Source of the DNA: Polyangia bacterium | GTDB taxonomy: Bacteria > Myxococcota_A > Polyangia > Palsa-1104 > JAEUJZ01 | DNA: 64,000 nucleotides | Assembly (NCBI GenBank): GCA_046351615.1 | Contig: JAXLYF010000011.1 | Location: forward strand, 10,882-74,881 | Direction: 5' to 3' | The notes under the pieces: generated by a model | Told to the model about the DNA's origin: nothing | The model's input: only the letters and a program-made list of their open reading frames with translations | Databases searched by the model: none | In this document: one piece after another, positions 1 to 64,000 of the stretch | How positions within the stretch are numbered: position 1 is the first letter of the stretch | Layout of the letters: every line of letters begins with the position of its first letter | Translations under genes and position numbers: made by a program

Positions 1-124
1 TCGAGCGCTTCGAGTACTGCCGCTATCCTCGTCCGTACAGCGCCTACCTAGACATCAGCACGGCCTGCTCTCGCTACCGACTGATGGTGAACTGCTTGTA
101 GACGCTGTACGCGGACGGACTTCG

Positions 125-514
125 CTAGGCGAGGTGATCGCGGAGCCGCTCAGCCAGCTCACGCGGGTTCAGCGTGGTGTAGTCCTTGTGAACCGCCTCG
201 CTGATGTGCTTTTGCAGGTTGTGATCGGCGACGTCACGCAGGTGGCCCAGGAACTCTGGGTTGGCAGCGATGACGATGCGACCACAGCGGTGCGAGTTGA
301 GGCCCTGGCTGAGCGCGTGGCACAGCTCGCGGGCAAACTGCGTGTGGGCCGCGTGGTTGTGCGCGTCCGCAGCGCCATCGTGATGGTGCTTGTGACCGCC
401 CGCATGCGGGAACTCGCTGACCAGCTCGAACGCGTCGGAGCCGATCTTGACTTCAAAGATTCGCGCACGGCTGGAATCAGCGACGAGAACCCAAACAGGA
501 AGATGTGGTTGCAT
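125..514 (-). CDS. Small conserved protein, possibly host-attachment (Host_attach-like) family
   Basis: 129-aa ORF; N-terminus MQPHLPVWVLVADSSRARIF resembles the WVLVADG..ARIF start of 'protein required for attachment to host cells' family; His-rich middle (HKHHHDG, HNHAAH). Confidence 0.4.
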   Translation of the reverse strand: MQPHLPVWVLVADSSRARIFEVKIGSDAFELVSEFPHAGGHKHHHDGAADAHNHAAHTQFARELCHALSQGLNSHRCGRIVIAANPEFLGHLRDVADHNLQKHISEAVHKDYTTLNPRELAERLRDHLA

Positions 515-675
515 CAGAGTCTCCTTTGGTTTTCTAAAAAAGCGCGCGGATTGTGCCGAATTTTTTCCCTCACAGCAAGCGTGCGAGCGGGCAGTGACCG
601 GGTCTTTTGTCCGTCGGAATCAGCTGTGCGCTCTTGCTGCACCGAAAGGTCCGGGCAAGCCGGTATAATGACGGG

Positions 676-1944
676 ATGGCAACCTCAGACGATCCGTCGC
701 TTCGGCTTGTCACTGCGGCGCTGAGCGACGTAGGCCGGATTCGGCAGAACAACGAAGACGCGTTTGTGTGTGAGCCGGCGCTTGGACTCTATGCGGTCGC
801 TGACGGCATGGGTGGGCACGCTGGCGGCGAAGTCGCATCGGCGATGGCGATGGCTTCACTTCGTCGATCGATGGCCGCCGTTCCAGACGCGGGCTTTTTG
901 GCGGAGCCCTCGCTCGCGAATCGTCGGGTGCTGCTCGACTTTTTGCGTCAAGCGGTCTTGGACGCCAACGCGGACATCTTTGCGCGGAGCCAGCGCGAGC
1001 CCTCACTGCGAGGCATGGGCTGTACGCTCGATGTGGTGCTGGTGCGCGGGCGTAGCTTGTTTGTGGCTCACGTTGGAGACAGTCGGATCTACGGTCTGCT
1101 CGGTGGCACGCTGTATCCGCTGACGGAAGATCACACGTTTGGACAGACGCTGCTCAGCGGTGGCGCCATGACCTGGGAAGAAGTGCAGCGGCACCCGCAG
1201 CGCAACCTGCTCATGCGGGCGCTTGGTGTCTATCCCAAGGTCGAGGTGGATACGGCGTATCTGGACATCGCTCCGGGGGATGTGTTCTTGCTTTGTTCCG
1301 ACGGTGTACACGGGCTTGTCGATGACGCGCAGCTGGCGATGGCGCTCGGCAAGCATGCGGAGTTTGCAGCCCGGACCCTGATCGATGCAGCGCTTGATGC
1401 GGGCGGTCGTGACAATGCCACTGCGGTGGTGGTTCAGGTTGCCGCGTGCTCAGTCTGCGAGCCGATTCGGGTGGGCTCGGAGTCGGTTCGCTCGGTCATG
1501 GCGTCCGCCAGCTTGTTTGCCGACTTCAGTGCCGCAGAGCTTCTTCGGGTCCAGCGCATCGCCTTTGGCCGACAGATCAAAGCGGATGAAGTGGTGTTGC
1601 AGCTCGGTCAGCCGCTCGACGAAGTGTATCTGGTGATCGACGGCACGATGTCCGTCTGGCGAGACGGCGTGCAGGTGGGCTGGTTTGGCCCTGGGGATCC
1701 GTTTGGGGCGTTTGCGCTGCACCAGAGCGACAGTGACGTTGTGATCAAGGCCGATGCACCGACGCGACTGCTGGTGTTTCCGCTTGATGCGGTGCTGGAG
1801 CTGATTCAGACCGATACGGTGATGGGTGTGAAGCTGGCGCGAAACGCGCTGCGACGGGTCTGGCAGCGCTTTTTGCAGCTTTCGAATCAGCTGGCCCGTG
1901 CTCGCAACCGTAGCGATGCGGCTCAGTCGAAGAAAGCGGAGTGA
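676..1944 (+). CDS. PP2C-family Ser/Thr protein phosphatase fused to a C-terminal cyclic-nucleotide-binding (cNMP) domain
   Basis: Motifs NEDAF, YAVADGMGGHAGGEVAS, GCT, FVAHVGDSRIY, LLCSDGV, GGRDNATAVVV (PP2C); C-terminal ~120 aa with FGAFAL and cNMP-like beta-roll; start moved to in-frame ATG 676 (MATSDD...); TATAAT 7 bp upstream. Confidence 0.8.
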   Translation: MATSDDPSLRLVTAALSDVGRIRQNNEDAFVCEPALGLYAVADGMGGHAGGEVASAMAMASLRRSMAAVPDAGFLAEPSLANRRVLLDFLRQAVLDANADIFARSQREPSLRGMGCTLDVVLVRGRSLFVAHVGDSRIYGLLGGTLYPLTEDHTFGQTLLSGGAMTWEEVQRHPQRNLLMRALGVYPKVEVDTAYLDIAPGDVFLLCSDGVHGLVDDAQLAMALGKHAEFAARTLIDAALDAGGRDNATAVVVQVAACSVCEPIRVGSESVRSVMASASLFADFSAAELLRVQRIAFGRQIKADEVVLQLGQPLDEVYLVIDGTMSVWRDGVQVGWFGPGDPFGAFALHQSDSDVVIKADAPTRLLVFPLDAVLELIQTDTVMGVKLARNALRRVWQRFLQLSNQLARARNRSDAAQSKKAE

Positions 1945-3302
1945 ATCGCTTCCAATCCGCGCTGTGCGTCGCCTTCTTTGACGATGCACGAGATGTTGAT
2001 CTCCGAGGCACCTTGGGAAATCATCTCGACGCTGATGCCGGCCTGACCAAGCGTGGAAAACAGGCGGCCCGCAGTTCCGGTGGTGTCTTTGATGCCCGCG
2101 CCAACGACCGCCAAGATGGCGCGATCGGGCGACAGCATCACCTGTCCAAGCTGCTCTAGGTCGGCACGGGCGCGCTCTGCATCGGATAGCTTGTCGACGG
2201 TACACGAGATGCTGACTTCGCTGGTAGACACCAGGTCTACGACGACCCCGTGACGATCCAGTGCGCCGAACACGCGGGCCAAGAAGCCGTAGGCGTTGAA
2301 CATCCGGTTGGACGTGATGGTTACGACGCAGATGCCGCGCTTGACCGTGACCGCAGTGACGCAGCCCTTGGGGGCTTGCGGCTCATTGGTGATGACGGTG
2401 CCGGTTTCGCCCGGACGGAACGTGTTCTTGATCCGAATGGGCACCTGCGCCGAGACGACGCGCTCCATCGTGAACGGATGCAGCACTTCAGAGCCAAAGT
2501 AGGTCAGCTCTGCTGCTTCGGCGGGTGAGATCTTGGCGAGCACGCGGGCGCTTTTGACCTTGCGGGGGTCGGCGGTGAAGATGCCGTCCACTTCTTTCCA
2601 GACCTGCATCTCTTCAGCGTGGCCGTGTCCGAGCCCTGCCGCGATCATGGCAGTGGTGAAGTCGGTGTAGCCGCGTCCCACCGCATGCAGCAGTCCGCCG
2701 GGGACCATGCCAAAGAAGCCGGTGACGACGGGGACTTCACCAGCCTGGGGCCGACACAGCTCAGCGAGCCGCGTTTGGAGTCGACGAAAGAACGCTGGAT
2801 CCACTTCCTTGTCGTGCTCTGGAACCACCTGCGACAGGTCCACAAAGCGACTGGCCCTGCCGCGATCACGCAGCAGCGCGGACAGCACATAGGCGCTCAG
2901 TCGCTCGCCCAGGGCCATCACCAGATCCTGTGAGCGGGGCGATAGCTCGCGAATGACCGCGATGGCTTCCAAAAAGCGCTGGAGCTTCTCAATCTCTTCG
3001 CGGACAAACTGCAAGGTCTGCTGGCACAGCGACGCTTGGCGGATGGACTGCTGCACGGCCCGCAGGTGAAGCTGCTCCACCAGAGACAGCTCTTGGGCAA
3101 ACGGTGTGCTCTTGCGGGCTGCGTCGGCTGCAGCGAGGAGCAGGCTGGTGGTGCCTTCGGCTTTGGTGGTGCCGCTCATCGCCGAGACGACGGCAATGAC
3201 GGGCTTTTGGTGGCTGGTGCTCTCGATGATGGCGGCGACGTTGTGAAGGCGCTCGGCACTGCCCACACTGGTTCCGCCAAACTTTTGAACGATGATGCCC
3301 AT
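1923..3302 (-). CDS. lysC: Aspartate kinase (aspartokinase) with C-terminal ACT domains
   Basis: N-terminus MGIIVQKFGGTSV (classic aspartokinase start), ...VVSAMSGTT..., C-terminal ACT-like GAGIKDTTGTAGRLFSTLGQAGISVEMISQGASEINIS; start set at internal ATG 3302. Confidence 0.85.
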   Translation of the reverse strand: MGIIVQKFGGTSVGSAERLHNVAAIIESTSHQKPVIAVVSAMSGTTKAEGTTSLLLAAADAARKSTPFAQELSLVEQLHLRAVQQSIRQASLCQQTLQFVREEIEKLQRFLEAIAVIRELSPRSQDLVMALGERLSAYVLSALLRDRGRASRFVDLSQVVPEHDKEVDPAFFRRLQTRLAELCRPQAGEVPVVTGFFGMVPGGLLHAVGRGYTDFTTAMIAAGLGHGHAEEMQVWKEVDGIFTADPRKVKSARVLAKISPAEAAELTYFGSEVLHPFTMERVVSAQVPIRIKNTFRPGETGTVITNEPQAPKGCVTAVTVKRGICVVTITSNRMFNAYGFLARVFGALDRHGVVVDLVSTSEVSISCTVDKLSDAERARADLEQLGQVMLSPDRAILAVVGAGIKDTTGTAGRLFSTLGQAGISVEMISQGASEINISCIVKEGDAQRGLEAIHSAFFD

Positions 3303-3396
3303 GCGTCCGTGACTTATTGTGGGTTCTGTGCGCTGGGTCAAGCCCTCCGTTCCGCTTTGCGGTGCTGGACGCGCGCTGCTGTAAGCCGTGCATCCA

Positions 3397-3627
3397 GAAG
3401 TGGAAGCGAAGCGCTGCGCGGTGGAAGCGAGGCTCTGCGAGGTGAAAGCAAAGCGCTGCGAGGTGGGAGCGATGCTTTGCGAGATGGGAGCGCGGCTTTG
3501 CGAGGTGGGAGCGATGCGTTGTGCGGTGAAAGCGAAGCGTTGCGAGGTGGGAGCGCGGCTTTGCGAGGTGGGAGCGCGGCTTTGCGAAGTGAAAGCGAGG
3601 CTTGGCGAAGTGAAAGCGAGGCTGGAC
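3397..3627. repeat. 11 tandem copies of a 21-bp unit (consensus gcgaggtgggagcgcggcttt) in the intergenic leader region upstream of aspartate kinase
   Basis: Direct reading: gaagcgaagcgctgcgcggtg / gaagcgaggctctgcgaggtg / ... / aaagcgaggctggacgagaca, period 21; produces the spurious repetitive ORFs 3036..3758 and 3388..3699. Confidence 0.9.
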
Positions 3628-3670
3628 GAGACAAGGACTGGGCTTGGACCGCCCTCAGGCCGTTATTCCG

Positions 3671-4369
3671 TTACCGTACGTCCGCAATCGGTTGCCTGAG
3701 TGGGTCGCTTTGGAATCGGAACAAGATCACGATGTCTTGTCTTAGGACAAATGGATAGAATCCATGTAAGTAGCACTGCAGTAATGGAACGAAAGGATTG
3801 TCAGAAGTGTCTGAGTGATTCTTGGCGAGCTGCCAGTTGATGCAGTCATAAAGGTCGCCTGTTGCATAGGATAGGTAAAATCTGGCTTGCTCCATGAATC
3901 TGTGTGAATACAAATCGAATGGGAAATCTTGGCTGATGCTGTTGTAAATGCTGATGCCCATATGGGTCTTGAATGCATAGGCCGTGGATGGGTCTTTGAC
4001 CTCGTCTGGGTGACAAGCTATCTTATCAATGGACCATTGATGATCATGCGAGTGTTTTGACGATAATTCTTTGAGAACATTAAACTTCCAGTCAAAAGAA
4101 GGACTGGTGCGGACTCGCTGGCAGGCTGCTGCAAAGTCATGCTCTGTTCCTGTTTCAATATGAAGTGCTATTTTCTGTGCAAACAGATCCGGCGCGTATC
4201 TATGGGCCAGCTGGTTGTGCTTGACGAACAGCTCGACACCATAGGCATCAGGAGTCTGGGTCTTGTTGAGCCACTGAATGGACTTCCATGTTGCAAACAG
4301 GGAGCGAACGGACTGTGTTGCTGGGCCATAGTTGCCATTGGTTGGATCGAATCTATATGGTATAATCAT
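3671..4369 (-). CDS. Hypothetical protein (232 aa) encoded in low-GC island
   Basis: Long ORF in a ~47% GC segment embedded in ~65% GC DNA; start overlaps upstream ORF by ATGA (translational coupling); no recognisable motif. Confidence 0.55.
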   Translation of the reverse strand: MIIPYRFDPTNGNYGPATQSVRSLFATWKSIQWLNKTQTPDAYGVELFVKHNQLAHRYAPDLFAQKIALHIETGTEHDFAAACQRVRTSPSFDWKFNVLKELSSKHSHDHQWSIDKIACHPDEVKDPSTAYAFKTHMGISIYNSISQDFPFDLYSHRFMEQARFYLSYATGDLYDCINWQLAKNHSDTSDNPFVPLLQCYLHGFYPFVLRQDIVILFRFQSDPLRQPIADVR

Positions 4370-4794
4370 GGTAGAAAGCGTCCAAGTGAGTCAATGGACA
4401 AAGCGTGAGGCGCTTGGCGAACACGAACAAGCTGAATGATTGACTGTTGCGTCATGATGCCAATGCCAGAGATCATGGAGCCGATGATGGGTCCATTGGC
4501 GGTTATGGCCAATAAGTAGATGCGTCCCGCTGGAATCAGCGCTGTGACTGCATCGCGCAGGGCGCAGATGGCATCGTCATAGCTGGGTGTTTTTCCCGAG
4601 AGCTTTTGCCGATCCAAGGTGATGATCTTCTGATCGCGTGCGCTTATTGATGGAATAGGTCGGCTGTCTGTGTATGAATACAGTTCGGCAGAATTCATGC
4701 TGAAAGCATACTGCTTGTCTACACTGTGTCCATCGACAACTGGTGGGAACTGCGGATTTGAATATTTATGAATAAGATCGTGGAGTTGGCGCAA
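4366..4794 (-). CDS. Hypothetical protein (142 aa), first gene of a two-gene low-GC island operon
   Basis: ORF in low-GC island, 4-bp overlap with downstream gene; Gly/Ile-rich segment ITANGPIIGSMISGIGIM; no family recognised. Confidence 0.5.
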   Translation of the reverse strand: MRQLHDLIHKYSNPQFPPVVDGHSVDKQYAFSMNSAELYSYTDSRPIPSISARDQKIITLDRQKLSGKTPSYDDAICALRDAVTALIPAGRIYLLAITANGPIIGSMISGIGIMTQQSIIQLVRVRQAPHALSIDSLGRFLP

Positions 4795-4891
4795 GTCACA
4801 TGACTGTGCGAAGTGACGCTAGGCTGCCAGACACGTTGAATCAGCGCTGGCGGTCTGCGCGGAGGCGCTGGCAGTCTGCTGCGAGGGTTGC

Positions 4892-6481
4892 TTAGGTGGT
4901 GACGAGGGCGCGCTTGAGGATCTTGCCGGCGGGGGAGAGGGGCATTTCGGACAGGAAGCGGACGGCTTTGGGGACTTTGTAGCGGGCGAGCTTTTGGCGG
5001 AGGAATGCGAGCAGCTCGTCTTCGCTGGCAGCGGCGTCGGACTTGAGCACCACGAAGGCGCGTCCAACCTGGCCCCACTTTTCATCGGGAATGCCGATGA
5101 CGGCGCACTGCTTGACGGCGGGGTGTTCGTACAGAAGGCGCTCGATTTCAACGGGATAGACGTTTTCACCGCCGGAGATGAACATGTCTTTTTTGCGGTC
5201 CACGATGAAGAAGAAGCCGTCTTCGTCGATCTTGGCGATGTCGCCGGTGTGAAACCAGCCTTGGGCATCGATGGCGGAGCGGGTGGCTTCGGGATCCTCA
5301 AAGTAGCCGGAGCACATCGCGGGGCCTTTGAGGAGAAGCTCGCCGGCCTGTCCGGCTGGGAGATCGTGACCGCTGTCATCGACCACGCGCGCGGCGACAA
5401 AGGCGTTCGGGCGTCCGATGGAGCCAGCCTTGGTCTGGGCATACTCTGCGCCCATGCTGAAGCAGCCGGGACCAAACTCGGTCATGCCAAAGCCCTGCTT
5501 GAACGGAATGTCGTGAACTTGACGGAAGGCGTGGATGAGCGGAACGGGCAGGGGCGCGCCACCGCTGGTGACAAAGCGCACGGAGGCAAACGAGGTCTTG
5601 GCCAGGCTCGGGGTGTCGAGCAGCATCTGGTACTGCGTCGGTACGCAGAAGAACATCGTGACACGCTCGCGCTCAATGAGTCGCAACAGCTCGACGGTGT
5701 CCCACTTGCGCATGATGATGACCTTGCCGCCCGATAGCAGCAGCGGCACGGCGTAGACCAGCAGTCCTCCGGTGTGGAACATCGGGGTGTGGACCACGGT
5801 GACGTCACCGGGGATCAGCTCATGAATCATCGTGGTGAGCGAGTTGTGAGCCACCATGCGATGCGAGATCATCGCGGACTTGGGCAGTCCGGTGGTTCCG
5901 CCGGTTCCGAGCAGACACAGGATGTCTTCTCCGCTTGGGCCTTCGCCGGGCGCAAACAAGGGCGAGCCTTCGAGCGGTCCTTGGGTCACAACGGCTTCAA
6001 ACGACAGCGTGCCATCGGGCGTGGCACGGTGGCCGGTGCGTAGATAGGTGCGCAGGTCGGTGTGATGGGTGCGAAGGTAGGTCGCGTGCTCTTCGTACTC
6101 AGGGCCAAATACAAACGCCTTGGGTCCGGTCTTGACGACCAGCTCGTGTAGCTCCACCGGGTGGAGCCGGAAGTTGTAGGGCGCAAAGATCGCGCCGAGC
6201 TTTGCACAGGCGAACAGTAGGTCGATGTACTCAATGCCGTTTTGTGCGAGCAGTCCGACGCGGTCCCCCTTGCCGATGCCTTGGGCCACCAAGAAGCGGG
6301 CGAGGCGACAGGCTCGTTCGTTGATCGCGCGATAATCGAAGCGTCCAGCGTCCCCGCGCTCGACATCGACCACTGCTGTGCGCGCGCCGAAATACACCGC
6401 AGAGCGGGCTGCGTAGTCGACCGTTTGAGCAAAGGCGTCACGATAAGTCGTTCCGGTCAGCACCGGCGCTGCGGGGTTCAT
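4892..6481 (-). CDS. AMP-dependent acyl-CoA synthetase/ligase (fatty-acid--CoA ligase family)
   Basis: AMP-binding motif LLGTGGTTGLPKSAMISH, GYGMTE-like FGMTEFG, TGDIAKIDEDGFFFIVDRKKDMFISGGENVYPVEIE, C-terminal LPKTxxGKI-like LSPAGKILKRAL; start at ATG 6481 (MNPAAP...). Confidence 0.85.
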   Translation of the reverse strand: MNPAAPVLTGTTYRDAFAQTVDYAARSAVYFGARTAVVDVERGDAGRFDYRAINERACRLARFLVAQGIGKGDRVGLLAQNGIEYIDLLFACAKLGAIFAPYNFRLHPVELHELVVKTGPKAFVFGPEYEEHATYLRTHHTDLRTYLRTGHRATPDGTLSFEAVVTQGPLEGSPLFAPGEGPSGEDILCLLGTGGTTGLPKSAMISHRMVAHNSLTTMIHELIPGDVTVVHTPMFHTGGLLVYAVPLLLSGGKVIIMRKWDTVELLRLIERERVTMFFCVPTQYQMLLDTPSLAKTSFASVRFVTSGGAPLPVPLIHAFRQVHDIPFKQGFGMTEFGPGCFSMGAEYAQTKAGSIGRPNAFVAARVVDDSGHDLPAGQAGELLLKGPAMCSGYFEDPEATRSAIDAQGWFHTGDIAKIDEDGFFFIVDRKKDMFISGGENVYPVEIERLLYEHPAVKQCAVIGIPDEKWGQVGRAFVVLKSDAAASEDELLAFLRQKLARYKVPKAVRFLSEMPLSPAGKILKRALVTT

Positions 6482-6736
6482 CAGGGGGCCTCCTTCGGAT
6501 GCATCGTAGGAGGCCATAGGCTATCAGACCGAAGCAGTTGCGAAAACCACCGACTGTGGACTGCAACAGGGCGAAACCAAAAGCGACCCGCGTCCGAAAC
6601 CCAAGAGGGCGGATGCTGCGTTGGAAGGCTGCGCGGGTTCGGATAACGAGACGGGAATCCTCGTTGGCTGACCCGACCAGATCGGCTACGATGGCGATTC
6701 CCGCTCTCTGAAAAACGGCAAGGGTAGGAAGGTCTT

Positions 6737-9700
6737 ATGCAGTACTTCCAAAAAGCTCGACGAAGGTGTGCGCGGCTGGGTCTGTGGCTTCCGCTGTTGG
6801 CGCTGTGGCTGTCGACGCTGCCGATCGGGCTCGTGGGCTGTGGACCGAAGCTGTCGGCGCAAAGCTCGGTGGCCAGCGTCGAAGTGGTGCGGACAAGCGT
6901 GGATGTGGATGGCTCGTCAGGACATCACTCGGTGCTGGGCGAAGAGCGGGTGATGGCGGGGCAGACGCTTGCGGTGGCGGAGCGGGCCCAGGCACTTTTG
7001 CATCACGATGTCGGCGCGCGGCTGCTTGTCGATGGCGGAAGTGAAGTACTGGTCACCGAGCAGGGCGTGCAGCTGCGAAAAGGGCGACTCTGGGTCGATG
7101 CGCGCAGCGGCGGACGAATGGAAGTGACGGTCGGTCAGCAGACGCTGATATCGCAAGCGGCGGGCTTTGAGGTCACAAGCGCTGCGGGCGGGGCTCGACT
7201 TCTGGTGGTGCGCGGCGAAGTGGCGTATGTGGGCGCGGGCCGTGGTGTGGTTCATGCCGGAGAGCAGCTGTCTCTTCTGGACGCAGGAACGGCTCCGAAG
7301 CTGGCTCCAGTGGCGCTGTGGGATGACTGGACGGGTGGGCTTGGCTGGCCGGATCCGCGCGTGCAAGGTGGTGCGCCGGGACTCGGTGAAGTCGGGGCGC
7401 GAAAGCCGGGGAGCTTGGGCGAAGCGCGCTTTCCGCTGTCGCTGCATCGGCTGGAAGTACGGGTTCGGATCGAAGACGACCTAGCAATTACGACGGTCGA
7501 AGAGACGTTCTTTAACCCGGCGGAATCGACGCTGGAAGGCATCTTCCGGGTGCGGCTGCCCGACGATGCGATCTTGTCACGCTTTGCGATCGATCGGCAC
7601 GGTCGCTATGTCGATGGCTATGTCAAAGAGCGCGAGACGGCACGCCGTGACTACGAGTCGAAGGTGTACGAAGGCTCGACGCACGATCCGGCGCTGCTCG
7701 AGTGGGAGGCTCCGGGGCAGTTCAAAGCGCGGCTGTATCCGCTGCCTCCGGGTTCGACACGAAAGGTCTTGTATACGTACAGTCAGTGGCTGCCGTTTGG
7801 GGGACAGGGACACTCGCTGCGGACGTATCGCTTCCCGATGGGGGCAGCAGCGGGAGCGGGCGCACCGATGATTCAAGAGCTGGACATCGAGGTGGACGCG
7901 AGCCGGGCGCAGGCCAAGGAAGTGCGCTCGGGACTCGGCGCGGCGCTGTCTGACGATCGCAAGCGGGTGGTGATGCAGCGCACCGACTACGTGCCGAGCG
8001 CCGATTTGGTGGTCGAGCTGGTGGGTTCGGCGCGGCCTGACGACGTGGCGCGGGTGTATCGTGTGCCGCACGTCGATCCGCCCCGGCCCGGAGGTCACAG
8101 CGGCAAGCCGGAAGATGACTACGTGCTGATTCGGACGCTGCCTGCGCCGGTTCCTTCGTCGAGTGAGCGCGTTCCGCTGGATCTGGCGCTGCTGGTGGAT
8201 GTGTCGGCAGCCACCGATGCGACGCACTTGGCGATGGCCAAGACGCTGATTGAGTCGGTGCTGCGACGGCTGGGGCCAGAGGATCGGGTGGTGCTGCTCG
8301 GGGCGGACTTGGACGCGCATGCGGTCGGGGGCAAGCGGACTGGCAAGAAGGAAGCGGCGGCGGCTCCGACGTGGCAGGCGATGGGCGCAGACACGACGAA
8401 TCAGCTGCTGGAACAGCTGGGTCGGGCGACGACGGGTGGTGCGACGGATCTGGGAAGGACACTGAGTCAGGCGGCGGCGATGCTGGAGCCGACTCGCTTG
8501 GGTGCGGTGCTGTACGTCGGGGATGGCAAGCCCACGGTCGGGGAGCTGTCGCTGCCAGCGCTGCGCGAGCGACTGGCGAGCTTGCCACAGCCGCTTCGTC
8601 TGTACGCGGTCGGAATTGGCGATGATGCGAACCTGGACTTGCTATCGGGGCTGGCTGCGGTGAGCGCGGGACAGTCCTTCCGCGTTGGGGATCGCAGTGC
8701 AGCGGCAGAAACGGCGCTGCAAGTGGTCACGCACGTCAGTCGTCCGGCGGTGAGCAAGCTGAAGATCGATGTCGGAAGCTCACTCGATCGGGTGTACCCG
8801 CGTGAGACGGTGGCGGTGCGAGCGGGCGAGCCGTTGTTTGTGCTGGCGCGACTGAAGAAGCGGCTGCCACAGAGCATCACCATCGAGGGCGTGCAGCTTG
8901 GACAGCCGTTTAAGCGCAGCTATCGACTGGAAGGTCACGGCATCGACAACACGTCGGATCTGCGGCTGCGCTGGTCGCAGGCTCGGCTGCATCAGCTGCT
9001 GGAGAGCGGTGGTTCCGTCGAAGAAGTGGCGGAGCTGGGCGTTCGTCAGAACCTGATTACGCCGTATACGTCGTACTACGTGCCGAGTGAGGAAGAGGTG
9101 TCGCGGCTTGCGCGCTCGATTCCTGAGGTTCGCGCGGCGGGCTGTAGCAGTCGGTCGCCGATTTCCTTTAGTAGGAGTGAGTCCGCCCCGGCGGCAACGT
9201 CGGCTCCGATGGTGGTTGCGTCGGCGGATGCTCCCCCGCCACCGCCGGTGATGGCGGAAGGCAAGATGGGCAACAAAGACCGTCGTCGCGCAAAGAACGA
9301 TGAGCGGGAGGAAGCGAGCGCAGCACCGGAGCCAGAGGCGATGGAAGCCGATAAGCCCGCAGCGGCTCCGAAGCCATCTTCTGCAGTGATGCCGTCGCGA
9401 GACGAATCGTACGCAGAGGCTCCTGCGAAAAAGGCGAAGCGCTCGGCGGCAAAAGAAAAAGCGGCACTGGATGATGTGGACGCGCTGAAGGACCTACCGG
9501 GAGACGGCTTTGGTCTGGTCGGAACGGGCAAAGGCGGTGGCGGCGCGGCGGGCTCGGGTGAAGGAACGATAGGACTTGGCTCGCTGGGGACGATTGGTCA
9601 TGGCGCGGGCGGTGGCTACGGCAGTAAGACCGGCGCGAGTCGCGGAACTCGCGGCCTTAACCCAGAAGTGGTGCTTGGTGCGGCTGAAGTGCGAGGCTCG

Positions 9701-11407
9701 CTCGACAAAGAGATCGTTCGTCGCATCATCCGTCGTCACATCAGCGAAGTGAAGTTTTGCCAAGAGCGCGAGCTGCACCGAGGCGGCGCGAGCGTGGGAC
9801 GGGTGGTCATTCTGTTTTCGATTGGTGTAGATGGCGGGGTGAAGACGAGCTTGGTGCAAAGCTCGACGGTGGGAAATGCATCGCTAGAGCAGTGCGTGGC
9901 TGGGGCAGTACGTCGCTGGGAGTTTCCAAAGCCGCGCAGCGGTAGCCCGGCGGTGGTCACGTATCCGTTTACGTTCAAAGGCGATGGCATCAGCAGCGGC
10001 TATCAGGAAGTGGCGATGCCGTCGGTGGAAATCTCGACGCCGGATGTGACGGTGGTGGTCGGAATTGTGTCGCACCGGCCCAGAGGCTGCTCGGCGGCGT
10101 CGATGCAGCCGCTTGATGAGCGACGACAGCTGTGGAAAGAGCGATTGTCGGGGAGCGTGCGCAAGGCGATGGAAGTGCTGCAAGACGCCGAGCATGGCTG
10201 CGAAGTCCGTCGCTGGACCGATCGTCGTGAGCTGCTTCGTCTGATGCTGCGCAACGTCGGTGGTCCACGCGGGATGGTCGAGCTGTATAAGAACCTGTCC
10301 GAGGAGCCCGATGATCAGGAATACCTGCGTCACTCGATCCTCGGTGAGGTGCGCAGTCCGCGCGATCTGCGGGTGGTGTACGACGGGCTGGGGCTGGGCG
10401 ATGAAGAGCGCGCGCTGCTTGCGCAAGAAGTGGTGGCGAAGGCCAAGTCGCTGCCGGACAAGCTGACTCGGCTGACGGATCTGCTGGCGAAGTGGCCGGA
10501 GGATCTGCGGCTGCGCATCTTGCGGATGGAGACGGAAGAAGCGCTGGGCGAAGCGGACGCGGCGCGCCGGACGGCAGAGGAGATTCAGGTCGATCCGTAC
10601 GCGGATGCGCAGGCGCGGACGGCGGTGGGCGAGCTGCTCGTGCGACTGGGTGATGAGGTGGGTGCGCGACGGGCGTTTTCGGAGATCGTCGAGTTTGCGC
10701 CGCAAGATCCACTGGCGCGGCGACGGCTGGGGGATCTGTATCGGGCGCACGGGCTGTTTGACGAAGCGTATCGTCAGTATGAGACGCTGCTTCAGCTTCA
10801 GCCGGGGGACAACTCGGTGCTGATCCTGCTGGCAGCGGCGGCGGCGGGTTCGGGCAAGGTGGAAGAAGCGCTGGGTCTGGAAAAGCGCGTGGTCGGCGAT
10901 GCAGAGCCGGGCAGTGAGAGCGGTCTGGCGAAGGTGGCGCTGCTGTGGTCAAGCCTGCGACTGGCGGAGCTGCGCGAGCAAGCGCGGACGCTCAAGGGCA
11001 AGGACACGGCGGAAGAGCTGGCGCTTTTGAACCTGCGGGCGCGACAGAGTGGCATCGAAGGTCTGTATCGTCCGGTGCGGGTGTTTCTGTCGTGGGCGCA
11101 CCCGGAGGCGGACTTGGATCTGCGGGTGGCGGCTCCGGGGGAATCGGCGGGTCCAGCGATGGACTTGGCGCCGCAGTTTGGTCTGCTCGGCTGGCACAGC
11201 GACAAGGCTGCGTCGTCGCGCGGGGAATACGTGATTGAAGTCCGTCGGCAAGATCGCGCCAGAGCGATTGGCTACGACGTGGTGTTGGAAGTGGTGGTCG
11301 CGGAAGGTCAGAACGACGAGCGACTGCAAAGTAGCAAGTTCAGGATGGCGGGCGAGCTGGACTCGCGTCGCTTCCTGCTGCGAGACGGACGGCTTTTGCC
11401 CCAGTAA
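6737..11407 (+). CDS. Giant secreted lipoprotein (1556 aa): FecR-like, VIT, vWA, low-complexity linker, TonB-C-like and TPR domains
   Basis: Lipobox LVGCG; VIT-like block FPLSLHRLEVRVRIEDDLAITTVEETFFNP; vWA MIDAS DLALLVDVSAATD...GATDLG...LYVGDGKPTVG; TonB_C-like GSLDKEIVRRIIRRHISEVKFCQ...VTYPFTFK; C-terminal TPR with [34 protein letters not shown]. Confidence 0.8.
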   Translation: MQYFQKARRRCARLGLWLPLLALWLSTLPIGLVGCGPKLSAQSSVASVEVVRTSVDVDGSSGHHSVLGEERVMAGQTLAVAERAQALLHHDVGARLLVDGGSEVLVTEQGVQLRKGRLWVDARSGGRMEVTVGQQTLISQAAGFEVTSAAGGARLLVVRGEVAYVGAGRGVVHAGEQLSLLDAGTAPKLAPVALWDDWTGGLGWPDPRVQGGAPGLGEVGARKPGSLGEARFPLSLHRLEVRVRIEDDLAITTVEETFFNPAESTLEGIFRVRLPDDAILSRFAIDRHGRYVDGYVKERETARRDYESKVYEGSTHDPALLEWEAPGQFKARLYPLPPGSTRKVLYTYSQWLPFGGQGHSLRTYRFPMGAAAGAGAPMIQELDIEVDASRAQAKEVRSGLGAALSDDRKRVVMQRTDYVPSADLVVELVGSARPDDVARVYRVPHVDPPRPGGHSGKPEDDYVLIRTLPAPVPSSSERVPLDLALLVDVSAATDATHLAMAKTLIESVLRRLGPEDRVVLLGADLDAHAVGGKRTGKKEAAAAPTWQAMGADTTNQLLEQLGRATTGGATDLGRTLSQAAAMLEPTRLGAVLYVGDGKPTVGELSLPALRERLASLPQPLRLYAVGIGDDANLDLLSGLAAVSAGQSFRVGDRSAAAETALQVVTHVSRPAVSKLKIDVGSSLDRVYPRETVAVRAGEPLFVLARLKKRLPQSITIEGVQLGQPFKRSYRLEGHGIDNTSDLRLRWSQARLHQLLESGGSVEEVAELGVRQNLITPYTSYYVPSEEEVSRLARSIPEVRAAGCSSRSPISFSRSESAPAATSAPMVVASADAPPPPPVMAEGKMGNKDRRRAKNDEREEASAAPEPEAMEADKPAAAPKPSSAVMPSRDESYAEAPAKKAKRSAAKEKAALDDVDALKDLPGDGFGLVGTGKGGGGAAGSGEGTIGLGSLGTIGHGAGGGYGSKTGASRGTRGLNPEVVLGAAEVRGSLDKEIVRRIIRRHISEVKFCQERELHRGGASVGRVVILFSIGVDGGVKTSLVQSSTVGNASLEQCVAGAVRRWEFPKPRSGSPAVVTYPFTFKGDGISSGYQEVAMPSVEISTPDVTVVVGIVSHRPRGCSAASMQPLDERRQLWKERLSGSVRKAMEVLQDAEHGCEVRRWTDRRELLRLMLRNVGGPRGMVELYKNLSEEPDDQEYLRHSILGEVRSPRDLRVVYDGLGLGDEERALLAQEVVAKAKSLPDKLTRLTDLLAKWPEDLRLRILRMETEEALGEADAARRTAEEIQVDPYADAQARTAVGELLVRLGDEVGARRAFSEIVEFAPQDPLARRRLGDLYRAHGLFDEAYRQYETLLQLQPGDNSVLILLAAAAAGSGKVEEALGLEKRVVGDAEPGSESGLAKVALLWSSLRLAELREQARTLKGKDTAEELALLNLRARQSGIEGLYRPVRVFLSWAHPEADLDLRVAAPGESAGPAMDLAPQFGLLGWHSDKAASSRGEYVIEVRRQDRARAIGYDVVLEVVVAEGQNDERLQSSKFRMAGELDSRRFLLRDGRLLPQ

Positions 11408-11417
11408 TGAGGTCGCC

Positions 11418-14400
11418 ATGAAGAGCTTTGCGCAGGTTCGCAACAAACAAGTGGGCGGCCGCTTCGTCCTGGCCTGGACGCTGTCAGCGGCGCTGTGGAT
11501 GACGGGCTGTCCCAAGCCTCCGACGCAGGAACCGACGGTGGCTTCGGTGGAAGCAAGCCGAGACGGAGCGACGATCACGGCGGGCAAGACCCAGCTGCCG
11601 ATTCAGCGCAGTCATCGCTTGGTCGCGGGCAGCGTGGTGACGACTCCGCCGGGAGTTCGTGCGTCGCTGTACCTGGATGCAGGCGCGTGGGTGCTGCTCG
11701 ATCAGGGCAGTGTGCTCAAGCTGCTCGACAAAGGCATTGAGGTGGTGAGTGGTCGGGCGTGGATCGATGCGCGCGTCGGAACCGATGTGCCCGTGGTGGC
11801 GGCGGGCGTTTCGCTGACAGCGCAGCGGGCGGGCCTGGCGGTGACGATGACCGAGGGGGGCGCGAAGATCTATTGCGCGAGCGGTCAGGTGGCGTGGAAA
11901 GGCGAAGCGAAGTCGGGTCGGCTGGAGTCTGGTCTGACGCTGCTTGTGTCCGCGAAAGAGGCCAAGCAGACGGCGCAAGCGCTGTGGGACGACTTCACGC
12001 TGGGACTGGCTGAGCCGGGACCGCTGCGTGCGCTGGAGCCAGCAGGCGTGGGTCAGCTGACGGCGCGACCAGCGACGGGACTGGGGACAGCGCGGACGCC
12101 GCTGATTGTGCGTGCTCACGACGTCAATGTGTCGATAGATGGCGACATGGCGACGACGACGGTTGAGCAGACGTTCTTCAATCCGCGCTCGGAGTACTTG
12201 GAAGGTCTGTACACGGTGCGGCTGCCGGAAGCGGCGATCTTGGAACACTTCTCGGTGGCAGACGGCGACCAAGTGCCGCGTCGAGGCACTGTGATGCCGA
12301 TGGATCGCCAGGGCGGCGGGCTGTCGAGCTTTTCCGCAAACCTAGAGTGGGCGGGCGCAGGTCGCTATCGCGGCTTGGTTCGCAACATTGCGCCGGGAAA
12401 AGTACGCAAGGTGGTGCTGCGCTATCGCGAGTGGCTGCCGCACATTCCCTACTCGGACGCAGTGCGTCGTACCTACGTCTACCCGATGGGACAGAGCGCG
12501 CAGATGCAAGCGGGCTCGCTGTCGAACCTGGGAGAGTTTTCGCTGTCGGTGGATGTGGCGCAGGCGCAAGCGGCGGCACTGCAAGCAGGACTGGGCGCGC
12601 AGATCGAAGGATCGATGGTGACGCTGCGGCGCAGTGACTTCAAGCCGTCAGCGGACTTTGTGCTCGATCTGATCGACGGCAAAGAGCGGGTGAGTGAGCG
12701 GCTTGTGGCGTTCCGAGGGGACGAGCTGGACGGTCAGCGCTATCTGATGGTGCAGCCGACGCCAGCAGCGGGAAAGCCGAGCAAGGGCCTGGATGTGGTG
12801 CTGCTCGTCGATGTGTCGGCGGGAACGGATGAAGCGCGGCTGAGCCTGGCCAAGAGCGCGGCGCAAGCGGTGCTCAAGCGACTGACGCCAGCGGATCGGG
12901 TCGCGGTGGTGGCGGCGTCTCTGTCGTCGGCGACGCTGGGTAGCGAAGCGATGGGTCCGGCGACCAAAGAGCGGATTGATCAGCTCGATGTTCAGCTTGC
13001 GAAGCAGACGCCGGGCGGAGCGACGAACCTGCAGCAGGCGTTTTTGCGTGCGGTCGAGCTTCTGCCGCGTGGGCAAGGCGCGGTGATCTACATCGGGGAT
13101 GGTCGTCCGACGGTGGGCGCGCTGACTCCGAATGATCTGAAGGCGCAGCTTCAGCAGCTTGGGGATCTGCCTCGGTTCTTTGCGGCAGCGGTGGGCAGCG
13201 ATGCGAATGTGGCGCTTCTGGAGTCGCTGTGTCACTCGGGGACGCGATCGGGTGTGGTGCGCATCGAAGACGCGCCGGATGCGTCGCGGGCGGCGCTGTA
13301 TCTGCTGGAACGGGTGGCGCAGCCAAGCCTGACCGGCGTCAAAGTAGAGCTGGGTGAAGGCGCGGATGTGGTCTATCCCGACGAGCCAGTGACGCTAGAG
13401 AGCGGCGATGCGCTGACGGTGGTGGCGCGGCTGCGTGCGGATCGAGCGGCTCCGTCGAAGCTGGTGCTGCGCGGACTGCGAGACGGACAGCCGTTTGTCG
13501 AGCAGCGCGATCTGACGGTGCGGAACCTCGAAGACGGCGGGGACTTGGCTCGACGCTGGGCGCTGTATCGGATGCAAGGTCTGCTAGAGCGGGCGTCGGG
13601 AAAAGAAGCGATTTTGGACATCGGCAAGCGCTTTCAGGTGGTGACGCCGTGGACCGCGATTGTCGTCGAGCCGTCGGGTGGAGAGAGCTATCGTCCGATG
13701 GTCGGTGAGCTGGAGTCGGGACAGTTTGTGCCGCCGTCGCTGCGCGGACAGGCCCCGCAAGACTCGGCGATCGTGCTGGAGTCGGGCGTGTCGACGCAGA
13801 GCCTGCGCGCGGTGAGCGTGAGTGAGATGTATGTGCGGGCGCTCAAGTCGCAGAGCAGCGCGGCACGGCTGTGTTATGAGCGACGGGCAGCGGGAAATCC
13901 GGGTCTGTCGGGTCGCGTCGAGCTGAAGCTGAAGGTTGGCATCGACGGGCTCCCGAAAGATGTCAAGGTCTCGTCGTCAACGCTGCGCAACAAAGAGATC
14001 GACGACTGCATCGAGCGAGCGCTGCTGGCGGTGAAGCTGCCGGTGTCTCCCGACGGGAAGCTGCACGATGTGGACTACGCGCTACAGCTCAATCAAAAAG
14101 AGCACGACGACGGGCCGCAGCGCTGTAGTCCGGCGTCGCGGGCGTATCTACAAGTGCGTCGGTCGCTGTGGCGAGAGCGCTTGTCGAGTCATCCGGGCGT
14201 CGAGGGTGCGATGACGGTGTTCCAAGAGGCGGATGCGCGCTGTGAGCTAAAGACGTGGCTCGATCGACGGGCGCTCATCGATTTGATGCGTGTTCACGTC
14301 GGTGGCACGGCGCAGCAGGTCGATCTGCATCATCGCTTCGACGACAGTGAGTATGCGCAGGAAATCCAGTCGCATCTGCGTCGAGAGATCCTGCGTGCGG

Positions 14401-15503
14401 TGCGAACGGAAGCGGACATTCGGGCGGCGCAGAGTGGGCTGGCTCTCGACGGTGGTGTCGATGAAGCACTGCTTGCGCAAGAGCTGAAGAAGACCAAAGG
14501 AATCGCGGATCAGCTGACGGTGATTCGTCGCTTTTTGGCGCTGCTGCCGGACTCTTTGTCGCTGAAGCTGAAGCTGCTGGCGCTGCTGGAAGAGGCGAGC
14601 GCGGAAAAAGGGCTGTCTGCGACGGGTCAGCAAGCGCTGTTTGCCGAAGCGAACCGGCTGATTGAGTCGCTGCGCGTCGATCCGGGCGCTGATGCGGCGA
14701 TTCGTCAGGCGGTCGGTGAGTATCTGATCCGTCGCGGGGAAGGGGCCGAAGGGGCGCGCGCTCTGTCGGAGATCGTCGAGTTTGCACCGTTCGATCCGTG
14801 GGGACGACGACGGCTTGGTGATCTGTATCGCGCACACGGATTCTTCGACGCTGCGTATCGGGAATATCAGGGGCTCAGCTGGCTTTTGCCACAGGATGAC
14901 AGCGTGCTGCTGCTGCTGGCGGATGCAGCGGTGGGCGTCGGACGAACGGACGAAGCGCTGCGGCTGACGAGTCGGGTGGCAGAGTCGGTGGGCGCTCAGA
15001 AGACGCAGAAAGGGGCTCCGGCGTGGGCGCGGGCGCTGTATGCGGTGCGGATGGCTCGGCTGGTCGACGAGGCGCGACGCAAGGGCGATCAGAACCTGCT
15101 CGGGCAGCTCAAAGCGCGTGGACGCAGCGACGGAATTTCCAGCTACGCAGGGCAGATGCTGGTCGCGGTGACGTGGTCGCATCCCGATGCGAAGCTGCAG
15201 CTTCAGATTGCTCCGCCGGGGAAGGGGAGTGTGTTTCAGGGCGCCAGCGTGTCGGGCGGTGAGGTCGGCATCGAGGCGCAGCGCTATCCGCAGACGCAGC
15301 CGGGTGAGTGGCAGATTCGCGTGATCAAGCCGAGCATGGCGCTGGGTGCGGGCGAATACAAAGGCGAGCTGATGGTTTTGTTACACGCTGGAACGGCGGA
15401 AGAGACGATTCTGCGACAGCCGATCTCGGTGAGTGCGGGCTTTTCGTCGGTGAAAGAGTTTTCGCTGCGCGGTAGCGCGCTGACTCCGATTCCCACCAAG
15501 TAG
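11418..15503 (+). CDS. Paralogous giant lipoprotein (about 1360 aa): FecR-like, VIT, vWA, TonB-C-like, TPR
   Basis: Start moved to ATG 11418 just after the stop of the upstream gene (MKSFAQV...WMTGCPKPP lipoprotein signal); same domain order; [22 protein letters not shown], v[16 protein letters not shown]...GGATNL...[12 protein letters not shown]-terminal motif [34 protein letters not shown] nearly identical to upstream gene. Confidence 0.8.
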
Positions 15504-15558
15504 CGCGGAGATAGCGCTCGTCGTTTCGGGCGAATCGCTTCGGCGATATTCTCTGCGG

Positions 15559-17016
15559 ATGCCAAAACTCAAATTCCCGGTCCTTTGCACGCTGGCGCTC
15601 GTCGGCTGCACGAGCGAAGGACTTGATACCCTGGTTCCTCACTTTGATCCGCCCAGCTCGACGACGCTTCCGTCGGTCAACTCGCTGGTGCATGTCATCA
15701 ACCTGGATGCCGAGCCGACGATCTGCTATTCCACCGATGGAAGTCCCGTCGAGTGGAGCGATGGTAGCTGTGCCAAGAAGCTCGACGACAGCCGTGCGAT
15801 TGCGGTGCCCGCGTGCGGCTTCAACCTGATTCGCATCGCGTGGCCGACGGGCAGCGACGAAGCCAACTACAAGGTGGAAAGCGAAGCCTGTGCGTCCAGC
15901 TGCGAGCCGGTGGTTCCATGGCCAAACGGCGAGCTGGCGCAAGCGTTTGCGCGCTGGACCGACGAGGTCAAGTGCATGCTCAACAACTGCCAAAACCCGT
16001 CGAGCACCGGCAACTGGTCGATGAACTGCGACTCGGGAAAGGTGAGCTGGAACGTGAGCCTCAACGGGCTGCGCGCGATCAGCACGTTCACCTACGAGTC
16101 CTGTGCGCACTCGGTCAGCATTGACGTCAGCGACGGAGGCAAGACGGTCTCTCGCAAGTTCAACTTGGTCATTTCTGGCAAGCTGGTTCAGGACACCGAC
16201 TTCGACGGCAGCGGCAACGAAGGCGGCAACGTCACGATCGCGGGTGACTTCACAGGCAAGATCAACTCGCGGATGGTGCTCGACAGCAAGCAGCGCACGG
16301 GCGGTACCGTCGATGCGGGCTGTACGGTCGATCCAATCGACGGCAAGCAGTGTGCGCCCGGCGGAGCGACGATTGCGTACAACTTTCCCGACTGGAGCTG
16401 TCGCGGCGGCATCTGTCCGGTCGCTGCGTCGGGAACCTGCAAGCAGCCTGACAGCGATGGCGACGGAGTTACCGACGACAAAGACAACTGTCCGATGGTG
16501 GCGAACACGGATCAGCTCGATGTGGATCGCGACGGCGTCGGTGACGAGTGCGACAGCGAGCCGGCATTTGCGCTGCTTCGCTTCAAGGTCGGGAGCCGCT
16601 GTCTGACGCTGGGGAGCAAGAAGCAAGTTCACTCGACCAGCACCTGTGAGCCGACGGACCCCAAGCAGCAGTGGCAGATGTTTCCGTCGGGAAATGCCTA
16701 TGGATTCCGCAATCTGTCGACGGGAGAGTGCCTAAGCCAGAGCGGCGTGCTGGCGGGACCGTGGACGGTGGTGACTGCGCCGTGCGACGGAACCGACAAG
16801 CAGCGCTGGAAGCTGGAAGCCTATAACCAAGGCGGCACCGACGCGAAATATCCGCTGCGGATGCACAATGCCGCCGAAAACTTCTGCATCTACACCGACC
16901 TGACCGGGCTGGTCTACGGAACGGCGCTCAACTGCGACTTGGCTGGAACAGAGTCCAATCGCAAGGTCGGCGTGTATCTGGGCGGCGCGTTCGAGAAGGC
17001 TCCGTTTGTTCCATAG
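15559..17016 (+). CDS. Lipoprotein with thrombospondin type-3 (Ca-binding) repeats and a C-terminal ricin-B-type lectin (beta-trefoil) domain
   Basis: Signal/lipobox LALVGCTS; TSP3-like [39 protein letters not shown]; QxW motifs (KQQWQMF, KQRWKLE) typical of ricin B lectin. Confidence 0.75.
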
Positions 17017-17022
17017 CCCAAT

Positions 17023-17110
17023 GTAGGAATCGGGTAGGAATCGGTTGGGAATCGGTTGGGAATCGAGTAGGAATCGGTTGGGAATCGAGTAGGAATCGAG
17101 TAGGAATCGG
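17023..17110. repeat. About 8 tandem copies of an 11-bp unit (K)T(R)GGAATCG(R) in a convergent intergenic region
   Basis: gtaggaatcgg gtaggaatcgg ttgggaatcgg ttgggaatcga gtaggaatcgg ttgggaatcga gtaggaatcga gtaggaatcgg; related array at 63496-63561. Confidence 0.85.
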
Positions 17111-17130
17111 CTGGGTTCGATTCCTACTCG
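17099..17130. terminator. Hairpin (12-bp stem GAGTAGGAATCG / CGATTCCTACTC, 8-nt loop) between convergent genes; possible bidirectional terminator built from the last repeat units
   Basis: gagtaggaatcg gctgggtt cgattcctactc read directly; lies between the 15559..17016 (+) stop and the 17136 (-) stop. Confidence 0.45.
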
Positions 17131-17135
17131 CGGCG

Positions 17136-18677
17136 CTACGCTTTGAAGGCGCTGGCGTCGGGCAGACCGCTTCCCGCTAGATCGGCACCCATGGCGGTGA
17201 GTACGCCGGAAAAGATGTCGGGCTCATTGGGGGTGAGCTTGCCGACCTGCGGTGCGCCGGTGCGCGCGTCAAAGCCGTAAGTGAGGGTGGTCAGCGGATC
17301 GACACCGCCCAAGATGGTGTTGCCTTTGACCATCGGGGACAAAAGGACAAAGCCGTTGTTCAGATCATGTCCGCTGCCGAACGTGGTGGCGCTGTCGGGA
17401 CGATTGCGGGTCCGGCCAAAGTCGGTGGCGACATAGATCATGGTGCGATCCCACAGGCTCTCTCCGGTTGCGGTGTCAAACGGTTCGGACTTGAGCAGCG
17501 TGATGAGTTTATCGACGGTGCCCATGATCCGATCCCACATAAACGCCTGACCGCTGCGGTGATCGTTGTGGCTGAAGTCAAACGCGAGCGGCGGATTGAA
17601 CAGTCCGGTGCCACCACCGAGCTTGACGTTAAAGTCGGGACCGATCGTGACAGCGGAAGAGACACGATACTTGATGAGCAGGAATGCGAGCGCAGCCTGT
17701 CCCGCAAACGGATCATCAAAGAACGTAGGAAGCACTTGTCGGACGCGCGCACCGTCGGGAGACGTCGCAAGTCCATACTGCGTAAGCGGAATCTGCGGTG
17801 GCATATCCGGCAGTACGTTCAGCTTGGTGATCAGGTCTTGGGCTTCCAGCGTAGAGCTGGCCGCGCTCTGGGCGAGCCAGCGCTGCATCGACACCGCATC
17901 CGAAAACGTCTGACCAAAGACAGACTGCGTGTGCAGCTCATCGCGGGCCTTGCGCGCCAGATCCACCACGTCTTTACCGGGGGCTCCCAGAATGCCGCGC
18001 GTGCCATCCAAACCGAGCGGCCACAGCGACGGATTGGTGACGGTTTCAGCGTACATCGCCGCAGGAAGGGAGTCGTCTACGCCGCGCTCTGTGTAGCCAC
18101 CAAACGCCATGTTGACGTTGGGAACTGGCATTCCCTGTCCGAACTGGAGCGCAACACACTCCTGAAGGGTGCGTCCCTTCCATGCGTTGTTTCCGGTGAT
18201 GGAGCGCTTTTGGGCTATGACGTGATTGACCGACGTTCCCACCGAGGTCGCAACCAGCATGTCATCGGCGTACTTTTTGACAAACGCAAGCTGGTCGGTG
18301 TTCACCGGAATCGGAATGCTCCCGATCTTCGCAGAAGAGTGACGCACCGCGCGGAACGGACTTCCGGGGACGCTCTGCACAGACGCATCTGGGAATGCGT
18401 TCAGACGAATCGCATTGGCACCCGCTTCGGATTCCCGAACCGCGAGCATTCCGTCGACAATGCTGGCTCCTCCTGCTGCTGCGATCACGACCAAGAACTT
18501 GGGCTTGGTGCTGAGCGGATCGATGCGGGTTCCGAGCTTTTCACGCGACTGTGGAGTCTCTAGCGACTGACGACAACCGATCAGAAAGGGGGACAGCGAG
18601 GTCGATCCGGCAGCCAGGAGTCCCAGTGCAGAGAGCGCCTCTCTTCGCGACAGTCTTCCGCTATTTCGTAGTGACAT
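17136..18677 (-). CDS. Tat-signal secreted protein, DUF1501/DUF1552-like (sulfatase-fold family commonly paired with CxxCH 'PSCyt' proteins)
   Basis: Start set at MSLRNSGRLSRREALSALGLLAAGS (twin-arginine motif SRREAL); ~514 aa; family call from overall architecture and partner gene, not from a specific catalytic motif. Confidence 0.55.
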   Translation of the reverse strand: MSLRNSGRLSRREALSALGLLAAGSTSLSPFLIGCRQSLETPQSREKLGTRIDPLSTKPKFLVVIAAAGGASIVDGMLAVRESEAGANAIRLNAFPDASVQSVPGSPFRAVRHSSAKIGSIPIPVNTDQLAFVKKYADDMLVATSVGTSVNHVIAQKRSITGNNAWKGRTLQECVALQFGQGMPVPNVNMAFGGYTERGVDDSLPAAMYAETVTNPSLWPLGLDGTRGILGAPGKDVVDLARKARDELHTQSVFGQTFSDAVSMQRWLAQSAASSTLEAQDLITKLNVLPDMPPQIPLTQYGLATSPDGARVRQVLPTFFDDPFAGQAALAFLLIKYRVSSAVTIGPDFNVKLGGGTGLFNPPLAFDFSHNDHRSGQAFMWDRIMGTVDKLITLLKSEPFDTATGESLWDRTMIYVATDFGRTRNRPDSATTFGSGHDLNNGFVLLSPMVKGNTILGGVDPLTTLTYGFDARTGAPQVGKLTPNEPDIFSGVLTAMGADLAGSGLPDASAFKA

Positions 18678-18691
18678 CTGCTTGGCTCCCT

Positions 18692-19360
18692 TTAGTAAAA
18701 GACCGACTCTGCGGACGATAGGATCGCGAAACAGACAGCCTGCATCCACGCGCGTGCGGGCTCTGCAGTTGCTGTCGCTTCGATGTCTTTGGCAAGTCGA
18801 ACGTAGCGCTCCAGCTCGTTGCGATAGGGATTGCGCAGATACACCCGCTGCGTCAGCAGTCCGATCACACCACGAACCTCGGGACCATCGACGTTCCCAA
18901 GCTTTTTTCCACTCAAGGGAACGCCGCGAAAGATCACTGCTGCGGATGGATCGTCCAGATCCGCACTGACGCGCTGCGTACACGCTGTCCACGCCACGCG
19001 CTCTGCAACAATCGGAGTCGTGGTGGCTGTAGCGTTTGGTGATTCATACAGTCCGGCTCCGTAGGGATCGACGCCTCCCAGCGCGACGTTGTGTACCGCA
19101 GCGGTACAAGGATACAGTCCCAGCTCCAGACAGACAGACTCTGGACGAAGCTCAAGTGCCGTCGCAAAGTCTGTGTTCAAGCGCTCTGGACCTTTGAAGC
19201 GGATGTTGCCGCGCGCAGACTTCGCAACCGGAGTGGCCGGCAGCTCTAGGACATCGGGATCAGGGGGCGCTTGGGCGGAGTCCGTACACGCTACGCACAG
19301 CGCAGCACACATGAGGAGTTTGTTAAGGCGCACCGTAGGCCTCCGTCTTGACGATGTCAT
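18692..19360 (-). CDS. Hypothetical secreted/lipoprotein (222 aa); may be the C-terminal part of the upstream CxxCH gene if a frameshift is present
   Basis: Hydrophobic Cys-containing N-terminus LLMCAALCVACTDS; overlaps the end of ORF 19323..20747 in another frame; combined length ~696 aa would match DUF1585/1588/1592-type proteins. Confidence 0.45.
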   Translation of the reverse strand: MTSSRRRPTVRLNKLLMCAALCVACTDSAQAPPDPDVLELPATPVAKSARGNIRFKGPERLNTDFATALELRPESVCLELGLYPCTAAVHNVALGGVDPYGAGLYESPNATATTTPIVAERVAWTACTQRVSADLDDPSAAVIFRGVPLSGKKLGNVDGPEVRGVIGLLTQRVYLRNPYRNELERYVRLAKDIEATATAEPARAWMQAVCFAILSSAESVFY

Positions 19361-20747
19361 GGAGCAGTTTCTGAACGCGGAACTGATGAGTGGACTTGAA
19401 GCGCTGCCAGGTCGCTACAAACTCGGCGTTTTCTTCCGGCGTCGGCGCGTGTCCAACCAGCAGCTTCCAGTAGTCCTTGGTCGCTGAGATCGCGAAGGCA
19501 TCACTATCGACCGCGACCTGAGCCCACTCTCGCAGGTTGTTCACCGGCTTGCCAAAGATCACTCCCTTTTCAGGGGTCTGGCTGATGCGTGGCGCAGCGG
19601 TCGGGAAGAACATCTCGAGCCGATTGGGAATGTACTGGGTTTCGTACTTGGATGAAGCGATTCCGTTGTAGTTTCGGAATGGATACGTCAGTGGATCGAG
19701 CGTGGCATGACACGCTGCGCACTCTTTGGCGGTGACTCCCTTGGCGTCGTAGTCCTGTGGTTCGTTGGCGACGCTGTAGAGTCCTTCCTGCTTGGCGATG
19801 TCGAGTCCCAGATACGCGCGATACATCTGTGATGCTGCGTTGCGAGGAATCGCCGTAAACATGATGAAGTCGGTGAGCGACCAGGCTGTGGTCATGTTGC
19901 CTGCGCGGTGCGCTTGATCGACTTTTTGGGATGTCAGACTGGCGACCTTGCTGTAGCGCGTCGGGTTGACATCTCGACGGACAAAGAAGTCTGCGGTCAG
20001 TACTTCGCGCGCATCGTGATCATCGGTCTGGGTGTACGCAAACAGGTTGTAGTCGTCGTAGTAATCGGCCAGCGGAACGCCGCCTTTGTCTTCGCCATCT
20101 TTGAGCGATCCAACCGGACGAATCTTCGGATGCGCGACCTTCCAGAGCTGTCCGTTTTTGCCTCGCCAGAACTCTGTCTGCGCGCAGCGATCGATCTCTG
20201 TATCAATGAAAGCACGTCGTTCATCGTCGCTGGCTTTGGACACAAACGCATTTACGTCTGCAAAGGAAGGAGAGACTCCGCACAGGTCGCGCAGCACCTT
20301 TTTGTAGGCATGGCGCAGATCGTAGCGACACACCGAATACTGCGGATTGTCGCCTCCCTGACAGGCGTTGCTTCCCGGCTTGCTGCTGGGATCTGCGGGC
20401 TGGGTTCCACGCTGAATTTCTTCCAGATTGCTGACGCCGTCACCGTCGGCATCTTGCGCTTCAACTGCTGTGAGAGCGCTCGGAAGTGCGGTCGAAAAAT
20501 CCGCATCCGAAAGGGGTCGCGGCATGCCGAGCGCGAGGCTCTTTTCGAGCATCGTTCCAAAGACATTTCGCTGCGGCGGAGCGATGTGACAGTAGGTGCA
20601 AGAAGGCTGCTTTCCGACACACTCTGGGGATGTGGGGTACTTTTGACAGAACACTCCGCCAGCGGGGGGCTTTGCTTGTGCCTGTCCGGCCAAGCCCAAG
20701 CCCAAGACCGTCGTCAAGAGCGTCCACTGTAACGTGTATGTTTTCAC
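19323..20747 (-). CDS. Secreted protein with a cytochrome-c-like CxxCH motif (PSCyt-like), first gene of a three-gene minus-strand cluster
   Basis: Signal peptide MKTYTLQWTLLTTVLGLGLAGQAQA; CTYCH motif near the N-terminus; second CAACH motif; co-oriented with the Tat-signal DUF1501-like gene. Confidence 0.55.
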   Translation of the reverse strand: MKTYTLQWTLLTTVLGLGLAGQAQAKPPAGGVFCQKYPTSPECVGKQPSCTYCHIAPPQRNVFGTMLEKSLALGMPRPLSDADFSTALPSALTAVEAQDADGDGVSNLEEIQRGTQPADPSSKPGSNACQGGDNPQYSVCRYDLRHAYKKVLRDLCGVSPSFADVNAFVSKASDDERRAFIDTEIDRCAQTEFWRGKNGQLWKVAHPKIRPVGSLKDGEDKGGVPLADYYDDYNLFAYTQTDDHDAREVLTADFFVRRDVNPTRYSKVASLTSQKVDQAHRAGNMTTAWSLTDFIMFTAIPRNAASQMYRAYLGLDIAKQEGLYSVANEPQDYDAKGVTAKECAACHATLDPLTYPFRNYNGIASSKYETQYIPNRLEMFFPTAAPRISQTPEKGVIFGKPVNNLREWAQVAVDSDAFAISATKDYWKLLVGHAPTPEENAEFVATWQRFKSTHQFRVQKLLHDIVKTEAYGAP

Positions 20748-21054
20748 GAACTTACGCCTCCGACTGCGTAGTGGATGTCCATGCAGGGATCGCTGGACTG
20801 TTCACGGAACCACATCGATGTTGGACTTCCGATCTGGATGCGACACACAGACGTATGGCTAGCGTAGACGAAGCGCTGCCTTTGATGGTTCCAAACTGCG
20901 GTACGGATGCAATCGCAGCGACGGTTGTCTGTGGGATGAAAGGGGCTCTGTAGGCGCGTTGGGAATGCGCGCCAAGTGGACGCTGCTGCGCGATTCCGTT
21001 CGCCGCTTGGCTTGGCCGAGCCGCGACACGCGGAATCAGCAGGATCGGCGCGTA

Positions 21055-22509
21055 CTACGGCGTCGCGATCAGCACTTTGTACGGAATCGGATACTTGTTG
21101 CCAAAGGCCAAGATTCGCAGACAGCGCGGGTCGGTCGTGGTTGCAATGTCATGGGCGGTAGAGACCAATACTCCGCTGCCAGATACCGTGGTCGCAAGGC
21201 AGTCTGCATCGGACGTGAGCATCATTGAAATGGCCGTTGCAGTCGGTGCTTGTACTTGAACCATGATGTCACTTCCTGCCACTGCTGCGCCAAATCGGAT
21301 GTAATCAACGTCTCCTGCATAGTCGGTCGCACCATCGGTTGCATAGGCACCTTTTCCTGCGGCCAAGTTGGTGACTGTCGCGAGCGGTGTGCTGCCGGTA
21401 TCTGCGGTGCCAGGCTCTTTGGCAGAAAAAGAACTGCTCGGTAGTGCGCGAATCACCAGCTCATGCGTGTATCCAGTGGCATACCCCGTAAAGTTGGTAG
21501 GATATGTAGAAAGATAGTAGGTTTCAGCATTGGGCAGAAGCGCAAGGCTTCCCATGACCGTCTGGCCCATGTTGTTTAGGAATGTTCCTTGTGCATTGAG
21601 TGGCTGTCCACTGCCGAACATACCATTGCTGGGGGCCAGTGCTGCGTTGACAGATGGAAGCTGCTGACCAAAGTTGCTGTATTGCACATACAGGATCTGA
21701 TTGGCCGCCGTGGTGGCAAATCGATACAGGTTGGTGCTGAGCGGAGTCAGGAAGTCTTGATTGCCAATCGGTGTTCCCAGCGTAAGCGCAGTCGGATTCC
21801 GCGCTGTGACGGTGGGCATATTGGCATCTTGCGGTGCTGCGTAGTAGCTGACGGGCTGACCGAAGACGTCTGAACCGGCGACTCGCACCGAAGAAAGCGG
21901 ACCCGCTGCGGCCAGCGGATCGATGAGCGCCGTGGCCGTGAGTCGACCGGCAGTGATCGTCGCACCCGTGGTGATCGGCGAGGCTGCCGCGCCACCCAGT
22001 CGAGGCTGTCCAAACGTCGTGATGAACGGATTTTGCACGTAGTCTTGGTTGCGCAGCACAATCGGGACCAGTCCGCCCTGCATGCCAGAGGCTGGAGTCG
22101 TCTGCTGCTCTGCGGTCAGCGACGGAAGGACCGAAAACGCACCGGACAGCTTGATGGTGCGGTCGCCAGAGGTGATCGTGACATCGTGTGCGCCTACTTT
22201 TGCGGCATCAGAGATATCAACAGATAGCGTGATGTTTCCATCGCCATTTACAGCCATTTTCCCAACGGTAATGCCTGGATCTGCAAAATCAACGGTTGGC
22301 ATTGCCGATTGAAACGCTGTTCCTGACGTTGCGATCTGAACCTGCGGTGAGCGACCCAAGAAACCGGAATTTGGAATCAGTCCTGCAATGACAGGCATTG
22401 CCGTGCTGGCGGATTCCGTCGGGCTGTCTGAGCTACAGCCAAAGACAAAGCTGAGAGACAAACAGGCAGTGACGCGAAGCAGCGTCTGCCCGAAAAACTG
22501 ATTGTTCAT
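21055..22509 (-). CDS. Hypothetical lipoprotein (~485 aa), Thr/Ala/Gly-rich, probably beta-rich surface protein
   Basis: Start at MNNQFFGQTLLRVTACLSLSFVFGCSSDS (lipobox FVFGC); no catalytic motif recognised. Confidence 0.6.
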   Translation of the reverse strand: MNNQFFGQTLLRVTACLSLSFVFGCSSDSPTESASTAMPVIAGLIPNSGFLGRSPQVQIATSGTAFQSAMPTVDFADPGITVGKMAVNGDGNITLSVDISDAAKVGAHDVTITSGDRTIKLSGAFSVLPSLTAEQQTTPASGMQGGLVPIVLRNQDYVQNPFITTFGQPRLGGAAASPITTGATITAGRLTATALIDPLAAAGPLSSVRVAGSDVFGQPVSYYAAPQDANMPTVTARNPTALTLGTPIGNQDFLTPLSTNLYRFATTAANQILYVQYSNFGQQLPSVNAALAPSNGMFGSGQPLNAQGTFLNNMGQTVMGSLALLPNAETYYLSTYPTNFTGYATGYTHELVIRALPSSSFSAKEPGTADTGSTPLATVTNLAAGKGAYATDGATDYAGDVDYIRFGAAVAGSDIMVQVQAPTATAISMMLTSDADCLATTVSGSGVLVSTAHDIATTTDPRCLRILAFGNKYPIPYKVLIATP

Positions 22510-22972
22510 CGTGATGTACTCCTCAAGACCGGATCGCTCCCCGCAGCTCGGTGTCTGGCTGCATGGGCCGTTTGAAATCAACGACACCGCCGCGCCGATC
22601 GTAAAGGATTCATGGGCTGTCAAGCAACGGATTTGGAAACGATTTGATTGTTAAATATCCGGTGATTGGTCCACTGCTCATAAGCAATTGAATGGAAAGA
22701 AGAGACGTTGCCTGAATTTGAGATCCGGTATTTGATGACAGCTCTGAAGTGTTGAAAATATGACGCTACGTGCGATTTGCTTATGCATGTTCATTTGTTA
22801 ATTGTGCTGAAATCTGTCGTATCGTCCTGTTTTCATTTGTTCGCGGGCTTTATGTGCGCAAATGAAGTTGCAATCGATCGTCAGTCGCTGAATCGATCGC
22901 AGAGGACAGGCGCGCTGGCTGGGAGGACGCATCCGCGCAAGTGTGGACCGTCTGGCGCTGCGGGGTCATCCG

Positions 22973-23818
22973 TCAGCTTTGCCGGATGCGTGGGCCAGGG
23001 CGAGGCAGTTGCTCTTGATGACGGAATTCGTCCGGCGTCAGTCCTGTGCGACGCTTGAAGTGTCGATGCAGATGGCTCTGATCGCAGAATCCGACGCTCA
23101 AGGCGACCTCGCAGGGACTCTTTCCGCTAGCGAGCAGAGACTGTGCCGCTTCAATCCGACGCTCGATGAGATACGCATGCGGCGGAAGTCCATACTCTTG
23201 GCGAAACAAGCGAACGAGCGACACCGGATGCAGGTTGGCGAGCTGAGCGAGCTCTTCCAAGCGAAAGCCATGGCACGAGTGCTGATCCAGAATCGTGCGC
23301 ACTCTGGCTACATCGGTGCGGAGCCCTGCGCGACCTTCTGCGTGAGCTGACAAGCCCGCTGAGCGGGTCAGCTCAACCAGGAGATGGACCAGCGCCTCTT
23401 CGATGCTGTCGGCTGTACGTAGCGCCAGAAACCGGCGTAGCAGCACGGGACTTTCGAGCTGCGCTGCAGAGAAAGCCTGCTGGACAGAGGATGGACCCAA
23501 GCGACTCAATCGCGCGGAATCAATGCGCAGAACGGTCATCGCGGATGGCTGCTCAACGGATACGGTACGGAAGTGAGCGCCGGGGGGCTTGAGTCGAATC
23601 CCTCCTTCATACGTGATGCGATCGGTGGCACCGATTCGCCAGACGGATGCGCCAGTGTCAATGGAGGTGATGGTGAAGGTCTGTGTCTCACCGCTCCACA
23701 GCCTGCGTGACTGCGCCAGCTTGGCCCACTGCACGCCGGTGTAAATGGTTCGTAGCAGGACCAGAGGGTCACGGTCCTCTGGAAGCTTTGGGGTGCGATC
23801 CATGCTTAAAACATCCAA
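22973..23818 (-). CDS. AraC/XylS-family transcriptional regulator
   Basis: C-terminal double HTH: LEELAQLANLHPVSLVRLFRQEYGLPPHAYLIERRIEAAQSLL...SPCEVALSVGFCDQSHLHRHFKRRTGLTPDEF; N-terminal cupin-like ligand domain. Confidence 0.85.
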   Translation of the reverse strand: MDVLSMDRTPKLPEDRDPLVLLRTIYTGVQWAKLAQSRRLWSGETQTFTITSIDTGASVWRIGATDRITYEGGIRLKPPGAHFRTVSVEQPSAMTVLRIDSARLSRLGPSSVQQAFSAAQLESPVLLRRFLALRTADSIEEALVHLLVELTRSAGLSAHAEGRAGLRTDVARVRTILDQHSCHGFRLEELAQLANLHPVSLVRLFRQEYGLPPHAYLIERRIEAAQSLLASGKSPCEVALSVGFCDQSHLHRHFKRRTGLTPDEFRHQEQLPRPGPRIRQS

Positions 23819-23859
23819 GACGCAGCTGGGGTCCGATCAGCATAGTTGCTTTTCGGAGG

Positions 23860-24591
23860 ATGCAGAGCATGCAGCGTGGACCGAGTGATTTTTTTGTCTT
23901 TGGTGCGAGCAGCGAGCTGGCGCAACGGCTCTTTGAACAGGAGAGAGCCTGGCTCTTGGCAAATGTGCGAAGGCTTGTCTTGGTGCAGCGGAGCAGAGAG
24001 GTTGCATCGGCGTATCAGGGCTTCGATGTTCAGCTTGAGATCGCGGACGCTGCGGACCCTCGTGCGTTCGCAACGGCGCTTGAGCAGATCGTCCAACGTC
24101 ATGCGCAGGCCAAGCAGCACATGCATGTCTTTCCAACCTATGGAAAGTTCAACTGGAGCACGGCTCGACGACCGCACTTTGTCCCCTCCCAGGATGGCTT
24201 TCAGATAAACCTCAACTCGAGGCTTCAGATCATTGAAGCGTTTCGGTCCTTCGCTGCGAACACTACGTTCCATCTGCTCGGATCTCTGCTGTCGAACTTT
24301 CCGTACCTTGGCGACTACGCGATGAGCATGTGGTACGTGAACCAGCTTCCGAGTCATCCCTCGTATAGTGATCTGGATCTGCGCGTCTACAACTTGGGAG
24401 GAATGAAGACTCGCTTTTGGGATCACTCCAAAGAGAACACTGCATCGAATCCCTTCCTTCACAGAGAGATTCCTACGCGACAACTTCTACAAGCGATGGC
24501 CAGTGATCAGCGCGGAGTCACAAACATCTATCCGACGACGCTTTCACGCGCGCTCAGCTGGATTGCTCGTCGCGGAGTACGCCTGTTGTAG
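23860..24591 (+). CDS. Hypothetical protein (~243 aa) divergent from AraC regulator; weak Rossmann-like N-terminus
   Basis: GGAGG immediately before ATG 23860; FFVFGASSELAQRL resembles an NAD(P)-binding beta-alpha start but lacks a full GxGxxG motif; function not assignable. Confidence 0.5.
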   Translation: MQSMQRGPSDFFVFGASSELAQRLFEQERAWLLANVRRLVLVQRSREVASAYQGFDVQLEIADAADPRAFATALEQIVQRHAQAKQHMHVFPTYGKFNWSTARRPHFVPSQDGFQINLNSRLQIIEAFRSFAANTTFHLLGSLLSNFPYLGDYAMSMWYVNQLPSHPSYSDLDLRVYNLGGMKTRFWDHSKENTASNPFLHREIPTRQLLQAMASDQRGVTNIYPTTLSRALSWIARRGVRLL

Positions 24592-24630
24592 GCGACGTGA
24601 GCTTGATGCTCAAGGTCTGCGGCTTGAGAC

Positions 24631-24662
24631 TTCCGCAACTTTCTCACTCGGGCTGCGGAAGT
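24631..24662 (+). terminator. Candidate intrinsic terminator hairpin (8-bp stem CTTCCGCA/TGCGGAAG, 16-nt loop) followed by TTTG
   Basis: Read directly 40 bp downstream of the 23860..24591 stop. Confidence 0.3.
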
Positions 24663-24834
24663 TTGACCGTCCTTTCTCGATGGACTTGATCTGTTCTGGC
24701 TTGAGATCCCGGTGACTCGCTCCTCGTCGGAGTGTGGGGTGGTCGTTCCCTCGTGCGGAGTCTGTCTGAAGCAGCATGGGCGTGCGTCGGTGCGGAAATT
24801 TTTCCAGTTCCAGTGACAGTTTTGTGCGGGCTCG

Positions 24835-25341
24835 GTGTTGGAGAGCCCGGAGGAAATCACGATGCGACAATCCATGAGTCTTGCGCTGAGTCTGTTTGCG
24901 ATGGCGGCCTGCGAGCAGAGCTACGAACCCGATGTTCCGATGATGACAACGACGGAGATGAACACCTCGCTGGATCGGGTGGAGCAGACGCTGAGCCGGG
25001 ATCATCCCAAAGCGCTGAGCGGCCTGCCAAGTAGCGTCAAAGCGGCGTTTGCACAAGCGCGCGCAGAGGTGCAGTTCCCAAAGAGCGTGGATGAGTTTTC
25101 CTTTGTGCTGAGTGCCGCGATGGCGACGCTGGGCGATTCCCATACTTCCTTGGCGGTGCAAGCAGACAGACAGACAGACTTTGGCATTGTCGATCTTCCG
25201 CTTGTGTGGCTAAAAGAGGGTCTGGTCGTCAAAAAGGATCTGGGTCCGCTGCGCAAAGGAGACCTGATTGTAAGCATCGGACAGCGCGTTCGCTTCGGTC
25301 CTGCTGGCAGATCTACGGCGAGTGATTCCGTCGGAAAATGA
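24835..25341 (+). CDS. N-terminal part (signal peptide + PDZ-like region) of an S41 C-terminal-processing peptidase; ends prematurely, 4-bp overlap with the next ORF in another frame
   Basis: Signal/lipobox LSLFAMAACEQ; PDZ-like GDLIVSIG; ORF stops where an S41 peptidase would continue. Confidence 0.5.
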   Translation: MLESPEEITMRQSMSLALSLFAMAACEQSYEPDVPMMTTTEMNTSLDRVEQTLSRDHPKALSGLPSSVKAAFAQARAEVQFPKSVDEFSFVLSAAMATLGDSHTSLAVQADRQTDFGIVDLPLVWLKEGLVVKKDLGPLRKGDLIVSIGQRVRFGPAGRSTASDSVGK

Positions 25342-26225
25342 TGACTGTGCGCGCGCGTGCGGCAGAGCTTCTGGTGCGCAGTGACTACCTTCGCTGCGGA
25401 GTCCTGGGTCAGCGTGGTGAGCGTCTCGGTCGGGCGAAACGGGTGCAACTGGATCTGCGCCTGTCGCTTCGTCCGGCTCCGCAAGTGGTAGAGAGTCCGG
25501 TTCCGTTTGTTCGCTATGAGATCGATCTGGCGCACTCGCTGGGTGTGCTGTCGCTGGATGCCTGTACGCACAACGATCTGTTTGAACAGACGCTTCAGCA
25601 GTTTATGACAGAGGTTGCGCGCAATCGGATTCAGAAGATCGCGATCGATCTGCGACAGAATCGCGGTGGAGACGCAACGGTTGCGCTGTCCTTTCTGCGC
25701 TACATTCCGAAGATGTATTCGGCATTTTCCGTCGAGCTTCGCAGCTCTGCGGACTTGCTGAAACAGATCCGGCGTTTGCATCTGATGCCTACGTACAAGC
25801 GCTTGCTGCGTTCGGAGTCGATGCCAAGCTGCCTTCTATACCATTCCGGCTCCCGCCATTGCGGCGCTCCTTTCGTCTTCGCTTCCGACGGTGGATCCGA
25901 GTCTTCTGTATTCAGGAAAGCTCTATGTCTGACCGGACCGCAGACCTGGAGCAGTGCGAATCTGTTTACGCTGCTCGTGAAAGACAATCAGCTGGGACAG
26001 CAAGTGGGAGAGTCGATCGGAAACGAGCGAACTTACGGACAGCAGCTTTCCTTTGAGCTGTCAGGAACGCACTTTCTGTTTCACTCTGCGTCGAGCCGAA
26101 ACATCCGTCCCAATCCCAAGCTGCCCAATGATCGCGCGGTCGTTCCTGATGTAGAAGTTCCGCTGCTGCGCAGTGATGTCTTGCGTGATCGCGATCCGGT
26201 GCGCGCGTACATCGAGTCCTTGTAG
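25338..26225 (+). CDS. S41-family peptidase catalytic domain (C-terminal part of split gene)
   Basis: IAIDLRQNRGGD (S41 'DLRxNxGG' signature) and catalytic-Ser block TGPQTWSSANLF; together with 24835..25341 totals ~460 aa, typical of tail-specific proteases, suggesting a frameshift. Confidence 0.55.
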   Translation: MMTVRARAAELLVRSDYLRCGVLGQRGERLGRAKRVQLDLRLSLRPAPQVVESPVPFVRYEIDLAHSLGVLSLDACTHNDLFEQTLQQFMTEVARNRIQKIAIDLRQNRGGDATVALSFLRYIPKMYSAFSVELRSSADLLKQIRRLHLMPTYKRLLRSESMPSCLLYHSGSRHCGAPFVFASDGGSESSVFRKALCLTGPQTWSSANLFTLLVKDNQLGQQVGESIGNERTYGQQLSFELSGTHFLFHSASSRNIRPNPKLPNDRAVVPDVEVPLLRSDVLRDRDPVRAYIESL

Positions 26226-26263
26226 GCGAGGCTGCGTGCAGACAGCGGAAGAGGGAACGCTCG

Positions 26264-26924
26264 TCATTCCTCGCTCGTTTCTCGGGATGCAGAGATCGCA
26301 GTGATCTTCGGGACTTTCTGCGCTGTCTCAGATCCGGTGAACGATTCCCAGACGATGTGCGTGGGCGAGCGCGGCCACGATCCGGACACCACAGCCGCAC
26401 CACGCGCGGTCGATCGAGCGTAGGTGCGCACGCCGTCTCGTTCTTGCCAGGCAGAGGCAATCACTTGCTCGACGACGGACCGTCCAGGTGTTCCATCGCG
26501 ATGAAGTAGATTCCGTCGCTGGTGCTGCCGCTGGTGTAGACGGTGGCGAGGTTGCGATGAGACAGGCGGGCTGCCGCGCGTGCTTCTTGATGGAATCGTG
26601 CAACCACCTTGCCGTCGTGGGCGAGATCTGAGCGCAGGATCTTGAGCGCGACCTCTCGATCCATTCGATCTGGAGTGCGCGATAGACGGTTCCCATTCCG
26701 CCTTCACCCAGGCGTGCGACGATCGCGAAGCTCTCAATCCGACGACCAATCAGCGGATCGATCTGCGCGTTGGGTAGCTCACTCGGGTCGATCAGAATCG
26801 CGCCGTCGTGCGGACAGAACAGCTCGCCCTCTGTCTGGCTGGGACGCTTGCAGACCGCACAGACGAGGGACTGTGGCCCCAGCTGATTCCGAGAGGGACG
26901 TGTTTGCAAGCGCGTAGCCACCAC
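26264..26924 (-). pseudogene. Remnant of a Ser/Thr protein kinase (N-lobe only) broken over at least three reading frames
   Basis: Frame A: Zn-ribbon-like CAVCKRP...CPHDG then G-loop LGEGGMGTVYRA; frame B (26461..26664): VALKILRSDLAHDGKVVARFHQEARAAARLSHRNLATVY...YFIAMEHLDG (subdomains II-V); frame A again: ALAHAHRLGIVHRI (VIb) then stop; no DFG/APE region. Confidence 0.55.
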
Positions 26925-26980
26925 CCTGCGACATCATATCGCCTAAGGGAAGCGGCGTTCAATGTGCCGTAACGGAACGT

Positions 26981-27037
26981 CTTAGGCGGGGCGGAGGTGG
27001 GACAACCACCGACGGTGCGCTCGGAGCCGAGGGAGCC
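26981..27037. repeat. Copy A of a ~57-bp direct repeat; copy B at 28530-28586 is the 3' end of the OmpA-family gene
   Basis: cttaggcggggcggaggtgggacaaccaccgacggtgcgctcggagccgaggga vs 28530 cttaggcgggcggaggtgggacaaccaccgacggtgcgctcggagccgaggga (one extra g in copy A). Confidence 0.85.
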
Positions 27038-27274
27038 GCTGGGACCGCACCATGATTCCTCGCAGCCTCAAGCAGGAGGGTGTTCTGCCTGAGCGGACGC
27101 GGAAGGATAGGAAGCGTGAGCGCAGGACGGTGTAGAGGACAGGAAGCTTGCTGCGCAGTGGGCACAGGAACTGCGGTGCGAGCCCAGGATAGCTCCTGGT
27201 CATTTCCCTGAACGGGTCTGCCATCAGGAATCTCTGTCTTTCCAGCGCCTTGCGGTTTTGCACACATCGCGCCG

Positions 27275-28519
27275 GTGGCTCTGCCTACAATGGACCGATG
27301 GGGGATGGTTGCGGTTGCTACCGTGTCGGATGATGGCGCAGCGCAGGCTCTGGTCGAGCTGCTCACAGAACATGAGATCCCGGTAGATGTCCGGAGCTTC
27401 GGGACCGATTCCTATCTGGGCACTGCCACACCGCAGACCTACGAAGTCCGTGTCCCCGAAGATCAGCTCGACGAGGCGCGGTCCCTGATACGGAGTATCG
27501 ACAGCACGCCTGGCCCCTCCGATACGAAGCCGACAGATGAAGCAACCACACCGCTGGACGAGGAGCCCCAAATAGCCGAGAGCCAGGATCCGAGCGACGA
27601 GCTGCCTGCTGAGCGGAGCCCTCGGCTGTGGATGGTGGTGCCCCTGGGCATCGTCGGCATCGTTCCTGTCGGCTGCCTGTACGCGCGCTGGCCTCGCCTC
27701 GGCTACCTGCTCCTTAGCATTGGCGCAGGGGGACTCCTGGCTGGCCTGATGACCGGCCAGCCCCGTGGTCTCGTCCTGTTTGCCGTGGCAAAGGCCCTGG
27801 ACCTGGTGCTTGCGCCCACGCTCCTGGCCATCACCAGCCAGCGCCGAAATCAGAGCGAGAGGCCGCTCCGCAACGGGCTCCTGTTGTCGGTCCTCTGTCT
27901 GCTTGCCGTCATCGGGGTCGGGCTGTCTTGGCAATCGGCACAGCGGCGGAGCGAGCTCACGAAGCAGTCGTCGGTGCTCTTCGAGCAGGCCTTCAAGCAA
28001 ATCCTAGACGGGCAGCCTCCTATCGATGAAGCGGGGCAGGCGCTGAAGTTTCCTCCGGTGCCGGTGGGCCAGGTACACGCCGCCCTGGTGGAGTATTGCG
28101 TGACCTGGCCGCAGCGCCTGCGCAGGATCATCGAAGCGTACGTAGATCAGCGCCGTCAGTGGGAATCGCTTGATGGTGCGCCTCCTTCCGAGTCGTGGAG
28201 CCGGTTGCGCTTGCAGGATGCCCAGCAGCTCTGCGCTCTGGTCACGGAATATCAATCTGCCTGGGAGTCCATGGTCGAGCGGCTGCAGCCGGCCTTCCGC
28301 GAGGATCATTTGGCCCTGGAGCTATTCATTGGCTTCGAAACCGCCTTCAAGGGCAGCAAGGGACAGCAGCGTGTGAATCACCTGGTGGAGCTGATGGACC
28401 AGCAGTGCAAGCTGTGGCAGGCGCAAGCACAGCAGCTTGCCGATAACAAACCAGACGAGGGCTTGGAAAAGAGAGCCGAGCTGGCAGCGCAGCTCGGTGA
28501 AGCCCTGAACGGCTTCTGA
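27275..28519 (+). CDS. Membrane protein with N-terminal DUF2007-like (putative signal-transducing) domain, 4-5 TM helices and a C-terminal helical cytoplasmic domain
   Basis: MVAVATVSDDGAAQALVELLTEHEIPV resembles DUF2007; hydrophobic stretches LWMVVPLGIVGIVPVGCLY, LLLSIGAGGLLAGLM, LVLFAVAKALDLVLAPTLLAI, LLLSVLCLLAVIGVGL. Confidence 0.55.
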   Translation: MALPTMDRWGMVAVATVSDDGAAQALVELLTEHEIPVDVRSFGTDSYLGTATPQTYEVRVPEDQLDEARSLIRSIDSTPGPSDTKPTDEATTPLDEEPQIAESQDPSDELPAERSPRLWMVVPLGIVGIVPVGCLYARWPRLGYLLLSIGAGGLLAGLMTGQPRGLVLFAVAKALDLVLAPTLLAITSQRRNQSERPLRNGLLLSVLCLLAVIGVGLSWQSAQRRSELTKQSSVLFEQAFKQILDGQPPIDEAGQALKFPPVPVGQVHAALVEYCVTWPQRLRRIIEAYVDQRRQWESLDGAPPSESWSRLRLQDAQQLCALVTEYQSAWESMVERLQPAFREDHLALELFIGFETAFKGSKGQQRVNHLVELMDQQCKLWQAQAQQLADNKPDEGLEKRAELAAQLGEALNGF

Positions 28520-28528
28520 GTCAGGGCT
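28501..28528. terminator. Hairpin AGCCCTGA-acggcttctgag-TCAGGGCT between convergent genes (overlaps stop codon of 27275..28519)
   Basis: Perfect 8-bp inverted repeat read directly. Confidence 0.35.
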
Positions 28529-28530
28529 GC

Positions 28531-30438
28531 TTAGGCGGGCGGAGGTGGGACAACCACCGACGGTGCGCTCGGAGCCGAGGGAACAGCCGGAGCCGAGGGA
28601 GCAGCCGGAGCCGAGGGAGCAGCCGGAGCCGAGGGAGCAGCGGGAACTGCGGGAGCCGCCGGAGCCGAGGGAGCAGCCGGAGCCGAGGGCGCAGCGGGAG
28701 CCGCCGGAGCCGAGGGCGGAGTCGGAGCCGAGGGCGCAGCCGGAGCCGAGGGCGCAGCGGGAGCAGGCTGCTGGACCACGGGTGGTGGTGCAACTGGAAC
28801 GATCGCTGGCTCCTTCGCCGGAATCGCCGGAGCTGCGGTCTGATTTGCCGGAGCTGCGGTTTGATTTGCCGGAGCTGCGGTCTGATTTGCCGGAGCTGCG
28901 GTCTGATTTGCCGGAGCCGCGGTCTGATTTGCCGGAGCCACTGGGGCTTTGCGAATCACTGTCGGGCGAGCGGGCGGAATCAGCTTGAACTCGACGCGGC
29001 GGTTCTGCGCGCGTCCGGTTGCTTGGCCATTGTCTGCGACGGGTCGCGTCGAGCCATAGCCAACCGCTTGCAGCCGCGTCGCGTCCACGCCCTTGCTGAT
29101 GAGGTATGCCTTCACCGCGTCGGCACGAGCCTGCGATAGCGTCAGGTTGTCGTTGGGATTGCCGACGTTATCGGTGTGGCCTTGGACTTCGAGTCGCACC
29201 GTCGGCACTTCCGCCAGCGCGGCCACCGCCTGATCGAGCACGGTGAACGAGCTGGGCACCAGATCCGCCTTGTTTGGCAGGAACTGAACGCCTTCGATCT
29301 TCTTGTCGACAAAGCGCGCCAGACTGGACGGAACTTCGTCGGGGCAGCCGTCCTGATCTTGGTAGTTGTTGACGGTTTCCGACTGCTGCGGACATTTGTC
29401 GAGTCGATCGACGATGCCATCGCTGTCGGTGTCGATATCGGGGCAGCCTTGGTTGACCTGCGGGCCGATTTCCGTCGGGCACTTGTCGAGACGATCAACC
29501 ACGCCATCGCTGTCGGTATCGACGTCGGGGCAGCCGCCATTTTCCGTCGGACCGGCCTGCTGCGGACACTTGTCGAGTCGATCGACGATGCTGTCGCCAT
29601 CACCATCGCGATCGGGGCAGCCGCTGTTTTCCGTCGGGCCCTTTTCACTGGGACAGCGATCTTCTTTGTCGGGGATGCCGTCTTGATCGATGTCGATCGG
29701 CTTGGGCGGCTCGGCGGGCTTGTCGCTACCGAAGCCAAAGCGTCCGTAGACGCTGGCCAGTGCTTCGTAGTCGGGCGTAAAGCTCGGCGTCCGAATCTCG
29801 GGCACCAGCACGATGCGTCCGTCGACGCGCAGACCGACCCAGCGGTTCAGATCGAAGCGCATACCGGCGCCAGCGTGGAAGGCACCCAGCACTTCACTGC
29901 GCAGCGGCAGGCCGGGATCGGGACGAACACCAATGGCGCCACCACCGGCGAGGATGAACGGCTGGAAGCGATCGTTTCCGCCAAACGGCCAGCGGAACAT
30001 CAGGTGGCCTCGTCCGGTGTAGACGAGCACTTGCGCGGGCTTTTCGGCAAGCTGCGTCGGCATCGCGACGAACTCACCTTCGAGCAGGAAGTGTCGGCTG
30101 AGTCCGTAGCCGATGCGCGCACCGATCGCCGCGCTGTGACGGAGATCGCTGCCCGGTGCGGCATAGTCGCTGCGACCAAGTGCTGCCGTCGAAGAAAAGA
30201 AGTGCGCTCCGACGATGAGAGAGACCTCAAGCGGTCGTTCTGCGATGGTCACCGGGGTCGATGGCACCGCGGGGGCCGCTTTGCTGTCGGCGGGCTGCGC
30301 TTCTTCGGCCCTGACCAGGCCTTCAGACGAAGCTCCGAGGAGACAGAGTGCCACCGTCGGAACTGCTGCTTGCTTCCACAGCGGAAGCTGCCCGCTTGTC
30401 CGAATCCCAAGACGTCTTTGCGCCGCACGTCGCTGCAT
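28531..30438 (-). CDS. OmpA-family outer-membrane protein with N-terminal beta-barrel-like region, thrombospondin type-3 repeats, OmpA_C peptidoglycan-binding domain and Pro/Ala-rich repetitive C-terminal tail
   Basis: OmpA_C: VQGHTDNVGNPNDNLTLSQARADAVKAYL...GYGSTRPVADNGQATGRAQNRRVEF; TSP3: DQDGIPDKEDRCP, DRDGDGDSIVDRLDKCP, DVDTDSDGVVDRLDKCP, DIDTDSDGIVDRLDKCP; tail (PANQTAA)x6 and (PAAPSAP)n encoded by two distinct 21-bp DNA repeats (28545-28935); start at ATG 30438. Confidence 0.85.
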   Translation of the reverse strand: MQRRAAQRRLGIRTSGQLPLWKQAAVPTVALCLLGASSEGLVRAEEAQPADSKAAPAVPSTPVTIAERPLEVSLIVGAHFFSSTAALGRSDYAAPGSDLRHSAAIGARIGYGLSRHFLLEGEFVAMPTQLAEKPAQVLVYTGRGHLMFRWPFGGNDRFQPFILAGGGAIGVRPDPGLPLRSEVLGAFHAGAGMRFDLNRWVGLRVDGRIVLVPEIRTPSFTPDYEALASVYGRFGFGSDKPAEPPKPIDIDQDGIPDKEDRCPSEKGPTENSGCPDRDGDGDSIVDRLDKCPQQAGPTENGGCPDVDTDSDGVVDRLDKCPTEIGPQVNQGCPDIDTDSDGIVDRLDKCPQQSETVNNYQDQDGCPDEVPSSLARFVDKKIEGVQFLPNKADLVPSSFTVLDQAVAALAEVPTVRLEVQGHTDNVGNPNDNLTLSQARADAVKAYLISKGVDATRLQAVGYGSTRPVADNGQATGRAQNRRVEFKLIPPARPTVIRKAPVAPANQTAAPANQTAAPANQTAAPANQTAAPANQTAAPAIPAKEPAIVPVAPPPVVQQPAPAAPSAPAAPSAPTPPSAPAAPAAPSAPAAPSAPAAPAVPAAPSAPAAPSAPAAPSAPAVPSAPSAPSVVVPPPPA

Positions 30439-30607
30439 GTACGTAAACTCCGAACCAGCCAAGTGAAAGTGGGCGCATCCTAGCAGCCGCTCGAAGGTGT
30501 GTAAACGCGCTCGTACCGGCGAAATCAAGACGGGCTGTGGCGCGGAATGCGGCGGAATTTGGCAGAACGTGGGCGAATTGGGCCAAAAAGGCCGATTTTT
30601 GCGGGGC

Positions 30608-31465
30608 TTACTTGAGCGGAATCGTCAGGCCAAGCTGTAGGCTGGCGGGCATAACGCTGATGGGGAAGCAGACCTCGCCGTCGAGCTTGTCGCAGTCGGA
30701 TCGGCGGGACAGCACGATGGGCGTGACGATGGCGGCGGCGACTCCGCTGGCTCCGACGGCGGCGAGCGTCCACACCCACCAGCGGGAATACCAGCGCTTT
30801 TCGGTCTTGAAGACGGCTTCTTCGCGGCGCTTTTGCTCGGGCTGGATTTCGAGGATGAGGTCGCGATCGTACTGCTCTCCAGCGACGGTGGCGACGCTCC
30901 AGGTCTGCTCGAAGTAGCCGATGCGACGGACGCGAACGACGTGGGGACCGGGACGTAGCTCTAGCTCTAGCGGGGTTTCGCCTCGAAGATCTTCGTCGAC
31001 AAAGACCTGAGCGCCGGGGACATCGCTCGATACCTTGAGGATGGCGAGCAGCGGCGTAAGCTCCACCTCGACGGCAACCATGCGGCCTTCGATCGCGGTA
31101 AAATCGGAGCTGAAGGTCGAATAGCCTCGGCGGCTGATCACGATCTGGTGCGGTCCGGGCGCGAGCGCGGTGCGAGGCGGGAGCGGGGTGATTCCGATCA
31201 GCTTTCCGTCGATGCGAACCTCTGCTTTGGGGGGCGCACCAAGGAGCGCAAACGCGGTCTCGTTTTGCTTGGCTTCGCTTGGGACGGGCGCACCAGATCG
31301 GGTCGCAGGCTGATCGGCAGCGACGGGAGCGGGCGCACCAGACTGGGCCCAGACGGGCAGCGCGGGCACAAGCAGCGTCAGTGCACAGGCGACAGCGAGT
31401 CCGGTTCGGTGGGAAAACCGCCAGCGATCGTGCGTCCGTTCGGAGCGACCCATGCGTGCGGGCAT
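30608..31465 (-). CDS. PEGA-domain protein with signal peptide and C-terminal TM anchor
   Basis: Two PEGA-like modules (EVRIDGKLIGITP...GPHQIVISRRGY and QVFVDEDLRGETP...GPHVVRVRRIGY); signal LAVACALTLLVPALPVWAQ; C-terminal TM WWVWTLAAVGASGVAAAIV. Confidence 0.7.
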   Translation of the reverse strand: MPARMGRSERTHDRWRFSHRTGLAVACALTLLVPALPVWAQSGAPAPVAADQPATRSGAPVPSEAKQNETAFALLGAPPKAEVRIDGKLIGITPLPPRTALAPGPHQIVISRRGYSTFSSDFTAIEGRMVAVEVELTPLLAILKVSSDVPGAQVFVDEDLRGETPLELELRPGPHVVRVRRIGYFEQTWSVATVAGEQYDRDLILEIQPEQKRREEAVFKTEKRWYSRWWVWTLAAVGASGVAAAIVTPIVLSRRSDCDKLDGEVCFPISVMPASLQLGLTIPLK

Positions 31466-31493
31466 CAGTGATTATTTTGTCATGTTGGTAATG

Positions 31494-31510
31494 AATCTCA
31501 CAATGAGATT
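31494..31510. promoter_or_regulatory. Perfect 7-bp inverted repeat AATCTCA-caa-TGAGATT in the AT-rich divergent promoter region between the PEGA gene and the A/K/D-rich gene
   Basis: Read directly; surrounding 120 bp is unusually AT-rich (ttattttgtcatgttggtaatg..., ttaattggtaagataaattactttaaattg). Confidence 0.3.
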
Positions 31511-31657
31511 GCAGCTCCGTCCCTAGGTGGGATTGTCAGCACTTGTCGGCGTTGTCTATTAATTGGTAAGATAAATTACTTTAAATTGCGTTCCTCCTCT
31601 GGGAGGGCGGGCGAGGACAGTGTTCGCGGGGACGCAGCGGCACTGTCGGGGGGACCG

Positions 31658-32185
31658 ATGGCGGACATCAAGCGTGAGATCCGAACGCTGGGGCAGCGGC
31701 TCTCGGGGCTGACGGCGGGCAACAAGTATACGTTTGTGCTCAAGCGGCCCAATGTGCGCGTCGACGTGGTCAATGCCGAGCGCGCGATTGAGCTTTCTTC
31801 GACGCAAGTGAGTGCGATTCGCAAGCTGCTGGCGGACCTGGAGCAGGCTCGCGACGATGCGATGCGCGGCAGCGTCGATTCGGCCAAGGGCAAGCTGTCG
31901 GCGGCGCGGGCGGTGGCCAAAGACATCGTCAAAGCGGTGTCGGATGCCAAAGAGTTTGCGCTGCGAGCGACGGAAGATGCCAAAGACGCGCATGCCGATG
32001 TCAAAGATGCGTATTCCGCCGCGAAAGATGGCGCAGAGCATGCCGTCGGAGTGGCCGAAAACCTGATGACGGGCCTGGGCGACGTGGTGAAGGCGGTGGC
32101 AGCGCTGGTGATCGAGGCCGAGACGAGCGCGCCTCCAGCGACGGCACCGAGCACGGCAACGGGAAGTCCGCCAAGTGCTCAGTAG
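31658..32185 (+). CDS. Small Ala/Lys/Asp-rich helical protein (175 aa) of unknown function
   Basis: Start at MADIKREIRTLGQ; repeated DAKD/AKD motifs (SDAKEFALRATEDAKDAHADVKDAYSAAKDGAEH), predicted amphipathic helices; Pro/Thr/Ala-rich tail. Confidence 0.55.
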   Translation: MADIKREIRTLGQRLSGLTAGNKYTFVLKRPNVRVDVVNAERAIELSSTQVSAIRKLLADLEQARDDAMRGSVDSAKGKLSAARAVAKDIVKAVSDAKEFALRATEDAKDAHADVKDAYSAAKDGAEHAVGVAENLMTGLGDVVKAVAALVIEAETSAPPATAPSTATGSPPSAQ

Positions 32186-32231
32186 CGACGGGCGGGGCGC
32201 TTCGACAAATCGCTAGATACGGGGAATCGCG

Positions 32232-35200
32232 ATGGACGTAAATCAGCAGCTTGCTTCGGTTCGATCGGATGTGGACAAGGTCAGCAAAAAGACCATCGAC
32301 GAGCTGAACAAGGTCGCCGCCGAGGGACTTCAGACGGTTCAAAACGTCGCCGCTGGCGTGGAAAAAGTGCAGGGCAAGGTCGCCGCCGACGCGAAGACGG
32401 CGCTGTCGGAGGCCAAGACGGCGGTCGAAAAGGCCAAGTCGGACGTCAAGCAGGCGGTCGAAAAGGTCAAAAAGGTCGTCGACAACGCGCAGCAGTCGGT
32501 GCAAAAGACGGCAGCGTCGGGCGCGCTCGGTGTGATCGGCAAGATCCAGGGCGCGGTAACGAAGATCACCGGGGCGATCTCGTCGTACAAAGACACGATC
32601 GTCAACGCGATCGACAAGGTGAAGTCGACGGTGGCGGGGGTCGTCGGGCCGCTGATCGACAAGGCAAAGGCGGCGCTGGCGAACATCGAGGCGAGGCTGC
32701 GACAGCTCGTCGAGATGGCAATGGCGGCGTTTGCGGACATCAAAGCGAAGGTCGAAAAGGTGATCGCGGATGTCTCGACGTGCTTTGAGGTGCTGAGCAC
32801 GGCGGGTCCGGCGGCGTTTGAGCACGCGAAGCAGGCGATCGCGGCGGCGAAAGAAGCGGCGCAGGCGGCAAGCAAGCGTGACTTTTTGCTGGCGAAGAAC
32901 CGAGCGGAAGACGCGCAAAAAGCAGCGATGTCGGCGGTGAGCGAGGGTCAGCAGTGCTTCGATGCGATCAAGCGGCTGATCGGCGGCCTGGCAGTGGCTG
33001 CGGATGGTCTGTCGTCGAGCTTGAAGCGGCATCTGGAAGCGGCTCAGTCGGCGGCGAAGGAAGCGCTGGCTGCGACGCGCGAAGATGTGACGGGCGTGGT
33101 GTCGCAAGCGAAGGCGGGCGCGGCAGAGATTCGTGGTGCGGTGGACGCGGGCGTCAGTGAGATCTCGACGGCGACGCAGGCTACGGCGCAGAAGATCTCG
33201 CAGATTGTGACGGTGACGGCGAGCGCAGCGGCGAAGCAAGCGGTGGATACGGCGCGCAGCATCGTGTCGGAGATCGAGAGCACGGCGGGCGAGCTGCGAG
33301 GGATCGCGCTGGAGACGATGAGCAAGGTGAGCGAGACGGCTCATCAGCTGGACGTGCCGGGTCCGTCGGTGGATGATCTGCAAAAGACGGTGACGGACGC
33401 GATGTCGCAGCAGGACGACGCGCGGACGAAGCTGCAAAAGATTCAGCAGCTTCAGGGCAAGCTGGCTGGGCTGTCGTGGGCAGAGCTGGGTCCGGTCGGT
33501 CAAGAAGTCCAGGCCGAGGTAAACAAGATCGTCGGTGCGGGTCAGCGGACGCTCGATTCGGCGCGCAGCTTTGCGGGCAGCGTCAAGAGCACGGTGACGC
33601 AGCTTGGATCGGACGTGACGACGGCGATCACCCAGCGGGTGGATCAGTGGAAAGGCGTCGGTGAGTCGGCGCAGAAGCTGTTTAACGAAACCAAGGACAA
33701 GGTCAAAAAGCACGTCGACGAGATCAAGGCGGAGATCGACTCGATCATCAAAGATGCGCAAAAGTGCGTCGATGAGCTGAAAAAGTCCGTCGAGGACTTG
33801 GTCCAGAGCGTAAAAGACGGCATCGAGAAGGCAAAGAACCTCGATGTGAGCGGCGCGATGGACGTGGTGGTGAAGGCGAAGAACCTGTTCGAGACAGGCA
33901 AGCGTCACTGGGACACGATGCGCGGTCACTTCGAGAAGATGAAGGCGCACGTTCTGTCGGTGAAAGACACGGTCGACGGGGTGGTCGGTCAAGCGGGCGA
34001 CGTGATCGAGCAGGCGAAAGGTGCGTTCCAGAGCACGATCGATGCGCCAAAGGAAGTGGCGGGGCTGGTGAAGTCGGCGTCGGAAAAGCTGCTCGGGGAC
34101 GCCAATCAGACGATGGCGACGGCGCAGGCCGAGTTCAAGACGGCGATGGCGGGCGCGAGCAAGCTGCTGGATCTGGCGAGCTGTACTTCGTCGTCGACGG
34201 TGCAGATGGGAATTTCGGCGGCGAGCAGCCTGGCGCAGAGCGCGGTCAACGCGGGCAAGTCGGCGATGGCGGCGGGTCAAGGCGTGATGGCGACGGCGAT
34301 GAGCGCGGTCGGTGTGTTCGACGAAAACGCGCGAAAGCAGGCGGCCAAGGCGTGTGACTCGGCGATGGATGCAGCGAAGTCGGCGCTCAAGGCAGTAGAA
34401 GACGCTGCGAAGGCGACGGACAAGGTCGCAAGTGGCGATGCGGCGGGGGCTCAGCAAGCGGCGGCGCAGGTCGAACAAAAAGCGGCGGACGCGGCGGGTC
34501 AAGCAGCGAAGGCGCAGAAAGAAGCGAGCGCGGCGGAACAGAACGCGAAGCAAGCGGCGGCGGATTCCACCAATCCCGATGCGGTGGAAAAGAAGCAGCA
34601 GGAAAAGAAGGGCGAAGCGGGCGCGAAAAAAGACGGCGCGCAGGCGGATGCCAAAAAAGACGGCGCGAAGGCGGGCGACGAAAAGAAAGACGCTGCGGAC
34701 AGCAAGGGCGCGGGCGACGAAAAGAAAGACGCTGCGGGCGACGGCAAAGCGGACGCGAAGGCGGATGGCGCGAAGGACGGGGCTCCTGGAGCGGATGCGA
34801 AGGGAGACGGCAAAGCGGACGCGAAGGCGGACGCGAAAGCAGACGGAGCGAAAGACGGGGCGCCTGGAGCGGATGCGAAGGGAGACGGCAAAGCGGACGC
34901 GAAGGCGGACGCGAAGGCGGATGGCGCGAAGGACGGGGCTCCTGGAGCGGATGCGAAGGGAGACGGACTGCCTGGAGCGGACGCGAAGGGAGACGGAGCG
35001 AAGCTTCCTGAAGGAAAAGGAGCGGACGCAAAGGGAGACGGACTACCCGGAGCGGACGCGAAGGGAGACGGAGCGAAGCTTCCTGAAGGAAAAGGAGCGG
35101 ACGCAAAGGGAGACGGACTGCCCGGAGCGGACGCAAAGGGAGACGGAGCGAAGCTTCCTGAAGGAAAAGGAGCGGACGCAAAGGGAGACGGACTGCCCGG

Positions 35201-35771
35201 AGCGGACGCGAAGGGAGACGGAGCGAAGCTTCCTGAAGGAAAGGGAGCAGAGGGCGGGAAGCTTCCAGAAGGAAAGGGAGCAGAGGGCGGGAAGCTTCCA
35301 GAAGGAAAGGGAGCAGAGGGCGGGAAGCTTCCAGAAGGAAAGGGAGCAGAGGGCGGGAAACTTCCAGAAGGAAAGGGAGCAGAGGGCGGGAAGCTTCCAG
35401 AAGGAAAGGGAGCAGAGGGCGGGAAGCTTCCTGAAGGAAAGGGAGCAGAGGGCGGGAAGCTTCCTGAAGGAAAGGGAGCAGAGGGCGGGAAGCTGCCGGG
35501 ACGCAGTCAGCCTGCTCCGGCTGGCGGACAGCCAGGAGGTGCTCCAGCGGGTGATGCGAAGAGCGCGGCTCAGCCTGTTCCGTCAGCACCGGGAAATGCG
35601 CCTGCGGGTCGGGATAACGGCGGAATTCTGTCGAATGCGGGCAAGGCGGGTGGGGCGGCTCCAGCAGGAGGCACAGCGGCGGGCGGCAAGTCGTCGGCAG
35701 CCGGTGGCAGCGCCAAGGATGCGGCCAAGAAGACCGATCCGCTCAGCAAGCGTCCAGTGTGGAAACCGTAA
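32232..35771 (+). CDS. Giant (1179 aa) Ala/Lys/Val/Gln-rich alpha-helical repeat protein with highly repetitive Gly/Asp/Lys-rich C-terminus; unknown function
   Basis: First ~800 aa of 11-mer-like amphipathic helix sequence (KVAADAKTALSEAKTAVEKAKSDVKQAVEKVKKVV...); no signal peptide; C-terminus: 20-aa repeats ADAKGDGKADAKADAKADGAKDGAPG x3, 25-aa repeats DAKGDGLPGADAKGDGAKLPEGKGA x4, 11-aa repeats AEGGKLPEGKG x8. Confidence 0.75.
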   Translation: MDVNQQLASVRSDVDKVSKKTIDELNKVAAEGLQTVQNVAAGVEKVQGKVAADAKTALSEAKTAVEKAKSDVKQAVEKVKKVVDNAQQSVQKTAASGALGVIGKIQGAVTKITGAISSYKDTIVNAIDKVKSTVAGVVGPLIDKAKAALANIEARLRQLVEMAMAAFADIKAKVEKVIADVSTCFEVLSTAGPAAFEHAKQAIAAAKEAAQAASKRDFLLAKNRAEDAQKAAMSAVSEGQQCFDAIKRLIGGLAVAADGLSSSLKRHLEAAQSAAKEALAATREDVTGVVSQAKAGAAEIRGAVDAGVSEISTATQATAQKISQIVTVTASAAAKQAVDTARSIVSEIESTAGELRGIALETMSKVSETAHQLDVPGPSVDDLQKTVTDAMSQQDDARTKLQKIQQLQGKLAGLSWAELGPVGQEVQAEVNKIVGAGQRTLDSARSFAGSVKSTVTQLGSDVTTAITQRVDQWKGVGESAQKLFNETKDKVKKHVDEIKAEIDSIIKDAQKCVDELKKSVEDLVQSVKDGIEKAKNLDVSGAMDVVVKAKNLFETGKRHWDTMRGHFEKMKAHVLSVKDTVDGVVGQAGDVIEQAKGAFQSTIDAPKEVAGLVKSASEKLLGDANQTMATAQAEFKTAMAGASKLLDLASCTSSSTVQMGISAASSLAQSAVNAGKSAMAAGQGVMATAMSAVGVFDENARKQAAKACDSAMDAAKSALKAVEDAAKATDKVASGDAAGAQQAAAQVEQKAADAAGQAAKAQKEASAAEQNAKQAAADSTNPDAVEKKQQEKKGEAGAKKDGAQADAKKDGAKAGDEKKDAADSKGAGDEKKDAAGDGKADAKADGAKDGAPGADAKGDGKADAKADAKADGAKDGAPGADAKGDGKADAKADAKADGAKDGAPGADAKGDGLPGADAKGDGAKLPEGKGADAKGDGLPGADAKGDGAKLPEGKGADAKGDGLPGADAKGDGAKLPEGKGADAKGDGLPGADAKGDGAKLPEGKGAEGGKLPEGKGAEGGKLPEGKGAEGGKLPEGKGAEGGKLPEGKGAEGGKLPEGKGAEGGKLPEGKGAEGGKLPEGKGAEGGKLPGRSQPAPAGGQPGGAPAGDAKSAAQPVPSAPGNAPAGRDNGGILSNAGKAGGAAPAGGTAAGGKSSAAGGSAKDAAKKTDPLSKRPVWKP
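34738..35500 (+). repeat. In-frame coding tandem repeats: 60-bp units (x3), 75-bp units (x4), then 33-bp units gaaggaaagggagcagagggcgggaagcttcca (x8-9)
   Basis: Direct reading of DNA 34738-35500; produces long antisense shadow ORFs (34387..35589, 34432..35979). Confidence 0.85.
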
Positions 35772-35845
35772 GGCTTCATCGTCGAGGAACATCGCCGCAG
35801 ATGTGGCACGAGTGGTTCATATCGGACGGAGCGAGGGAGGGCTAG

Positions 35846-36922
35846 ATGCGCTGGCTGCTGAAAGCCTCTGCCGAGGGTCTGTCGCTAGAGCCTGCACCGA
35901 GCTTCGGGAACGCGGCAGATGTCGAGCTGCTGCTGCGTCGGTTTTCGACCAACCGGGCGGCGATGCAGACGCTGCGTGAGGCGGTGCGTACCGTCGATGC
36001 GGCGGTGCAGACGCTGCTTCTGCGTGATGAGGAGATCATTCGCGTGGCGGCGGCTCTGATCGTCGCTGGACGGCTGACGTTGGTTCCTCCGCAGCCTGCG
36101 CCGCTGTTCCCGGTCTTCTACTACAAGGGTGGGGCAAAGGAAGACGAGGGAGAGGAATCGCAGCCAGAGAGCAGCAAGCCCGCCGACAGCAGCAACGATA
36201 CGGCCAAGGTTCCGATCGAGTGGGAGCTGGTGTTTTCAGACGGACCGGCGGTCAAGGGCTTTGTCTCGATGTTCGAGGGGCCCGATGGAAAGCCCCAAAA
36301 GGAGCTGAAGCCCGACGGAAACGGTCATCACAAGCTGGATGACTTTTGGCGACATGATCCGTATGCCGTCACGCTGGTTGGCACTGTCGAGGTGAGCGGA
36401 AAGCTGGAAGATGCCGATGGAAAAGGCATCAAGGACGCGAAGATCACCGTCGAGCCCGTGTATGGCGATGCGGTGATTGCAACCACCGACGGTGGCGGTA
36501 CGTTCAAGGTCAAAGGCTTTGTCGAAGAAGAAGAGTTCGATGTCTTCATCACGGCGGGTGGTGTCGCGATCGAAGGGAAGCTGCAAGACGAGGACGGAAA
36601 AGCCGTAGCGGGTGCGTCGCTGTTGCTGCTGCTGGATGGTGGATCACTCGTATCAGTGGAAACTGGCAAAGATGGAACCTTCACGGTGCCCGGTCGCCTG
36701 CCGGGCGAAGGCTTTTCCGTCGAGGTGGTGGGCGTCAATCCCGGGTTTTCTGCCGAGGGTCAGTTTGTCGATGAAGAGGGCAAGCCGATCGCGGGAGCCA
36801 GTGCGCGGCTTCTGTTCGATGGCGGGCTGACTGTGACGGTTGCCAGCGATGGAGATGGCAAGTTCAAAGTGCCAGGTCTTCTGCCGCAAGAAGGCTATTC
36901 GCTGGAGTTTCTGAGTCGCTAG
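35846..36922 (+). CDS. Protein with three tandem CarboxypepD_reg-like (carboxypeptidase regulatory-like, beta-sandwich) repeats and an unknown ~110-aa N-terminal domain
   Basis: Repeats: VSGKLEDADGKGIKDAKITVEPVYGDAVIATTDGGGTFKVKGF; IEGKLQDEDGKAVAGASLLLLLDGGSLVSVETGKDGTFTVPG; AEGQFVDEEGKPIAGASARLLFDGGLTVTVASDGDGKFKVPG; acidic linker EDEGEESQPESSKPADSS. Confidence 0.65.
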   Translation: MRWLLKASAEGLSLEPAPSFGNAADVELLLRRFSTNRAAMQTLREAVRTVDAAVQTLLLRDEEIIRVAAALIVAGRLTLVPPQPAPLFPVFYYKGGAKEDEGEESQPESSKPADSSNDTAKVPIEWELVFSDGPAVKGFVSMFEGPDGKPQKELKPDGNGHHKLDDFWRHDPYAVTLVGTVEVSGKLEDADGKGIKDAKITVEPVYGDAVIATTDGGGTFKVKGFVEEEEFDVFITAGGVAIEGKLQDEDGKAVAGASLLLLLDGGSLVSVETGKDGTFTVPGRLPGEGFSVEVVGVNPGFSAEGQFVDEEGKPIAGASARLLFDGGLTVTVASDGDGKFKVPGLLPQEGYSLEFLSR

Positions 36923-36958
36923 CAGCGTCGCTCTGTTGCTCAGATGCGGGCGCGTGGA

Positions 36959-36987
36959 CAAAAGAGTCATGGAAAAGGACTCTTTTG
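36959..36987 (+). terminator. AT-rich perfect palindrome CAAAAGAGTC-atggaaaag-GACTCTTTTG (10-bp stem) 37 bp after the 35846..36922 stop; candidate bidirectional terminator or protein-binding site
   Basis: Read directly; conspicuous in a 65% GC genome. Confidence 0.35.
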
Positions 36988-37293
36988 GCGGCAGGCTGTG
37001 GTCCGTTTGGGAGTCTGCTTGGGAGTCCGCGTCAGAAGTGCGCAGGAGGCCCTGTGATGAGCCCAGTTGTGCGTCCAGTTGTGCGTCGTTTTGGGGGCTT
37101 ATCATTCGCTGCATGCGGGTGAGAGATCCTTCTTCAATGGACGGCCATGAAGGCTGCGGTGACACCCTGTAGGAATCGGGCGCACCGTCGCGCAGGCGGA
37201 TTGTGAGTACAGTTCTCAACTGCATCGCGAACGCAAACAATCTTGCGCGCATAGCGTCCGCTTCCCGCTTCCATACACTCGGTACATGGCGCT

Positions 37294-37299
37294 ATAATG
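37294..37299 (+). promoter_or_regulatory. TATAAT hexamer ~25-35 bp upstream of the likely tssJ start; candidate -10 element for the T6SS operon
   Basis: ggcgcTATAATgtgacc; weak -35 TTCCAT 18 bp upstream. Confidence 0.2.
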
Positions 37300-37322
37300 T
37301 GACCTTGGGGGAGCAACTCGAA

Positions 37323-37784
37323 GTGCTTGTTGTGTGGCTCAGCCAGGGCGGACAGAGAGCGACCAAGGGACTGCTTCTGCTGGTCGTCCTTTTGTCCTGT
37401 CTGTGCGGAGGCTGTGCAAGTCATCCGTGGAAGATGCAGATGACGATCGCCACCGACGCAAACAACAACTCTCCGGTGCTGATTTCCGTGGTGCTTCCCA
37501 AGAGCCAACCGCTGTTTAAAAAGCTGCTGGATATGACGGCGAAGCAGTGGTTTACGCAGCGGGAACAGCTGCTGCGCGATCATCGGCGAGAGCTGGAAGA
37601 GACGTACTTTGAGTTCATTCCGGGACAGCAAGTTCCCGAGATCAATCGCAAAGTTTCGAGCAGTGTGAGCCAAGGGATTCTGTTTGTGAACTACCAGACT
37701 CCGGGATCGCATCGCTATACCTTCGACACAAACCAGGCGCTCAAGATCAGCTTTGCTCAGCAGAGTGTGAACTTGAGCCAGTAA
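37323..37784 (+). CDS. tssJ: Type VI secretion lipoprotein TssJ (SciN/VasD family)
   Basis: Lipoprotein signal KGLLLLVVLLSCLCGGCAS then TIATDANNNSPVLISVVLPKSQPLFKKLLDMTAKQWF, matching TssJ pattern (LNpd..gr.sPv.vrvYqLks...F..ADF); the ORF track begins at ATG 37203 but a 45-aa pre-signal extension is unlikely, so start placed at in-frame GTG 37323 (or 37332). Confidence 0.6.
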   Translation: MLVVWLSQGGQRATKGLLLLVVLLSCLCGGCASHPWKMQMTIATDANNNSPVLISVVLPKSQPLFKKLLDMTAKQWFTQREQLLRDHRRELEETYFEFIPGQQVPEINRKVSSSVSQGILFVNYQTPGSHRYTFDTNQALKISFAQQSVNLSQ

Positions 37785-37802
37785 TGGGAAGTAGGAATCG
37801 GA

Positions 37803-39143
37803 ATGCCGAGCGCGCATGATCTTCCTCCGCAGATTCAGTGGCACGAAGGAATGCTGCTGGCTCCGCAGCACTTTCAGCAGATGGTGCAGCGGACGGAAAA
37901 GCTTCTTCACTACCATGTGAGTCTGGGGCTTCCGTATCAGTTTGGCGTGACGCGGCTGCGCTATGAATCGACGCAGCTTTTTACGGGAACGCTGCGTGTT
38001 ACAGAGCTGGAAGCGGTGCTTCCCGATGGCTTGGTGGTGTCGTTTAAGACCGGCCCCGCGGCAGAGCTGCAAGTGGATCTGAAAGCGCATGCAGAGAGCG
38101 CGAAGCATTCCCCGATTCCTGTCTACTTGGTGGTGCCGATTGAGCGGACTGGAGGCAGCAAAGGGGAAGGGGATCTGGGTCGGTTTCTGTCGATTCCCGG
38201 TGATGAGGTCGATGACGAGGTCAGTGGTGGGCGTCCGCTGCGGATTCCGCGACTGAAGCCTCGGCTGCGGCTGATTGCGGGGACAGAGTCTCCTCCTCCT
38301 CGCTTTGTGGCGCTGCCGCTGCTTGCGGTGGTCTACAAAAACGGCGCGTTTGTTCCTGCGGACTACATTCCGCCGCTGATTCGCGTGGAAGTGGACTCTC
38401 CGCTGGGTGAGCTGTGTGCGCAGGTGAGCAGTCTGATTCGGGCCAAAGCGACGTATCTGCTGGAAGTGATTCGGTCTCCGGCGATTACGACCAAGCCACA
38501 AGCGATTGAAGAAAATCGCAGGCTGCTTTCACAGCTGGTGCTGAATCTTCCGCCGTTTGAAGCGCTGCTGGCGACGGGAACGAGTCACCCCTATTCGCTG
38601 TATGTTGCGCTGACTGCGGTGGCCGGAAGCGTGGCAGGAGTCGGCAATCAGCTGATGCCTCCGGTCTTTCCTGCGTACGATCACTTGAACCTGCGGCGAT
38701 CGTTTGCGGAGGTTGTTCAGTTTGTGAATCAGTCGCTCAGCGACGGAATTTCTGAAGCGTTTACGGCGCTTCCGTTCCGCAATGAAAACAACCTGTTCGC
38801 ACTTCAGTTTGAAAGGGAGTGGACGCGTCGCACGGTGGTGATGGGCTTCAAGGGGGCTCCAGGGGCCACGGATCAGCAGATCACAGAGTGGGTGACGAGC
38901 AGTCTGATCGGAACCGCAAGTCGCTTCAAAGTGCTGCGTGAGCGACGACTGCTGGGGGCCACACGAACTCCTATTGATCGAGTCGAAGGTCTGGTGGCCA
39001 CGCGCGGAATGCTGCTGTTTCAGCTTCAGCTCAACCCAGAGTTTATTGTGCCGAGCGAGCCGCTGGTGATCGGAAACTCTGTGGAAAAACCACCGGGCAT
39101 TCGTCCGGCAGAGGCCTACTTATATGTTGCAAACAAAGAGTAG
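37803..39143 (+). CDS. tssK: Type VI secretion baseplate protein TssK
   Basis: N-terminus IQWHEGMLLAPQHFQQ (TssK signature W.EGM.L.PQHFQQ), 446 aa. Confidence 0.9.
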   Translation: MPSAHDLPPQIQWHEGMLLAPQHFQQMVQRTEKLLHYHVSLGLPYQFGVTRLRYESTQLFTGTLRVTELEAVLPDGLVVSFKTGPAAELQVDLKAHAESAKHSPIPVYLVVPIERTGGSKGEGDLGRFLSIPGDEVDDEVSGGRPLRIPRLKPRLRLIAGTESPPPRFVALPLLAVVYKNGAFVPADYIPPLIRVEVDSPLGELCAQVSSLIRAKATYLLEVIRSPAITTKPQAIEENRRLLSQLVLNLPPFEALLATGTSHPYSLYVALTAVAGSVAGVGNQLMPPVFPAYDHLNLRRSFAEVVQFVNQSLSDGISEAFTALPFRNENNLFALQFEREWTRRTVVMGFKGAPGATDQQITEWVTSSLIGTASRFKVLRERRLLGATRTPIDRVEGLVATRGMLLFQLQLNPEFIVPSEPLVIGNSVEKPPGIRPAEAYLYVANKE

Positions 39144-39202
39144 GAACATGCTGGGCGTCCGCAGTGTCGACGGATGGAGCGTCAACGTAACGAGGGCGCA
39201 AC

Positions 39203-40111
39203 ATGGCGAGTGAGTCCTCTGATCAGCTGTTCTTGGTGGACTACTTCCGCGAGTTCTACGCGGCGGTCCTGCATCACCGCATGCAGATCGAGCGCTCGCA
39301 GCTTCCACCCGCCGAAGAGGACAGCATTGAGATTCGCGAAGCCGACATCTTGGCCGAAGAAAAGATACCGGGTGCGGAGCAGTCACAGATTGCGCCCGAC
39401 ATTGTGCAGGCGCTCCTGATTGAGCTGATGGAGTCCCAACAGCAAGCAATTCAGCGACGGGGAGATCCGCGCGAACAGAAGCGATTTCGAGACATTCAGT
39501 ACGTGATGTCCGCGATGGCTGATGAAGTCATGCTGAGCATCGAGTGGATCGGAAAAGAGTACTGGAGCACGCATCTATTGGAAGAGCGGCTGTATGGTAC
39601 GCACGATGCGGGTACGCGCTTTTTCGACAACCTGGACTCTCTGCTTCAGAACAGAGACGCAACGCGCGCGGATGTGCTTGCGGTGTATCTGCTCGCAGTG
39701 TCACTGGGATTCCGTGGCAAGCATCGCAGCGTAAACAGTGCGGCGCAGATTGCGCACTATCGAAACCAAGCCTACGTCACGCTGTTTCAGCGCAGTCCGG
39801 CGCTACCAGAAAGCGCTCCGCTGTTTCCGCAAGCGTACGCGCACACGCTCGATGGACAGACACCAAGCTGGCTGCCACAGCTTCGTCCGTGGCTACTATC
39901 ACTGGTCGGCGTTGCGGTGTTCTATCTGCTGGTTGCGCATGTGATCTGGGATCGGCGCTCGACCTCGGTTGGGAATCGCTTGGAAGAGATTCTGCAACAC
40001 AAAGACAGCCCAGACGTAAACACACCGGCGCGCTCTGTGAACAGCTCTATGGAGCCGAAAGCAGAAGCCGCTACTGCAACGGCGAGCAGTGTAACCGTTC
40101 GAAAGAACTAG
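39203..40111 (+). CDS. tssL: Type VI secretion membrane protein TssL (DotU/IcmH family), no peptidoglycan-binding extension
   Basis: DotU-like core with LAVSLGFRGKHR (cf. LGF.G.Y motif) and single C-terminal TM PWLLSLVGVAVFYLLVAHVIW. Confidence 0.8.
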   Translation: MASESSDQLFLVDYFREFYAAVLHHRMQIERSQLPPAEEDSIEIREADILAEEKIPGAEQSQIAPDIVQALLIELMESQQQAIQRRGDPREQKRFRDIQYVMSAMADEVMLSIEWIGKEYWSTHLLEERLYGTHDAGTRFFDNLDSLLQNRDATRADVLAVYLLAVSLGFRGKHRSVNSAAQIAHYRNQAYVTLFQRSPALPESAPLFPQAYAHTLDGQTPSWLPQLRPWLLSLVGVAVFYLLVAHVIWDRRSTSVGNRLEEILQHKDSPDVNTPARSVNSSMEPKAEAATATASSVTVRKN

Positions 40112-40178
40112 GAATTTGTCGTGGATGTTTCGATGTGCTGCAAAGTGATAGGATGAATCATTCAATGCACCTGTCCGT

Positions 40179-41267
40179 GTGACAGGTTGTGATGGGGGAA
40201 CTGTGCCAAACCGTGTGCTTGGCTGGCTGATACTCTGTGTATCGGTACTGCTGCTGTGTTCAGCGCCAGCGCTTTGTCAGGAAGAGAGTGCCGCAACCTA
40301 TGAAGAGGAGGGCGCACGGCTGTTCCTGAGCAAGAGCTATGAGGGTGCGATCAAGCAGTTTACCCAAGCGTATCGACTCGATCCGAAGCCGCAGTATCTG
40401 TTTAACATCGGTCAGTCCTATCGGAAGCTGGGTCTGGCTGCGGAAGCGACAGAGTACTATCAGCGCTATCTGCACGATGAACAGAAGGTGGATCCAACCA
40501 TCTACGCAGATCTGACGACGTACATCGATCAGTACTACGCATCGCAAGAGCGTGGTGGGAGTCGTCCCAAGTCCAAGAGTGAAGCCGCAGAGCCTGCGCC
40601 GATGCTGGCCGCAGAGGAAATCGCCGATGCGGAAGAGCTGATTGCGCAGTTTGTTCGGGACTACCGAGCGGGCAATCAAGCGGTGGCCAATGAGATCATG
40701 GATCAGCTCAAGCAAGTGCTGCTGGTCCGTGGCGATCCGATCCTGATGTATCACATCGCGAACGGATACGATCAGGTCAAGAAGCGCAAGGAAGCCCTGG
40801 AATACTATCGTCGCTTCGTTGCGGTAGAGACTGCGGACCCTCGTCTTCGTCGTCGATCATTTGAACGGATTGCCCTTCTTACGCCTGCGCCGCCTGGTCA
40901 GAAGTATCTGTGGCCGAGCTTGGCGCTGGCGATTCCGGGACTTGCGGGTGTGCTGACCGGAGTGGCCCTTGCGGTTCAATCCGGGGACAACTTCCAGCAG
41001 TTCCTCAATGAAGCAGATGAACAGAAGAAGCGGGAACTCCGCGACAAAGGAGTCGGTCTGTCTATCGGATCGGTGACCTCCTATGCCATCGGTGGTGCCC
41101 TACTGGCCGGCGCAGGTGCGTTTGCGATTGTTGCCCTTAAAAAGGGAGTCCGTCAAAACGCGGAAGAGAAACGGACGGAACCCTCGCGCACAACGAAAAG
41201 CACCCTGACCGGATCGCTTCTGCCGCTGCCTGGCGGCGTGGGTCTGTCCTTGGGAGGGAATTTCTAA
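40179..41267 (+). CDS. TPR-repeat protein with signal peptide and two C-terminal TM helices, inserted between tssL and tssM
   Basis: TPR-like AIKQFTQAYRLDPKPQYLFNIGQSYRKLGLAAEATEYYQRYL; hydrophobic LWPSLALAIPGLAGVLTGVALAV and IGGALLAGAGAFAIVAL. Confidence 0.65.
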   Translation: MTGCDGGTVPNRVLGWLILCVSVLLLCSAPALCQEESAATYEEEGARLFLSKSYEGAIKQFTQAYRLDPKPQYLFNIGQSYRKLGLAAEATEYYQRYLHDEQKVDPTIYADLTTYIDQYYASQERGGSRPKSKSEAAEPAPMLAAEEIADAEELIAQFVRDYRAGNQAVANEIMDQLKQVLLVRGDPILMYHIANGYDQVKKRKEALEYYRRFVAVETADPRLRRRSFERIALLTPAPPGQKYLWPSLALAIPGLAGVLTGVALAVQSGDNFQQFLNEADEQKKRELRDKGVGLSIGSVTSYAIGGALLAGAGAFAIVALKKGVRQNAEEKRTEPSRTTKSTLTGSLLPLPGGVGLSLGGNF

Positions 41268-42715
41268 TGCTTAAGACTTCGCTTCTGTCTGCATTCCTAT
41301 CGGTGGGGCTGCTGGCCAGCACGGGCTGTACGCTGACCATGAACTATCAGCAGTGTAGCCAAGACAGCGACTGTACGGCGGCGGATGGAACGCCGGGCTA
41401 TTGCTCGTCGGATCAGCTCTGTCTGCCGAACACTCCGCTTGAGAGTCTGTGTACGATTACGATTCCTGATGCACCGTCTCCCAATGCGGTTCATCTGGGT
41501 GCGCTGCTGGATCTGCGTGACAAAAACGGACGACTGACCGAAGCGCATCGACTGCTCGCGCTGAAGCTGGGTGTCAAGCAGATTAACGATCTGGTGCAGC
41601 TGGATGGATCGCGTCCGCTGGCGATTGATGTCTGCAACGTGGGCGTGTCTGCGATCGACGCTGACAATGCGACCAAGATCCTGATCGAACAGCGCAATGT
41701 CGTGGCGATCATCGGACCGAACACGGCGTCCGCTGCGACCAACATGATCGGTCGAATCAAAGCGGCTGGCGTTCCCACGATCTCGCCTGCGATCATGGAC
41801 AGCGGAATTGCTGATGCAGCAAGTCAGGGTCTGTTTTATCGCTTGGCTCCCGTCGAAAGAGAGCAAGGCCTTCAGCTGGTTCGTGAGCTGGTGACGCTGT
41901 CTGGCGGAAAGAGCACCGCGCAGCTTGGACTTCTGTCTGTCACCGATTCCTATGGTGAAAACATTCGTCGCAAGTTCACTCCTGAGTGGCAGCGCCGTGA
42001 TCCGATCAACAACAAGACGGATCGATTCATTTCGTACAAAGACAACGATGCAAACCTGCTGAGCGTTACGACCAAGACGCTGCTTGATGCGAAGCCGAGC
42101 TTCGTGGTGCTGATTCCGGGATCGAACAGTCATCTGGTGGTGGGAGGTTTTGCGGATCTTCCGTTTGATCCGAAGAACCCCGGCTCCTTCGAGAGCACGA
42201 CCCAGGTGCTGGCTTCTTCCAGTGCGCGGACCGGAGACTTGATCAGGATGGCGCGGACCGGAGAAGACAAGATGAAGAATCATCTGTCGCGCATCACCGG
42301 AGTCGCTCCGCTGAGCTTTATTGATAGTCAAGAAGGCGCAGATTTTAAGTCGAGCTTCACGGCCACAAATCCGGGTCTGGCGCTCGAAGATGACTTCATG
42401 GTGGGCTACACCTACGACGCGCTGTTTGTGCTGGGTGCGGCCTCTGCTACGTTCAAGGGAGCGAGCCGACCGGATCAAATCCTGTCTGTTCTGCGACGCC
42501 TCAATGGCAACGCCAACTCGCTGTCTTTGACGCCGCGACTGTTCAACGAAACGGTTCAGAAGCTGGCACAGCAGCCGACCGATCCGTTCACTCTGCTTGG
42601 TGTTACAGGTGCGATTCGCTTCCAGACAGATGGCAGCCGAGATCCGGTTCTGCTCGAGCGCTGGAAGATCGATATCACCACCGGAGCGTACGTAAACACT
42701 CCGGCCAACATGTAA
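41267..42715 (+). CDS. Lipoprotein with periplasmic-binding-protein type I (LIVBP/ANF-receptor-like) fold, inside the T6SS locus
   Basis: Lipobox LLASTGCT; HLGALLDLRDKNGRL...GVKQINDL...VVAIIGPNTASAATNMIGRIKAAGVPTISP resembles Leu/Ile/Val-binding protein family N-lobe. Confidence 0.6.
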   Translation: MLKTSLLSAFLSVGLLASTGCTLTMNYQQCSQDSDCTAADGTPGYCSSDQLCLPNTPLESLCTITIPDAPSPNAVHLGALLDLRDKNGRLTEAHRLLALKLGVKQINDLVQLDGSRPLAIDVCNVGVSAIDADNATKILIEQRNVVAIIGPNTASAATNMIGRIKAAGVPTISPAIMDSGIADAASQGLFYRLAPVEREQGLQLVRELVTLSGGKSTAQLGLLSVTDSYGENIRRKFTPEWQRRDPINNKTDRFISYKDNDANLLSVTTKTLLDAKPSFVVLIPGSNSHLVVGGFADLPFDPKNPGSFESTTQVLASSSARTGDLIRMARTGEDKMKNHLSRITGVAPLSFIDSQEGADFKSSFTATNPGLALEDDFMVGYTYDALFVLGAASATFKGASRPDQILSVLRRLNGNANSLSLTPRLFNETVQKLAQQPTDPFTLLGVTGAIRFQTDGSRDPVLLERWKIDITTGAYVNTPANM

Positions 42716-42739
42716 CGCCAGGCACCTAGGACGCGTGAC

Positions 42740-45700
42740 GTGCTGATACGCATTGGCATAGCTGTTCTTTTATTGGCGGTCATCGCCGTCGGTGTCTTTT
42801 TCATCTTGCGAATGCGTCGCAAGAAGAAAGAGCAGGCCGAGGCTCCGCCGCCTCCGCCCAAAGATCCGCAGAAAGCCAAGCGGCTGGCAGAGCTGCGGAC
42901 GAGCTTGAATGCGCTGGTTGCGGAAGAGCTCAAGCAGCTCGATCAGAATGTGGGCGGAATGCCCGGACGCTATTCGATGCCGTGGTGTCTGGTGCTGAGT
43001 GAAAAAGGAGCGGGACAGAGTACGGTCCTACAGAACACCGGACTTCACATTCCGTTCCGTGGTGCGAGTGATCAGCTGGCAGAGTCCGCACACTGTCGAT
43101 TCTGGTTTTATGACAAAGGGGTTGCGATCGATCTAGGCGCGGAGGTGTGGCAAGAAGAGGAGGCCTTTGTTCACTTCTGTCATCTGCTGCGTGCGGCGCG
43201 TCCGAAGCGTCCGGTGGACTCTGTTCTGGTGCTGGTTGCGGCTGAAACTCTCGTCGGTGATGACAAGCAGAGTGAAGACAAGATCAAGGCGCAGAGTGAG
43301 CTTTTGTATCAGCGACTGCTGCGCTTTCAGCAAGAGATCTCGCTGCGTCTTCCCACCTACGTGATGATCAGCAAGAGCGATACGATTCCCGGCTTTACGG
43401 CGTTCTGCGGGGGTCTGTCTACGCATCAGCGCGAGCAGCTCGCGGGCTGGTCGTCTCCCTATCCGCTCAACATTTCGTATAACACGACCTGGGTCGATCA
43501 AGCGTTTGCAGAGCTGTACAAGACGCAGTGCGGTCTTCAGCTGGATCTGTTGGCGAGCGCAAAGCTGTCGGACAAAGAACAGGATCTGGCATTCCTTCTG
43601 CCGCGCAACACCCAAGCGCTGCGCGATCCGATGAAGCTGTATCTGGATCAGCTATTCCGGGTGAGCGTCTACAGTGAGTCGAACCTTCTGCGCGGCGTGT
43701 ACATGTGTGGAGACGCCACGATCGCCAGCGCGATGGTGCAAAAGTCTGAAGAGTCGGAAGGACTGAAGCATCCGGTCTTCATTCATGATCTGTTTGCGAA
43801 GAAGCTGTTTCCTGAAAGTGGACTGGCCAAGCCACTGAAGAAGGGAATGCTGAATCAGCAGCGTGCGCTGCGGCTGGTTCGGGTTGCGCTGGGTGCGTCG
43901 GTGCTGGTGAGCGTTCTGCTGCTGTGGACGGCGTACGCAAACCTAAGCCGTGATGTCCGCGCGGTGATGGGATTCCTAGACAAAGTTCCGGTCGGAAGCA
44001 CGCTGTCGGTTGCGCAAGACAGAGACCGCTTCGCGCAGCAGACCCAGGAGCTTCTGTCCGCGATTGGCAACGTCGCCAACAGTCGTCTGTTCAGCGTTCG
44101 GCTGCCGTCCTCGTGGCTTAGCTCGCTGGATGATGATGTTCAGGAAGCGATGCGACGCTCGTTTGAGCGCGTGGTGCTGGGCGGACTGTATGAAGGTCTG
44201 GCGCTGAAAGCCAAGCAGGTGTTGGGACTGGAAGGAGACCTGGCTGCGCCGCCACCCAGCGACGAGCCGCCTCCGGCTGGAGAGCCCGGATCAGGACGTC
44301 CCGCAGCCGCAGCAGAGCGTCTGACTTCGCGGACGGTTCAGATTCAGTCGCTTCAGAACATGCCGGAGTATCAAGAGCTGCGTGATCTGTCGCGCGCGTA
44401 TCTGGAGTTTGTTCAAAACGTCGATACCTACAATCGCTTGGGCGCGGATCATCACAAGCGCTTCGATACGGTGGTTCCGCTGGTGAAGTACGTGTTTGGC
44501 GTCGAGCTTCAGCCGATCTTTTTGCGCAATGCAGAGCTGTATCAGGAAGCGCTCGCCAATGCGACCAGTCGTTCCTTTGACATGGGACTGGTGAATCCGA
44601 AGGTACAAGCGCGAGCACGAACGATCTGCAAAGCGCTGCATCGACGGCTGTTTATCGACAACGCGATTGCGATCGAAACAGAAGAGATCTTGGCGCACGT
44701 CAGTCGCTTAAAAGCAGAGAGTGAAGGCGGCGGTGCGGACCTTCCGGTGCTGACCGAGCTGCGCGATGTTCTGTTGCGTCTGGAGCGTGATCTGGGTCGT
44801 CCAGAGCTTCAGTGGATGTCGAAGGACGCTCTGGAGCTGGGTGATCCGATGGCGGAAGTGCTGGCGTCACTTCGTCACTTTTCACCAGATGGACGGATGA
44901 GCGATGAGCTGCGTCAGGAGTGGCAGCAGTCGCATCAGCAGCTTCGGCGCAGGCTGCTGGAAGTTCAGCTTCCGGCGATGGGACTCATCCTTGTTCGTGA
45001 CAACGAAAAGCATCGCTTGGCGATGACGCAAGGTGTGGTGGAGCTGAAGGCGAACCTGGAGACGTTCCTCTCGCTTGCGTTTGTGCAGCAGAACCTGGAA
45101 AAGCCGCATGCCCAGAACTCGGAAGGTTCCTATCGCGTGGTCTGGAATGATGATCTGCTGCGTCAGTCCACTGCATTTGCGGATGCCTACGATGCGTATG
45201 TCCGCGATCGCTTGGGACAGATGTATCGCCACATCCGCGAAGTCGTAAAGAGCACTGCGCTGGAGCGACTGGGACAGAACATGCCTGCGCTGGTGGGACA
45301 AGCGCGAAGGGAAGAGCGCGTCCTGCGCTTTAGTGGCGATGTGAATGCGCTGCAAGATGAGCTAAGCAGTGAGGTCGGAGATCTGAAGCGCGTATCAACG
45401 GTGCTGCGCCAGATTCTGGAGACCTATGATCGCTTGACGCTCAAGGCTGCACATGCCGAGCTGTATCAGCAGCTGCAGGAAGACTCACGCGAGATCTTGC
45501 GCCGCATCGATCTGCTTCCAGAGCGCGAAGAGATGTATCGCGTGTCGAGCAAGCTGGCGAGCTGGCGCGGAGAGAAGCCTCCGGTCTTGGCTGCCTTTGA
45601 TGTGGAAGATGCCGATGCGCTGTCGCAGTACATCAAGACGCAGCGCAATCGCATCAAGGGCTGGGGTCGTGATTATGCCAAGGTTCCGGTGTCTCTGCTG

Positions 45701-46843
45701 GACGGTCTGACAAGCGCGCGCAGCGACGATCCGCTGCTTGGGAAGTGGCGCAACATCGTCAATCAGCTGGAGTACTTTGAGCGGATGACTCCGGGTAACT
45801 CGGTGAAGGAAATGGAGTCGTTCTTTGACACCACGCTCATCACCGTGACGCCGGAAAACTGTCTGGACAAGCTGCCGAAACAGACCGGAGACAACACCGA
45901 CTTTTTCTTGCAAGCGAAGGCGCGGGTGCATGACTCCGTTCGCAAGCGCTGCTTGGTGTTCGCGGCAGAAAAGATCTTGGAGATGTATGAACACCTGGCG
46001 CGGCGCTTCAACCAAGACCTCGCAGGGAAGTTCCCGTTTACGCGCAATGCGCAGTCGCTGGATGATCCCGATGCGATTCCGCGCGACATTCGCGGCTTCT
46101 TCCAAGAGTACGACGAGTTCATCCGTCAGTACGATGCCTACGTCGGTCGGCGCGAGACGATTGGCGGATCGGGGGAAGTGGGACGTGAGGTGAATAACTT
46201 CCTTCAGTCCCTGCGTGAGGTCCGTCCGTTCTTTGCGCCCCTGCTTGGAGATCGCGGAGATCTCGCGCGCTACAACGTGTCGATCGATTACCGCATCAAC
46301 AAGAGCAACGAGATAAACGGTCAGCAGATCGCAGAGTGGGGTTTTGCAACGGGCGATCAGAAGGTCGAAGACGGACAGGGATTTTGGCAGCTTGGCGATC
46401 GGGTGCGTCTGTCGATGCGCTGGGCCAAAGATGGTCCGTATGTTCCGGCTCCTACCGGACAGCCGCGTGGTGCTTCGGTGGACTCGAACGACACCATCTC
46501 CTTTGACTTCGCGGGCATCTGGGGTTTGGTGCGAATCATTCGCATGTTCCGGGCCTCGCCGATTGATCTGCGCAAGTCGCTGGATCGGCAGCCGCATGTC
46601 CTGAAGTTCATGGTCGATATCACAGAGCGAAAGCACACCGGGCGCGTGCGACTTTTGCCGGATTCCTACTACACCAACAAGGGAAACACGCCGAGCGGAG
46701 CGGCCAAGATGTCGTTTCTTTACAACAAGGCGGTGGTGTTTGTGCGTGTGATCATAAACCCACCAGAGAGCAAGGACTTGCTGGTGATTCCCGTCGACTG
46801 GCCGACCCTGGCACCGCTGACACGCGGGCGGAATGGACAGTGA
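42740..46843 (+). CDS. tssM: Type VI secretion membrane subunit TssM (IcmF family), 1367 aa
   Basis: N-terminal TM IGIAVLLLAVIAVGVFFIL, P-loop region MPWCLVLSEKGAGQSTVLQ (Walker A with Gln in place of the usual Lys), size and position between tssL and tssA. Confidence 0.85.
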   Translation: MLIRIGIAVLLLAVIAVGVFFILRMRRKKKEQAEAPPPPPKDPQKAKRLAELRTSLNALVAEELKQLDQNVGGMPGRYSMPWCLVLSEKGAGQSTVLQNTGLHIPFRGASDQLAESAHCRFWFYDKGVAIDLGAEVWQEEEAFVHFCHLLRAARPKRPVDSVLVLVAAETLVGDDKQSEDKIKAQSELLYQRLLRFQQEISLRLPTYVMISKSDTIPGFTAFCGGLSTHQREQLAGWSSPYPLNISYNTTWVDQAFAELYKTQCGLQLDLLASAKLSDKEQDLAFLLPRNTQALRDPMKLYLDQLFRVSVYSESNLLRGVYMCGDATIASAMVQKSEESEGLKHPVFIHDLFAKKLFPESGLAKPLKKGMLNQQRALRLVRVALGASVLVSVLLLWTAYANLSRDVRAVMGFLDKVPVGSTLSVAQDRDRFAQQTQELLSAIGNVANSRLFSVRLPSSWLSSLDDDVQEAMRRSFERVVLGGLYEGLALKAKQVLGLEGDLAAPPPSDEPPPAGEPGSGRPAAAAERLTSRTVQIQSLQNMPEYQELRDLSRAYLEFVQNVDTYNRLGADHHKRFDTVVPLVKYVFGVELQPIFLRNAELYQEALANATSRSFDMGLVNPKVQARARTICKALHRRLFIDNAIAIETEEILAHVSRLKAESEGGGADLPVLTELRDVLLRLERDLGRPELQWMSKDALELGDPMAEVLASLRHFSPDGRMSDELRQEWQQSHQQLRRRLLEVQLPAMGLILVRDNEKHRLAMTQGVVELKANLETFLSLAFVQQNLEKPHAQNSEGSYRVVWNDDLLRQSTAFADAYDAYVRDRLGQMYRHIREVVKSTALERLGQNMPALVGQARREERVLRFSGDVNALQDELSSEVGDLKRVSTVLRQILETYDRLTLKAAHAELYQQLQEDSREILRRIDLLPEREEMYRVSSKLASWRGEKPPVLAAFDVEDADALSQYIKTQRNRIKGWGRDYAKVPVSLLDGLTSARSDDPLLGKWRNIVNQLEYFERMTPGNSVKEMESFFDTTLITVTPENCLDKLPKQTGDNTDFFLQAKARVHDSVRKRCLVFAAEKILEMYEHLARRFNQDLAGKFPFTRNAQSLDDPDAIPRDIRGFFQEYDEFIRQYDAYVGRRETIGGSGEVGREVNNFLQSLREVRPFFAPLLGDRGDLARYNVSIDYRINKSNEINGQQIAEWGFATGDQKVEDGQGFWQLGDRVRLSMRWAKDGPYVPAPTGQPRGASVDSNDTISFDFAGIWGLVRIIRMFRASPIDLRKSLDRQPHVLKFMVDITERKHTGRVRLLPDSYYTNKGNTPSGAAKMSFLYNKAVVFVRVIINPPESKDLLVIPVDWPTLAPLTRGRNGQ

Positions 46844-46852
46844 GGATGCGCG

Positions 46853-47971
46853 ATGTCTGAGATGCCACCGATTGATCTGGAATCGCTACTACAGCCGATC
46901 TCGGAGCGCGAGCCGTCCGGGGAGTGGCTGCGCTATGAGGGAACGTATGATGCGCTGACAGAAGCGCGTCGCGAAGAAGACGACAGCCTTCCGCAAGGTG
47001 TCTGGCAGATCAAGGTCAAGCGTGCGGATTTTGCGAAGGTTTCGCAACTTGGCCAAAAAGCGCTGCGTGAGCGAAGCAAAGATCTTCAGATCGCGGTCTG
47101 GCTGTGTGAAGCCTGGCTGAAGCTGCATGGCGTGCCCGGAATGACGCTGGGAATTCAGCTCTGTACGCAGCTTTTGTCGCGCTTTTGGCCTTCTCTGTAT
47201 CCGCTGGTGGAAGAAGGGGATGCATCGTATCGGATGGCTCCGCTGGAGCTTCTGTCGAGCAAGATCTCGGTGCGTCTCAAAGAGATTTCTCTGACGGAGC
47301 CGTACGGTGAAAAGTCGGCGCTGTCTTGGATCGACTGGGAGCGTGCGCTGCGCAATGAAAAGGCTTCCAGCGCAGGCGATGAGATCGTGCCAGCCGTGTT
47401 CTTGGCCGCTGCGGCAAACACAAGTGGTCGATTCTATTCAGCGCTGTACACAGAGCTGACTGCGCTGGATGATGCAGCGCGTGCGCTGGAAGATCTGGTG
47501 GTTGAAAAGCTTCCCGATCAGCCAGCGATCTTGCGAGTGCTTCGCAACTTGGTCCGCGATATCCAGGCCTTGATTGCGCAGTACACCCCAGCGCCCGCAG
47601 CCCAGGTTGTGCCTGAGCCAGTGGCCCAGGATGGCAGCCGCAGCGACGGTGAAACAGACCTTGGTGAGCCTTCGGAGGCCGCGATGCATGGCGATGGATC
47701 ATCGGCAGGTCGCTCCAGTGCCCGGGGCGATGCCCGAGGTGAAGATGTTCCAAATGGCCCGATCCGTAGTCGGGTTCAAGCATATCAACGACTTGTAGAA
47801 GCGGCTGAATACCTTCAGCGCACAGAGCCTCACAGTCCGGTGCCGTACCTTGTGAAGCGGGCCGTGGCTTGGGGTAACATGGACCTGATCCAACTTCTTG
47901 GTGAGCTAGTAGCCGAGGGGGGAGATCGCCAGACGATCTATGCGCTGCTGGGGGTAAAGGGGCCGCAGTAG
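46853..47971 (+). CDS. tssA: Type VI secretion protein TssA (ImpA_N domain)
   Basis: ImpA_N signature LLQPISEREPSGEWLRYEGTYDALTEARRE; precedes tssBC. Confidence 0.8.
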   Translation: MSEMPPIDLESLLQPISEREPSGEWLRYEGTYDALTEARREEDDSLPQGVWQIKVKRADFAKVSQLGQKALRERSKDLQIAVWLCEAWLKLHGVPGMTLGIQLCTQLLSRFWPSLYPLVEEGDASYRMAPLELLSSKISVRLKEISLTEPYGEKSALSWIDWERALRNEKASSAGDEIVPAVFLAAAANTSGRFYSALYTELTALDDAARALEDLVVEKLPDQPAILRVLRNLVRDIQALIAQYTPAPAAQVVPEPVAQDGSRSDGETDLGEPSEAAMHGDGSSAGRSSARGDARGEDVPNGPIRSRVQAYQRLVEAAEYLQRTEPHSPVPYLVKRAVAWGNMDLIQLLGELVAEGGDRQTIYALLGVKGPQ

Positions 47972-48072
47972 GACAACAAGAGCAATGGTTCCCATGAGAT
48001 GCCAAGGATTGGCCCTGGCGTCTGTAGATCAAACCGGGGCCTGTATGCCCCACTGGCTGAAGTGAGGAAGCG

Positions 48073-48579
48073 ATGTCTGAGAGTACCCAGCACAAGCTCG
48101 ACCGAGTAAGGCCGCCACGGGTCCAGATCACCTACGATGTGGAGATCGGTGGCGCCATCCAGATGAAGGAACTCCCCTTTGTGGTGGGAATCCTGGCTGA
48201 TCTTGCGGGTCAGCAGGATGCTCTTCCCAAGCTGAAGGAGCGCAAGTTCGTTCAGATCGATCGCGACAACTTTAACCAGGTGCTCGCCAACGTTGCGCCT
48301 CGGCTAAAGTACAGCGTTCCCAATCAGATCAAGAAGGACGGATCGGCCTTCGGTGTGGATCTGACGTTCCGTCATCTGGATGACTTTCATCCCACGGCGA
48401 TCGTGAAGAACACCAAGTCGCTGCGCGAGATGCTAGAGATGCGCCAGCGTCTGGTGGACCTTCTGACCAAGCTGGACGGAAACGAAGAGCTGCAAGGTCA
48501 GCTTCAGAAGCTGCTTGCGGACAAAGAGAAGTTTGGTGCCGTCAAGGCTCTTGCCGCCAAGAGCGCGGTGGCGAGCTAA
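48073..48579 (+). CDS. tssB: Type VI secretion sheath small subunit TssB (VipA)
   Basis: RVQITYDVEIGGAIQMKELPFVVGILADLAG matches VipA/ImpB core. Confidence 0.9.
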   Translation: MSESTQHKLDRVRPPRVQITYDVEIGGAIQMKELPFVVGILADLAGQQDALPKLKERKFVQIDRDNFNQVLANVAPRLKYSVPNQIKKDGSAFGVDLTFRHLDDFHPTAIVKNTKSLREMLEMRQRLVDLLTKLDGNEELQGQLQKLLADKEKFGAVKALAAKSAVAS

Positions 48580-48591
48580 GGAGGGGTTGCC

Positions 48592-50058
48592 GTGGCTGAA
48601 AATGAAACAACGACCAAGACGAGCAATGACATCCTCGACAACCTGATCCGTGACGGCAAGATGGCTCGTGATGAGCTACAGCTTGCGCACTCGCGGACCC
48701 TGATTGGCGAGTTTGTGAACCAGGTGGATCCAGAGCAAGTTCCACCCGCAGCAGATCTGGCCAAGCTGGTGCTTCAGAAGATCGCGCAGATCGATGAAGT
48801 GCTGACGCAGCAGGTCAACGCGATCATGCACGATGAGCGCTTCCAGAAGCTGGAAGGATCGTGGCGCGGTCTGAACTATCTGGTGATGAACACCGAGACC
48901 TCCACTTCGCTCAAGCTGCGTGTGATGCACGCGACGAAGAAGGAGCTGCTAAACGATCTGGAAAAGGCTTCGGAATTCGATCAGAGCAATCTGTTCAAGA
49001 AGATCTATGAAGAGGAGTTTGGTACGTTCGGCGGCGCTCCCTACGGCTGCCTGGTTGGCGACTATGAGTTCGGTCGTCATCCGCAGGACATCTCGCTCCT
49101 GTCCAAGATCTCGAACGTGGCCGCAGCGGCGCATGCTCCGTTCATCAGCGCGGCGAGTCCGAAGCTGTTTGATATGGAAAGCTACACCGAGCTTGGCAAC
49201 CCGCGTGATCTGGCCAAGCTGTTTGAAAGCTCGGAGCTGATTACGTGGCGTTCGTTCCGTGAATCGGAAGACTCTCGCTACGTTGCGCTGACGCTGCCGC
49301 GCGTGCTGGGTCGTCTTCCCTACGGAAGCAAGACGGTTCCGGTGGAAGAGTTCCAGTTCGAAGAAGACACGGACGGAAAAGATCACAGCAAGTATCTGTG
49401 GAGCAACTCCGCGTACGTGCTGGGTCAGCGCGTGACCAACGCGTTTGCGCTGCACAAGTGGACCGCTGCGATTCGCGGTGTGGAAGGTGGCGGAATTGTG
49501 CAGGGACTCCCGGCGCATACCTTCAAGACCGATGAAGGGGATATCGCGCTGAAGTGTCCGACGGAAATCGCCATCACGGATCGCCGTGAAAAGGAGCTGT
49601 CGGATCTGGGCTTTATCGCGCTGTGTCACTGCAAGGACACCGATTACGCGGCGTTCTTTGGTGGCCAGACGACCAACAAGCCCAAGACGTACAACACGCC
49701 GCAGGCCAATGCCAATGCGTCGCTGTCGTCGCAGCTTCCGTACCTGCTCGCTTCGTCGCGGTTTGCGCACTACCTCAAAGCGATCATGCGCGACAAGGTG
49801 GGTAGCTTCCTCACGCGGGAAAATGTTCAGAACTATCTGAACAACTGGATCGCAAACTACATCCTGCTGCGGGATGATGCGGGCCAGGAAACCAAGGCAA
49901 AGTATCCGCTGCGCGAGGCCCGGATCGACGTGTTCGATGTTCCGGGTAAGCCTGGTGTGTACCGTGCGGTTGCATTCCTAAAGCCGCACTTCCAGCTCAA
50001 CGAGCTGACTGCTTCGATTCGCTTGGTGGCAGAGCTTCCTCCGCCTGCCGCTGGTTGA
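48592..50058 (+). CDS. tssC: Type VI secretion sheath large subunit TssC (VipB)
   Basis: HDERFQKLEGSWRGLNYLV, DQSNLFKKIYEEEFGTFGGAPYGCLVGDYEF match VipB/ImpC. Confidence 0.92.
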   Translation: MAENETTTKTSNDILDNLIRDGKMARDELQLAHSRTLIGEFVNQVDPEQVPPAADLAKLVLQKIAQIDEVLTQQVNAIMHDERFQKLEGSWRGLNYLVMNTETSTSLKLRVMHATKKELLNDLEKASEFDQSNLFKKIYEEEFGTFGGAPYGCLVGDYEFGRHPQDISLLSKISNVAAAAHAPFISAASPKLFDMESYTELGNPRDLAKLFESSELITWRSFRESEDSRYVALTLPRVLGRLPYGSKTVPVEEFQFEEDTDGKDHSKYLWSNSAYVLGQRVTNAFALHKWTAAIRGVEGGGIVQGLPAHTFKTDEGDIALKCPTEIAITDRREKELSDLGFIALCHCKDTDYAAFFGGQTTNKPKTYNTPQANANASLSSQLPYLLASSRFAHYLKAIMRDKVGSFLTRENVQNYLNNWIANYILLRDDAGQETKAKYPLREARIDVFDVPGKPGVYRAVAFLKPHFQLNELTASIRLVAELPPPAAG

Positions 50059-50122
50059 TCACTGAATGCTATGGAAGTGCCTCTCCTTCTCACGGAGGCA
50101 GAGGCCGTAAGGGGAATTCGAG

Positions 50123-50611
50123 ATGCAAAACATTTTCTGGGAAATTGAAGGAATCAAGGGAGAGTCGACCTCCGATCAGGGCAAGGACATGATCGAGCTT
50201 CTGTCCTATAACCACGGTGTTTCGATGCCGCTCACCTCGGGTCCGTCGAACACCAGCCGCGCCTCCGGTCGCTGTGTCCACCAGGACTTCACCGTGACCA
50301 AGCATGCGGACTTGGCCTCGCCGACGCTCAACCTCAAGTGCTGCGGTGGCGAAGACATCAAGTCGATGAAGGTCCACGTTTGGAAGGCCGACAGCGCCGG
50401 CAAGCCGATCGAGTACCTGACCTATACGTTCGATTCCTGCATCGTGACCAGCGTCTCTGTGGGCGGTGGTGGCGATCAGCCGATCGAGACGATTACGTTT
50501 AGCTACAAGAAGATCACCTGGGACTACAACCAGCAGCTCCAGGCTCAGCCAGGTGGCAAGAAGGGCAAGAACTCTTCGAAGTGGTCGCTCGAAGAGAACA
50601 AGGGCAGCTAA
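50123..50611 (+). CDS. hcp: Hcp (TssD) inner tube protein
   Basis: 162 aa; IEGIKGEST...TKHADLASPTLNLKCCGGEDIKSMKV...ITFSYKKITWDY typical Hcp. Confidence 0.9.
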   Translation: MQNIFWEIEGIKGESTSDQGKDMIELLSYNHGVSMPLTSGPSNTSRASGRCVHQDFTVTKHADLASPTLNLKCCGGEDIKSMKVHVWKADSAGKPIEYLTYTFDSCIVTSVSVGGGGDQPIETITFSYKKITWDYNQQLQAQPGGKKGKNSSKWSLEENKGS

Positions 50612-50679
50612 GTCGACAAGACCGACACCATCGGTCTGTGACTTTGCTTGCTTTGCAATGAGTTAGGAAACGTCAAACG

Positions 50680-51159
50680 ATGCCGCTTCCATCCAAACAG
50701 CACGTCGCTGCGGTTCCGCTATTTGAGCGGCTCTCTGATCGAAAGCCAGAGCAGCCGCGCGAGCCGGTTCCGCTGCGTACGCTGTCGTTTCCTGACTTGC
50801 TAGCGTCCGTTCAGGATGAGGTTGCGCGACTCCTTAACACCAGAACGGGTCTGTCTTCCCATGAGCTGCTCGAGCGGGAGCGCTCTGTCATCGATTTTGG
50901 GGCCAGCGATTTGCTTTGGGTCAATCCATACGATCCACAGTCGATGCGGCACTTGGTACAGATGCTTGCGCAGACCGTGGAAGCATTTGAACCTCGGCTC
51001 GCGCATCCGCGTGTGACGGTTGTTCAGTTCGTGCAAACAGAGTCCAAGCTCATCCTCAACATCAGCGGAACCCTGATCACGCAAGATCTGCGCGAGCCGG
51101 TGTCGTTCCGGGTGATGGCCAGTCCTCGTCTTCTGGAGCATCGTAGCCATGAGCAGTGA
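50680..51159 (+). CDS. tssE: Type VI secretion baseplate protein TssE (gp25-like)
   Basis: SVQDEVARLLNTR...AFEPRL (GPW/gp25 family signature). Confidence 0.85.
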   Translation: MPLPSKQHVAAVPLFERLSDRKPEQPREPVPLRTLSFPDLLASVQDEVARLLNTRTGLSSHELLERERSVIDFGASDLLWVNPYDPQSMRHLVQMLAQTVEAFEPRLAHPRVTVVQFVQTESKLILNISGTLITQDLREPVSFRVMASPRLLEHRSHEQ

Positions 51160-52957
51160 AGCCAAAGACGAGCTGCTGCGCTCCTATCAGCGCGAGCTAC
51201 AGTATCTGCGCTCGATGGGCGCGGAGTTTGCGCGAAAGTATCCGAAGATCGCGTCCCGACTTGATCTGTCTGCTGAAGCGTGTGCGGATCCCCACGTTGA
51301 GCGACTGATCGAGAGCTTTGCGTTTCTGACCGCACGACTTCAGCAGCGACTGGATGCGGACTTTCCGCTCCTGACAACTTCTCTGCTGGACTGTCTGTAT
51401 CCTCATCTTTTGCAGACCGTTCCTTCGATGTCGATTGCGCACTTCGATGTCGATCCAGAGCAAGGTCTGCCGCTGGGTGGGTTCTCTGTTCGCAAGGGCT
51501 CGCGGCTGTTTGCTCAGACGGACACCGGGGCACTCTGTCGATTCCGAACCGGCAGTGAGATCACGCTCTGGCCGATCGAGATTGTCTCTGCGCAGATTGA
51601 AGCGACGGATCGATATCCGTATCTGGATGCGTATCCCAAAGGGATCGCAATGCTGCGGCTGAAGCTGGTCTGTCAGACTGGCAGCTTCAATGAACTGGAT
51701 CTGCGATCGCTGCGTCTGTTTGTGAATGCCAGCGCAGAAGTCGCGTCCGCGATCTATGATCTGCTGACTGCATCTACCGTCGGTGTAGCGCTGCTTCCTG
51801 ATGGTCGTCCTGAAGTGCAGTATCTGGGACCGCAAGCGCTTCGTCCGGTTGGCTTGGAAGCGGATCAGGCGCTGCTTCCTTCCCCGGACTATGCGCATCC
51901 GGCGTATCGACTGCTTCAGGAATACTTTGTCTTCCCGCAGAAGTTTCTGTTCTTCGATGTCGATCTACCGCGCATCCAGCTTGCGAGAAAAAGCGCCGAT
52001 CTGCTGATCCTGCTTTCGGAAGTTCCGCCGCGCTCTGTCTCGGTTGGGAAGAGCACGTTCCTGCTGGGCTGCGCACCGATCATCAACCTGTTTGGAAAGA
52101 CAGCGGAGCCGATTCGGCTGACGCACAAGCTGCCGGAATATCAGCTCATCGCGGACAAGCGCGAAGAAAAGACCTGCGAGATTCACTCGATCGACAAGGT
52201 GTCGATGAGTGCGGATCCATCTTCCAGTCAGGTGATAGCTCCGTTCTTTTCGTTCAATCACCCAGCGAGCGGAGACCAGCATCAAGCGTTCTATTACGCG
52301 CAGCGCAGACCGACTGGACGCGCGGACATGGTGGGCTGTGACACCTATCTGTCGTTTGTCGATCTGCGCTTCAAACCGACGCAGCCAGCGACGCAGACTG
52401 TCTTTGCACACACGCTCTGTACCAACCGCGACTTGGCCGCACAGATGCCCGCACGGGCGCGACTGCAGATGGAAGACTCTGCGCCTGTGAAGTCGGTGGT
52501 CTGTCTGTCCAAGCCAACAGAGCCGATTACGCCGCCGCTGGGAGGCGCTGCGCTGTGGCAGCTGGTGTCGCATCTGTCGCTCAATCACTTGTCTCTCATC
52601 GGTGGAAGAGAGAGCCGTGATGCGCTGCGGGAGATCCTGCGACTGTATCGCATGAGTCCAACCACAGCGACGGAAAATCAGATCTTAGGAATCTATGAGC
52701 TGCGCTGTGTTCCCAAGACGCTTCAAGCGGGACGCGATGCGTGGCGCGGCTTTGTTCACGGTCAAGAAGTACAGATTGTCTTTGATGAGTCGATGTATGT
52801 CGGTCAGAGCGCGCTGATGATGTCTGCCGTGCTGAGCCGCTTCTTCGGTCTGTACACTGCGGTCAACTCATTTACAACGCTGGTGGTTCGTAGTCGCCAG
52901 CGACAGGAGGCGTGGAAGAAATGGCCACCACTGGCGGGCTCCCGCAACCTTCTGTAA
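51149..52957 (+). CDS. tssF: Type VI secretion baseplate protein TssF
   Basis: YQRELQYLRSMGAEFARKYPKIASRL...DPHVERLIESFAFLTARL...FPLLTTSLLDCLYPHLLQTVPSMSIAHF. Confidence 0.9.
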   Translation: MSSEAKDELLRSYQRELQYLRSMGAEFARKYPKIASRLDLSAEACADPHVERLIESFAFLTARLQQRLDADFPLLTTSLLDCLYPHLLQTVPSMSIAHFDVDPEQGLPLGGFSVRKGSRLFAQTDTGALCRFRTGSEITLWPIEIVSAQIEATDRYPYLDAYPKGIAMLRLKLVCQTGSFNELDLRSLRLFVNASAEVASAIYDLLTASTVGVALLPDGRPEVQYLGPQALRPVGLEADQALLPSPDYAHPAYRLLQEYFVFPQKFLFFDVDLPRIQLARKSADLLILLSEVPPRSVSVGKSTFLLGCAPIINLFGKTAEPIRLTHKLPEYQLIADKREEKTCEIHSIDKVSMSADPSSSQVIAPFFSFNHPASGDQHQAFYYAQRRPTGRADMVGCDTYLSFVDLRFKPTQPATQTVFAHTLCTNRDLAAQMPARARLQMEDSAPVKSVVCLSKPTEPITPPLGGAALWQLVSHLSLNHLSLIGGRESRDALREILRLYRMSPTTATENQILGIYELRCVPKTLQAGRDAWRGFVHGQEVQIVFDESMYVGQSALMMSAVLSRFFGLYTAVNSFTTLVVRSRQRQEAWKKWPPLAGSRNLL

Positions 52958-54000
52958 TTGATGAGCTGTATAAAGATCCGCAGCGCTTCAACTTCTTTCA
53001 GCTGGTGCGGCTGCTGGAGATGCTTGCGCCAGCGTCCGAGTCACTGGGTGAAGGTGGCGAGCCAGCACTGGAAGCGGTGCGATTCCGTTCTTCCTTTTCG
53101 CTGGCATTTCCCGCAAGTGACATCGCTGCGATCGAGCGACCGAGCACCGAAGATGGCGTCCCCACCGTAACGGTTTCGATGCTTGGCTTGGGTGGTGCGC
53201 ACGGACCGCTTCCGCACAGCATGACAGACTGGGTGCTGGAACGGAATGCAGCGCGCGATCATGCGCTGCGTGACTTTCTGGACATCTTTGATCATCGCTT
53301 GGTGTCTCTGCTGTTTCGGGTTCGTCAGCGCTGTAAGCTGGGAACAGAGTGGACATCCCCCGACGAGCATCACTTCACAGAGTTCCTGTATGCACTGATG
53401 GGAATGCTGACGGAAGGACTGCGCGAGCGGCTGAAGGTTCCTGATCGTGCGCTGCTTCGCTATGCAGGACTACTGACCAAGCAGCCGCGTGATGCGGCGG
53501 GACTGGAGCGACTCCTGACCGATCACTTTCAGGTCAAAGTGATCTGCCATCAGCTTCGCGGAATGATGCGTCCGATCGAAGAAGAGCAGTGGACAAAGAT
53601 CGGACTGAGCGGTCAAAACCAGCTGCTTGGGAGCCAAGCGCTCGTCGGAACGATGGTCTGGGATCAGCAAGCAGGAATCGAGCTGGAAGTCGGACCGCTG
53701 CCGTGGAATCGCTATCTGGACTTTTTGCCGGGACAGCCGGGACTGCAAGCGCTGATTCAGCTTGCGCGATTTTACATCGGACCAGAGTTTGAGATCTTTG
53801 TCGCGCTGCTCATCCAAGCGGAAGAGATTCCGCGCGCACGGCTGAGTCAGCCGATCAGTGACAAGCCACCTGCGTCGGAGCAGCCGGTCTTGGGATTGAC
53901 CTCGTTTCTGTCGTACGGGACCAAGCTGCGCGGGACTCCCAGAGTCGCGCTGGGTGCGGTGGCCCGATACAGCGATGAACCACTGAGGGCGACGCCGTGA
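52912..54000 (+). CDS. tssG: Type VI secretion baseplate protein TssG
   Basis: PQRFNFFQLVRLLEML (TssG N-terminal signature); overlaps tssF end and vgrG start. Confidence 0.85.
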   Translation: MEEMATTGGLPQPSVIDELYKDPQRFNFFQLVRLLEMLAPASESLGEGGEPALEAVRFRSSFSLAFPASDIAAIERPSTEDGVPTVTVSMLGLGGAHGPLPHSMTDWVLERNAARDHALRDFLDIFDHRLVSLLFRVRQRCKLGTEWTSPDEHHFTEFLYALMGMLTEGLRERLKVPDRALLRYAGLLTKQPRDAAGLERLLTDHFQVKVICHQLRGMMRPIEEEQWTKIGLSGQNQLLGSQALVGTMVWDQQAGIELEVGPLPWNRYLDFLPGQPGLQALIQLARFYIGPEFEIFVALLIQAEEIPRARLSQPISDKPPASEQPVLGLTSFLSYGTKLRGTPRVALGAVARYSDEPLRATP

Positions 54001-56033
54001 GCGATCATGATTTTCTAAGTGCATCGACTCCTGCTGCGGATGCCTTGGTCTTGGAGTCTTTTCAGGGACAGGAAGAGCTGTCTCTGCCGTTTCTGTATAC
54101 GCTTCAGTTTCTGTCCAAAGATCGCAAGCTCGACTTCAAGAAGCTGATGGGAAAGGCGGTCACGATCACGATCGCACTTCCTGACAAGTCGAAGCGCTAC
54201 ATCTGCGGAATCGTGTCGCGCTTTATTGAATCGGGATACGATCCCAAGCACACGATCTACATCGCGGAGCTGCGTCCGTGGCTGTGGCTGCTGACGCTGC
54301 ATGCGGACAATCGGATCTTTCAAAACAAGAGCGTTCCCGAGATCATCGAAGAGGTCTTTTCGGACCTCGGTCTTAAGGACTTCAAAAAGAGCCTGAAGGG
54401 AACGTACGCCAAGCGTGAGTTCTGTGTTCAGTATCAGGAGTCGAGCTTTGACTTTGTCAGCCGCCTGATGGAAGACGAAGGAATCTTCTATTACTTCGAA
54501 CACACCGACGGAAAACACACGATGGTGCTGGCCGATGATAGCGATGGCTACGCCAAGTGTACGGGCTCTGATGAAGTGCGGATGGGACTGGATGACTCTC
54601 CGAACTGTCTGCGTGACTGCACGTTTGAGGAGTCGCTGGTTTCGACAGGATACGCACTGACCGATTACAACTTCGAGATTCCTTCGACCGATCTGTTCGT
54701 GAAGACAGGCGGTGGGAGTCCGGCGCTGGTCGTCTACGATCATCCCGGAAATTACGCCAAGAAGAACGATGGCGAGAAGCTGGCCAAGCTGCGGATTGAA
54801 TCCGTTGAACATGCCCAGAAAGTGCTGCGCGCAAGTGGAAATGCGCGTGGCTTTACGTCGGGTGGAAAGTTCAAGCTGACCAAGCACGATCGCAGCGATC
54901 TCAATCAGGAGTATGTGATTCGCAGCGTGTCTCACATTGCGGATCGCGGAAACTACGGAAACTCGATCGAAGCACTGCCGGCCTCTGTGGTGTTTCGTCC
55001 ACCACGTCGTACCCGTCGACAGATGGCACTGGGAAGCCAGACTGCGGTGGTGGTTGGCAAGTCCGGTGAAGAGATGTGGACCGACAAATACGGTCGCGTC
55101 AAAGTGCAGTTTCCGTGGGATCGCAAAGGAAAGAAGGACGAAAACAGCTCGTGCTGGGTACGCGTTGCGCAGCACTGGGCGGGCAAGGGCTACGGAACGT
55201 TCTTTCTGCCGCGCATCGGTCAGGAAGTGGTGATTACGTTCATTGATGGGAATCCCGATAGACCGCTGATTACCGGCGCTGTGTATAACGCGGAACAGAC
55301 GGTTCCCTACGCACTTCCAGACAACCAGACCAAGAGCACGACCAAGTCGCGAACCAGCAAGGGCGGTGGTGGCTTTAACGAGATTCGTCTGGAAGACAAG
55401 AAGGACTCCGAAGAGATCTACGTTCATGCGCAGAAGGACATGAACATCGAGGTCAAGCACGACCGCACCGCCAAGATCGAAAATGACTGCAAGACAGAGA
55501 TCAAAAATGATCGCAGCGCGAAGATCGATAACAACGACAAGACGGTGGTGAAAAAGAACCGTGAAGTCGAAGTGACCGAAGGCGATGAGCTGCTGCAAGT
55601 GAAGAAGGGGAATCGGACGATCTCTGTCGACAAAGGCGATGAAAAGCACACCGTCAAAGGCAAGCGAGAAGTCTCTGTAGAAAAAGACGAAAAGCACAGC
55701 AACAAAGCGAAGTTCAGCCACACGGTCGATAAGGACTACATCTTGACCATCAAAGGAAACCTCACGATTGAGGTGGATGGCGACATCAAGATCAAGTCGA
55801 AGAAGGGCATCAAAGCAGAGGCCTCTGCTGCGGTGGATCTCAAGTCAGGAGCGGATATGAAGCTCAAGGCGGGAGCCAACATGAAGCAGGAAGCGGCTGT
55901 GAACATGGATGTCAAAGCGGGTGTGGGAATGAAGCTGGAAGGCGTCAACATCGACGTGAAAGCGTCAGCGATGGCGAAGCTGGAAGGCGGTGCAATGGCT
56001 GCGATCAAGGGTGCACTACTAAAGCTGAACTAA
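53997..56033 (+). CDS. vgrG: VgrG (TssI) spike protein, core form (678 aa) without C-terminal effector extension
   Basis: LESFQGQEELSLPFLYTLQFLS, RYICGIVSRF, LRPWLWLLTLHADNRIFQNKSVPEII, gp5-like C-terminal beta-helix repeats (EVKHDRTAKIENDCKTEIKNDRSAKIDNND...). Confidence 0.9.
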   Translation: MSDHDFLSASTPAADALVLESFQGQEELSLPFLYTLQFLSKDRKLDFKKLMGKAVTITIALPDKSKRYICGIVSRFIESGYDPKHTIYIAELRPWLWLLTLHADNRIFQNKSVPEIIEEVFSDLGLKDFKKSLKGTYAKREFCVQYQESSFDFVSRLMEDEGIFYYFEHTDGKHTMVLADDSDGYAKCTGSDEVRMGLDDSPNCLRDCTFEESLVSTGYALTDYNFEIPSTDLFVKTGGGSPALVVYDHPGNYAKKNDGEKLAKLRIESVEHAQKVLRASGNARGFTSGGKFKLTKHDRSDLNQEYVIRSVSHIADRGNYGNSIEALPASVVFRPPRRTRRQMALGSQTAVVVGKSGEEMWTDKYGRVKVQFPWDRKGKKDENSSCWVRVAQHWAGKGYGTFFLPRIGQEVVITFIDGNPDRPLITGAVYNAEQTVPYALPDNQTKSTTKSRTSKGGGGFNEIRLEDKKDSEEIYVHAQKDMNIEVKHDRTAKIENDCKTEIKNDRSAKIDNNDKTVVKKNREVEVTEGDELLQVKKGNRTISVDKGDEKHTVKGKREVSVEKDEKHSNKAKFSHTVDKDYILTIKGNLTIEVDGDIKIKSKKGIKAEASAAVDLKSGADMKLKAGANMKQEAAVNMDVKAGVGMKLEGVNIDVKASAMAKLEGGAMAAIKGALLKLN

Positions 56034-56034
56034 C

Positions 56035-57279
56035 ATGAGCGAAGAGTCACAGCATACACAGGACACAGCGTCCCATCCGAGCACTGGCGCAGCGGAGAGC
56101 GAGCATGTAGAGCACGATGCCGATGGCAACGTCAGCATGCGTGGACCTCTCCGTGATGGAAAGATGGACGGGGAGTTTTCCTTTTTCCAGCACGGAAAGC
56201 TGTTTCAAAAATCGCACTATAAAGACGATCAACTCGACGGAGAATCGATCGAGTACTTCCCAAGTGGAAAGGTCTGTCAGCGCGTTCATTTCAAGGCCGG
56301 AAAGATCACCGGACTCTTGCGGCGCTTTGATGAACAGGGTCGTCCTGAGCTGCTGGCTGCGTACGTTCAAGGCGAGCTACATGGCGACATGGTGACCTAT
56401 GAAAACGGTCAGATGCAGAGCCAGCAGCACCATGTCAAAGGCAAGAAGCACGGAGTCGGAATCATTTATTCTCCCGACGGAAGTCCACTGCTGTCTGCGC
56501 AGTTTCAGAACGACAAACGACATGGCGAAGCGGTCTACTTTGGACCGCGTGGCGTGGTGGTTCGTCGTGAGCCGTATGTGGAAGGACTGATTCACGGAAC
56601 CGTTCAGGACTTCATGCCAGATGGTCGGCTGCGCGAAAGCAGTCAGTATGTTGCGGGCAAGCTGCATGGTGAGTCGCTGGTGTTTCATCCAAACGGAAAG
56701 CTGCAGCGACGGACTCGCTATGAGCAGGGGGCTCCCGTCGGTACGCCGGAGCAGTTTGATGAAAAGGGGCGTCCGCTTCAGACTGCGCAGGGACCGACGA
56801 CTCCTTCGGTGGAAGCACAAGCGGCGGATGCGGCCAAGCAGTCTGCGATTCGCGGTCTGATGGATGTGGCGCGCAAGAAGGTGGTCGCTGCGGTGGTTCC
56901 TGCTGTGACTGGAGCGTTCAGCGGTGCTGCGATGCCAGCGGCTCCCGAGCTTCCCAGTGCACCGGAGCTTCCGCAAGCACCGGAGGTTCCGCAGGTTCCA
57001 GAGTCTCCGGTAGAGAAGCCTGAGCTTGGTGAAGCTGCGCAAAAGCTGGCGGAAAAAGTCAAAGAACAAGCAGCAGAGAAGGCAGCGGAGCAGGCCGCAG
57101 AAAAAGCCGCAGAAAAATCCGATGCCAAGGCGCTGGCCGCGAAGGTGGATGCGTCCGCAGCAAAGGCTGCAAAGAAAGCGCCACCACCGCCACCGCCGCC
57201 ACGCAAGGGCCTGATCTTGGAGCCTCCGAACATCGGTACGCTGCCTAGAACAGAGCCACCGACACCAAGGGGGAAGTGA
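56035..57279 (+). CDS. MORN-variant repeat protein (YwqK-like repeats) with low-complexity C-terminus (PEL/PEV repeats, AEKAAEQAAEKAAEK, poly-Pro)
   Basis: Repeated G..DG....Y..NGKL motifs (FFQHGKLFQKSHYKDDQLDGESIEYFPSGKV..., VTYENGQMQSQQHHVKGKKHGVGIIYSPDGS..., LVFHPNGKLQRRTRYEQG); tail APELPSAPELPQAPEVPQVPESP...PPPPPPPRKG. Confidence 0.7.
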   Translation: MSEESQHTQDTASHPSTGAAESEHVEHDADGNVSMRGPLRDGKMDGEFSFFQHGKLFQKSHYKDDQLDGESIEYFPSGKVCQRVHFKAGKITGLLRRFDEQGRPELLAAYVQGELHGDMVTYENGQMQSQQHHVKGKKHGVGIIYSPDGSPLLSAQFQNDKRHGEAVYFGPRGVVVRREPYVEGLIHGTVQDFMPDGRLRESSQYVAGKLHGESLVFHPNGKLQRRTRYEQGAPVGTPEQFDEKGRPLQTAQGPTTPSVEAQAADAAKQSAIRGLMDVARKKVVAAVVPAVTGAFSGAAMPAAPELPSAPELPQAPEVPQVPESPVEKPELGEAAQKLAEKVKEQAAEKAAEQAAEKAAEKSDAKALAAKVDASAAKAAKKAPPPPPPPRKGLILEPPNIGTLPRTEPPTPRGK

Positions 57280-57665
57280 TGCCAAACGCAGTATGTATGG
57301 GAGCAATGCTCAAGTGTTCGTTTGGGGTGGCTCCGGGATCGCTGATGGTGCTTCCCACCAACCTTGTGATGTCGAGTGGGCCGGTGGCAAACATCATGGA
57401 TCACAAGCCAATGGTGAACGTCATGCCCTTTGGAATGTGTCAGTCGATGGCCAATCCGATGGTGGCAGCAGCGACGGCAGCGGCCATGGGAGTCCTGACT
57501 CCGATGCCATGCATTCCCAACACGCCGGCACCGTGGATTGTCGGGGCGCCGACCGTGCTGCTGGGGAACATGCCGATCCTGAACAACTCCGCGAAGTTGA
57601 TGTGTATGTGGGCGGGCGTGATCGAGATTCTGCCTCCTGGTGTTCCGACGATCATGACTCCTTAA
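57276..57665 (+). CDS. DUF4280-family PAAR-like protein (putative VgrG tip/sharpening or cargo-adaptor protein)
   Basis: 129 aa, Cys/Met/Pro-rich; CMGAMLKCSFGVAPGSLMVLP...NVMPFGMCQSMANPMVAAATAAAMGVLTPMPCIP...LMCMWAGVIEI matches the DUF4280 PAAR-like pattern; 4-bp overlap with upstream gene. Confidence 0.7.
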   Translation: MMPNAVCMGAMLKCSFGVAPGSLMVLPTNLVMSSGPVANIMDHKPMVNVMPFGMCQSMANPMVAAATAAAMGVLTPMPCIPNTPAPWIVGAPTVLLGNMPILNNSAKLMCMWAGVIEILPPGVPTIMTP

Positions 57666-57674
57666 GGAGCGAAG

Positions 57675-58547
57675 ATGGCTACGCGAGTTCGCAAGACAGC
57701 AGTAGTTGCACCGGCAGAGCCTGTACCAGAGACGACTCCTGTCCAGACCACGCGGCGACGGGCTACGACCAGTCGAACGGCGGCAACGCGACGGACAGCA
57801 AGCTCTTCTCGGAGTCAGCGGATTGCGGTGGGCGCAGAGCCTGTGCTTCCCGATGCAGAGCTGTCTGCGGACTCCGCAAAAGGGGTGGCTGCACCTGCGG
57901 AAGTCGCCGTCTCTGTTCCAGACACAGTCGCGGCTTCCGTTCCAGAGCCAGTGGTTGCAGAGTCGCAGAGCCCGGCTCCCGAACCGCCCAAGGCTGCTGC
58001 GACAGATGGACTTGCACTGACAGAGGGCGCTGGGCTTTCGCTTGCGATCACTGCGCGGGTGGAATCGATTCAGAAGCTGCTTTCGGAAGGACAAGAGCGC
58101 CTGTCGCAAGAGATCAGCAAGTCGCAGACCCAGACTGTACGCAACGTCTCTGGACTTGCGCATGATGTCGATCGCTTGATGACGCAGCTTCAGGGGCTTT
58201 CGTCGCGGATTACGCAGACAGAGAGCACCCTTGCGCGAATTGAAGCGACGCTGGTTCCGCTGTCGCGAGCGATCTCTGCCAGCTTGCTTCCCAGCAAACC
58301 TGTCGAAAAAGTGGTGAGTCCTGAGCTGTTAGAGAGTCGACTTGCAACGGCGATGGCTCCGATCTTGGCAGAGCTTATCGAGCTACGTGCGCTAAGGGCG
58401 CGTGAGAGCAGCCTGGCGCAAGTGGAGCAGCAGATTCTGCTGACGGAACTGAAGCGATTGCGAAACGTTGCACTTCCGGTCGCGGAGCGGACTACGGATC
58501 CTTTACTCTCTGTAGGAAAGACTTCGCGACGTTTGTCTTCAAAATAG
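57675..58547 (+). CDS. Hypothetical protein: disordered Arg/Thr/Pro/Ala/Val-rich N-terminus plus C-terminal coiled-coil domain; tightly linked (10-bp gap) to PAAR-like gene
   Basis: N-terminus TTRRRATTSRTAATRRTASSSRSQR; C-terminus heptad-like LSEGQERLSQEISKSQTQTVRNVSGLAHDVDRLMTQLQGLSSRITQTESTLARIEATL. Confidence 0.55.
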   Translation: MATRVRKTAVVAPAEPVPETTPVQTTRRRATTSRTAATRRTASSSRSQRIAVGAEPVLPDAELSADSAKGVAAPAEVAVSVPDTVAASVPEPVVAESQSPAPEPPKAAATDGLALTEGAGLSLAITARVESIQKLLSEGQERLSQEISKSQTQTVRNVSGLAHDVDRLMTQLQGLSSRITQTESTLARIEATLVPLSRAISASLLPSKPVEKVVSPELLESRLATAMAPILAELIELRALRARESSLAQVEQQILLTELKRLRNVALPVAERTTDPLLSVGKTSRRLSSK

Positions 58548-58625
58548 TGACTGGGTACGGTGTGGGATGGGGTGGGGGACTTGTAGTAGGTAGTGATTCC
58601 TAGACTGGCTTAGTGAGGGGGGAAC

Positions 58626-61600
58626 TTGATGCGACATACACTCACGGTGAGGGGACTGTGCCTTGCGGTCTGGTCATGCCTCGCGCTTCTGTGGGCATCC
58701 TGTAGTGTGCCAGACGGCGTGATGTTGTCGATCCGTGCTCCCGAGGGAGTGCGACTTCAGAGCTACATCATCAAGATTCAGGATCGCAGCACCCGCAAAG
58801 TGGTGTTTCTGTCCGGTATCCAAACGCTGAGCGAAAAGCGACTGCTGGCGAGTGATCCGCTGAAGGTTGCGCTGCCGTTTTCGCAGCACGGACGATTCTT
58901 GATCCAGGTGCTGGCTGCCAATGTTCCCAACGTAGAGTCTCTGCCGCAGAAAGGGAATCCCGAGCCGCAGTACTTCTTTGCGCGGATGCTCGACATCGCG
59001 TCGTATCAGGAATTTGAAGCAAAGCTGCTGCCAATTCCTTCGGAATACGATGTGGACGGAGACCACTTTCCCGACGCTGTGACCTGGACTGCGCAGAACG
59101 CTGAAGCGGCTGCGATGTATCAAGATCAACCGGAAGTGCTGGACTGTGTGGACTCCGATCCAGCCCCTGGTGATCTGGAACCGGTGCGACTGCGGAGCTT
59201 TGACATTCATCCGCTGGCGACGCCGTCTTGTAACGTCAAGCTGCGTCCTTCCCATCCGCCGAGCACCCTTCCTCCGCTGGAGCTATTCGACGTAACGTGT
59301 GCGAAGGAGCCGCGCGCGTGCGAAGACAAAGACGGTGACGGAGATCCCGAAGGCAGCGACTGCGATGACACCGACAAGAATCGCTATCACGGAAATCCTC
59401 GACCGCGAAACTGTTGTGAGTGTACCGATGTCACTTCCTGCGCGACGAATCACAAGAAGCGCGCGGATCTCTCTTTGTGTCAGCCGAAGCGCTGCGATAC
59501 GACGTTTGACTTTGACTGCACAGGACTGAACGTAGACTGCTTCACCGACGAAGATTGTGATGGCTATTCGCCGAACAATCCCGATGTGAAGCTGCGTGAC
59601 TGTGATGACACGGACTCGCGCGTGCATCCCAATGCGCAGAAGCTGTGTGATCCTGCTGATGGTGTGATCAAAGACTGGGCGTGCGATGGTCGTCCGCAAG
59701 CGGGCTGTGTTCCGTGCGATCTGGACGGTGATGGATTTCAGCGCTCAGAGGTTCTAGCCGGACAGACTTGTCCGACGACAAACTACAAGATGTCGGGACG
59801 TCCTCTGGACTGCGATGACAACGATCGCGGTGTGTTTCCGGGCTCTGCGACAGCGGCAGGAACTGCTACCAAGTACGGTGCGCTGGATCCTGCATCGAAG
59901 GGCTTCAATGTCCTTTCTGCCATGCGCGGACTGTGTCGCAACACGGACTCCACCGGAGCGATTCAGAACACAAGCTGCGAAGATCCCACGCTGGCGCGAG
60001 CTGGCTGTCCTTCGCTGTCTTGTGATGCGGACGGAGACGGATTCCCAAAGAACGTGGTTGGCTGCACGGTGGTCGGAAAGCCGTTTGACTGCAACGACAG
60101 CGATCCGACTGCATTTCCTGGTGCTCCGATTGCGTGTGATGGCAAAGATCATGACTGTGACAACGTCGCGGATGTCTGTTCCTTTGACCGTGACAAAGAT
60201 GGGTACGATGCAGCCAGTGACTGTGATGATGCCAACGCAGATGTCCATCCGTTCGCGGTGGAGATGTGCAATGGCAGAGACGATGACTGCGACGGTCTGA
60301 TCGACGAGCTGAACCCGGACTCTGCTGGAGCGCGGATGGTTCAGACCGGAACCGATGGATCGAAAAAGACCACGTCTTGCGCGGACTCTACCGTTGGTCT
60401 GTGTGGACAGAAGGACGGCAGCGGATTCTTCAGCGGTCGCTGTGTCTGTACGTCTACGGTTCCTTCTTCCACCGTTGACACCAAGGCGTTTCAGGGGTGT
60501 CCGTCTCAAGACAACAATGCACTGTTTACGGCGCGCTGCTTTGGTGCAAATCAACCCAAGCCGCAGACCTGCGATGCGCTCAATCCGGTGGATGATGACT
60601 GCAACGGCAGCCTCGATGATCCAACAGGAAACAACCTGAAGGAAAAGGGACAAGCGTGCGGAATCACGGTGGCCGGTACGCGCTGCAAGGCCGGTACAGT
60701 AACGGGCTGTGTGCGCACCAAAGACAATCCGTTTTATGCGCTGAGCGTTCCGGGCTTCGCACAAAAAGATCGCTACTTGGTTTGCAAGGATCAGACGGAT
60801 CCGATCGCAGAGCTTTGCAACGGTCTCGACGATGACTGTAGTGGCGCGCTGCCAGCCAACGAGAAGGATGCAGATGGCGACAAGTACATGTCCTGCTCGG
60901 GCTGCAAGGACACGGACAATCCCGCTGCGTTTAATACGAACCTTCTGTATTGCAACGACTGCGATGACAGCAACCGCAATGTCTGGCCCGCGATTCCCGC
61001 ACCCAGCATGCAGGCGCGTGATGGCGCTCCGGAGCTATGTGACAGCCTGGACAACAAGTGCGTGAGCGGAAACGTCAGCATGACGCCCGGCAACGACGGA
61101 TTTGAGCAGTGCGGAAACGGAGCAGATACCGGAAAGGGAACCTGCTGCCCGATGCTGCGGATGTGTATCGATCCGCAGACAGACTTCGCTCACTGCGGAA
61201 GCTGCACCGGCGCTTGTAGCTCGAGCACGGCGGATCGCTGCGGTGGTGGACAGTGCATGTGCAATAACGAAGTGGCCTGCGATCCGGCCAGTCAGGTCAA
61301 GTCTCTGTGCAAGGCCGGAACGGGCTGCGTGCAGTGTCTGGCTGGTGCAGACTGCTTGCGCATCCTGGGTTCTTCGACCACCACGAAGGCATGCAGTGCG
61401 ACCCAGAATCGCTGCGTAGAGTGTACCGACAACGGGTTCTGCTCGGCCTTCCCTGGACGTCCTGCTTGCGATACCGGAACCGGAAAGTGCGCAGTCTGCT
61501 TGAGCAACATGGACTGCAAGACTCCGACGGCACCGGGCTGCAAAGTCGATCCAGCCGACAGCAGCAAGAACATGTGTGTGGAGTGTACGCAAAACAGTCA

Positions 61601-62642
61601 CTGCACCACGCCTGGCAAGACCACTTGTGACACCACGATCAACAAGTGCGTCCCGTGCTTGATCGCTGCGGACTGCAAGAACATGTCTCCTGCGCAGTGC
61701 AAGACGGACCCGGACTCTACGCTCAACATGTGTGTGGAGTGTCTGACCAGCAATGACTGTAAGACGCTGACTTCGCGTCCGATCTGCGATGCAACCAAGA
61801 ACAAGTGTGTGCCGTGTCTGGGGGATACGGACTGTCCGAACACGGCTCCCAAGTGCTTCAAGGATGTGGGCGGAGACACGTCGAAGAACCTGTGTGTCCC
61901 GTGCTTGAGCAGCACAGACTGCGCGGGTGTCGCGGGCAAGCCAGTCTGCGATCTGGTGTCGCATCAGTGCATTGCGTGCCAGGGAAACCCAGACTGCTCT
62001 GGCGTTGCAGGAAAGCCGGCGTGCTACATAAACGCTGCGGACACGACCAAGAATCAGTGTGTTCCGTGCGTAGGAACTACGGACTGTCCGATGGCGACTC
62101 CGACGTGCAAGCAGAATGCGGCGGATCCCAGCAAGAACATGTGTCTCATCTGTCTGGCGGATGCCAACTGTCCAGCGACGACGCCTGCTTGCTACAAAGA
62201 TCCAGGTATGGATGACACCAAGAACTACTGCGTGGAGTGCACGTCCAACCTGCAGTGCAAGGCTGCGAGTCCGGTGTGTTACGTCGATGCAGATCCCAAG
62301 AAGAATGCCTGCGCAGCATGTCTGGCCAATGCGGACTGCACAAACGCGAGCACTCCCAAGTGTTACGTAGATGCAACAGACAAGCACAAGAATGTCTGCA
62401 CCGCGTGTCTGATGAACGCGGACTGCAACGGAACCAACAAGTTCTGTCAGACGGTCAATGCGATGCCGGTGAAGAACCTCTGTGTGCCGTGCGCAGCGAA
62501 TGCGGACTGTAAGGGAGCGACTCCTAAGTGCTACATCGACATGGCAGATCCTACCAAGACGCTGTGTGTAGAGTGCTTGATGAATGCGGACTGTCCAATG
62601 AGCAAGCCAACGTGTAATATGACAACGCACGCTTGTATGTAA
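58626..62642 (+). CDS. Giant (1338 aa) Cys-rich secreted lipoprotein: N-terminal domain, MopE-like 'putative metal-binding' Cys/Asp motifs, then ~16 tandem ~35-aa four-Cys repeats (Myxococcus-type Cys-rich repeat)
   Basis: Signal LCLAVWSCLALLWASCSV; MopE-like DCDDTDKNRYHGNPR, DCDDTDSRVHPNAQKLCD, CNDSDPTAFPGAPIACDGKDHDCD, DCDDANADVHPFAVEMCNGRDDDCDGLIDE; C-terminal repeats C(V)xC(L)x3DCx5-7CxxDx5-8KNxC e.g. CVPCLGDTDCPNTAPKCFKDVGGDTSKNL. Confidence 0.8.
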   Translation: MMRHTLTVRGLCLAVWSCLALLWASCSVPDGVMLSIRAPEGVRLQSYIIKIQDRSTRKVVFLSGIQTLSEKRLLASDPLKVALPFSQHGRFLIQVLAANVPNVESLPQKGNPEPQYFFARMLDIASYQEFEAKLLPIPSEYDVDGDHFPDAVTWTAQNAEAAAMYQDQPEVLDCVDSDPAPGDLEPVRLRSFDIHPLATPSCNVKLRPSHPPSTLPPLELFDVTCAKEPRACEDKDGDGDPEGSDCDDTDKNRYHGNPRPRNCCECTDVTSCATNHKKRADLSLCQPKRCDTTFDFDCTGLNVDCFTDEDCDGYSPNNPDVKLRDCDDTDSRVHPNAQKLCDPADGVIKDWACDGRPQAGCVPCDLDGDGFQRSEVLAGQTCPTTNYKMSGRPLDCDDNDRGVFPGSATAAGTATKYGALDPASKGFNVLSAMRGLCRNTDSTGAIQNTSCEDPTLARAGCPSLSCDADGDGFPKNVVGCTVVGKPFDCNDSDPTAFPGAPIACDGKDHDCDNVADVCSFDRDKDGYDAASDCDDANADVHPFAVEMCNGRDDDCDGLIDELNPDSAGARMVQTGTDGSKKTTSCADSTVGLCGQKDGSGFFSGRCVCTSTVPSSTVDTKAFQGCPSQDNNALFTARCFGANQPKPQTCDALNPVDDDCNGSLDDPTGNNLKEKGQACGITVAGTRCKAGTVTGCVRTKDNPFYALSVPGFAQKDRYLVCKDQTDPIAELCNGLDDDCSGALPANEKDADGDKYMSCSGCKDTDNPAAFNTNLLYCNDCDDSNRNVWPAIPAPSMQARDGAPELCDSLDNKCVSGNVSMTPGNDGFEQCGNGADTGKGTCCPMLRMCIDPQTDFAHCGSCTGACSSSTADRCGGGQCMCNNEVACDPASQVKSLCKAGTGCVQCLAGADCLRILGSSTTTKACSATQNRCVECTDNGFCSAFPGRPACDTGTGKCAVCLSNMDCKTPTAPGCKVDPADSSKNMCVECTQNSHCTTPGKTTCDTTINKCVPCLIAADCKNMSPAQCKTDPDSTLNMCVECLTSNDCKTLTSRPICDATKNKCVPCLGDTDCPNTAPKCFKDVGGDTSKNLCVPCLSSTDCAGVAGKPVCDLVSHQCIACQGNPDCSGVAGKPACYINAADTTKNQCVPCVGTTDCPMATPTCKQNAADPSKNMCLICLADANCPATTPACYKDPGMDDTKNYCVECTSNLQCKAASPVCYVDADPKKNACAACLANADCTNASTPKCYVDATDKHKNVCTACLMNADCNGTNKFCQTVNAMPVKNLCVPCAANADCKGATPKCYIDMADPTKTLCVECLMNADCPMSKPTCNMTTHACM

Positions 62643-62658
62643 CGGTAAGGAGAGCCTT

Positions 62659-63477
62659 GTGATGGACGGACGCAGTGAGGATACCGAAGCGAAGATTGCT
62701 GAGCTACAGGCTCTTCTTCCCGGTAGTGATGCGGCGGCTCTGTATGAAGCGAGCCGTCGCGCGGCGCTGGCGGTTGAGTTTCGTGGTGTCGATGAAGTCT
62801 TGGGACTGCTTAGGAATCGATCGTCTCAGATTGAGCAGCTGGGAGAGCTGACCCTACAAGCGCTGACACGCGCCGCTCAGCTTGGTCACTTGCAAGCCGG
62901 AGTGGATCTCGCCAATCGCATCTATTTTTCCCGGCAGACAGAGCGCGCAAGCGAAGCGTTTGCACTGGCAGACAGAGCGCAGAGCATTCCGCGCGCGCTG
63001 TATCTGCTCGGGCTGTTTTACTTTGCAGGCTTTGGCTGCGAAAAAGATGCATCGAAAAGTATTCATTATCATCAGCTCGCGGCAGAAGCCGGGGAAGCCG
63101 ATGCGATGTTCGAGCTGTATGTCTTTTACACCAAGGGAGTCGGAACCTCCGTCGACAAAGCGGTTGCCTTTTCGTGGTGTGAACGTGCGGCGGAAGCAGG
63201 CAATCATCGCGCCATGGCGAACCTGGGTGGCTTCTACGCAACCGGCGATGGTGTGACGCAAGATCCCGAAAAGGCCGTGGTGTTTTACGATCGCGCCGCC
63301 CAAGCGGGAAATGGTCTTGCGGCAGCTACGCTCGGCATGATGTACGCAATCGGTGATGGAGCGCCCCACAGTGACGAGTCCGCACGTCGCTACTTTCGCA
63401 TGGCAGAGTCTCTGCGCTACGACTGGCGTGCGCTCGCTGATCAGTGTGGACTCCGTACCGATCCGTACGAAGCGTAG
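62659..63477 (+). CDS. Sel1-repeat (TPR-like) protein
   Basis: Sel1 units: ALYLLGLFYFAGFGCEKDASKSIHYHQLAAEAGEADAMFELYVFYTKGVGTSVDKAVAFSWCERAAEAGNHRAMANLGGFYATGDGVTQDPEKAVVFYDRAAQAGNGLAAATLGMMYAIGDG. Confidence 0.8.
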   Translation: MMDGRSEDTEAKIAELQALLPGSDAAALYEASRRAALAVEFRGVDEVLGLLRNRSSQIEQLGELTLQALTRAAQLGHLQAGVDLANRIYFSRQTERASEAFALADRAQSIPRALYLLGLFYFAGFGCEKDASKSIHYHQLAAEAGEADAMFELYVFYTKGVGTSVDKAVAFSWCERAAEAGNHRAMANLGGFYATGDGVTQDPEKAVVFYDRAAQAGNGLAAATLGMMYAIGDGAPHSDESARRYFRMAESLRYDWRALADQCGLRTDPYEA

Positions 63478-63495
63478 TCCGCTCTTTCTTTCTCC

Positions 63496-63561
63496 TCTCC
63501 AGTGATTGGGAATCGATTGGGAATCGATTGGGAGTCGATTGGGAATCGATTGGGAATCGAT
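63496..63561. repeat. Six tandem copies of 11-bp unit attgggaatcg (two with g-to-a variant ggagtcg) in convergent intergenic region
   Basis: gattgggaatcgattgggaatcgattgggagtcgattgggaatcgattgggaatcgattgggagtcg; shares the GGGAATCG core with array at 17023-17110. Confidence 0.85.
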
Positions 63562-63575
63562 TGGGAGTCGTGTGC

Positions 63576-63962
63576 CTACAGCCCGATTCGCTGGTTGTGG
63601 CGCGCGGCTTGCCACGCAGTTCCAAAGCGTCCCGGCCACTTGGTCTGCGGATTCTGTTTGAGCGAATCGGTGACAAGCTCGATCCAGCGCTGGAGCAGTA
63701 CGCGGCTCTCTGCAAACGCCTTCTGCGACGACGGAGGACTGAGCAGCCAGCGCTGTTCATACTGATTCCGTTCCGATTCAAACAAGGGAAGGAGTCGCTC
63801 TGGATGCTGAAGGACCAGGCGATGCAGGCGCTCATGCTGCCAGAACAGCGAATGGGAATCGGCGCGTCCAAATGCGGGCTGTCCCAGCTCTTCCGGCGGC
63901 AGCGGCTCATGCACCGACGCGGGCTTAAACAGCGACAGACACGGCGCCGAGGTCGCGGTCAC
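63576..63962 (-). CDS. Hypothetical protein (128 aa) at the window edge
   Basis: ORF with ATG at 63962; no motif recognised; may extend or be mis-started given proximity to window end. Confidence 0.35.
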   Translation of the reverse strand: MTATSAPCLSLFKPASVHEPLPPEELGQPAFGRADSHSLFWQHERLHRLVLQHPERLLPLFESERNQYEQRWLLSPPSSQKAFAESRVLLQRWIELVTDSLKQNPQTKWPGRFGTAWQAARHNQRIGL

Positions 63963-64000
63963 ATGGTGGCGATCTCCCTGCGGAGACAGCCGCGAAACCC

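What the first reader, a model, noticed from the sequence alone, without database searches (positions are those of the whole stretch)
31466..36990. Uncharacterised three-gene module immediately upstream of the T6SS: two Ala/Lys/Asp-rich amphipathic-helix proteins (one 1179 aa with 33/60/75-bp coding tandem repeats) plus a triple CarboxypepD_reg-repeat protein
The 175-aa and 1179-aa proteins consist almost entirely of A/K/V/Q/D/E 11-mer-like amphipathic helical sequence, reminiscent of apolipoprotein/LEA/perilipin/phasin-type proteins. They have no signal peptide and no recognisable catalytic domain. The giant protein ends in about 250 residues of perfect tandem repeats (AEGGKLPEGKG x8; DAKGDGLPGADAKGDGAKLPEGKGA x4). 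The downstream protein has three beta-sandwich CarboxypepD_reg-like repeats. The unit has its own AT-rich promoter containing a perfect palindrome and is followed by a palindromic terminator. Possibilities include lipid-body or granule coat proteins (myxobacteria make lipid bodies), a nucleoid or cytoskeletal scaffold, or T6SS-associated cargo.
Basis: partly seen in the sequence, partly recalled or inferred. Interest (0 to 1): 0.75.

Follow-up and report, generated by a model that had tools for sequence, protein, structure and literature searches.

The report
Giant helical cargo module beside T6SS
Three real, conserved genes of unknown family in uncultured Polyangia (a small protein, a 1179-residue all-helical protein with a repetitive floppy tail, and a beta-sandwich protein) most likely form a unit loaded onto the spike of a type VI secretion system, because distant copies of the same trio carry a spike-tip (PAAR) domain fused to the beta-sandwich protein.

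Summary
The three ORFs exist as described: 175 aa, 1179 aa and 358 aa, upstream of a complete T6SS cluster. All are under purifying selection (dN/dS 0.09-0.15). Corrections: the coding repeats are 78, 75 and 33 bp, not 60. The hydrophobic periodicity is 3.60-3.61 residues, not an 11-mer. The "terminator" is a window-specific inverted repeat.

The trio is a rare, autonomous module. I found about 50 loci, all from metagenomes or uncultured Myxococcales/Polyangia MAGs, and none in viral contigs.

There are two types.
- **Type A** (this window): order small, big, beta-sandwich. It lies next to the T6SS only in close relatives.
- **Type B** (31-46% identity): order beta-sandwich, small, big. It lies away from any T6SS, and its beta-sandwich protein has an N-terminal PAAR domain (Pfam 33-66 bits, cutoff 27).

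The giant protein has a ~785-residue all-helical domain whose length is almost fixed: three indels at 32% identity. A charge-neutral disordered tail of 159-394 residues and a short C-terminal motif follow it.

No known family passes its threshold. Tape-measure and apolipoprotein hits are textural, since the reversed sequence also hits tape-measure models.

Best reading (about 0.5): a new non-enzymatic T6SS spike-cargo module. What the cargo does in a target remains inferred.

The parts
30608..31465 (-). Divergently transcribed membrane protein. It has a signal peptide, two PEGA domains, a C-terminal transmembrane helix and a 33-residue cytoplasmic tail. It is a neighbour of all type-A modules and absent from type B. 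It may be an accessory or immunity candidate; that is inference only.
   Evidence: Pfam PEGA 70.5 bits. Present next to the trio in L001-L006, L009-L011 and L025, including L006 where no T6SS is adjacent. No PEGA hit in type-B loci.
31466..31657 (+). Intergenic or promoter region of the trio. It is more AT-rich than the flanks. It holds a sigma-70-like site at 31477-31504, a 7+7 palindrome at 31494-31510, the conserved arm CTTGTCGG at 31542-31549, and a Shine-Dalgarno sequence GGGGGGAC just before the ATG.
   Evidence: The palindrome is window-specific. Relatives carry CCGACAAG..CTTGTCGG instead.
31658..32185 (+). Small partner protein, 175 aa. It has an invariant N-terminal motif (K.E.R..GQR.SGL.AG..YTFVLKRP), then helices and a low-complexity tail. 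It always lies immediately upstream of the giant protein. Proposed role: chaperone or adaptor; cytoplasmic immunity is less likely.
   Evidence: Alignment A4. No family in Pfam, NCBIfam, PADLOC, PHROGs or PDB. dN/dS 0.09-0.10. NCBI names it 'hypothetical protein U0745_14820 [Polyangia bacterium]'.
32232..34586 (+). Giant protein, helical domain, residues 1-785. All alpha-helical, amphipathic, no transmembrane segment. It ends at the conserved ADSTNPDAVEKKQ.
   Evidence: AlphaFold2 predicts all helix, with helices of 91-155 residues, but pLDDT is only 52. A 3.60-3.61-residue periodicity has power 487 against about 10 in shuffles, and appears in type A and type B. Identity within type A is 68-87%, and 31-34% to type B over 784 residues. 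There are only three indels, of 3, 7 and 1 residues. dN/dS 0.09-0.13.
34587..35726 (+). Giant protein, disordered tail, residues 786-1165. G/A/K/D/P/E-rich, with 35% charged residues and net charge close to 0. It contains three nearly perfect coding tandem arrays at 34749-34966 (78 bp), 34944-35248 (75 bp) and 35225-35494 (33 bp).
   Evidence: Tail length ranges from 159 to 394 residues in seven homologues, and net charge per residue always lies between -0.013 and +0.024. Short-read contigs break here. A 1073-aa allele or collapsed assembly exists in L045.
35727..35771 (+). Conserved C-terminal peptide KKTDPLSKRPVWKP plus the stop codon. The type-A signature is [ST]K[KR]PxW[KR]P at the very end. 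It is a candidate docking motif on a flexible tether.
   Evidence: Alignment. Type B has instead a GLF[DE]Q[IL]KDLA-like motif near its C-terminus.
35846..36922 (+). Beta-sandwich carrier protein, 358 aa, net charge -23. Residues 1-95 form a helical domain specific to type A. An acidic, serine-rich linker follows. From about residue 123 to the end come four prealbumin/CarboxypepD_reg-like sandwiches, the first degenerate and carrying an invariant PDG.GHH...FWRHD.Y.
   Evidence: Pfam, alignment A3, AlphaFold2, charge. Alignment A6 shows that the N-terminal domain is replaced by PAAR in type B. NCBI name: 'carboxypeptidase-like regulatory domain-containing protein'.
36959..36987 (.). A 10-nt inverted repeat (CAAAAGAGTC N9 GACTCTTTTG) after the last gene. 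It is window-specific and not a canonical terminator.
37229..37298 (+). Conserved promoter-like block of the T6SS operon: GAACGCAAACAATC ... CGCTTCCATAC ... TATAAT. It separates the trio from the T6SS as a transcription unit.
   Evidence: Conserved in L002, L004, L010 and L025, while the sequence between it and the trio is not.
37323..57665 (+). Adjacent T6SS. In order: a 153-aa lipoprotein at the tssJ position (no Pfam hit), TssK, TssL, a TPR protein, a periplasmic-binding-like protein, TssM, TssA, TssB, TssC, Hcp, TssE, TssF, TssG, VgrG (53997-56033), a MORN-repeat protein, and a DUF4280 PAAR-like tip (57276-57665).

Best explanation
The trio is an autonomous cargo module for a contractile-injection spike; in this genome that means the neighbouring T6SS.

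The beta-sandwich protein is the carrier. Its prealbumin-like domains hold the giant helical protein. In sister modules the same carrier is itself the PAAR tip of the spike. In this window the PAAR domain has been replaced by a small helical domain, which would have to dock on the VgrG/DUF4280 spike.

The 175-aa protein, always translated just before the giant protein, acts as its dedicated chaperone or adaptor. It would cover the long hydrophobic stripe until loading.

The giant protein is the passenger. It is an elongated bundle of very long amphipathic helices, followed by a charge-neutral disordered tether that ends in a short docking peptide.

**Shown:**
- the genes are real and constrained;
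- the trio stays together when gene order and genomic context change;
- PAAR is fused to the carrier in type B;
- the window copy lies next to a T6SS;
- no enzymatic or known toxin domain is present.

**Inferred:**
- physical binding between the three proteins;
- T6SS-dependent export;
- the activity in the target. I take this to be non-enzymatic and surface-active: the helices open onto a membrane or lipid surface, as exchangeable apolipoproteins do.
For: 1. Domain-fusion link. In every type-B locus with enough upstream sequence (L029-L039), the homologue of the 358-aa protein begins with a PAAR domain. PF05488 scores are L036 65.9, L031 63.8, L039 54.8 and L029 33.0 bits, against a cutoff of 27. 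tblastn finds it in 11 loci. The alignment shows a clean swap of the N-terminal domain ahead of a shared beta-sandwich region.
2. The trio stays linked across 31-46% identity even though gene order is permuted: small-big-carrier against carrier-small-big. Flanks differ completely: T6SS, Cu-oxidase, MscS channel, CBM_21, kinases.
3. In the window and its close relatives the module abuts a complete T6SS with VgrG and a DUF4280 PAAR-like tip.
4. From the literature: TTR-like domains on VgrG mediate loading of cargo effectors (PMC7376260). PAAR proteins carry cargo, and toxins are encoded about three times more often downstream of PAAR genes than upstream. Myxobacteria hold up to 35 PAAR genes, and only 62.3% of PAAR genes have a vgrG within 20 genes (PMC8651086). 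Adaptor genes usually lie next to their effectors (PMC10433429).
5. None of the three proteins has a signal peptide, although beta-sandwich domains of this clan are usually extracytoplasmic. That fits export by a non-Sec route.
6. Purifying selection acts on all three genes.
Against: - The window's own carrier has no PAAR, and nothing shows that its helical N-domain binds VgrG or DUF4280.
- T6SS adjacency is seen only in one closely related clade, which amounts to one or two independent observations. The 56%-identical type-A2 loci (L006, L040, L043) and all type-B loci have no T6SS gene within the sequence held.
- PAAR also caps eCIS spikes (PMC8651086), so type-B modules might serve another injector.
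- There is no recognisable toxin domain, no obvious immunity gene and no known adaptor family (DUF4123, DUF1795, DUF2169).
- A 1179-residue passenger with a 390-residue disordered tail has no precedent known to me among T6SS effectors.
- The AlphaFold2 models are of low confidence (pLDDT 52 and 55), so the rod-like fold is only a prediction of secondary structure.
Confidence: 0.5

Rival explanations
1. The trio is a structural or assembly accessory of the injection apparatus rather than a passenger. The giant helical protein, whose length is fixed at about 785 residues (about 118 nm if fully extended, or a 15-25 nm bundle), would act as a ruler, tether or stabiliser of the spike or tube. The carrier would anchor it at the tip.
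For: The length of the helical domain is nearly invariant: three indels in about 790 residues at 32% identity, one of them exactly seven residues. Its sequence texture resembles tape-measure proteins: 8 of 9 PHROG hits are tape-measure families, the best at 5.7e-12. There is no toxin domain or immunity gene. It is as conserved as core T6SS proteins (82-87% against 85% for TssM).
Against: The reversed sequence also hits tape-measure models (3.1e-9). tblastn against 50,697 phage records finds nothing. No relative occurs in viral contigs. PAAR sits on the outside of the spike tip, not in the tube lumen where tape measures lie. Most T6SS, including other myxobacterial ones, lack this protein: an exhaustive HMMER search of 1.84 billion representatives gave 15 hits, and a scan of 185,579 species genomes gave 5 loci. 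Most modules are not next to any injector genes.
Confidence: 0.15
2. The trio has no functional link to secretion. The giant protein is a cytoplasmic amphipathic-helix coat or scaffold, on lipid bodies or storage granules or as a coiled-coil cytoskeleton of the Scy/FilP kind. The beta-sandwich protein is an anchoring partner, and the PAAR fusion in type B is a secondary recruitment.
For: The hydrophobic stripe is continuous, about 160 degrees wide and rich in Ala/Val/Ile. There are sub-threshold matches to exchangeable apolipoproteins in Pfam and PDB. The protein has no signal peptide. A disordered linker followed by a C-terminal peptide is an architecture typical of bacterial scaffold proteins (own knowledge). 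Type-A2 loci lack both a T6SS neighbour and PAAR.
Against: PAAR fusion of the partner protein is hard to reconcile with a purely cytoplasmic role. The periodicity of 3.60 is neither the 3.67 of lipid-coating 11-mers nor the 3.5 of canonical coiled coils. Strict length and sequence conservation are unlike phasins, perilipins or LEA proteins. No phasin or LEA Pfam hit appears even at E 0.1. No lipid or PHA metabolism genes lie nearby.
Confidence: 0.12
3. The trio is a remnant of a phage or phage-like tail module: tape-measure chaperone, tape measure and distal tail protein.
For: PHROG tape-measure hits. The order small protein, long helical protein, beta-sandwich protein superficially mimics chaperone, tape measure and distal tail protein.
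Against: The reversed-sequence control shows that the hits are textural. There is no match in phage genomes or viral contigs. No phage genes lie in any flank. Gene order is different in type B. The genes are under purifying selection and widely maintained as a trio.
Confidence: 0.03

Closest known systems
TTR-domain-mediated cargo loading on T6SS spikes (EAEC VgrG1-TTR with Tle1; P. aeruginosa VgrG2b-TTR with Tle3; PAAR proteins with C-terminal extensions)
   Same: A prealbumin/transthyretin-clan beta-sandwich is attached to a spike component (PAAR in type B). The gene for a large passenger lies next to it. The modules are often 'orphan', away from the core cluster (PMC7376260, PMC8651086).
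   Different: There are four tandem sandwiches instead of one. In the window the carrier is a separate protein without PAAR or VgrG. The passenger is not a lipase or any recognisable enzyme. No immunity gene is recognisable.
T6SS adaptor/chaperone families Tap/Tec (DUF4123), Eag (DUF1795), DUF2169
   Same: A small cytoplasmic protein is encoded immediately upstream of the presumed effector and co-inherited with it (PMC10433429).
   Different: There is no sequence match to any of these families. The N-terminal motif YTFVLKRP defines a family of its own.
Phage tail tape-measure proteins
   Same: Long, Ala/Lys/Val-rich, all-helical proteins of defined length. HMM-level resemblance: 8 PHROG tape-measure families at E 5.7e-12 to 4.5e-4.
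   Different: The resemblance survives sequence reversal, so it is not evidence of descent. There is no phage context, no BLAST-level match and no hydrophobic or lytic segments.
Exchangeable apolipoproteins and the giant amphipathic helix of perilipin 4
   Same: Hundreds of residues of amphipathic helix with a hydrophobic face rich in small residues. Weak profile matches to ApoA-IV, ApoE and ApoA-I. See 10.1101/276238 for the giant-helix concept.
   Different: The period is 3.60, not 3.67. There is no 11/22/33-mer sequence repeat and no proline punctuation. The domain is highly conserved and of fixed length. All matches are far below family thresholds.
Scy/FilP-type bacterial coiled-coil scaffolds with non-heptad repeats (own knowledge, not tested)
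   Same: Very long helices with mixed 7/11 spacing, giving a periodicity between 3.5 and 3.67.
   Different: No sequence relationship was detected. The phylum and genomic context differ, and the partner protein is fused to PAAR.

Membership tests
T6SS spike-loaded cargo module (PAAR/VgrG + adaptor + effector) | Genetic or physical link to a PAAR or VgrG spike protein | tested here: met
   PAAR is fused to the carrier homologue in type B. The window module is adjacent to a T6SS with VgrG and DUF4280. The window's own carrier lacks PAAR.
T6SS spike-loaded cargo module (PAAR/VgrG + adaptor + effector) | Transthyretin/prealbumin-like adaptor domain | tested here: met
   CarboxypepD_reg 66.6 bits against a cutoff of 32.3, in three stretches. 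AlphaFold2 shows three clear sandwiches.
T6SS spike-loaded cargo module (PAAR/VgrG + adaptor + effector) | Known adaptor/chaperone family (DUF4123, DUF1795, DUF2169) | tested here: not met
   No such Pfam or NCBIfam hit for any of the three proteins at E up to 0.1.
T6SS spike-loaded cargo module (PAAR/VgrG + adaptor + effector) | Recognisable toxin domain with a cognate immunity gene | tested here: not met
   Pfam, NCBIfam, PADLOC, PHROGs and PDB give no toxin domain. No conserved downstream gene exists. The PEGA protein (type A) and gene X (type B) are only speculative candidates.
T6SS spike-loaded cargo module (PAAR/VgrG + adaptor + effector) | T6SS-dependent secretion or delivery | not testable with these tools
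   This needs a secretome or competition assay. The organism is uncultured.
Phage tail tape-measure protein | Specific sequence homology to tape-measure families | tested here: inconclusive
   The true sequence scores 46.1 bits (5.7e-12) and the reversed sequence 37 bits (3.1e-9) against phrog_305. Shuffles give 0 hits. tblastn against phages gives no match.
Phage tail tape-measure protein | Location in a tail morphogenesis module of a phage, prophage or eCIS | tested here: not met
   No relatives in 2.9 million viral contigs. No tail genes in any flank.
Exchangeable apolipoprotein / perilipin / LEA / phasin-type amphipathic coat | Family HMM above the gathering threshold | tested here: not met
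   PF01442 scores 20.9 bits (window) and 44.4 bits (L036) against a cutoff of 90. ApoLp-III scores 19.4 against 36.3. No phasin or LEA hit.
Exchangeable apolipoprotein / perilipin / LEA / phasin-type amphipathic coat | 11-residue (3.67) periodicity or 11/22/33-mer repeats | tested here: not met
   The peak lies at 3.600-3.610 in seven homologues. Power at 3.667 is only spill-over, and power at period 11.0 is not above shuffles.
Exchangeable apolipoprotein / perilipin / LEA / phasin-type amphipathic coat | Binding to lipid or granule surfaces | not testable with these tools
   This needs liposome or droplet binding assays, or localisation.

The most novel reading that the evidence does not exclude
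The giant protein is a new kind of injected effector that works physically rather than enzymatically. It would be an apolipoprotein-like 'unzipping' bundle of 100-150-residue amphipathic helices, delivered on a T6SS spike, which spreads over and extracts or disorganises target-cell membrane lipid. Its charge-neutral, length-variable disordered tail and terminal peptide would act as a tether to the carrier during loading or firing. The 175-aa protein would be a new chaperone class and the four-sandwich protein a new free-standing spike adaptor.
Probability: 0.15. Interest if true: 0.8.

Novelty: new variant of a known kind. Interest (0 to 1): 0.6.

Why it matters
If the reading is right, it adds three unannotated protein families to the T6SS repertoire: a carrier, a chaperone and a giant helical passenger. 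All come from a group of predators (Polyangia of activated sludge) whose T6SS cargo is essentially unknown.

The passenger would be unusual among effectors in four ways:
- it is very large;
- it has no catalytic domain;
- it has no evident immunity gene;
- it is built from helices whose hydrophobic stripe runs straight for up to about 200 residues.

The YTFVLKRP small protein and the PDG.GHH...FWRHD sandwich give simple sequence markers for finding more such modules.

Even if the secretion link fails, a 785-residue helical domain of fixed length, joined to a charge-balanced tail with variable repeat number and a terminal peptide, is a well-defined object for structural study.

Tried and rejected
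- **Family searches.** Pfam, NCBIfam, PADLOC, PHROGs and PDB sequence searches on all three proteins gave nothing above any curated cutoff. The exceptions are CarboxypepD_reg and, in relatives, PAAR.
- **Word-indexed protein search.** It found only one or three relatives for the giant and small proteins, because low-complexity candidates swamped the 8000-candidate list. That apparent 'orphan' status was an artefact. Context look-ups and DNA-pattern scans recovered about 50 loci.
- **Exhaustive HMMER search.** It gave 15 hits, mostly fragments. Two giant archaeal-type helical proteins (P0030, P0031) were judged compositional.
- **Tape-measure homology.** Rejected as evidence of descent after the reversed-sequence control, no phage tblastn hit and no viral contigs.
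- **AlphaFold2.** With the shallow alignments allowed, pLDDT was 52 and 55. Foldseek against PDB returned only generic long-helix proteins (SMC arms; Umb1 at E 3e-3, TM 0.16) and generic Ig-like tandems. These are not used as evidence.
- **Hydrophobic segment.** The uncharged S/A/G-rich stretch at residues 640-700 is not conserved as uncharged in type B, so I dropped a pore-forming hairpin idea.
- **PAAR in the window.** A tblastn and regex search found none in the trio. The only tip protein is DUF4280 at 57276-57665.
- **P0032.** This SpoU methylase joined to the C-terminal half of the small protein looks like a chimeric contig.


Full report

Yes, with corrections. The region holds three same-strand ORFs:
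- 31658-32185, 175 aa from the ATG. A longer TTG-initiated ORF exists, but the conserved Shine-Dalgarno sequence and the alignment of relatives support the ATG.
- 32232-35771, 1179 aa.
- 35846-36922, 358 aa.

Tandem Repeats Finder gives arrays of 78 bp x2.8, 75 bp x4.1 and 33 bp x8.2. There is no 60-bp array. Pfam finds CarboxypepD_reg in three stretches (66.6 bits, cutoff 32.3) in the third protein. It finds nothing above threshold in the other two.

A complete T6SS follows. It runs, in order: a lipoprotein at the tssJ position, TssK, TssL, a TPR protein, a periplasmic-binding-like protein, TssM, TssA, TssB, TssC, Hcp, TssE, TssF, TssG, VgrG, a MORN-repeat protein and a DUF4280 PAAR-like tip.

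All three genes are under purifying selection. dN/dS is 0.09-0.15, compared with 0.03-0.05 for tssK.

**2. How widespread is it?**

The word-indexed protein search suggested an orphan, with a single hit. That was an artefact of low-complexity swamping.

- Homologues of the 358-aa protein led to contigs with the same trio.
- A scan of one genome for each of 185,579 species found five loci. All are uncultured Myxococcales or Polyangia MAGs.
- A metagenome scan with the small-protein alignment found 27 more loci.
- An exhaustive HMMER search of 1.84 billion cluster representatives gave only 15 hits, mostly fragments of the same family.
- No relative occurs in 2.9 million viral contigs or in 50,697 phage records.
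- NCBI annotates the window's proteins as 'hypothetical protein' and 'carboxypeptidase-like regulatory domain-containing protein' of a Polyangia MAG.

The family is real, rare and restricted to one uncultured myxobacterial lineage and its relatives.

**3. Two module types**

*Type A* comprises the window and loci L001-L006, L008-L027, L040-L054. The order is small, big, beta-sandwich, with a divergently transcribed PEGA membrane protein upstream.
- In the window's close relatives (70-95% identity) the T6SS follows directly.
- In the 56%-identical subgroup the downstream neighbours are a Cu-oxidase, an MscS channel or a CBM_21 protein. No T6SS is present.

*Type B* comprises L007 and L028-L039.
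- Identity to the window is 31-34% over 784 residues of the giant protein, E about 1e-126.
- The order is beta-sandwich, small, big.
- No T6SS gene lies within 10 kb.
- An extra conserved upstream gene of 357 aa is present in most loci.

The three genes stay together despite permuted order and unrelated flanks. That is strong evidence for a functional unit. T6SS adjacency is confined to one clade, so by itself it is weak evidence.

**4. The key link**

In every type-B locus with enough sequence, the beta-sandwich protein starts with a PAAR domain.
- PF05488 scores are 65.9, 63.8, 54.8 and 33.0 bits, against a cutoff of 27.
- tblastn detects the domain in 11 loci.
- Literal PAAR motifs are visible in the translation.

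Alignment A6 shows that homology with the window protein begins at about residue 123 (P..W.L.FSDG..VKG) and runs to the C-terminus. The N-terminal part is PAAR in type B and a roughly 95-residue helical domain in type A.

PAAR proteins cap the VgrG spike of T6SS, and also of eCIS, and carry cargo. Toxins are encoded preferentially just downstream of PAAR genes. Myxobacteria have dozens of PAAR genes, many of them away from vgrG (PMC8651086). Transthyretin-like domains on VgrG mediate loading of cargo effectors (PMC7376260).

The family is therefore tied to a contractile-injection spike by domain fusion. In the window it is also tied by position.

**5. Anatomy of the giant protein**

*Helical domain (residues 1-785).*
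- It ends at the conserved ADSTNPDAVEKKQ.
- AlphaFold2 predicts only helix, with helices of 91-155 residues, but at low confidence (pLDDT 52).
- The hydropathy spectrum has one sharp peak at 3.60-3.61 residues. Power is about 487 against about 10 for shuffles. The peak appears in four type-A and three type-B proteins.
- The phase is constant over segments of roughly 90-210 residues, which match the predicted helices.
- Similarity autocorrelation peaks at lags 7, 11, 18, 25, 29 and 36. This is a 7+11 pattern, giving an almost straight hydrophobic stripe about 160 degrees wide, rich in Ala, Val, Ile and Leu.
- Between types A and B (32% identity) there are only three indels, of 3, 7 and 1 residues, and 165 invariant columns. 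This points to a defined, length-constrained fold rather than a loose coating repeat.

*Tail.*
- Its length is 159-394 residues.
- It is G/A/K/D/P-rich in type A and S/A/G/P-rich in type B.
- Net charge per residue always lies within -0.013 to +0.024.

In the window the tail holds nearly perfect DNA repeats. All nine short contigs shown for the same strain end inside it, at residues 883-935. The exact 1179-aa sequence is not in the 15-billion-protein collection. One assembly crosses the region with 1073 aa and fewer copies of every unit. That could be real copy-number variation or short-read collapse.

*C-terminus.* Type A ends in [ST]K[KR]PxW[KR]P. Type B has a GLF[DE]Q[IL]KDLA-like motif instead.

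**6. Known families tested**

- *Tape measure.* Eight of nine PHROG hits are tape-measure families, the best at 5.7e-12. The reversed sequence also hits them at 3.1e-9, while composition, block and register shuffles give no hits. The resemblance is a property of long-range helical texture, not evidence of descent.
- *Apolipoproteins.* Pfam and PDB profile matches are consistent but far below threshold. The periodicity is not 11/3.
- *Phasin, LEA and the DUF4123, DUF1795 and DUF2169 adaptors.* No hits.
- *Foldseek on the low-confidence models.* It returned only generic long-helix and Ig-tandem proteins.

**7. Transcription units**

What is conserved downstream of the trio is a promoter-like block in front of the T6SS: GAACGCAAACAATC ... 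CGCTTCCATAC ... TATAAT at 37229-37298. It precedes a 153-aa lipoprotein gene that most likely starts at GTG 37323. The trio and the T6SS are therefore probably separate transcription units, which agrees with the module's autonomy.

**8. Interpretation**

The best-supported model, at confidence about 0.5, is a spike-cargo module. The beta-sandwich protein is the carrier. It is itself the spike tip in type B and a free-standing adaptor in type A. The small protein is a dedicated chaperone or adaptor for the giant protein. The giant protein is the passenger.

- *Shown:* linkage of the three genes, the PAAR fusion, T6SS adjacency in the window, selective constraint, and the absence of catalytic domains.
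- *Inferred:* the protein-protein contacts, export, and a physical, surface-active mode of action in the target.

Rival readings:
- a structural or ruler-like accessory of the injector (0.15);
- a cytoplasmic coat or scaffold unrelated to secretion (0.12);
- a phage tail remnant (0.03).

The remaining probability covers functions I have not thought of.

**9. Novelty and score**

The kind of system, a spike-loaded T6SS cargo module with a transthyretin-like adaptor, is known. The three protein families, the four-sandwich free-standing carrier and the giant fixed-length helical passenger with a charge-neutral repetitive tail are not described in the libraries and papers I searched. I rate it a new variant of a known kind, with interest 0.6.

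Noticed in passing
window 37229-37298 and 37323-37784: A conserved promoter-like block (GAACGCAAACAATC, CGCTTCCATAC, perfect TATAAT) lies in front of the T6SS in all close relatives. The first T6SS gene is probably a 153-aa lipoprotein starting at GTG 37323 (lipobox LLSC), not the 193-aa ORF from 37203. It has no T6SS-SciN Pfam hit.
   Followed up: partly
window 57276-57665: A DUF4280 (PAAR-like) gene, 116 bits, follows VgrG (53997-56033) and a MORN-repeat protein (56035-57279). A 290-aa helical ORF at 57675-58547 comes next. No ClpV gene was seen between 37.3 and 58 kb.
   Followed up: partly
window 28531-30528 (- strand): The OmpA/thrombospondin-repeat protein upstream has its own coding repeats (AAPANQT x5 and PSAPAA-type runs). 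It differs in length between samples: L018 lacks about 28640-28826.
   Followed up: no
window 31494-31549; L002, L004, L009, L010, L011 intergenic regions: Relatives carry an inverted repeat CCGACAAG ... CTTGTCGG between the PEGA gene and the small gene, a possible operator. The window keeps only the 3' arm (31542-31549) and has a different 7+7 palindrome at 31494-31510.
   Followed up: partly
L036:7635-8708 (also L030-L035, L037-L039): Type-B modules have a fourth conserved gene directly upstream of the PAAR-sandwich gene. It encodes 357 aa with hydrophobic stretches and has no Pfam hit. It is absent from the window and from L029. It could be an immunity protein or a further adaptor.
   Followed up: partly
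L045:3643-6864 compared with window 32232-35771: In the same strain (helical domain 99.9% identical) the giant gene is 1073 aa instead of 1179. It has fewer copies of all three repeat units (2 vs 3, 3 vs 4, 3 vs 8). This is either real copy-number variation or short-read collapse.
   Followed up: partly
P0032 (ENA contig, 309 aa): A SpoU-type methylase is joined to the C-terminal half of a small-protein homologue. This is most likely a chimeric assembly rather than a real fusion.
   Followed up: no
window 6737-15503: Two very large adjacent VIT-VWA proteins (1556 and 1422 aa, the first with C-terminal TPRs) are followed by a ricin-lectin/TSP_3 protein (15559-17016). They are unrelated to the finding.
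   Followed up: no
window 58626-62642: A 1338-aa secreted, cysteine-rich protein with MopE-type metal-binding motifs lies just after the T6SS spike genes. It is a possible further T6SS-associated product.
   Followed up: no

What the first reader, a model, noticed from the sequence alone, without database searches (positions are those of the whole stretch)
37203..57665. Near-complete T6SS locus (tssJKL-M-ABC-hcp-EFG-vgrG-PAAR-like) with no clpV/tssH anywhere in the 64-kb window
All structural core genes except the ClpV ATPase are present and mostly translationally coupled. ClpV is normally encoded within the cluster, between tssG and vgrG or near tssM. Its absence within at least 20 kb on either side suggests either a distal clpV or a ClpV-independent sheath recycling mechanism (as reported for Francisella, which uses ClpB).
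Basis: partly seen in the sequence, partly recalled or inferred. Interest (0 to 1): 0.55.

Follow-up and report, generated by a model that had tools for sequence, protein, structure and literature searches.

The report
ClpV-less type VI secretion locus, Polyangia
This is an intact type VI secretion gene cluster of an uncultured wastewater myxobacterium (class Polyangia) whose whole lineage cleanly lost the sheath-recycling ATPase gene clpV; that is real, but clpV-less systems are already known in Pseudomonas putida, Campylobacter and Francisella.

Summary
Window 37203-57665 encodes a tightly packed, same-strand T6SS(i) operon: a TssJ-position lipoprotein, tssK, tssL, a TPR gene, a periplasmic-binding-protein (PBP) lipoprotein gene, tssM-A-B-C, hcp, tssE-F-G, vgrG, a MORN gene and DUF4280 (PAAR-like). 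No Clp/Hsp100 homologue exists in the 64 kb or in about 10 kb downstream.

About 50 related loci carry tssH exactly between tssG and vgrG. Here tssG and vgrG overlap by 4 nt (GTGA) and no remnant is left.

The loss is ancestral to a monophyletic Polyangia clade (100% bootstrap, TssC identity down to 74%). That clade also gained the TPR and PBP genes and has a TssM without a Walker A motif. Its T6SS genes remain under purifying selection (dN/dS 0.10-0.29). The ClpV-docking LLDxII motif of TssC has shifted to D[VI][VIL]D[ED][IL]I.

At least two other lineages (Pyrinomonadaceae; a Terriglobus-like pair) lack clpV in the same synteny.

Whether the genome holds a distal clpV could not be tested. 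I lean towards ClpV-independent operation.

ClpV-less T6SS(i) clades are already published, so interest is modest.

The parts
37203..37784 (+). Lipoprotein at the TssJ position. The true start is probably internal; the lipobox is ...LLSCLCGGC.
   Evidence: It has a signal peptide and lipobox. blastp finds the ORF at the TssJ position in 14 other loci, with E from 7e-22 to 3e-10. It matches no TssJ HMM and no PDB sequence. A single-sequence AF2 model was unusable, with pLDDT 41.6.
37803..39143 (+). tssK
   Evidence: PF05936, 1.3e-42.
39203..40111 (+). tssL (DotU)
   Evidence: PF09850, 2.6e-29.
40179..41267 (+). TPR protein with a signal peptide; a clade-specific accessory gene.
   Evidence: It has TPR Pfam hits and a signal peptide. 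It is present in all 5 clade members and absent from the related loci outside the clade.
41267..42715 (+). Type-I periplasmic-binding-protein-fold lipoprotein; a clade-specific accessory gene.
   Evidence: Peripla_BP_6 at 1.9e-10 and ANF_receptor at 5e-7. Lipobox ...LASTGC. Its distribution is the same as that of the TPR gene. dN/dS is 0.22 against L092.
42740..46843 (+). tssM, 1367 aa, with no Walker A motif and a C-terminal 900 aa that no model recognises.
   Evidence: IcmF-related_N at 1.2e-44; TIGR03348 matches residues 7-445 only. No G....GK[ST] motif in this TssM or in the other four clade members.
46853..47971 (+). tssA (short type)
   Evidence: TIGR03363 at 278 bits, above the 160.85-bit cut-off.
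48073..48579 (+). tssB
   Evidence: PF05591, 8.6e-55.
48592..50058 (+). tssC. The N-terminal helix carries ILDNLI at residues 14-19, where ClpV-associated relatives have LLDxII.
   Evidence: PF05943 at 1e-138 and PF18945.
50123..50611 (+). hcp
   Evidence: PF05638, 2.3e-39.
50680..51159 (+). tssE
   Evidence: TIGR03357 at 81.9 bits, above the 53.2-bit cut-off.
51149..52957 (+). tssF
   Evidence: PF05947, 2e-202.
52912..54000 (+). tssG
   Evidence: PF06996, 1.8e-91.
53997..54000 (+). The tssG-vgrG junction: GTGA, with the vgrG start codon overlapping the tssG stop codon. Related loci carry tssH/clpV at this position.
   Evidence: Sequence read directly. Synteny of the related loci. The gene at this position in L017 and L038 is TIGR03345 TssH, at 1188 and 1260 bits against a cut-off of 885.
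53997..56033 (+). vgrG
   Evidence: Phage_GPD at 2.8e-91, plus Gp5_trimer_C and Phage_base_V.
56035..57279 (+). MORN-repeat protein after vgrG; a possible adaptor or effector.
   Evidence: MORN_2 at 1e-19. A homologue follows vgrG in many related loci.
57276..57665 (+). DUF4280 PAAR-like spike-tip protein
   Evidence: PF14107 at 1.5e-33. NCBIfam IglG at 63.9 bits, below its cut-off.
57675..58547 (+). 290-aa protein of unknown function in the same operon.
   Evidence: No significant family hit. It is conserved in L092. In L094 and L095 an HTH_3-domain protein occupies this position.
58626..62642 (+). 1338-aa secreted protein with MopE metal-binding motifs; a candidate cargo or effector, conserved downstream in the clade.
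   Evidence: PF11617 at 1e-20. Signal peptide. Present in L092, L094 and L095.
62659..63477 (+). Sel1-repeat protein; the last gene on this strand before the neighbourhood changes.
   Evidence: PF08238 at 5.5e-27. The genes that follow in L088 are unrelated housekeeping genes.

Best explanation
This is a functional T6SS(i) cluster of an uncultured Polyangia bacterium that is common in activated sludge. It belongs to the T6SS lineage whose standard gene order is tssJ-K-L-M-A-B-C-hcp-E-F-G-tssH-vgrG. This is the order I recall for P. aeruginosa H3-T6SS (i4b).

In the ancestor of a Polyangia clade, tssH/clpV was deleted cleanly from the tssG-vgrG junction. The same clade gained two periplasmic accessory genes between tssL and tssM: a TPR gene and a PBP-fold lipoprotein gene.

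The machine still assembles and fires in the usual way. The membrane complex is TssJ-like/L/M, probably with TPR and PBP. The baseplate is TssEFGK plus TssA. Hcp forms the tube, TssBC the sheath, and VgrG plus DUF4280 the spike.

*Shown:* the cluster encodes no ATPase of its own, since there is no ClpV and TssM has no Walker A motif.

*Inferred:* contracted sheaths are not recycled by a dedicated, cluster-encoded ClpV. They are most likely handled by a housekeeping Hsp100 such as ClpB, or replaced by new synthesis and proteolysis. That would give a slower system, as in V. cholerae clpV mutants, P. putida group 1.2 systems and Francisella.
For: **All other core genes are present and intact**.

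**clpV is absent.**
- No ClpV or ClpB homologue or remnant is found in 64 kb plus 9 kb downstream.
- tssG and vgrG overlap at GTGA.
- About 50 related loci carry a Clp-type gene exactly there, and the two I checked are TIGR03345 TssH.

**The arrangement is real, not an assembly artefact.** Ten near-identical contigs from different public assemblies were retrieved with the same junction. The index lists the TssC protein in 108 blocks of the collection.

**The loss is old and the system was kept.**
- The window, L092, L094, L095 and L096 form a clade with 100% bootstrap. TssC identity within it falls to 74%.
- In the four members whose sequence reaches vgrG, the order is the same: tssK-L, TPR gene, PBP gene, tssM ... 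tssG then vgrG.
- In L096 a low-complexity repeat protein follows tssG and the contig then ends.
- dN/dS against L092 is 0.10-0.29 for 13 genes, with dS of 0.6-1.7.

**The ClpV-docking motif on TssC has changed.** The motif is LLDEIM in V. cholerae and co-evolves with ClpV (PMC4239648).
- LL is present in 44 of 50 loci with clpV but in 1 of 8 without it (Fisher 4e-5, not corrected for phylogeny).
- In 29 TssC representatives taken as this clade (top hits, 73-94% identity, assigned by N-terminal pattern), the two positions are Leu in 2 of 29 and 7 of 29. In the next 88 closest TssCs they are Leu in 82 of 88 and 87 of 88. A new pattern, D[VI][VIL]D[ED][IL]I-R, is conserved in the clade.

**Precedent.** All group 1.2 T6SS(i) clusters lack clpV, and some P. 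putida strains with only those clusters have no ClpV-family gene (PMC5363822). C. jejuni T6SS works without clpV (PMC3667781). Francisella uses ClpB (PMC5481754).
Against: - The rest of the genome could not be searched, so a distal clpV, or a ClpV belonging to a second T6SS, is not excluded.
- The window's own motif, ILDNLI, is nearly identical to P. aeruginosa HsiC2's ILDSII, which does bind ClpV2 (PMC4239648). The motif change is therefore compatible with ClpV binding.
- The N-terminal helix stays strongly conserved within the clade, which may mean that some partner still docks there.
- The Pyrinomonadaceae clpV-less loci (L097, L098) keep an intact LLDTII, so loss of the gene from the cluster does not always go with motif change.
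- There is no expression or activity data.
Confidence: 0.6

Rival explanations
1. clpV was relocated or is shared. The genome encodes a ClpV-family ATPase elsewhere, either as an orphan or within a second T6SS cluster, and it recycles this sheath in trans.
For: - The TssC N-terminal helix is still highly conserved in the clade.
- The window's ILDNLI resembles the ClpV2-binding ILDSII of HsiC2 (PMC4239648).
- Large myxobacterial genomes may carry further T6SS clusters and several Hsp100 paralogues (my expectation, not tested).
- M. xanthus has clpV (MXAN_4813) in its cluster.
- In Desulfonema magnum (L099) the T6SS genes are split, so scattered arrangements do exist.
Against: - No clpV lies within 37 kb upstream or about 15 kb downstream.
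- ClpV-sheath recognition is cluster-specific where tested: EAEC ClpV1 and ClpV2 are not interchangeable (PMC5048182).
- The two Leu residues that are nearly invariant in relatives with clpV have been replaced across the clade.
- In published cases of clade-wide loss, genomes with no ClpV at all exist (P. putida group 1.2, C. jejuni).
Confidence: 0.35
2. The cluster is a decaying, non-functional remnant, and loss of clpV was the first step.
For: A core gene is missing. TssM lacks a Walker A motif, and its C-terminal part matches no model.
Against: - All 12 other core ORFs are intact in the clade members examined, some of which are cut off by contig ends and which have diverged to dS above 1. 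dN/dS is 0.10-0.29.
- The genes are tightly coupled.
- The Walker A motif is also absent from TssM in relatives that have clpV, such as the Pseudomonas loci, L017 and L040.
Confidence: 0.03
3. An assembly or binning artefact removed clpV.
For: The source is metagenomic.
Against: The identical tssG-vgrG junction appears in ten independently assembled contigs from NCBI, ENA and Logan samples, and in the divergent relatives whose sequence reaches vgrG.
Confidence: 0.01

Closest known systems
Canonical T6SS(i) with the order tssJKLMABC-hcp-EFG-tssH-vgrG (the P. aeruginosa H3-T6SS / i4b-like lineage; the subtype name is from my own knowledge).
   Same: - The gene order is the same.
- In the concatenated TssB/C/F/G tree the window groups at 100% bootstrap with 22 loci, including Pseudomonas loci ordered A'M'L'K'J'|B-C-hcp-E-F-G-ClpV-vgrG.
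- TssC is 61-73% identical.
- The lipoprotein at the TssJ position, the MORN gene and the DUF4280 gene are shared.
   Different: - There is no tssH.
- TPR and PBP genes are inserted between tssL and tssM.
- The LLDxII docking motif on TssC is altered.
ClpV-less T6SS(i) of Pseudomonas putida (K2/K3, group 1.2) and of Campylobacter jejuni / Helicobacter hepaticus.
   Same: clpV is absent from every cluster of a whole clade while the 12 other core genes are kept. The published proposal is that ClpV is dispensable or replaced by ClpB-type ATPases (PMC5363822, PMC3667781).
   Different: - The phylogenetic group and organisation differ: K2/K3 are two divergent operons, whereas here there is a single co-directional operon in the H3-like group.
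- The host is a myxobacterium.
- Here the site of the deletion can be seen, because close relatives still carry the gene.
Francisella T6SS(ii), which uses ClpB to disassemble the sheath.
   Same: There is no clpV in the island. The spike tip is a DUF4280/IglG-type PAAR-like protein (NCBIfam IglG at 1.5e-17, below its cut-off).
   Different: The sheath, baseplate and membrane proteins here are canonical T6SS(i) families (VipA/VipB at 1e-55 and 1e-139, TssF at 2e-202), not Igl proteins. Use of ClpB is only inferred here.
Myxococcus xanthus T6SS (MXAN_4800-4813).
   Same: It is a myxobacterial T6SS(i).
   Different: M. xanthus keeps clpV (MXAN_4813) next to its cluster (table in PMC4239648). I did not compare the sequences directly.

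Membership tests
T6SS(i) (13 core components) | Contractile sheath TssB + TssC | tested here: met
   PF05591 at 8.6e-55; PF05943 at 1e-138 plus PF18945 at 4e-44.
T6SS(i) (13 core components) | Tube and spike: Hcp, VgrG, and a PAAR or PAAR-like tip | tested here: met
   PF05638 at 2e-39; Phage_GPD at 3e-91; DUF4280 at 1.5e-33.
T6SS(i) (13 core components) | Baseplate TssE/F/G/K plus TssA | tested here: met
   TIGR03357 above its cut-off; PF05947 at 2e-202; PF06996 at 2e-91; PF05936 at 1e-42; TIGR03363 above its cut-off.
T6SS(i) (13 core components) | Membrane complex TssL + TssM | tested here: met
   DotU at 3e-29; IcmF-related_N at 1e-44. TIGR03348 scores only 164 bits against a cut-off of 388, because the periplasmic part is unmatched.
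T6SS(i) (13 core components) | Outer-membrane lipoprotein TssJ | tested here: inconclusive
   The protein is a lipoprotein at the right position, and it is homologous to the lipoprotein at that position in the Pseudomonas loci. It matches no TssJ Pfam or NCBIfam model and no PDB sequence, and the AF2 model failed.
T6SS(i) (13 core components) | TssH/ClpV AAA+ unfoldase encoded with the cluster | tested here: not met
   tblastn with ClpB and ten TssH proteins gives E of 0.2 or worse in the window. There is no AAA+ Pfam hit and no clpV in the 10 kb downstream.
ClpV-independent T6SS(i) (P. putida group 1.2 / Campylobacter type) | clpV is absent from all clusters of the clade while the other core genes are conserved | tested here: met
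   Five clade members were examined, four through to vgrG. dN/dS is 0.10-0.29.
ClpV-independent T6SS(i) (P. putida group 1.2 / Campylobacter type) | No ClpV-family gene anywhere in the genome | not testable with these tools
   No tool searches the rest of the source MAG, and the single scan of genome contigs was used on TssC.
ClpV-independent T6SS(i) (P. putida group 1.2 / Campylobacter type) | Phylogenetic membership of group 1.2 | not tested
   No P. putida K2/K3 or Campylobacter sequences were available. The synteny described for K2/K3 (two divergent operons, PMC5363822) differs from the single operon here.
Francisella-type T6SS(ii) | Igl-family sheath, baseplate and membrane proteins (IglA/B, PdpB, DotU, IglE) | tested here: not met
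   The proteins match canonical T6SS(i) models strongly. The only Igl-related matches are weak and below cut-off: IglG at 63.9 of 200 bits, and IglI at E = 0.0015.
Francisella-type T6SS(ii) | Sheath disassembly by ClpB | not testable with these tools
   This needs genetics or imaging. The organism's ClpB was not retrievable.
H3-T6SS-like (i4b) lineage | Synteny J-K-L-M-A-B-C-hcp-E-F-G-(H)-vgrG and phylogenetic grouping with the Pseudomonas loci of that order | tested here: inconclusive
   Synteny and the 100% bootstrap grouping are shown. Equating those Pseudomonas loci with H3/i4b rests on my memory of PA2360-PA2373, not on a comparison made here.

The most novel reading that the evidence does not exclude
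A widespread clade of activated-sludge Polyangia runs a T6SS(i) that encodes no ATPase of its own: no ClpV, and no Walker A motif in TssM. The genome has no ClpV-family protein at all. The re-patterned TssC N-terminal helix (D[VI][VIL]D[ED][IL]I-R in place of S-LLDxII) has been re-tuned to recruit a housekeeping unfoldase such as ClpB. The clade-specific periplasmic TPR and PBP-fold lipoproteins form a ligand-sensing extension of the membrane complex. Loss of clpV has recurred, in up to three lineages, within one T6SS subtype.
Probability: 0.4. Interest if true: 0.5.

Novelty: new member of a known kind. Interest (0 to 1): 0.3.

Why it matters
ClpV is counted among the 13 core T6SS components, yet several lineages do without it. 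This locus adds a case in which the loss can be reconstructed exactly. Close relatives keep tssH between tssG and vgrG. The loss pre-dates a long period of purifying selection on everything else, and it coincides with a change in the TssC helix that ClpV normally grips.

That makes the clade a natural comparison set for asking how contracted sheaths are recycled without ClpV, and which TssC residues encode unfoldase specificity.

It also matters for annotation. T6SS detectors that require tssH would call these abundant wastewater predators T6SS-negative or 'incomplete'.

It is not a new kind of system.

Tried and rejected
1. **Hidden or degraded clpV.** I ran tblastn with E. coli ClpB and ten sister TssH proteins, a six-frame Walker A scan, and Pfam on 20 flanking ORFs. 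Nothing was found.
2. **clpV just beyond the window.** An identical contig (L088) covers 10 kb more and shows housekeeping genes only. Walking further was not possible, because look-ups accept only window proteins or earlier search hits.
3. **Finding the source genome among species representatives.** These were very useful for synteny, but the genome-wide clpV search could not be done.
4. **Confirming TssJ.** Pfam and NCBIfam at relaxed thresholds, a 12-sequence profile against PDB sequences, and a single-sequence AF2 model (pLDDT 41.6) all gave no support.
5. **One ancestral loss for all clpV-less loci.** The NJ backbone is too weak to decide (bootstrap 13-42%).
6. **The gene after tssG in L096 as a ClpV substitute.** It is a low-complexity repeat protein with no P-loop.
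7. **A second protein-database search with ClpV to look for a Polyangia orphan.** I considered this and did not run it. Only the best 120 hits are listed and they cannot be tied to one genome, so the cost was not justified.
8. **Promoter and terminator scan of the operon.** Nothing rose above shuffled background.
Full report
**What is in the window**

The region 37203-63477 is one co-directional gene array. Pfam and NCBIfam identify the following:

| Gene | Coordinates | Note |
|---|---|---|
| tssK | 37803-39143 | |
| tssL | 39203-40111 | |
| tssM | 42740-46843 | |
| tssA | 46853-47971 | short TIGR03363 type, above its cut-off |
| tssB | 48073-48579 | |
| tssC | 48592-50058 | |
| hcp | 50123-50611 | |
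| tssE | 50680-51159 | |
| tssF | 51149-52957 | |
| tssG | 52912-54000 | |
| vgrG | 53997-56033 | |
| MORN-repeat gene | 56035-57279 | |
| DUF4280 gene | 57276-57665 | PAAR-like; weakly IglG-like |

The first ORF (37203-37784) has a lipobox and sits at the TssJ position. blastp finds its homologue at that position in 14 other loci, including Pseudomonas loci (E down to 7e-22). However, no TssJ model, PDB sequence or usable AF2 model supports the name.

One is a signal-peptide TPR protein (40179-41267). The other is a lipoprotein with a type-I periplasmic-binding-protein fold (41267-42715).

Downstream lie a 290-aa protein of unknown function, a 1338-aa secreted protein with MopE motifs and a Sel1-repeat protein.

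Ten of the 17 junctions are 24 nt or shorter, and five of those are overlaps.

**clpV really is absent**

- tblastn with E. coli ClpB gives nothing better than E = 1.8.
- Ten genuine TssH proteins taken from sister loci give nothing better than E = 0.23 in the window.
- The only G....GK[ST] motif in any ORF of 80 aa or more is in a low-complexity protein.
- Pfam on 20 flanking ORFs finds no AAA+ domain.
- An identical contig from another sample extends 10 kb past the 1338-aa gene (L088). It holds Sel1, asd, an outer-membrane receptor, a glyoxalase and a fatty-acid hydroxylase.
- The exact TssC protein occurs on many independently assembled contigs: the index lists it in 108 blocks. Ten near-identical contigs were retrieved with the same gene order, so an assembly artefact is excluded.

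**Source organism**

NCBI names the window's TssC (MFO0622673.1) and TssF as 'Polyangia bacterium'. Cluster-mates are named 'Myxococcales bacterium'. Samples include wastewater metagenomes.

**Where clpV should be**

A scan of species-representative genomes with TssC returned 80 loci of 61-73% identity. tblastn mapping of all window proteins plus ClpB onto them gives one dominant order: J-K-L-M-A-B-C-hcp-E-F-G-ClpV-vgrG, often followed by the MORN and DUF4280 genes.

The gene between tssG and vgrG in L017 and L038 scores 1188 and 1260 bits on TIGR03345 (TssH), against a cut-off of 885.

In the window, the tssG stop codon and the vgrG start codon overlap as GTGA at 53997-54000. The gene was removed without a scar.

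**The loss is clade-wide and old**

TssC relatives at 85%, 76%, 75% and 74% identity (L092, L096, L095, L094) all carry tssK-L, the TPR gene, the PBP gene and tssM-A-B-C-hcp-E-F-G.

- In L092, L094 and L095 vgrG follows tssG directly.
- In L096 a low-complexity repeat protein follows tssG and the contig then ends.

In a neighbour-joining tree of concatenated TssB/C/F/G (1498 columns, 58 loci, 100 bootstraps), these five form a clade at 100%. It sits inside a 100%-supported group of 23 loci that includes the Pseudomonas loci with the divergent J-K-L-M-A arm. I recognise that layout as H3-T6SS-like, from memory.

Nei-Gojobori dN/dS between the window and L092 is 0.10-0.29 for 13 genes, including the TPR and PBP genes, with dS of 0.6-1.7. 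The system has therefore been maintained by selection long after clpV was lost.

**Other clpV-less lineages**

- L097 and L098 (Pyrinomonadaceae) have the same order without clpV and without the TPR and PBP genes. Their TssG is fused to a C-terminal cNMP-binding domain.
- L009 and L027 (Terriglobus-like) also lack clpV.
- In the tree they are not reliably sister to the Polyangia clade (bootstrap 13-42%). Between one and three losses are possible.

**A sequence signal that bears on the mechanism**

[quoted passage not shown] Presence of the LLDEII-type motif co-evolves with the ClpV groove type (PMC4239648).

| Comparison | With clpV / other top hits | Without clpV / this clade |
|---|---|---|
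| Loci with 'LL' at the motif | 44 of 50 | 1 of 8 |
| Leu at motif position 1 in TssC representatives | 82 of 88 | 2 of 29 |
| Leu at motif position 2 in TssC representatives | 87 of 88 | 7 of 29 |

- For the locus comparison, Fisher's test gives 4e-5. It is not corrected for shared ancestry.
- The 29 'clade' representatives are the top TssC hits (73-94% identity), assigned to the clade by their N-terminal pattern. Synteny was checked for only some of them.
- The clade's flanking residues became fixed as D-[VI][VIL]-D-[ED]-[IL]-I-R. The helix is still constrained, but differently.

This favours loss of the canonical ClpV contact. It is not decisive, for two reasons. The window's ILDNLI is close to HsiC2's ILDSII, which binds ClpV2. 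The Pyrinomonadaceae loci keep LLDTII.

**No ATPase in the cluster**

TssM of all five clade members lacks a Walker A motif. This is also true of the Pseudomonas-type relatives that do have clpV, so it is not linked to the loss. It does mean that this operon encodes no NTPase at all.

**Comparison with what is known**

ClpV-less T6SSs are documented.

- All group 1.2 T6SS(i) clusters (P. putida K2/K3) lack clpV. Some strains carrying only those clusters have no ClpV-family gene (PMC5363822).
- C. jejuni and H. hepaticus clusters lack it and are functional (PMC3667781).
- Francisella uses ClpB (PMC5481754).
- Some X. oryzae loci lack it (PMC9048695).
- M. xanthus, by contrast, keeps clpV (MXAN_4813).
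- Papers on myxobacterial secretion systems that I searched do not mention tssH status in Polyangia.

**Verdict**

I put about 0.6 on operation without a dedicated ClpV (ClpB or simple turnover), 0.35 on a distal or shared ClpV, and very little on decay or artefact.

This is a new lineage showing an already-described variation of T6SS(i). Its modest extras are a reconstructable deletion site, a shifted docking motif and two clade-specific periplasmic accessory genes.

Noticed in passing
window 40179-42715: A signal-peptide TPR protein and a type-I periplasmic-binding-protein-fold lipoprotein (Peripla_BP_6/ANF_receptor) are inserted between tssL and tssM, and the two genes overlap each other. 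They are present in all five Polyangia-clade loci, absent from the roughly 80 other related loci, and under purifying selection (dN/dS 0.19-0.22). I know of no T6SS accessory ('Tag') protein with this fold. They may be a ligand-sensing or envelope-spanning addition to the membrane complex.
   Followed up: partly
window 42740-46843: TssM (1367 aa) has no Walker A motif, and its C-terminal 900 aa or so match no Pfam or NCBIfam TssM/IcmF C-terminal model. Across the whole 64-kb window, only one G....GK[ST] motif occurs in any ORF of 80 aa or more.
   Followed up: partly
window 32232-35771: A 1179-aa protein lies just upstream on the same strand as the T6SS. It has a long helical N-terminal part and a Lys/Ala/Gly/Asp-rich tandem-repeat tail (33-nt unit x 8.2 copies at 98% identity; 75-nt unit x 4.1 at 96%). 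It produces a strong purine skew (AT skew up to 0.45). In relative L096, a different low-complexity repeat protein sits directly after tssG.
   Followed up: partly
L097 14403-15812; L098 14341-15771: In the clpV-less Pyrinomonadaceae loci, TssG is fused to a C-terminal cyclic-nucleotide-binding domain (PF00027, 3e-21). The fusion sits exactly where tssH would follow. This hints at cNMP control of the baseplate.
   Followed up: no
window 37203-37784 (and the TssJ position in L017, L025, L027, L086 and others): The lipoprotein family at the TssJ position in this T6SS lineage, including the Pseudomonas loci, is not recognised by the Pfam or NCBIfam TssJ models or by a profile search of PDB sequences. 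Invariant residues include W46, F47, P70, G98 and H100 of the mature window protein.
   Followed up: partly
window 57675-63477: The genes downstream of the spike genes vary within the clade. A 290-aa protein of unknown function is replaced by an HTH_3 (XRE-type) protein in L094 and L095. It is followed by a large secreted MopE-motif protein (1338 aa) and a Sel1-repeat protein. These are a possible cargo and helper set.
   Followed up: no
window 6737-15503: Two very large adjacent VIT + von Willebrand A proteins (1556 and 1422 aa, the first with C-terminal TPRs) lie in the GC-richest part of the window (0.64-0.65, against 0.57 in the T6SS region).
   Followed up: no
window 607-1944: A PP2C phosphatase is fused to a cyclic-nucleotide-binding domain, 35 kb upstream of the T6SS. 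No FHA, kinase or TagF-type T6SS regulators were seen near the cluster.
   Followed up: no

What the first reader, a model, noticed from the sequence alone, without database searches (positions are those of the whole stretch)
40179..42715. Two non-canonical genes inserted between tssL and tssM: a TPR membrane protein and a LIVBP-like periplasmic-binding lipoprotein
tssL and tssM are usually adjacent. Here they are separated by a signal-peptide/TPR/2-TM protein and a 482-aa lipoprotein with a type-I periplasmic binding fold, sharing a stop/start overlap. TssL here lacks a peptidoglycan-binding extension. These may be new accessory (Tag) components anchoring or regulating the membrane complex, possibly sensing a periplasmic ligand.
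Basis: partly seen in the sequence, partly recalled or inferred. Interest (0 to 1): 0.6.

Follow-up and report, generated by a model that had tools for sequence, protein, structure and literature searches.

The report
Sensor-type envelope cassette inside T6SS operon
Between tssL and tssM of a type VI secretion operon from an uncultured myxobacterium sit two translationally coupled envelope genes, and because their closest paralogues lie next to membrane Ser/Thr kinases, they are probably a periplasmic input or adaptor module for the secretion machine, not transport genes.

Summary
ORFs 40179-41267 (signal peptide, two TPR blocks, TM hairpin) and 41267-42715 (lipoprotein, Cys-rich N-terminus, LivJ-type binding fold) lie between tssL and tssM. 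They overlap by one base (TAATG).

The window is an uncultured Myxococcales/Polyangia MAG. The same insert occurs in every related T6SS locus recovered, down to 30% PBP identity and about 45% TssM identity. In L016 tssJ-K-L are inverted, yet TPR-PBP-tssM stay together. Two loci, nested among PBP-bearing ones, keep only the TPR gene. Outgroup loci with the same divergent TssM type have tssL-tssM adjacent. dN/dS of both genes (0.06-0.11) matches TssL and TssM.

The new point is ancestry. The same two-gene cassette, with the same overlap, TM hairpin and C-terminal aromatic tail, occurs outside T6SS directly beside membrane Ser/Thr kinases.

The most likely reading is a receptor or adaptor module co-opted once by this T6SS lineage and acting on TssM, functionally like TslA/TagM1. 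A purely structural brace is not excluded. The T6SS-linked PBPs have lost the SPSAT ligand motif that the kinase-linked paralogues keep, so small-molecule sensing is uncertain. I rate it a new variant of a known kind, of moderate interest.

The parts
37203..37784 (+). Small lipoprotein in the TssJ position (193-aa ORF; the real start is probably internal, before the LLLLVVLLSC lipobox-like stretch)
   Evidence: No Pfam or NCBIfam family. One hydrophobic segment at 52-76. Conserved before tssK in all three locus types, including outgroups L018 and L021 at 27-32% identity. The PBP lipoprotein is therefore not a TssJ substitute.
37803..39143 (+). TssK
   Evidence: PF05936 E 1e-42; TIGR03353 221 bits
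39203..40111 (+). TssL (DotU), short form without a peptidoglycan-binding domain
   Evidence: PF09850 E 3e-29 is the only domain. TM at 226-250 and a low-complexity tail.
40179..41267 (+). Accessory protein 1: signal peptide, two periplasmic TPR blocks, TM hairpin with a conserved loop of about 30 aa, and a conserved C-terminal beta-hairpin ending GGNF (likely start 40203)
   Evidence: Homologous partners occur in T6SS-linked, kinase-linked and PBP-less loci.
41267..42715 (+). Accessory protein 2: lipoprotein with an N-terminal disulfide-rich module and a type I (LivJ/HAAT-like) periplasmic-binding fold, translationally coupled to accessory protein 1
42740..46843 (+). TssM of a divergent subtype: two TMs (1-27, 376-402); only the cytoplasmic IcmF-related_N domain is recognised; about 960 periplasmic residues have no Pfam match
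   Evidence: Always immediately downstream of the cassette.
46853..47971 (+). TssA
   Evidence: TIGR03363 278 bits
48073..56033 (+). Rest of the operon: TssB, TssC, Hcp, TssE, TssF, TssG, VgrG

Best explanation
The two genes form one translationally coupled envelope cassette. One product is an inner-membrane-anchored protein whose TPR domain faces the periplasm. The other is a lipoprotein with a Venus-flytrap (LivJ-type) fold. The cassette belongs to a Myxococcota family whose other members are wired to membrane Ser/Thr kinases. One copy was captured once between tssL and tssM of a T6SS with a divergent TssM, and it has been inherited with tssM since.

The most likely function is a periplasmic input or adaptor module of the TssJ-L-M membrane complex. 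The lipoprotein would be the sensing or contact head. The TPR/TM protein would be the adaptor that binds TssM (or TssL) in the membrane and periplasm and licenses when or where the complex assembles. That is functionally like TslA/TagM1, with no kinase step.

**Shown here:** gene anatomy, predicted folds and topology elements, operon coupling, conservation with tssM, purifying selection, a single gain with one PBP loss, and the kinase-linked paralogues.

**Inferred:** physical contact with TssM, a regulatory rather than structural role, and the nature of the signal.
For: 1. **Same gene order.** tssJ-like, K, L, TPR, PBP, M, A, B, C, Hcp is found wherever the contig is long enough, in 21 PBP-bearing loci, with PBP identity from 100% down to 30%.
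2. **Linkage to tssM.** In L016 tssJ-K-L lie on the opposite strand while TPR-PBP-tssM-tssA stay collinear. In L017 the TPR gene abuts tssM with no tssL nearby.
3. **Accessory, not core.** Outgroup loci with the same TssM subtype (27% identity; L018 from Thermoanaerobaculia, and L021) have tssL-tssM adjacent and still carry the TssJ-position lipoprotein.
4. **Selection.** dN/dS is 0.06-0.11 for TPR and 0.056-0.11 for PBP, against 0.06-0.10 for TssL, 0.05-0.10 for TssM and 0.13-0.20 for TssA.
5. **Translational coupling.** The one-base TAATG overlap with an internal GGAGG recurs in the gene calls of L001, L003, L016, L022, L023, L024 and L105.
6. **Paralogous cassettes outside T6SS.** They share the TM hairpin and the C-terminal ...GG/GA-F/Y tail. 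A Pkinase-TM-PEGA kinase lies directly upstream in L026-L030, directly downstream in L022 (which also has a PP2C phosphatase upstream), and about 3 kb upstream in L024.
7. **Separate clades.** T6SS-linked and kinase-linked PBPs fall in separate halves of the PBP tree.
8. **No transporter or kinase partners.** No ABC permease or ATPase, Fha, PpkA or TagF was found in any ORF scanned of the T6SS cluster and its surroundings.
9. **Precedent.** TslA/TagM1 are periplasmic TPR proteins encoded in T6SS clusters. TslA is reported to bind TssM, and these proteins direct contact-dependent assembly (PMC9251886).
Against: - No interaction, expression or phenotype data exist. All carriers are uncultured MAGs.
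- The lobe-I SPSAT motif is conserved in the kinase-linked paralogues. From my own knowledge it corresponds to the alpha-amino-acid-binding Thr of LivJ and mGluR. In the T6SS clade it is degenerate and variable (SPAIMDS, SPALSDT, SPSAIAG, SPSVTGL, TPDVTDT). That fits a protein-protein role as well as it fits ligand sensing.
- One sublineage (L017, L019) lost the PBP and kept the TPR gene, so the PBP is dispensable for whatever the TPR protein does.
- The kinase-linked examples come from only about three independent lineages.
- The positive-inside rule does not fit the predicted topology well.
Confidence: 0.5

Rival explanations
1. Purely structural accessory. The TPR/TM protein and the lipoprotein are stoichiometric braces of this divergent membrane complex, for example an IM-to-OM strut compensating for the unusual TssM periplasmic domain and for the absent PG-binding TssL extension. 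No signal is involved.
For: - Selection strength equals that of TssL and TssM.
- The position next to tssM is strictly conserved.
- The TssM periplasmic region lacks the canonical Pfam domains.
- The ligand motif is degenerate in the T6SS clade.
- The lipoprotein could reach the outer membrane. Its +2 residue is an invariant Thr, not Lys. That Lys at +2 is the inner-membrane retention signal in Myxococcus is from my own knowledge.
Against: - Outgroup loci with the same TssM subtype and the same TssJ-position lipoprotein work without either gene.
- The PBP was lost in one lineage.
- The cassette's paralogues accompany signalling kinases, not machines.
- No TssM segment is specific to cassette-bearing loci except at the extreme N-terminus, which is truncated in the outgroup sequences used.
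Confidence: 0.3
2. Cell-wall adaptor. The TPR plus PBP-fold pair acts like a split LpoA/NlpI-type adaptor. It recruits or regulates a peptidoglycan synthase or hydrolase so that the T6SS can cross the sacculus.
For: - T6SSs need local PG remodelling. TagX is cited as an example in PMC6612558.
- The L022 paralogue lies near SPOR, YkuD and FtsA-like genes.
Against: - No LppC (PF04348) hit appears even at E 10.
- No PG enzyme is encoded in the T6SS cluster.
- The other paralogue loci show kinases, not wall enzymes.
Confidence: 0.1
3. Passenger genes. An ABC-transporter substrate-binding protein and an unrelated TPR protein were carried into the operon by chance.
For: The sources that name these proteins call them 'ABC-type branched-chain amino acid transport system substrate-binding protein'.
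Against: - No permease or ATPase genes were found among the ORFs scanned, or in the precomputed gene tables, of the loci examined.
- The position is conserved over deep divergence and survives rearrangement.
- dN/dS is like that of the core genes.
- The proteins form a dedicated lipoprotein clade with a Cys-rich N-terminus.
Confidence: 0.03

Closest known systems
TslA / TagM1 (Acinetobacter, Burkholderia subtype i4b T6SS; PMC9251886)
   Same: A Sec-exported periplasmic protein with a TPR-like domain, encoded in the T6SS cluster upstream of tssBC on the same strand. TslA is reported to interact with TssM. It is accessory rather than core. It evolves faster than the sheath genes.
   Different: - TslA is soluble or a lipoprotein with a disordered C-terminus and pI above 8.7. 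This protein has a TM hairpin, a conserved C-terminal beta-hairpin and pI 6.8-7.0.
- TslA has no partner binding-protein gene.
- The T6SS subtype differs, given the divergent TssM.
- Sequence homology could not be tested.
TagQRST-PpkA-PppA-Fha1 threonine-phosphorylation pathway of the P. aeruginosa H1-T6SS (own knowledge)
   Same: Periplasmic and lipoprotein accessory proteins feed envelope information to T6SS assembly. The cassette's paralogues are wired to a Ser/Thr kinase, and in L022 also to a PP2C phosphatase.
   Different: No kinase, Fha or PP2C lies in the T6SS cluster here. The proteins are unrelated in fold, since TagR is not a type I PBP. Coupling would have to be direct.
LivJ/HAAT-family substrate-binding proteins and ANF/mGluR-type receptor domains
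   Different: - 11-17% identity only.
- Lipidated, with an extra Cys-rich N-terminal module.
- No ABC transporter partner.
- SPSAT-type motif not conserved.
Binding-protein-dependent receptors (LuxP-LuxQ, TorT-TorS, ChvE-VirA; own knowledge)
   Same: A free periplasmic binding protein that docks on a membrane signalling protein. This is the logic suggested by the STK-TPR/TM-PBP loci.
   Different: The outputs there are histidine kinases. Here the output would be a eukaryotic-like kinase (paralogues) or TssM (this locus), through an extra TPR/TM adaptor.
TagL / TagN / TagP and extended TssL (peptidoglycan anchors)
   Same: Accessory envelope proteins encoded next to tssL and tssM.
   Different: Neither protein has an OmpA-like or PG-binding domain.

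Membership tests
Type I periplasmic binding protein (Peripla_BP_6 / LivJ-HAAT cluster) | Sequence match above the curated Pfam threshold | tested here: met
   PF13458 41.4 bits against cut-off 31.7; PF01094 29.4 bits against 25.4
Type I periplasmic binding protein (Peripla_BP_6 / LivJ-HAAT cluster) | Two alpha/beta lobes joined by a hinge (Venus-flytrap fold) | tested here: met
Type I periplasmic binding protein (Peripla_BP_6 / LivJ-HAAT cluster) | Works with an adjacent ABC permease and ATPase | tested here: not met
   No transporter genes were found among the ORFs scanned of the window, or in the precomputed gene tables of any related locus examined.
Type I periplasmic binding protein (Peripla_BP_6 / LivJ-HAAT cluster) | Conserved lobe-I ligand motif (G-P-x-S/T-S ... 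S-P-S-A-T) | tested here: not met
   The window has GPNTASA ... SPAIMDS, and the motif varies across the T6SS clade. The kinase-linked paralogues keep SPSAT.
TslA-like proteins (operational criteria of PMC9251886) | [quoted passage not shown] | tested here: met
   40179-41267 on the + strand; tssB at 48073 on the + strand
TslA-like proteins (operational criteria of PMC9251886) | N-terminal signal peptide or lipoprotein signal | tested here: met
   Hydrophobic segment 8-35 followed by AxA-type sites in homologues
TslA-like proteins (operational criteria of PMC9251886) | TPR domain | tested here: met
   TPR_2 E 1e-9; two TPR blocks in the AF2 model
TslA-like proteins (operational criteria of PMC9251886) | High pI (above 8.7) | tested here: not met
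   pI 6.8 for the full protein, 7.0 for the mature protein, 5.4 for the TPR domain
TslA-like proteins (operational criteria of PMC9251886) | Found in subtype i4b T6SS; sequence relationship to ACIAD2693 or BTH_I2965 | not testable with these tools
TssM is far from canonical TssM (TIGR03348 164 bits against cut-off 388, N-terminal part only).
TssJ | Small outer-membrane lipoprotein encoded with tssK-L-M | tested here: not met
   The PBP is 482 aa with a different fold. A separate small lipoprotein occupies the TssJ position in all locus types.
TagL/TagN/TagP peptidoglycan anchors | OmpA-like or PG-binding domain | tested here: not met
   No such domain in TssL, the TPR protein or the PBP, even at E 10 for the PBP
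LpoA (LppC family) | Match to PF04348, or LpoA as the nearest structural neighbour | tested here: not met
T6SS threonine-phosphorylation pathway (PpkA/PppA/Fha/TagQRST) | Kinase, phosphatase and FHA protein in the T6SS cluster | tested here: not met
   None between 35846 and 63477. A PP2C-cNMP protein lies 35 kb away at 607-1944.

The most novel reading that the evidence does not exclude
A kinase-free, receptor-gated T6SS. A Venus-flytrap lipoprotein and its TPR/TM adaptor were co-opted from a myxobacterial three-gene receptor-kinase module (STK, TPR/TM, PBP). They bind TssM directly and license membrane-complex assembly in response to a periplasmic cue such as a prey- or kin-derived molecule or envelope contact. 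This would be a new way of coupling an extracytoplasmic receptor to a secretion machine. It would also reveal an undescribed class of binding-protein-dependent Ser/Thr receptor kinases in Myxococcota.
Probability: 0.3. Interest if true: 0.75.

Novelty: new variant of a known kind. Interest (0 to 1): 0.55.

Why it matters
How T6SSs decide when and where to assemble is known for only a few proteobacterial models (TagQRST-PpkA, TslA-OmpA). This locus gives a sequence-defined candidate for a different solution in predatory myxobacteria. It is a binding-protein plus TPR-adaptor cassette, whose sister copies are plugged into Ser/Thr kinases, placed directly in front of tssM.

It also shows two further things:
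- There is a sizeable uncharacterised Myxococcota family of Cys-rich PBP lipoproteins, with 49 clusters (at 50% identity) at E up to 1e-30, each paired with a TPR/TM partner.
- A TssM subtype exists whose periplasmic part is unlike the EAEC paradigm.

All carriers are uncultured. The value is therefore a testable hypothesis, with constructs to synthesise, rather than an established mechanism.

Tried and rejected
- **PBP as TssJ replacement:** rejected. A separate TssJ-position lipoprotein is conserved even where the cassette is absent.
- **ABC importer component:** rejected. No permease or ATPase was found in any locus examined.
- **PG anchor:** rejected. No OmpA or PG-binding domains.
- **LpoA homology:** only generic fold similarity.
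- **Stepwise gain (TPR first, PBP later):** suggested by the first TssM tree. Overturned once L023 and L105 were added. The TPR-only loci nest inside a PBP-bearing clade in all 50 bootstrap replicates, so the PBP was lost.
- **TssM segments specific to cassette-bearing loci:** none found beyond the N-terminal end, which is truncated in the outgroup sequences.
- **Similarity between the kinases' periplasmic PEGA region and TssM, TssL or TssJ:** none.
- **TPR model against PDB:** only generic TPR hits, and the model's low pTM (0.34) makes them uninformative.
- **Metagenome scan with a 16-sequence alignment:** failed because no stretch was conserved enough. It was repeated with 5 sequences. Most of the 80 loci returned were generic PBPs. 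Only L025-L033 belong to the family.
- **afdb50 fold search:** unavailable.
- **Literature searches:** no description found of a TPR or PBP accessory pair in T6SS, or of the STK-TPR-PBP module.
Full report
**What is there**

On the + strand the window carries a complete T6SS operon. In order it encodes:
- a small lipoprotein in the TssJ position (37203-37784);
- TssK (37803-39143);
- TssL (39203-40111);
- the two genes of the finding (40179-41267 and 41267-42715);
- TssM (42740-46843);
- TssA, TssB, TssC, Hcp, TssE, TssF, TssG and VgrG.

Intergenic gaps are 67, -1, 24 and 9 nt. No terminator-like site above chance falls between the genes. The window is 100% identical to a contig of an uncultured Myxococcales MAG (CALMML010000122.1). 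All close relatives are Myxococcales or Polyangia MAGs, two of them labelled 'Pseudomonadota bacterium' by their depositors.

**Gene 1 (362 aa)**

The protein has, in order:
- a cleavable-type signal sequence;
- two TPR blocks (38-125 and 145-234), joined by a linker with a conserved EPAPLLAAEE...DAEEL motif;
- a conserved PAPPGQKYLWP stretch;
- two hydrophobic helices (244-268 and 301-321) forming a hairpin around a conserved loop of about 30 residues;
- a KKGVRQ motif, a variable stretch, and a conserved C-terminal beta-hairpin ending GGNF.

The likely true start is GTG 40203.

**Gene 2 (482 aa)**

The protein has an invariant lipobox cysteine (C21), a disulfide-rich N-terminal module (C30, C36, C46, C52 and C62 invariant, plus C123) and a type I periplasmic-binding fold.
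- Pfam Peripla_BP_6 and ANF_receptor both score above threshold.
- AF2 gives pLDDT 77.5 and pTM 0.73.

The genes overlap as TAATG, with a GGAGG eight bases upstream. TssL has no PG-binding domain.

**Is the insert conserved?**

Yes. Every locus that encodes an orthologue of the PBP has the same gene order wherever the contig is long enough. This holds for 21 loci with PBP identity from 100% down to 30%.

| Locus type | Loci | TssM identity to window | Arrangement |
|---|---|---|---|
| Close relatives | L007-L011, L014 | 84-94% | J-K-L-TPR-PBP-M-A-B |
| More distant, same order | L001, L003, L015 | 65-66% | J-K-L-TPR-PBP-M-A-B |
| Still more distant, same order (PBP 34% and 30% identical) | L023, L105 | not computed | (J)-K-L-TPR-PBP-M-A-B |
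| J-K-L inverted | L016 | 48% | TPR-PBP-M-A stay collinear |
| TPR only | L017, L019 | 43-46% | TPR directly before tssM, no PBP |
| Outgroup (L018 Thermoanaerobaculia; L021) | L018, L021 | 27% | tssL-tssM adjacent, TssJ-position lipoprotein kept, ClpV after TssG |

A bootstrapped TssM tree nests the TPR-only loci with the PBP-bearing L023 and L105 in all 50 replicates. The cassette was therefore gained once as a pair, and the PBP was lost once.

dN/dS against five close relatives is 0.06-0.11 for both genes. That is the same as for TssL and TssM and lower than for TssA.

**Where does the cassette come from?**

An exhaustive profile search with the PBP finds a wider family. It has 49 clusters (at 50% identity) at E up to 1e-30 and 362 at E up to 1e-10. 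Most members are 450-510 aa, and many share the lipobox and the Cys-rich N-terminus.

Contexts of members outside the T6SS clade show the same two-gene unit. A shorter TPR protein carries the same proline-rich linker, TM hairpin, D/E-x-x-DKR loop and C-terminal ...LLPxPxGG..L..GAF/Y tail. A PBP lipoprotein follows it, overlapping by one base in L022 and L024 and overlapping or abutting within a few bases in the others.

In these loci the neighbour is a membrane Ser/Thr kinase, built as kinase domain, one TM and a periplasmic PEGA domain:
- directly upstream in L026, L027, L028, L029 and L030;
- directly downstream in L022, where a PP2C phosphatase and a beta-helix protein lie upstream;
- about 3 kb upstream in L024, next to a TPR gene fragment.

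These loci represent about three independent lineages. In a PBP tree the T6SS-linked and kinase-linked proteins fall into separate halves. The T6SS version of the TPR protein has a duplicated TPR block.

**How it probably works**

The facts that bear on mechanism are these:
- Both proteins face the periplasm, and one is anchored in the inner membrane by a hairpin with a conserved short loop.
- They are made in coupled fashion.
- They track tssM rather than tssL.
- The base machine (TssJ-like, L, M) exists without them in outgroups.
- Their sister cassettes accompany signalling kinases whose own periplasmic part is only a small PEGA domain.

The best-supported reading is a receptor or adaptor module. 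In the paralogues it feeds a kinase. Here it feeds the T6SS membrane complex directly, through TssM and possibly TssL, and so controls when or where the complex assembles.

The closest functional precedent is TslA/TagM1. These are periplasmic TPR proteins of i4b T6SSs. TslA is reported to interact with TssM, and these proteins direct assembly to cell-cell contacts (PMC9251886). The TPR protein here meets three of that paper's four operational criteria and fails the pI criterion. It also differs in having a TM hairpin and a PBP partner. I therefore do not file it as a TslA family member.

**What weakens the ligand-sensor version**

Alignment to S. pneumoniae LivJ (4gnr) and to mGluR5 identifies the lobe-I motifs. 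The kinase-linked paralogues keep a canonical SPSAT(S/A)P even at 22-30% identity. The T6SS clade shows SPAIMDS, SPALSDT, SPSAIAG, SPSVTGL and TPDVTDT. From my own knowledge, the Thr of this motif contacts the alpha-amino-acid moiety in LivJ and mGluRs. The T6SS-linked PBP may thus bind something else, or only proteins. The loss of the PBP in the L017/L019 lineage shows that the TPR protein is the less dispensable half.

**Rivals**

- A purely structural brace (0.3) fits the selection strength and the odd TssM. It fits less well with the dispensability in outgroups and the kinase-linked ancestry.
- An LpoA-like cell-wall adaptor (0.1) rests only on a generic fold resemblance.
- Passenger transport genes (0.03) are essentially excluded.

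**Comparison with the literature**

The genome-wide T6SS survey of Boyer et al. lists no TPR or binding-protein accessory (PMC2660368). The Burkholderia T6SS-1 Tag set (TagF, M, N, X, Y) contains nothing of this fold (PMC6612558). Searches for myxobacterial T6SS or kinase papers found no description of either module.

**Verdict**

This is a real, conserved, lineage-specific accessory cassette of a divergent myxobacterial T6SS. It is a new variant of the known theme of periplasmic accessory proteins that modulate the membrane complex, with an informative and apparently undescribed link to binding-protein-associated Ser/Thr kinases. The mechanism remains inferred. Interest 0.55.

Noticed in passing
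L022:7278-13191; L028:5358-9356; L026, L027, L029, L030: A three-gene module recurs in Myxococcota metagenome contigs. It comprises a membrane Ser/Thr kinase (kinase, TM, PEGA), a TPR/TM-hairpin protein and a Cys-rich PBP lipoprotein. In L022 a PP2C phosphatase is also present. It looks like a binding-protein-dependent receptor kinase, and I found no description of it.
   Followed up: partly
window 42740-46843: The TssM belongs to a subtype with only two TM segments (1-27, 376-402). Its periplasmic part of about 960 aa matches none of the canonical TssM periplasmic Pfam domains (PF06744, PF06761, PF21070). The same subtype occurs in Thermoanaerobaculia (L018). The Walker A-like site reads GAGQST.
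   Followed up: partly
window 1-64000: No ClpV/TssH gene lies anywhere in the 64-kb window (tblastn with the L018 ClpV). In the outgroup loci L018 and L021, ClpV follows tssG. Here VgrG follows tssG.
   Followed up: partly
window 40179-41267, C-terminus 342-362; also L022, L024, L017, L019: The extreme C-terminus of the TPR/TM protein is a conserved beta-hairpin ending Gly-Gly-x-Phe/Tyr. It is kept in T6SS-linked, kinase-linked and PBP-less versions. It resembles an OMP beta-signal or a PDZ-binding tail. Its role is unexplained. The predicted topology also sits badly with the positive-inside rule.
   Followed up: no
window 32232-36922: Two genes lie directly upstream of the T6SS. One is a 1179-aa low-complexity, coiled-coil-like protein in a stretch with extreme AT skew (0.25-0.45) and GC skew. 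The other is a 358-aa protein with three CarboxypepD_reg repeats. Both are conserved upstream of the T6SS in L008 and L009 (65-81% identity) but not in more distant loci. They could be surface or effector-related cargo.
   Followed up: no
window 56035-63477: Downstream of VgrG lie a MORN-repeat protein (414 aa), a 290-aa protein with no family, a 1338-aa protein with MopE-type metal-binding motifs and a Sel1-repeat protein. They are candidates for an effector, adaptor and immunity set.
   Followed up: no
window 26479-26756 (- strand): Two short tblastn matches to the N-terminal part of a Ser/Thr kinase lie in different reading frames. This may be a degraded kinase gene or an assembly frameshift. 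An OmpA/TSP3 protein (28531-30528) and a PEGA protein (30608-31465) lie nearby on the same strand. L007 has a kinase fragment and an OmpA gene in the equivalent place.
   Followed up: no
window 6737-15503: Two very large tandem VIT-VWA proteins (1556 and 1422 aa ORFs). The first has C-terminal TPRs. They are unrelated to the finding.
   Followed up: no
window 37203-37784: The TssJ-position lipoprotein has no Pfam or NCBIfam match, yet it is conserved down to 27% identity in Thermoanaerobaculia-type loci. It is probably a divergent TssJ. Its structure was not modelled.
   Followed up: partly
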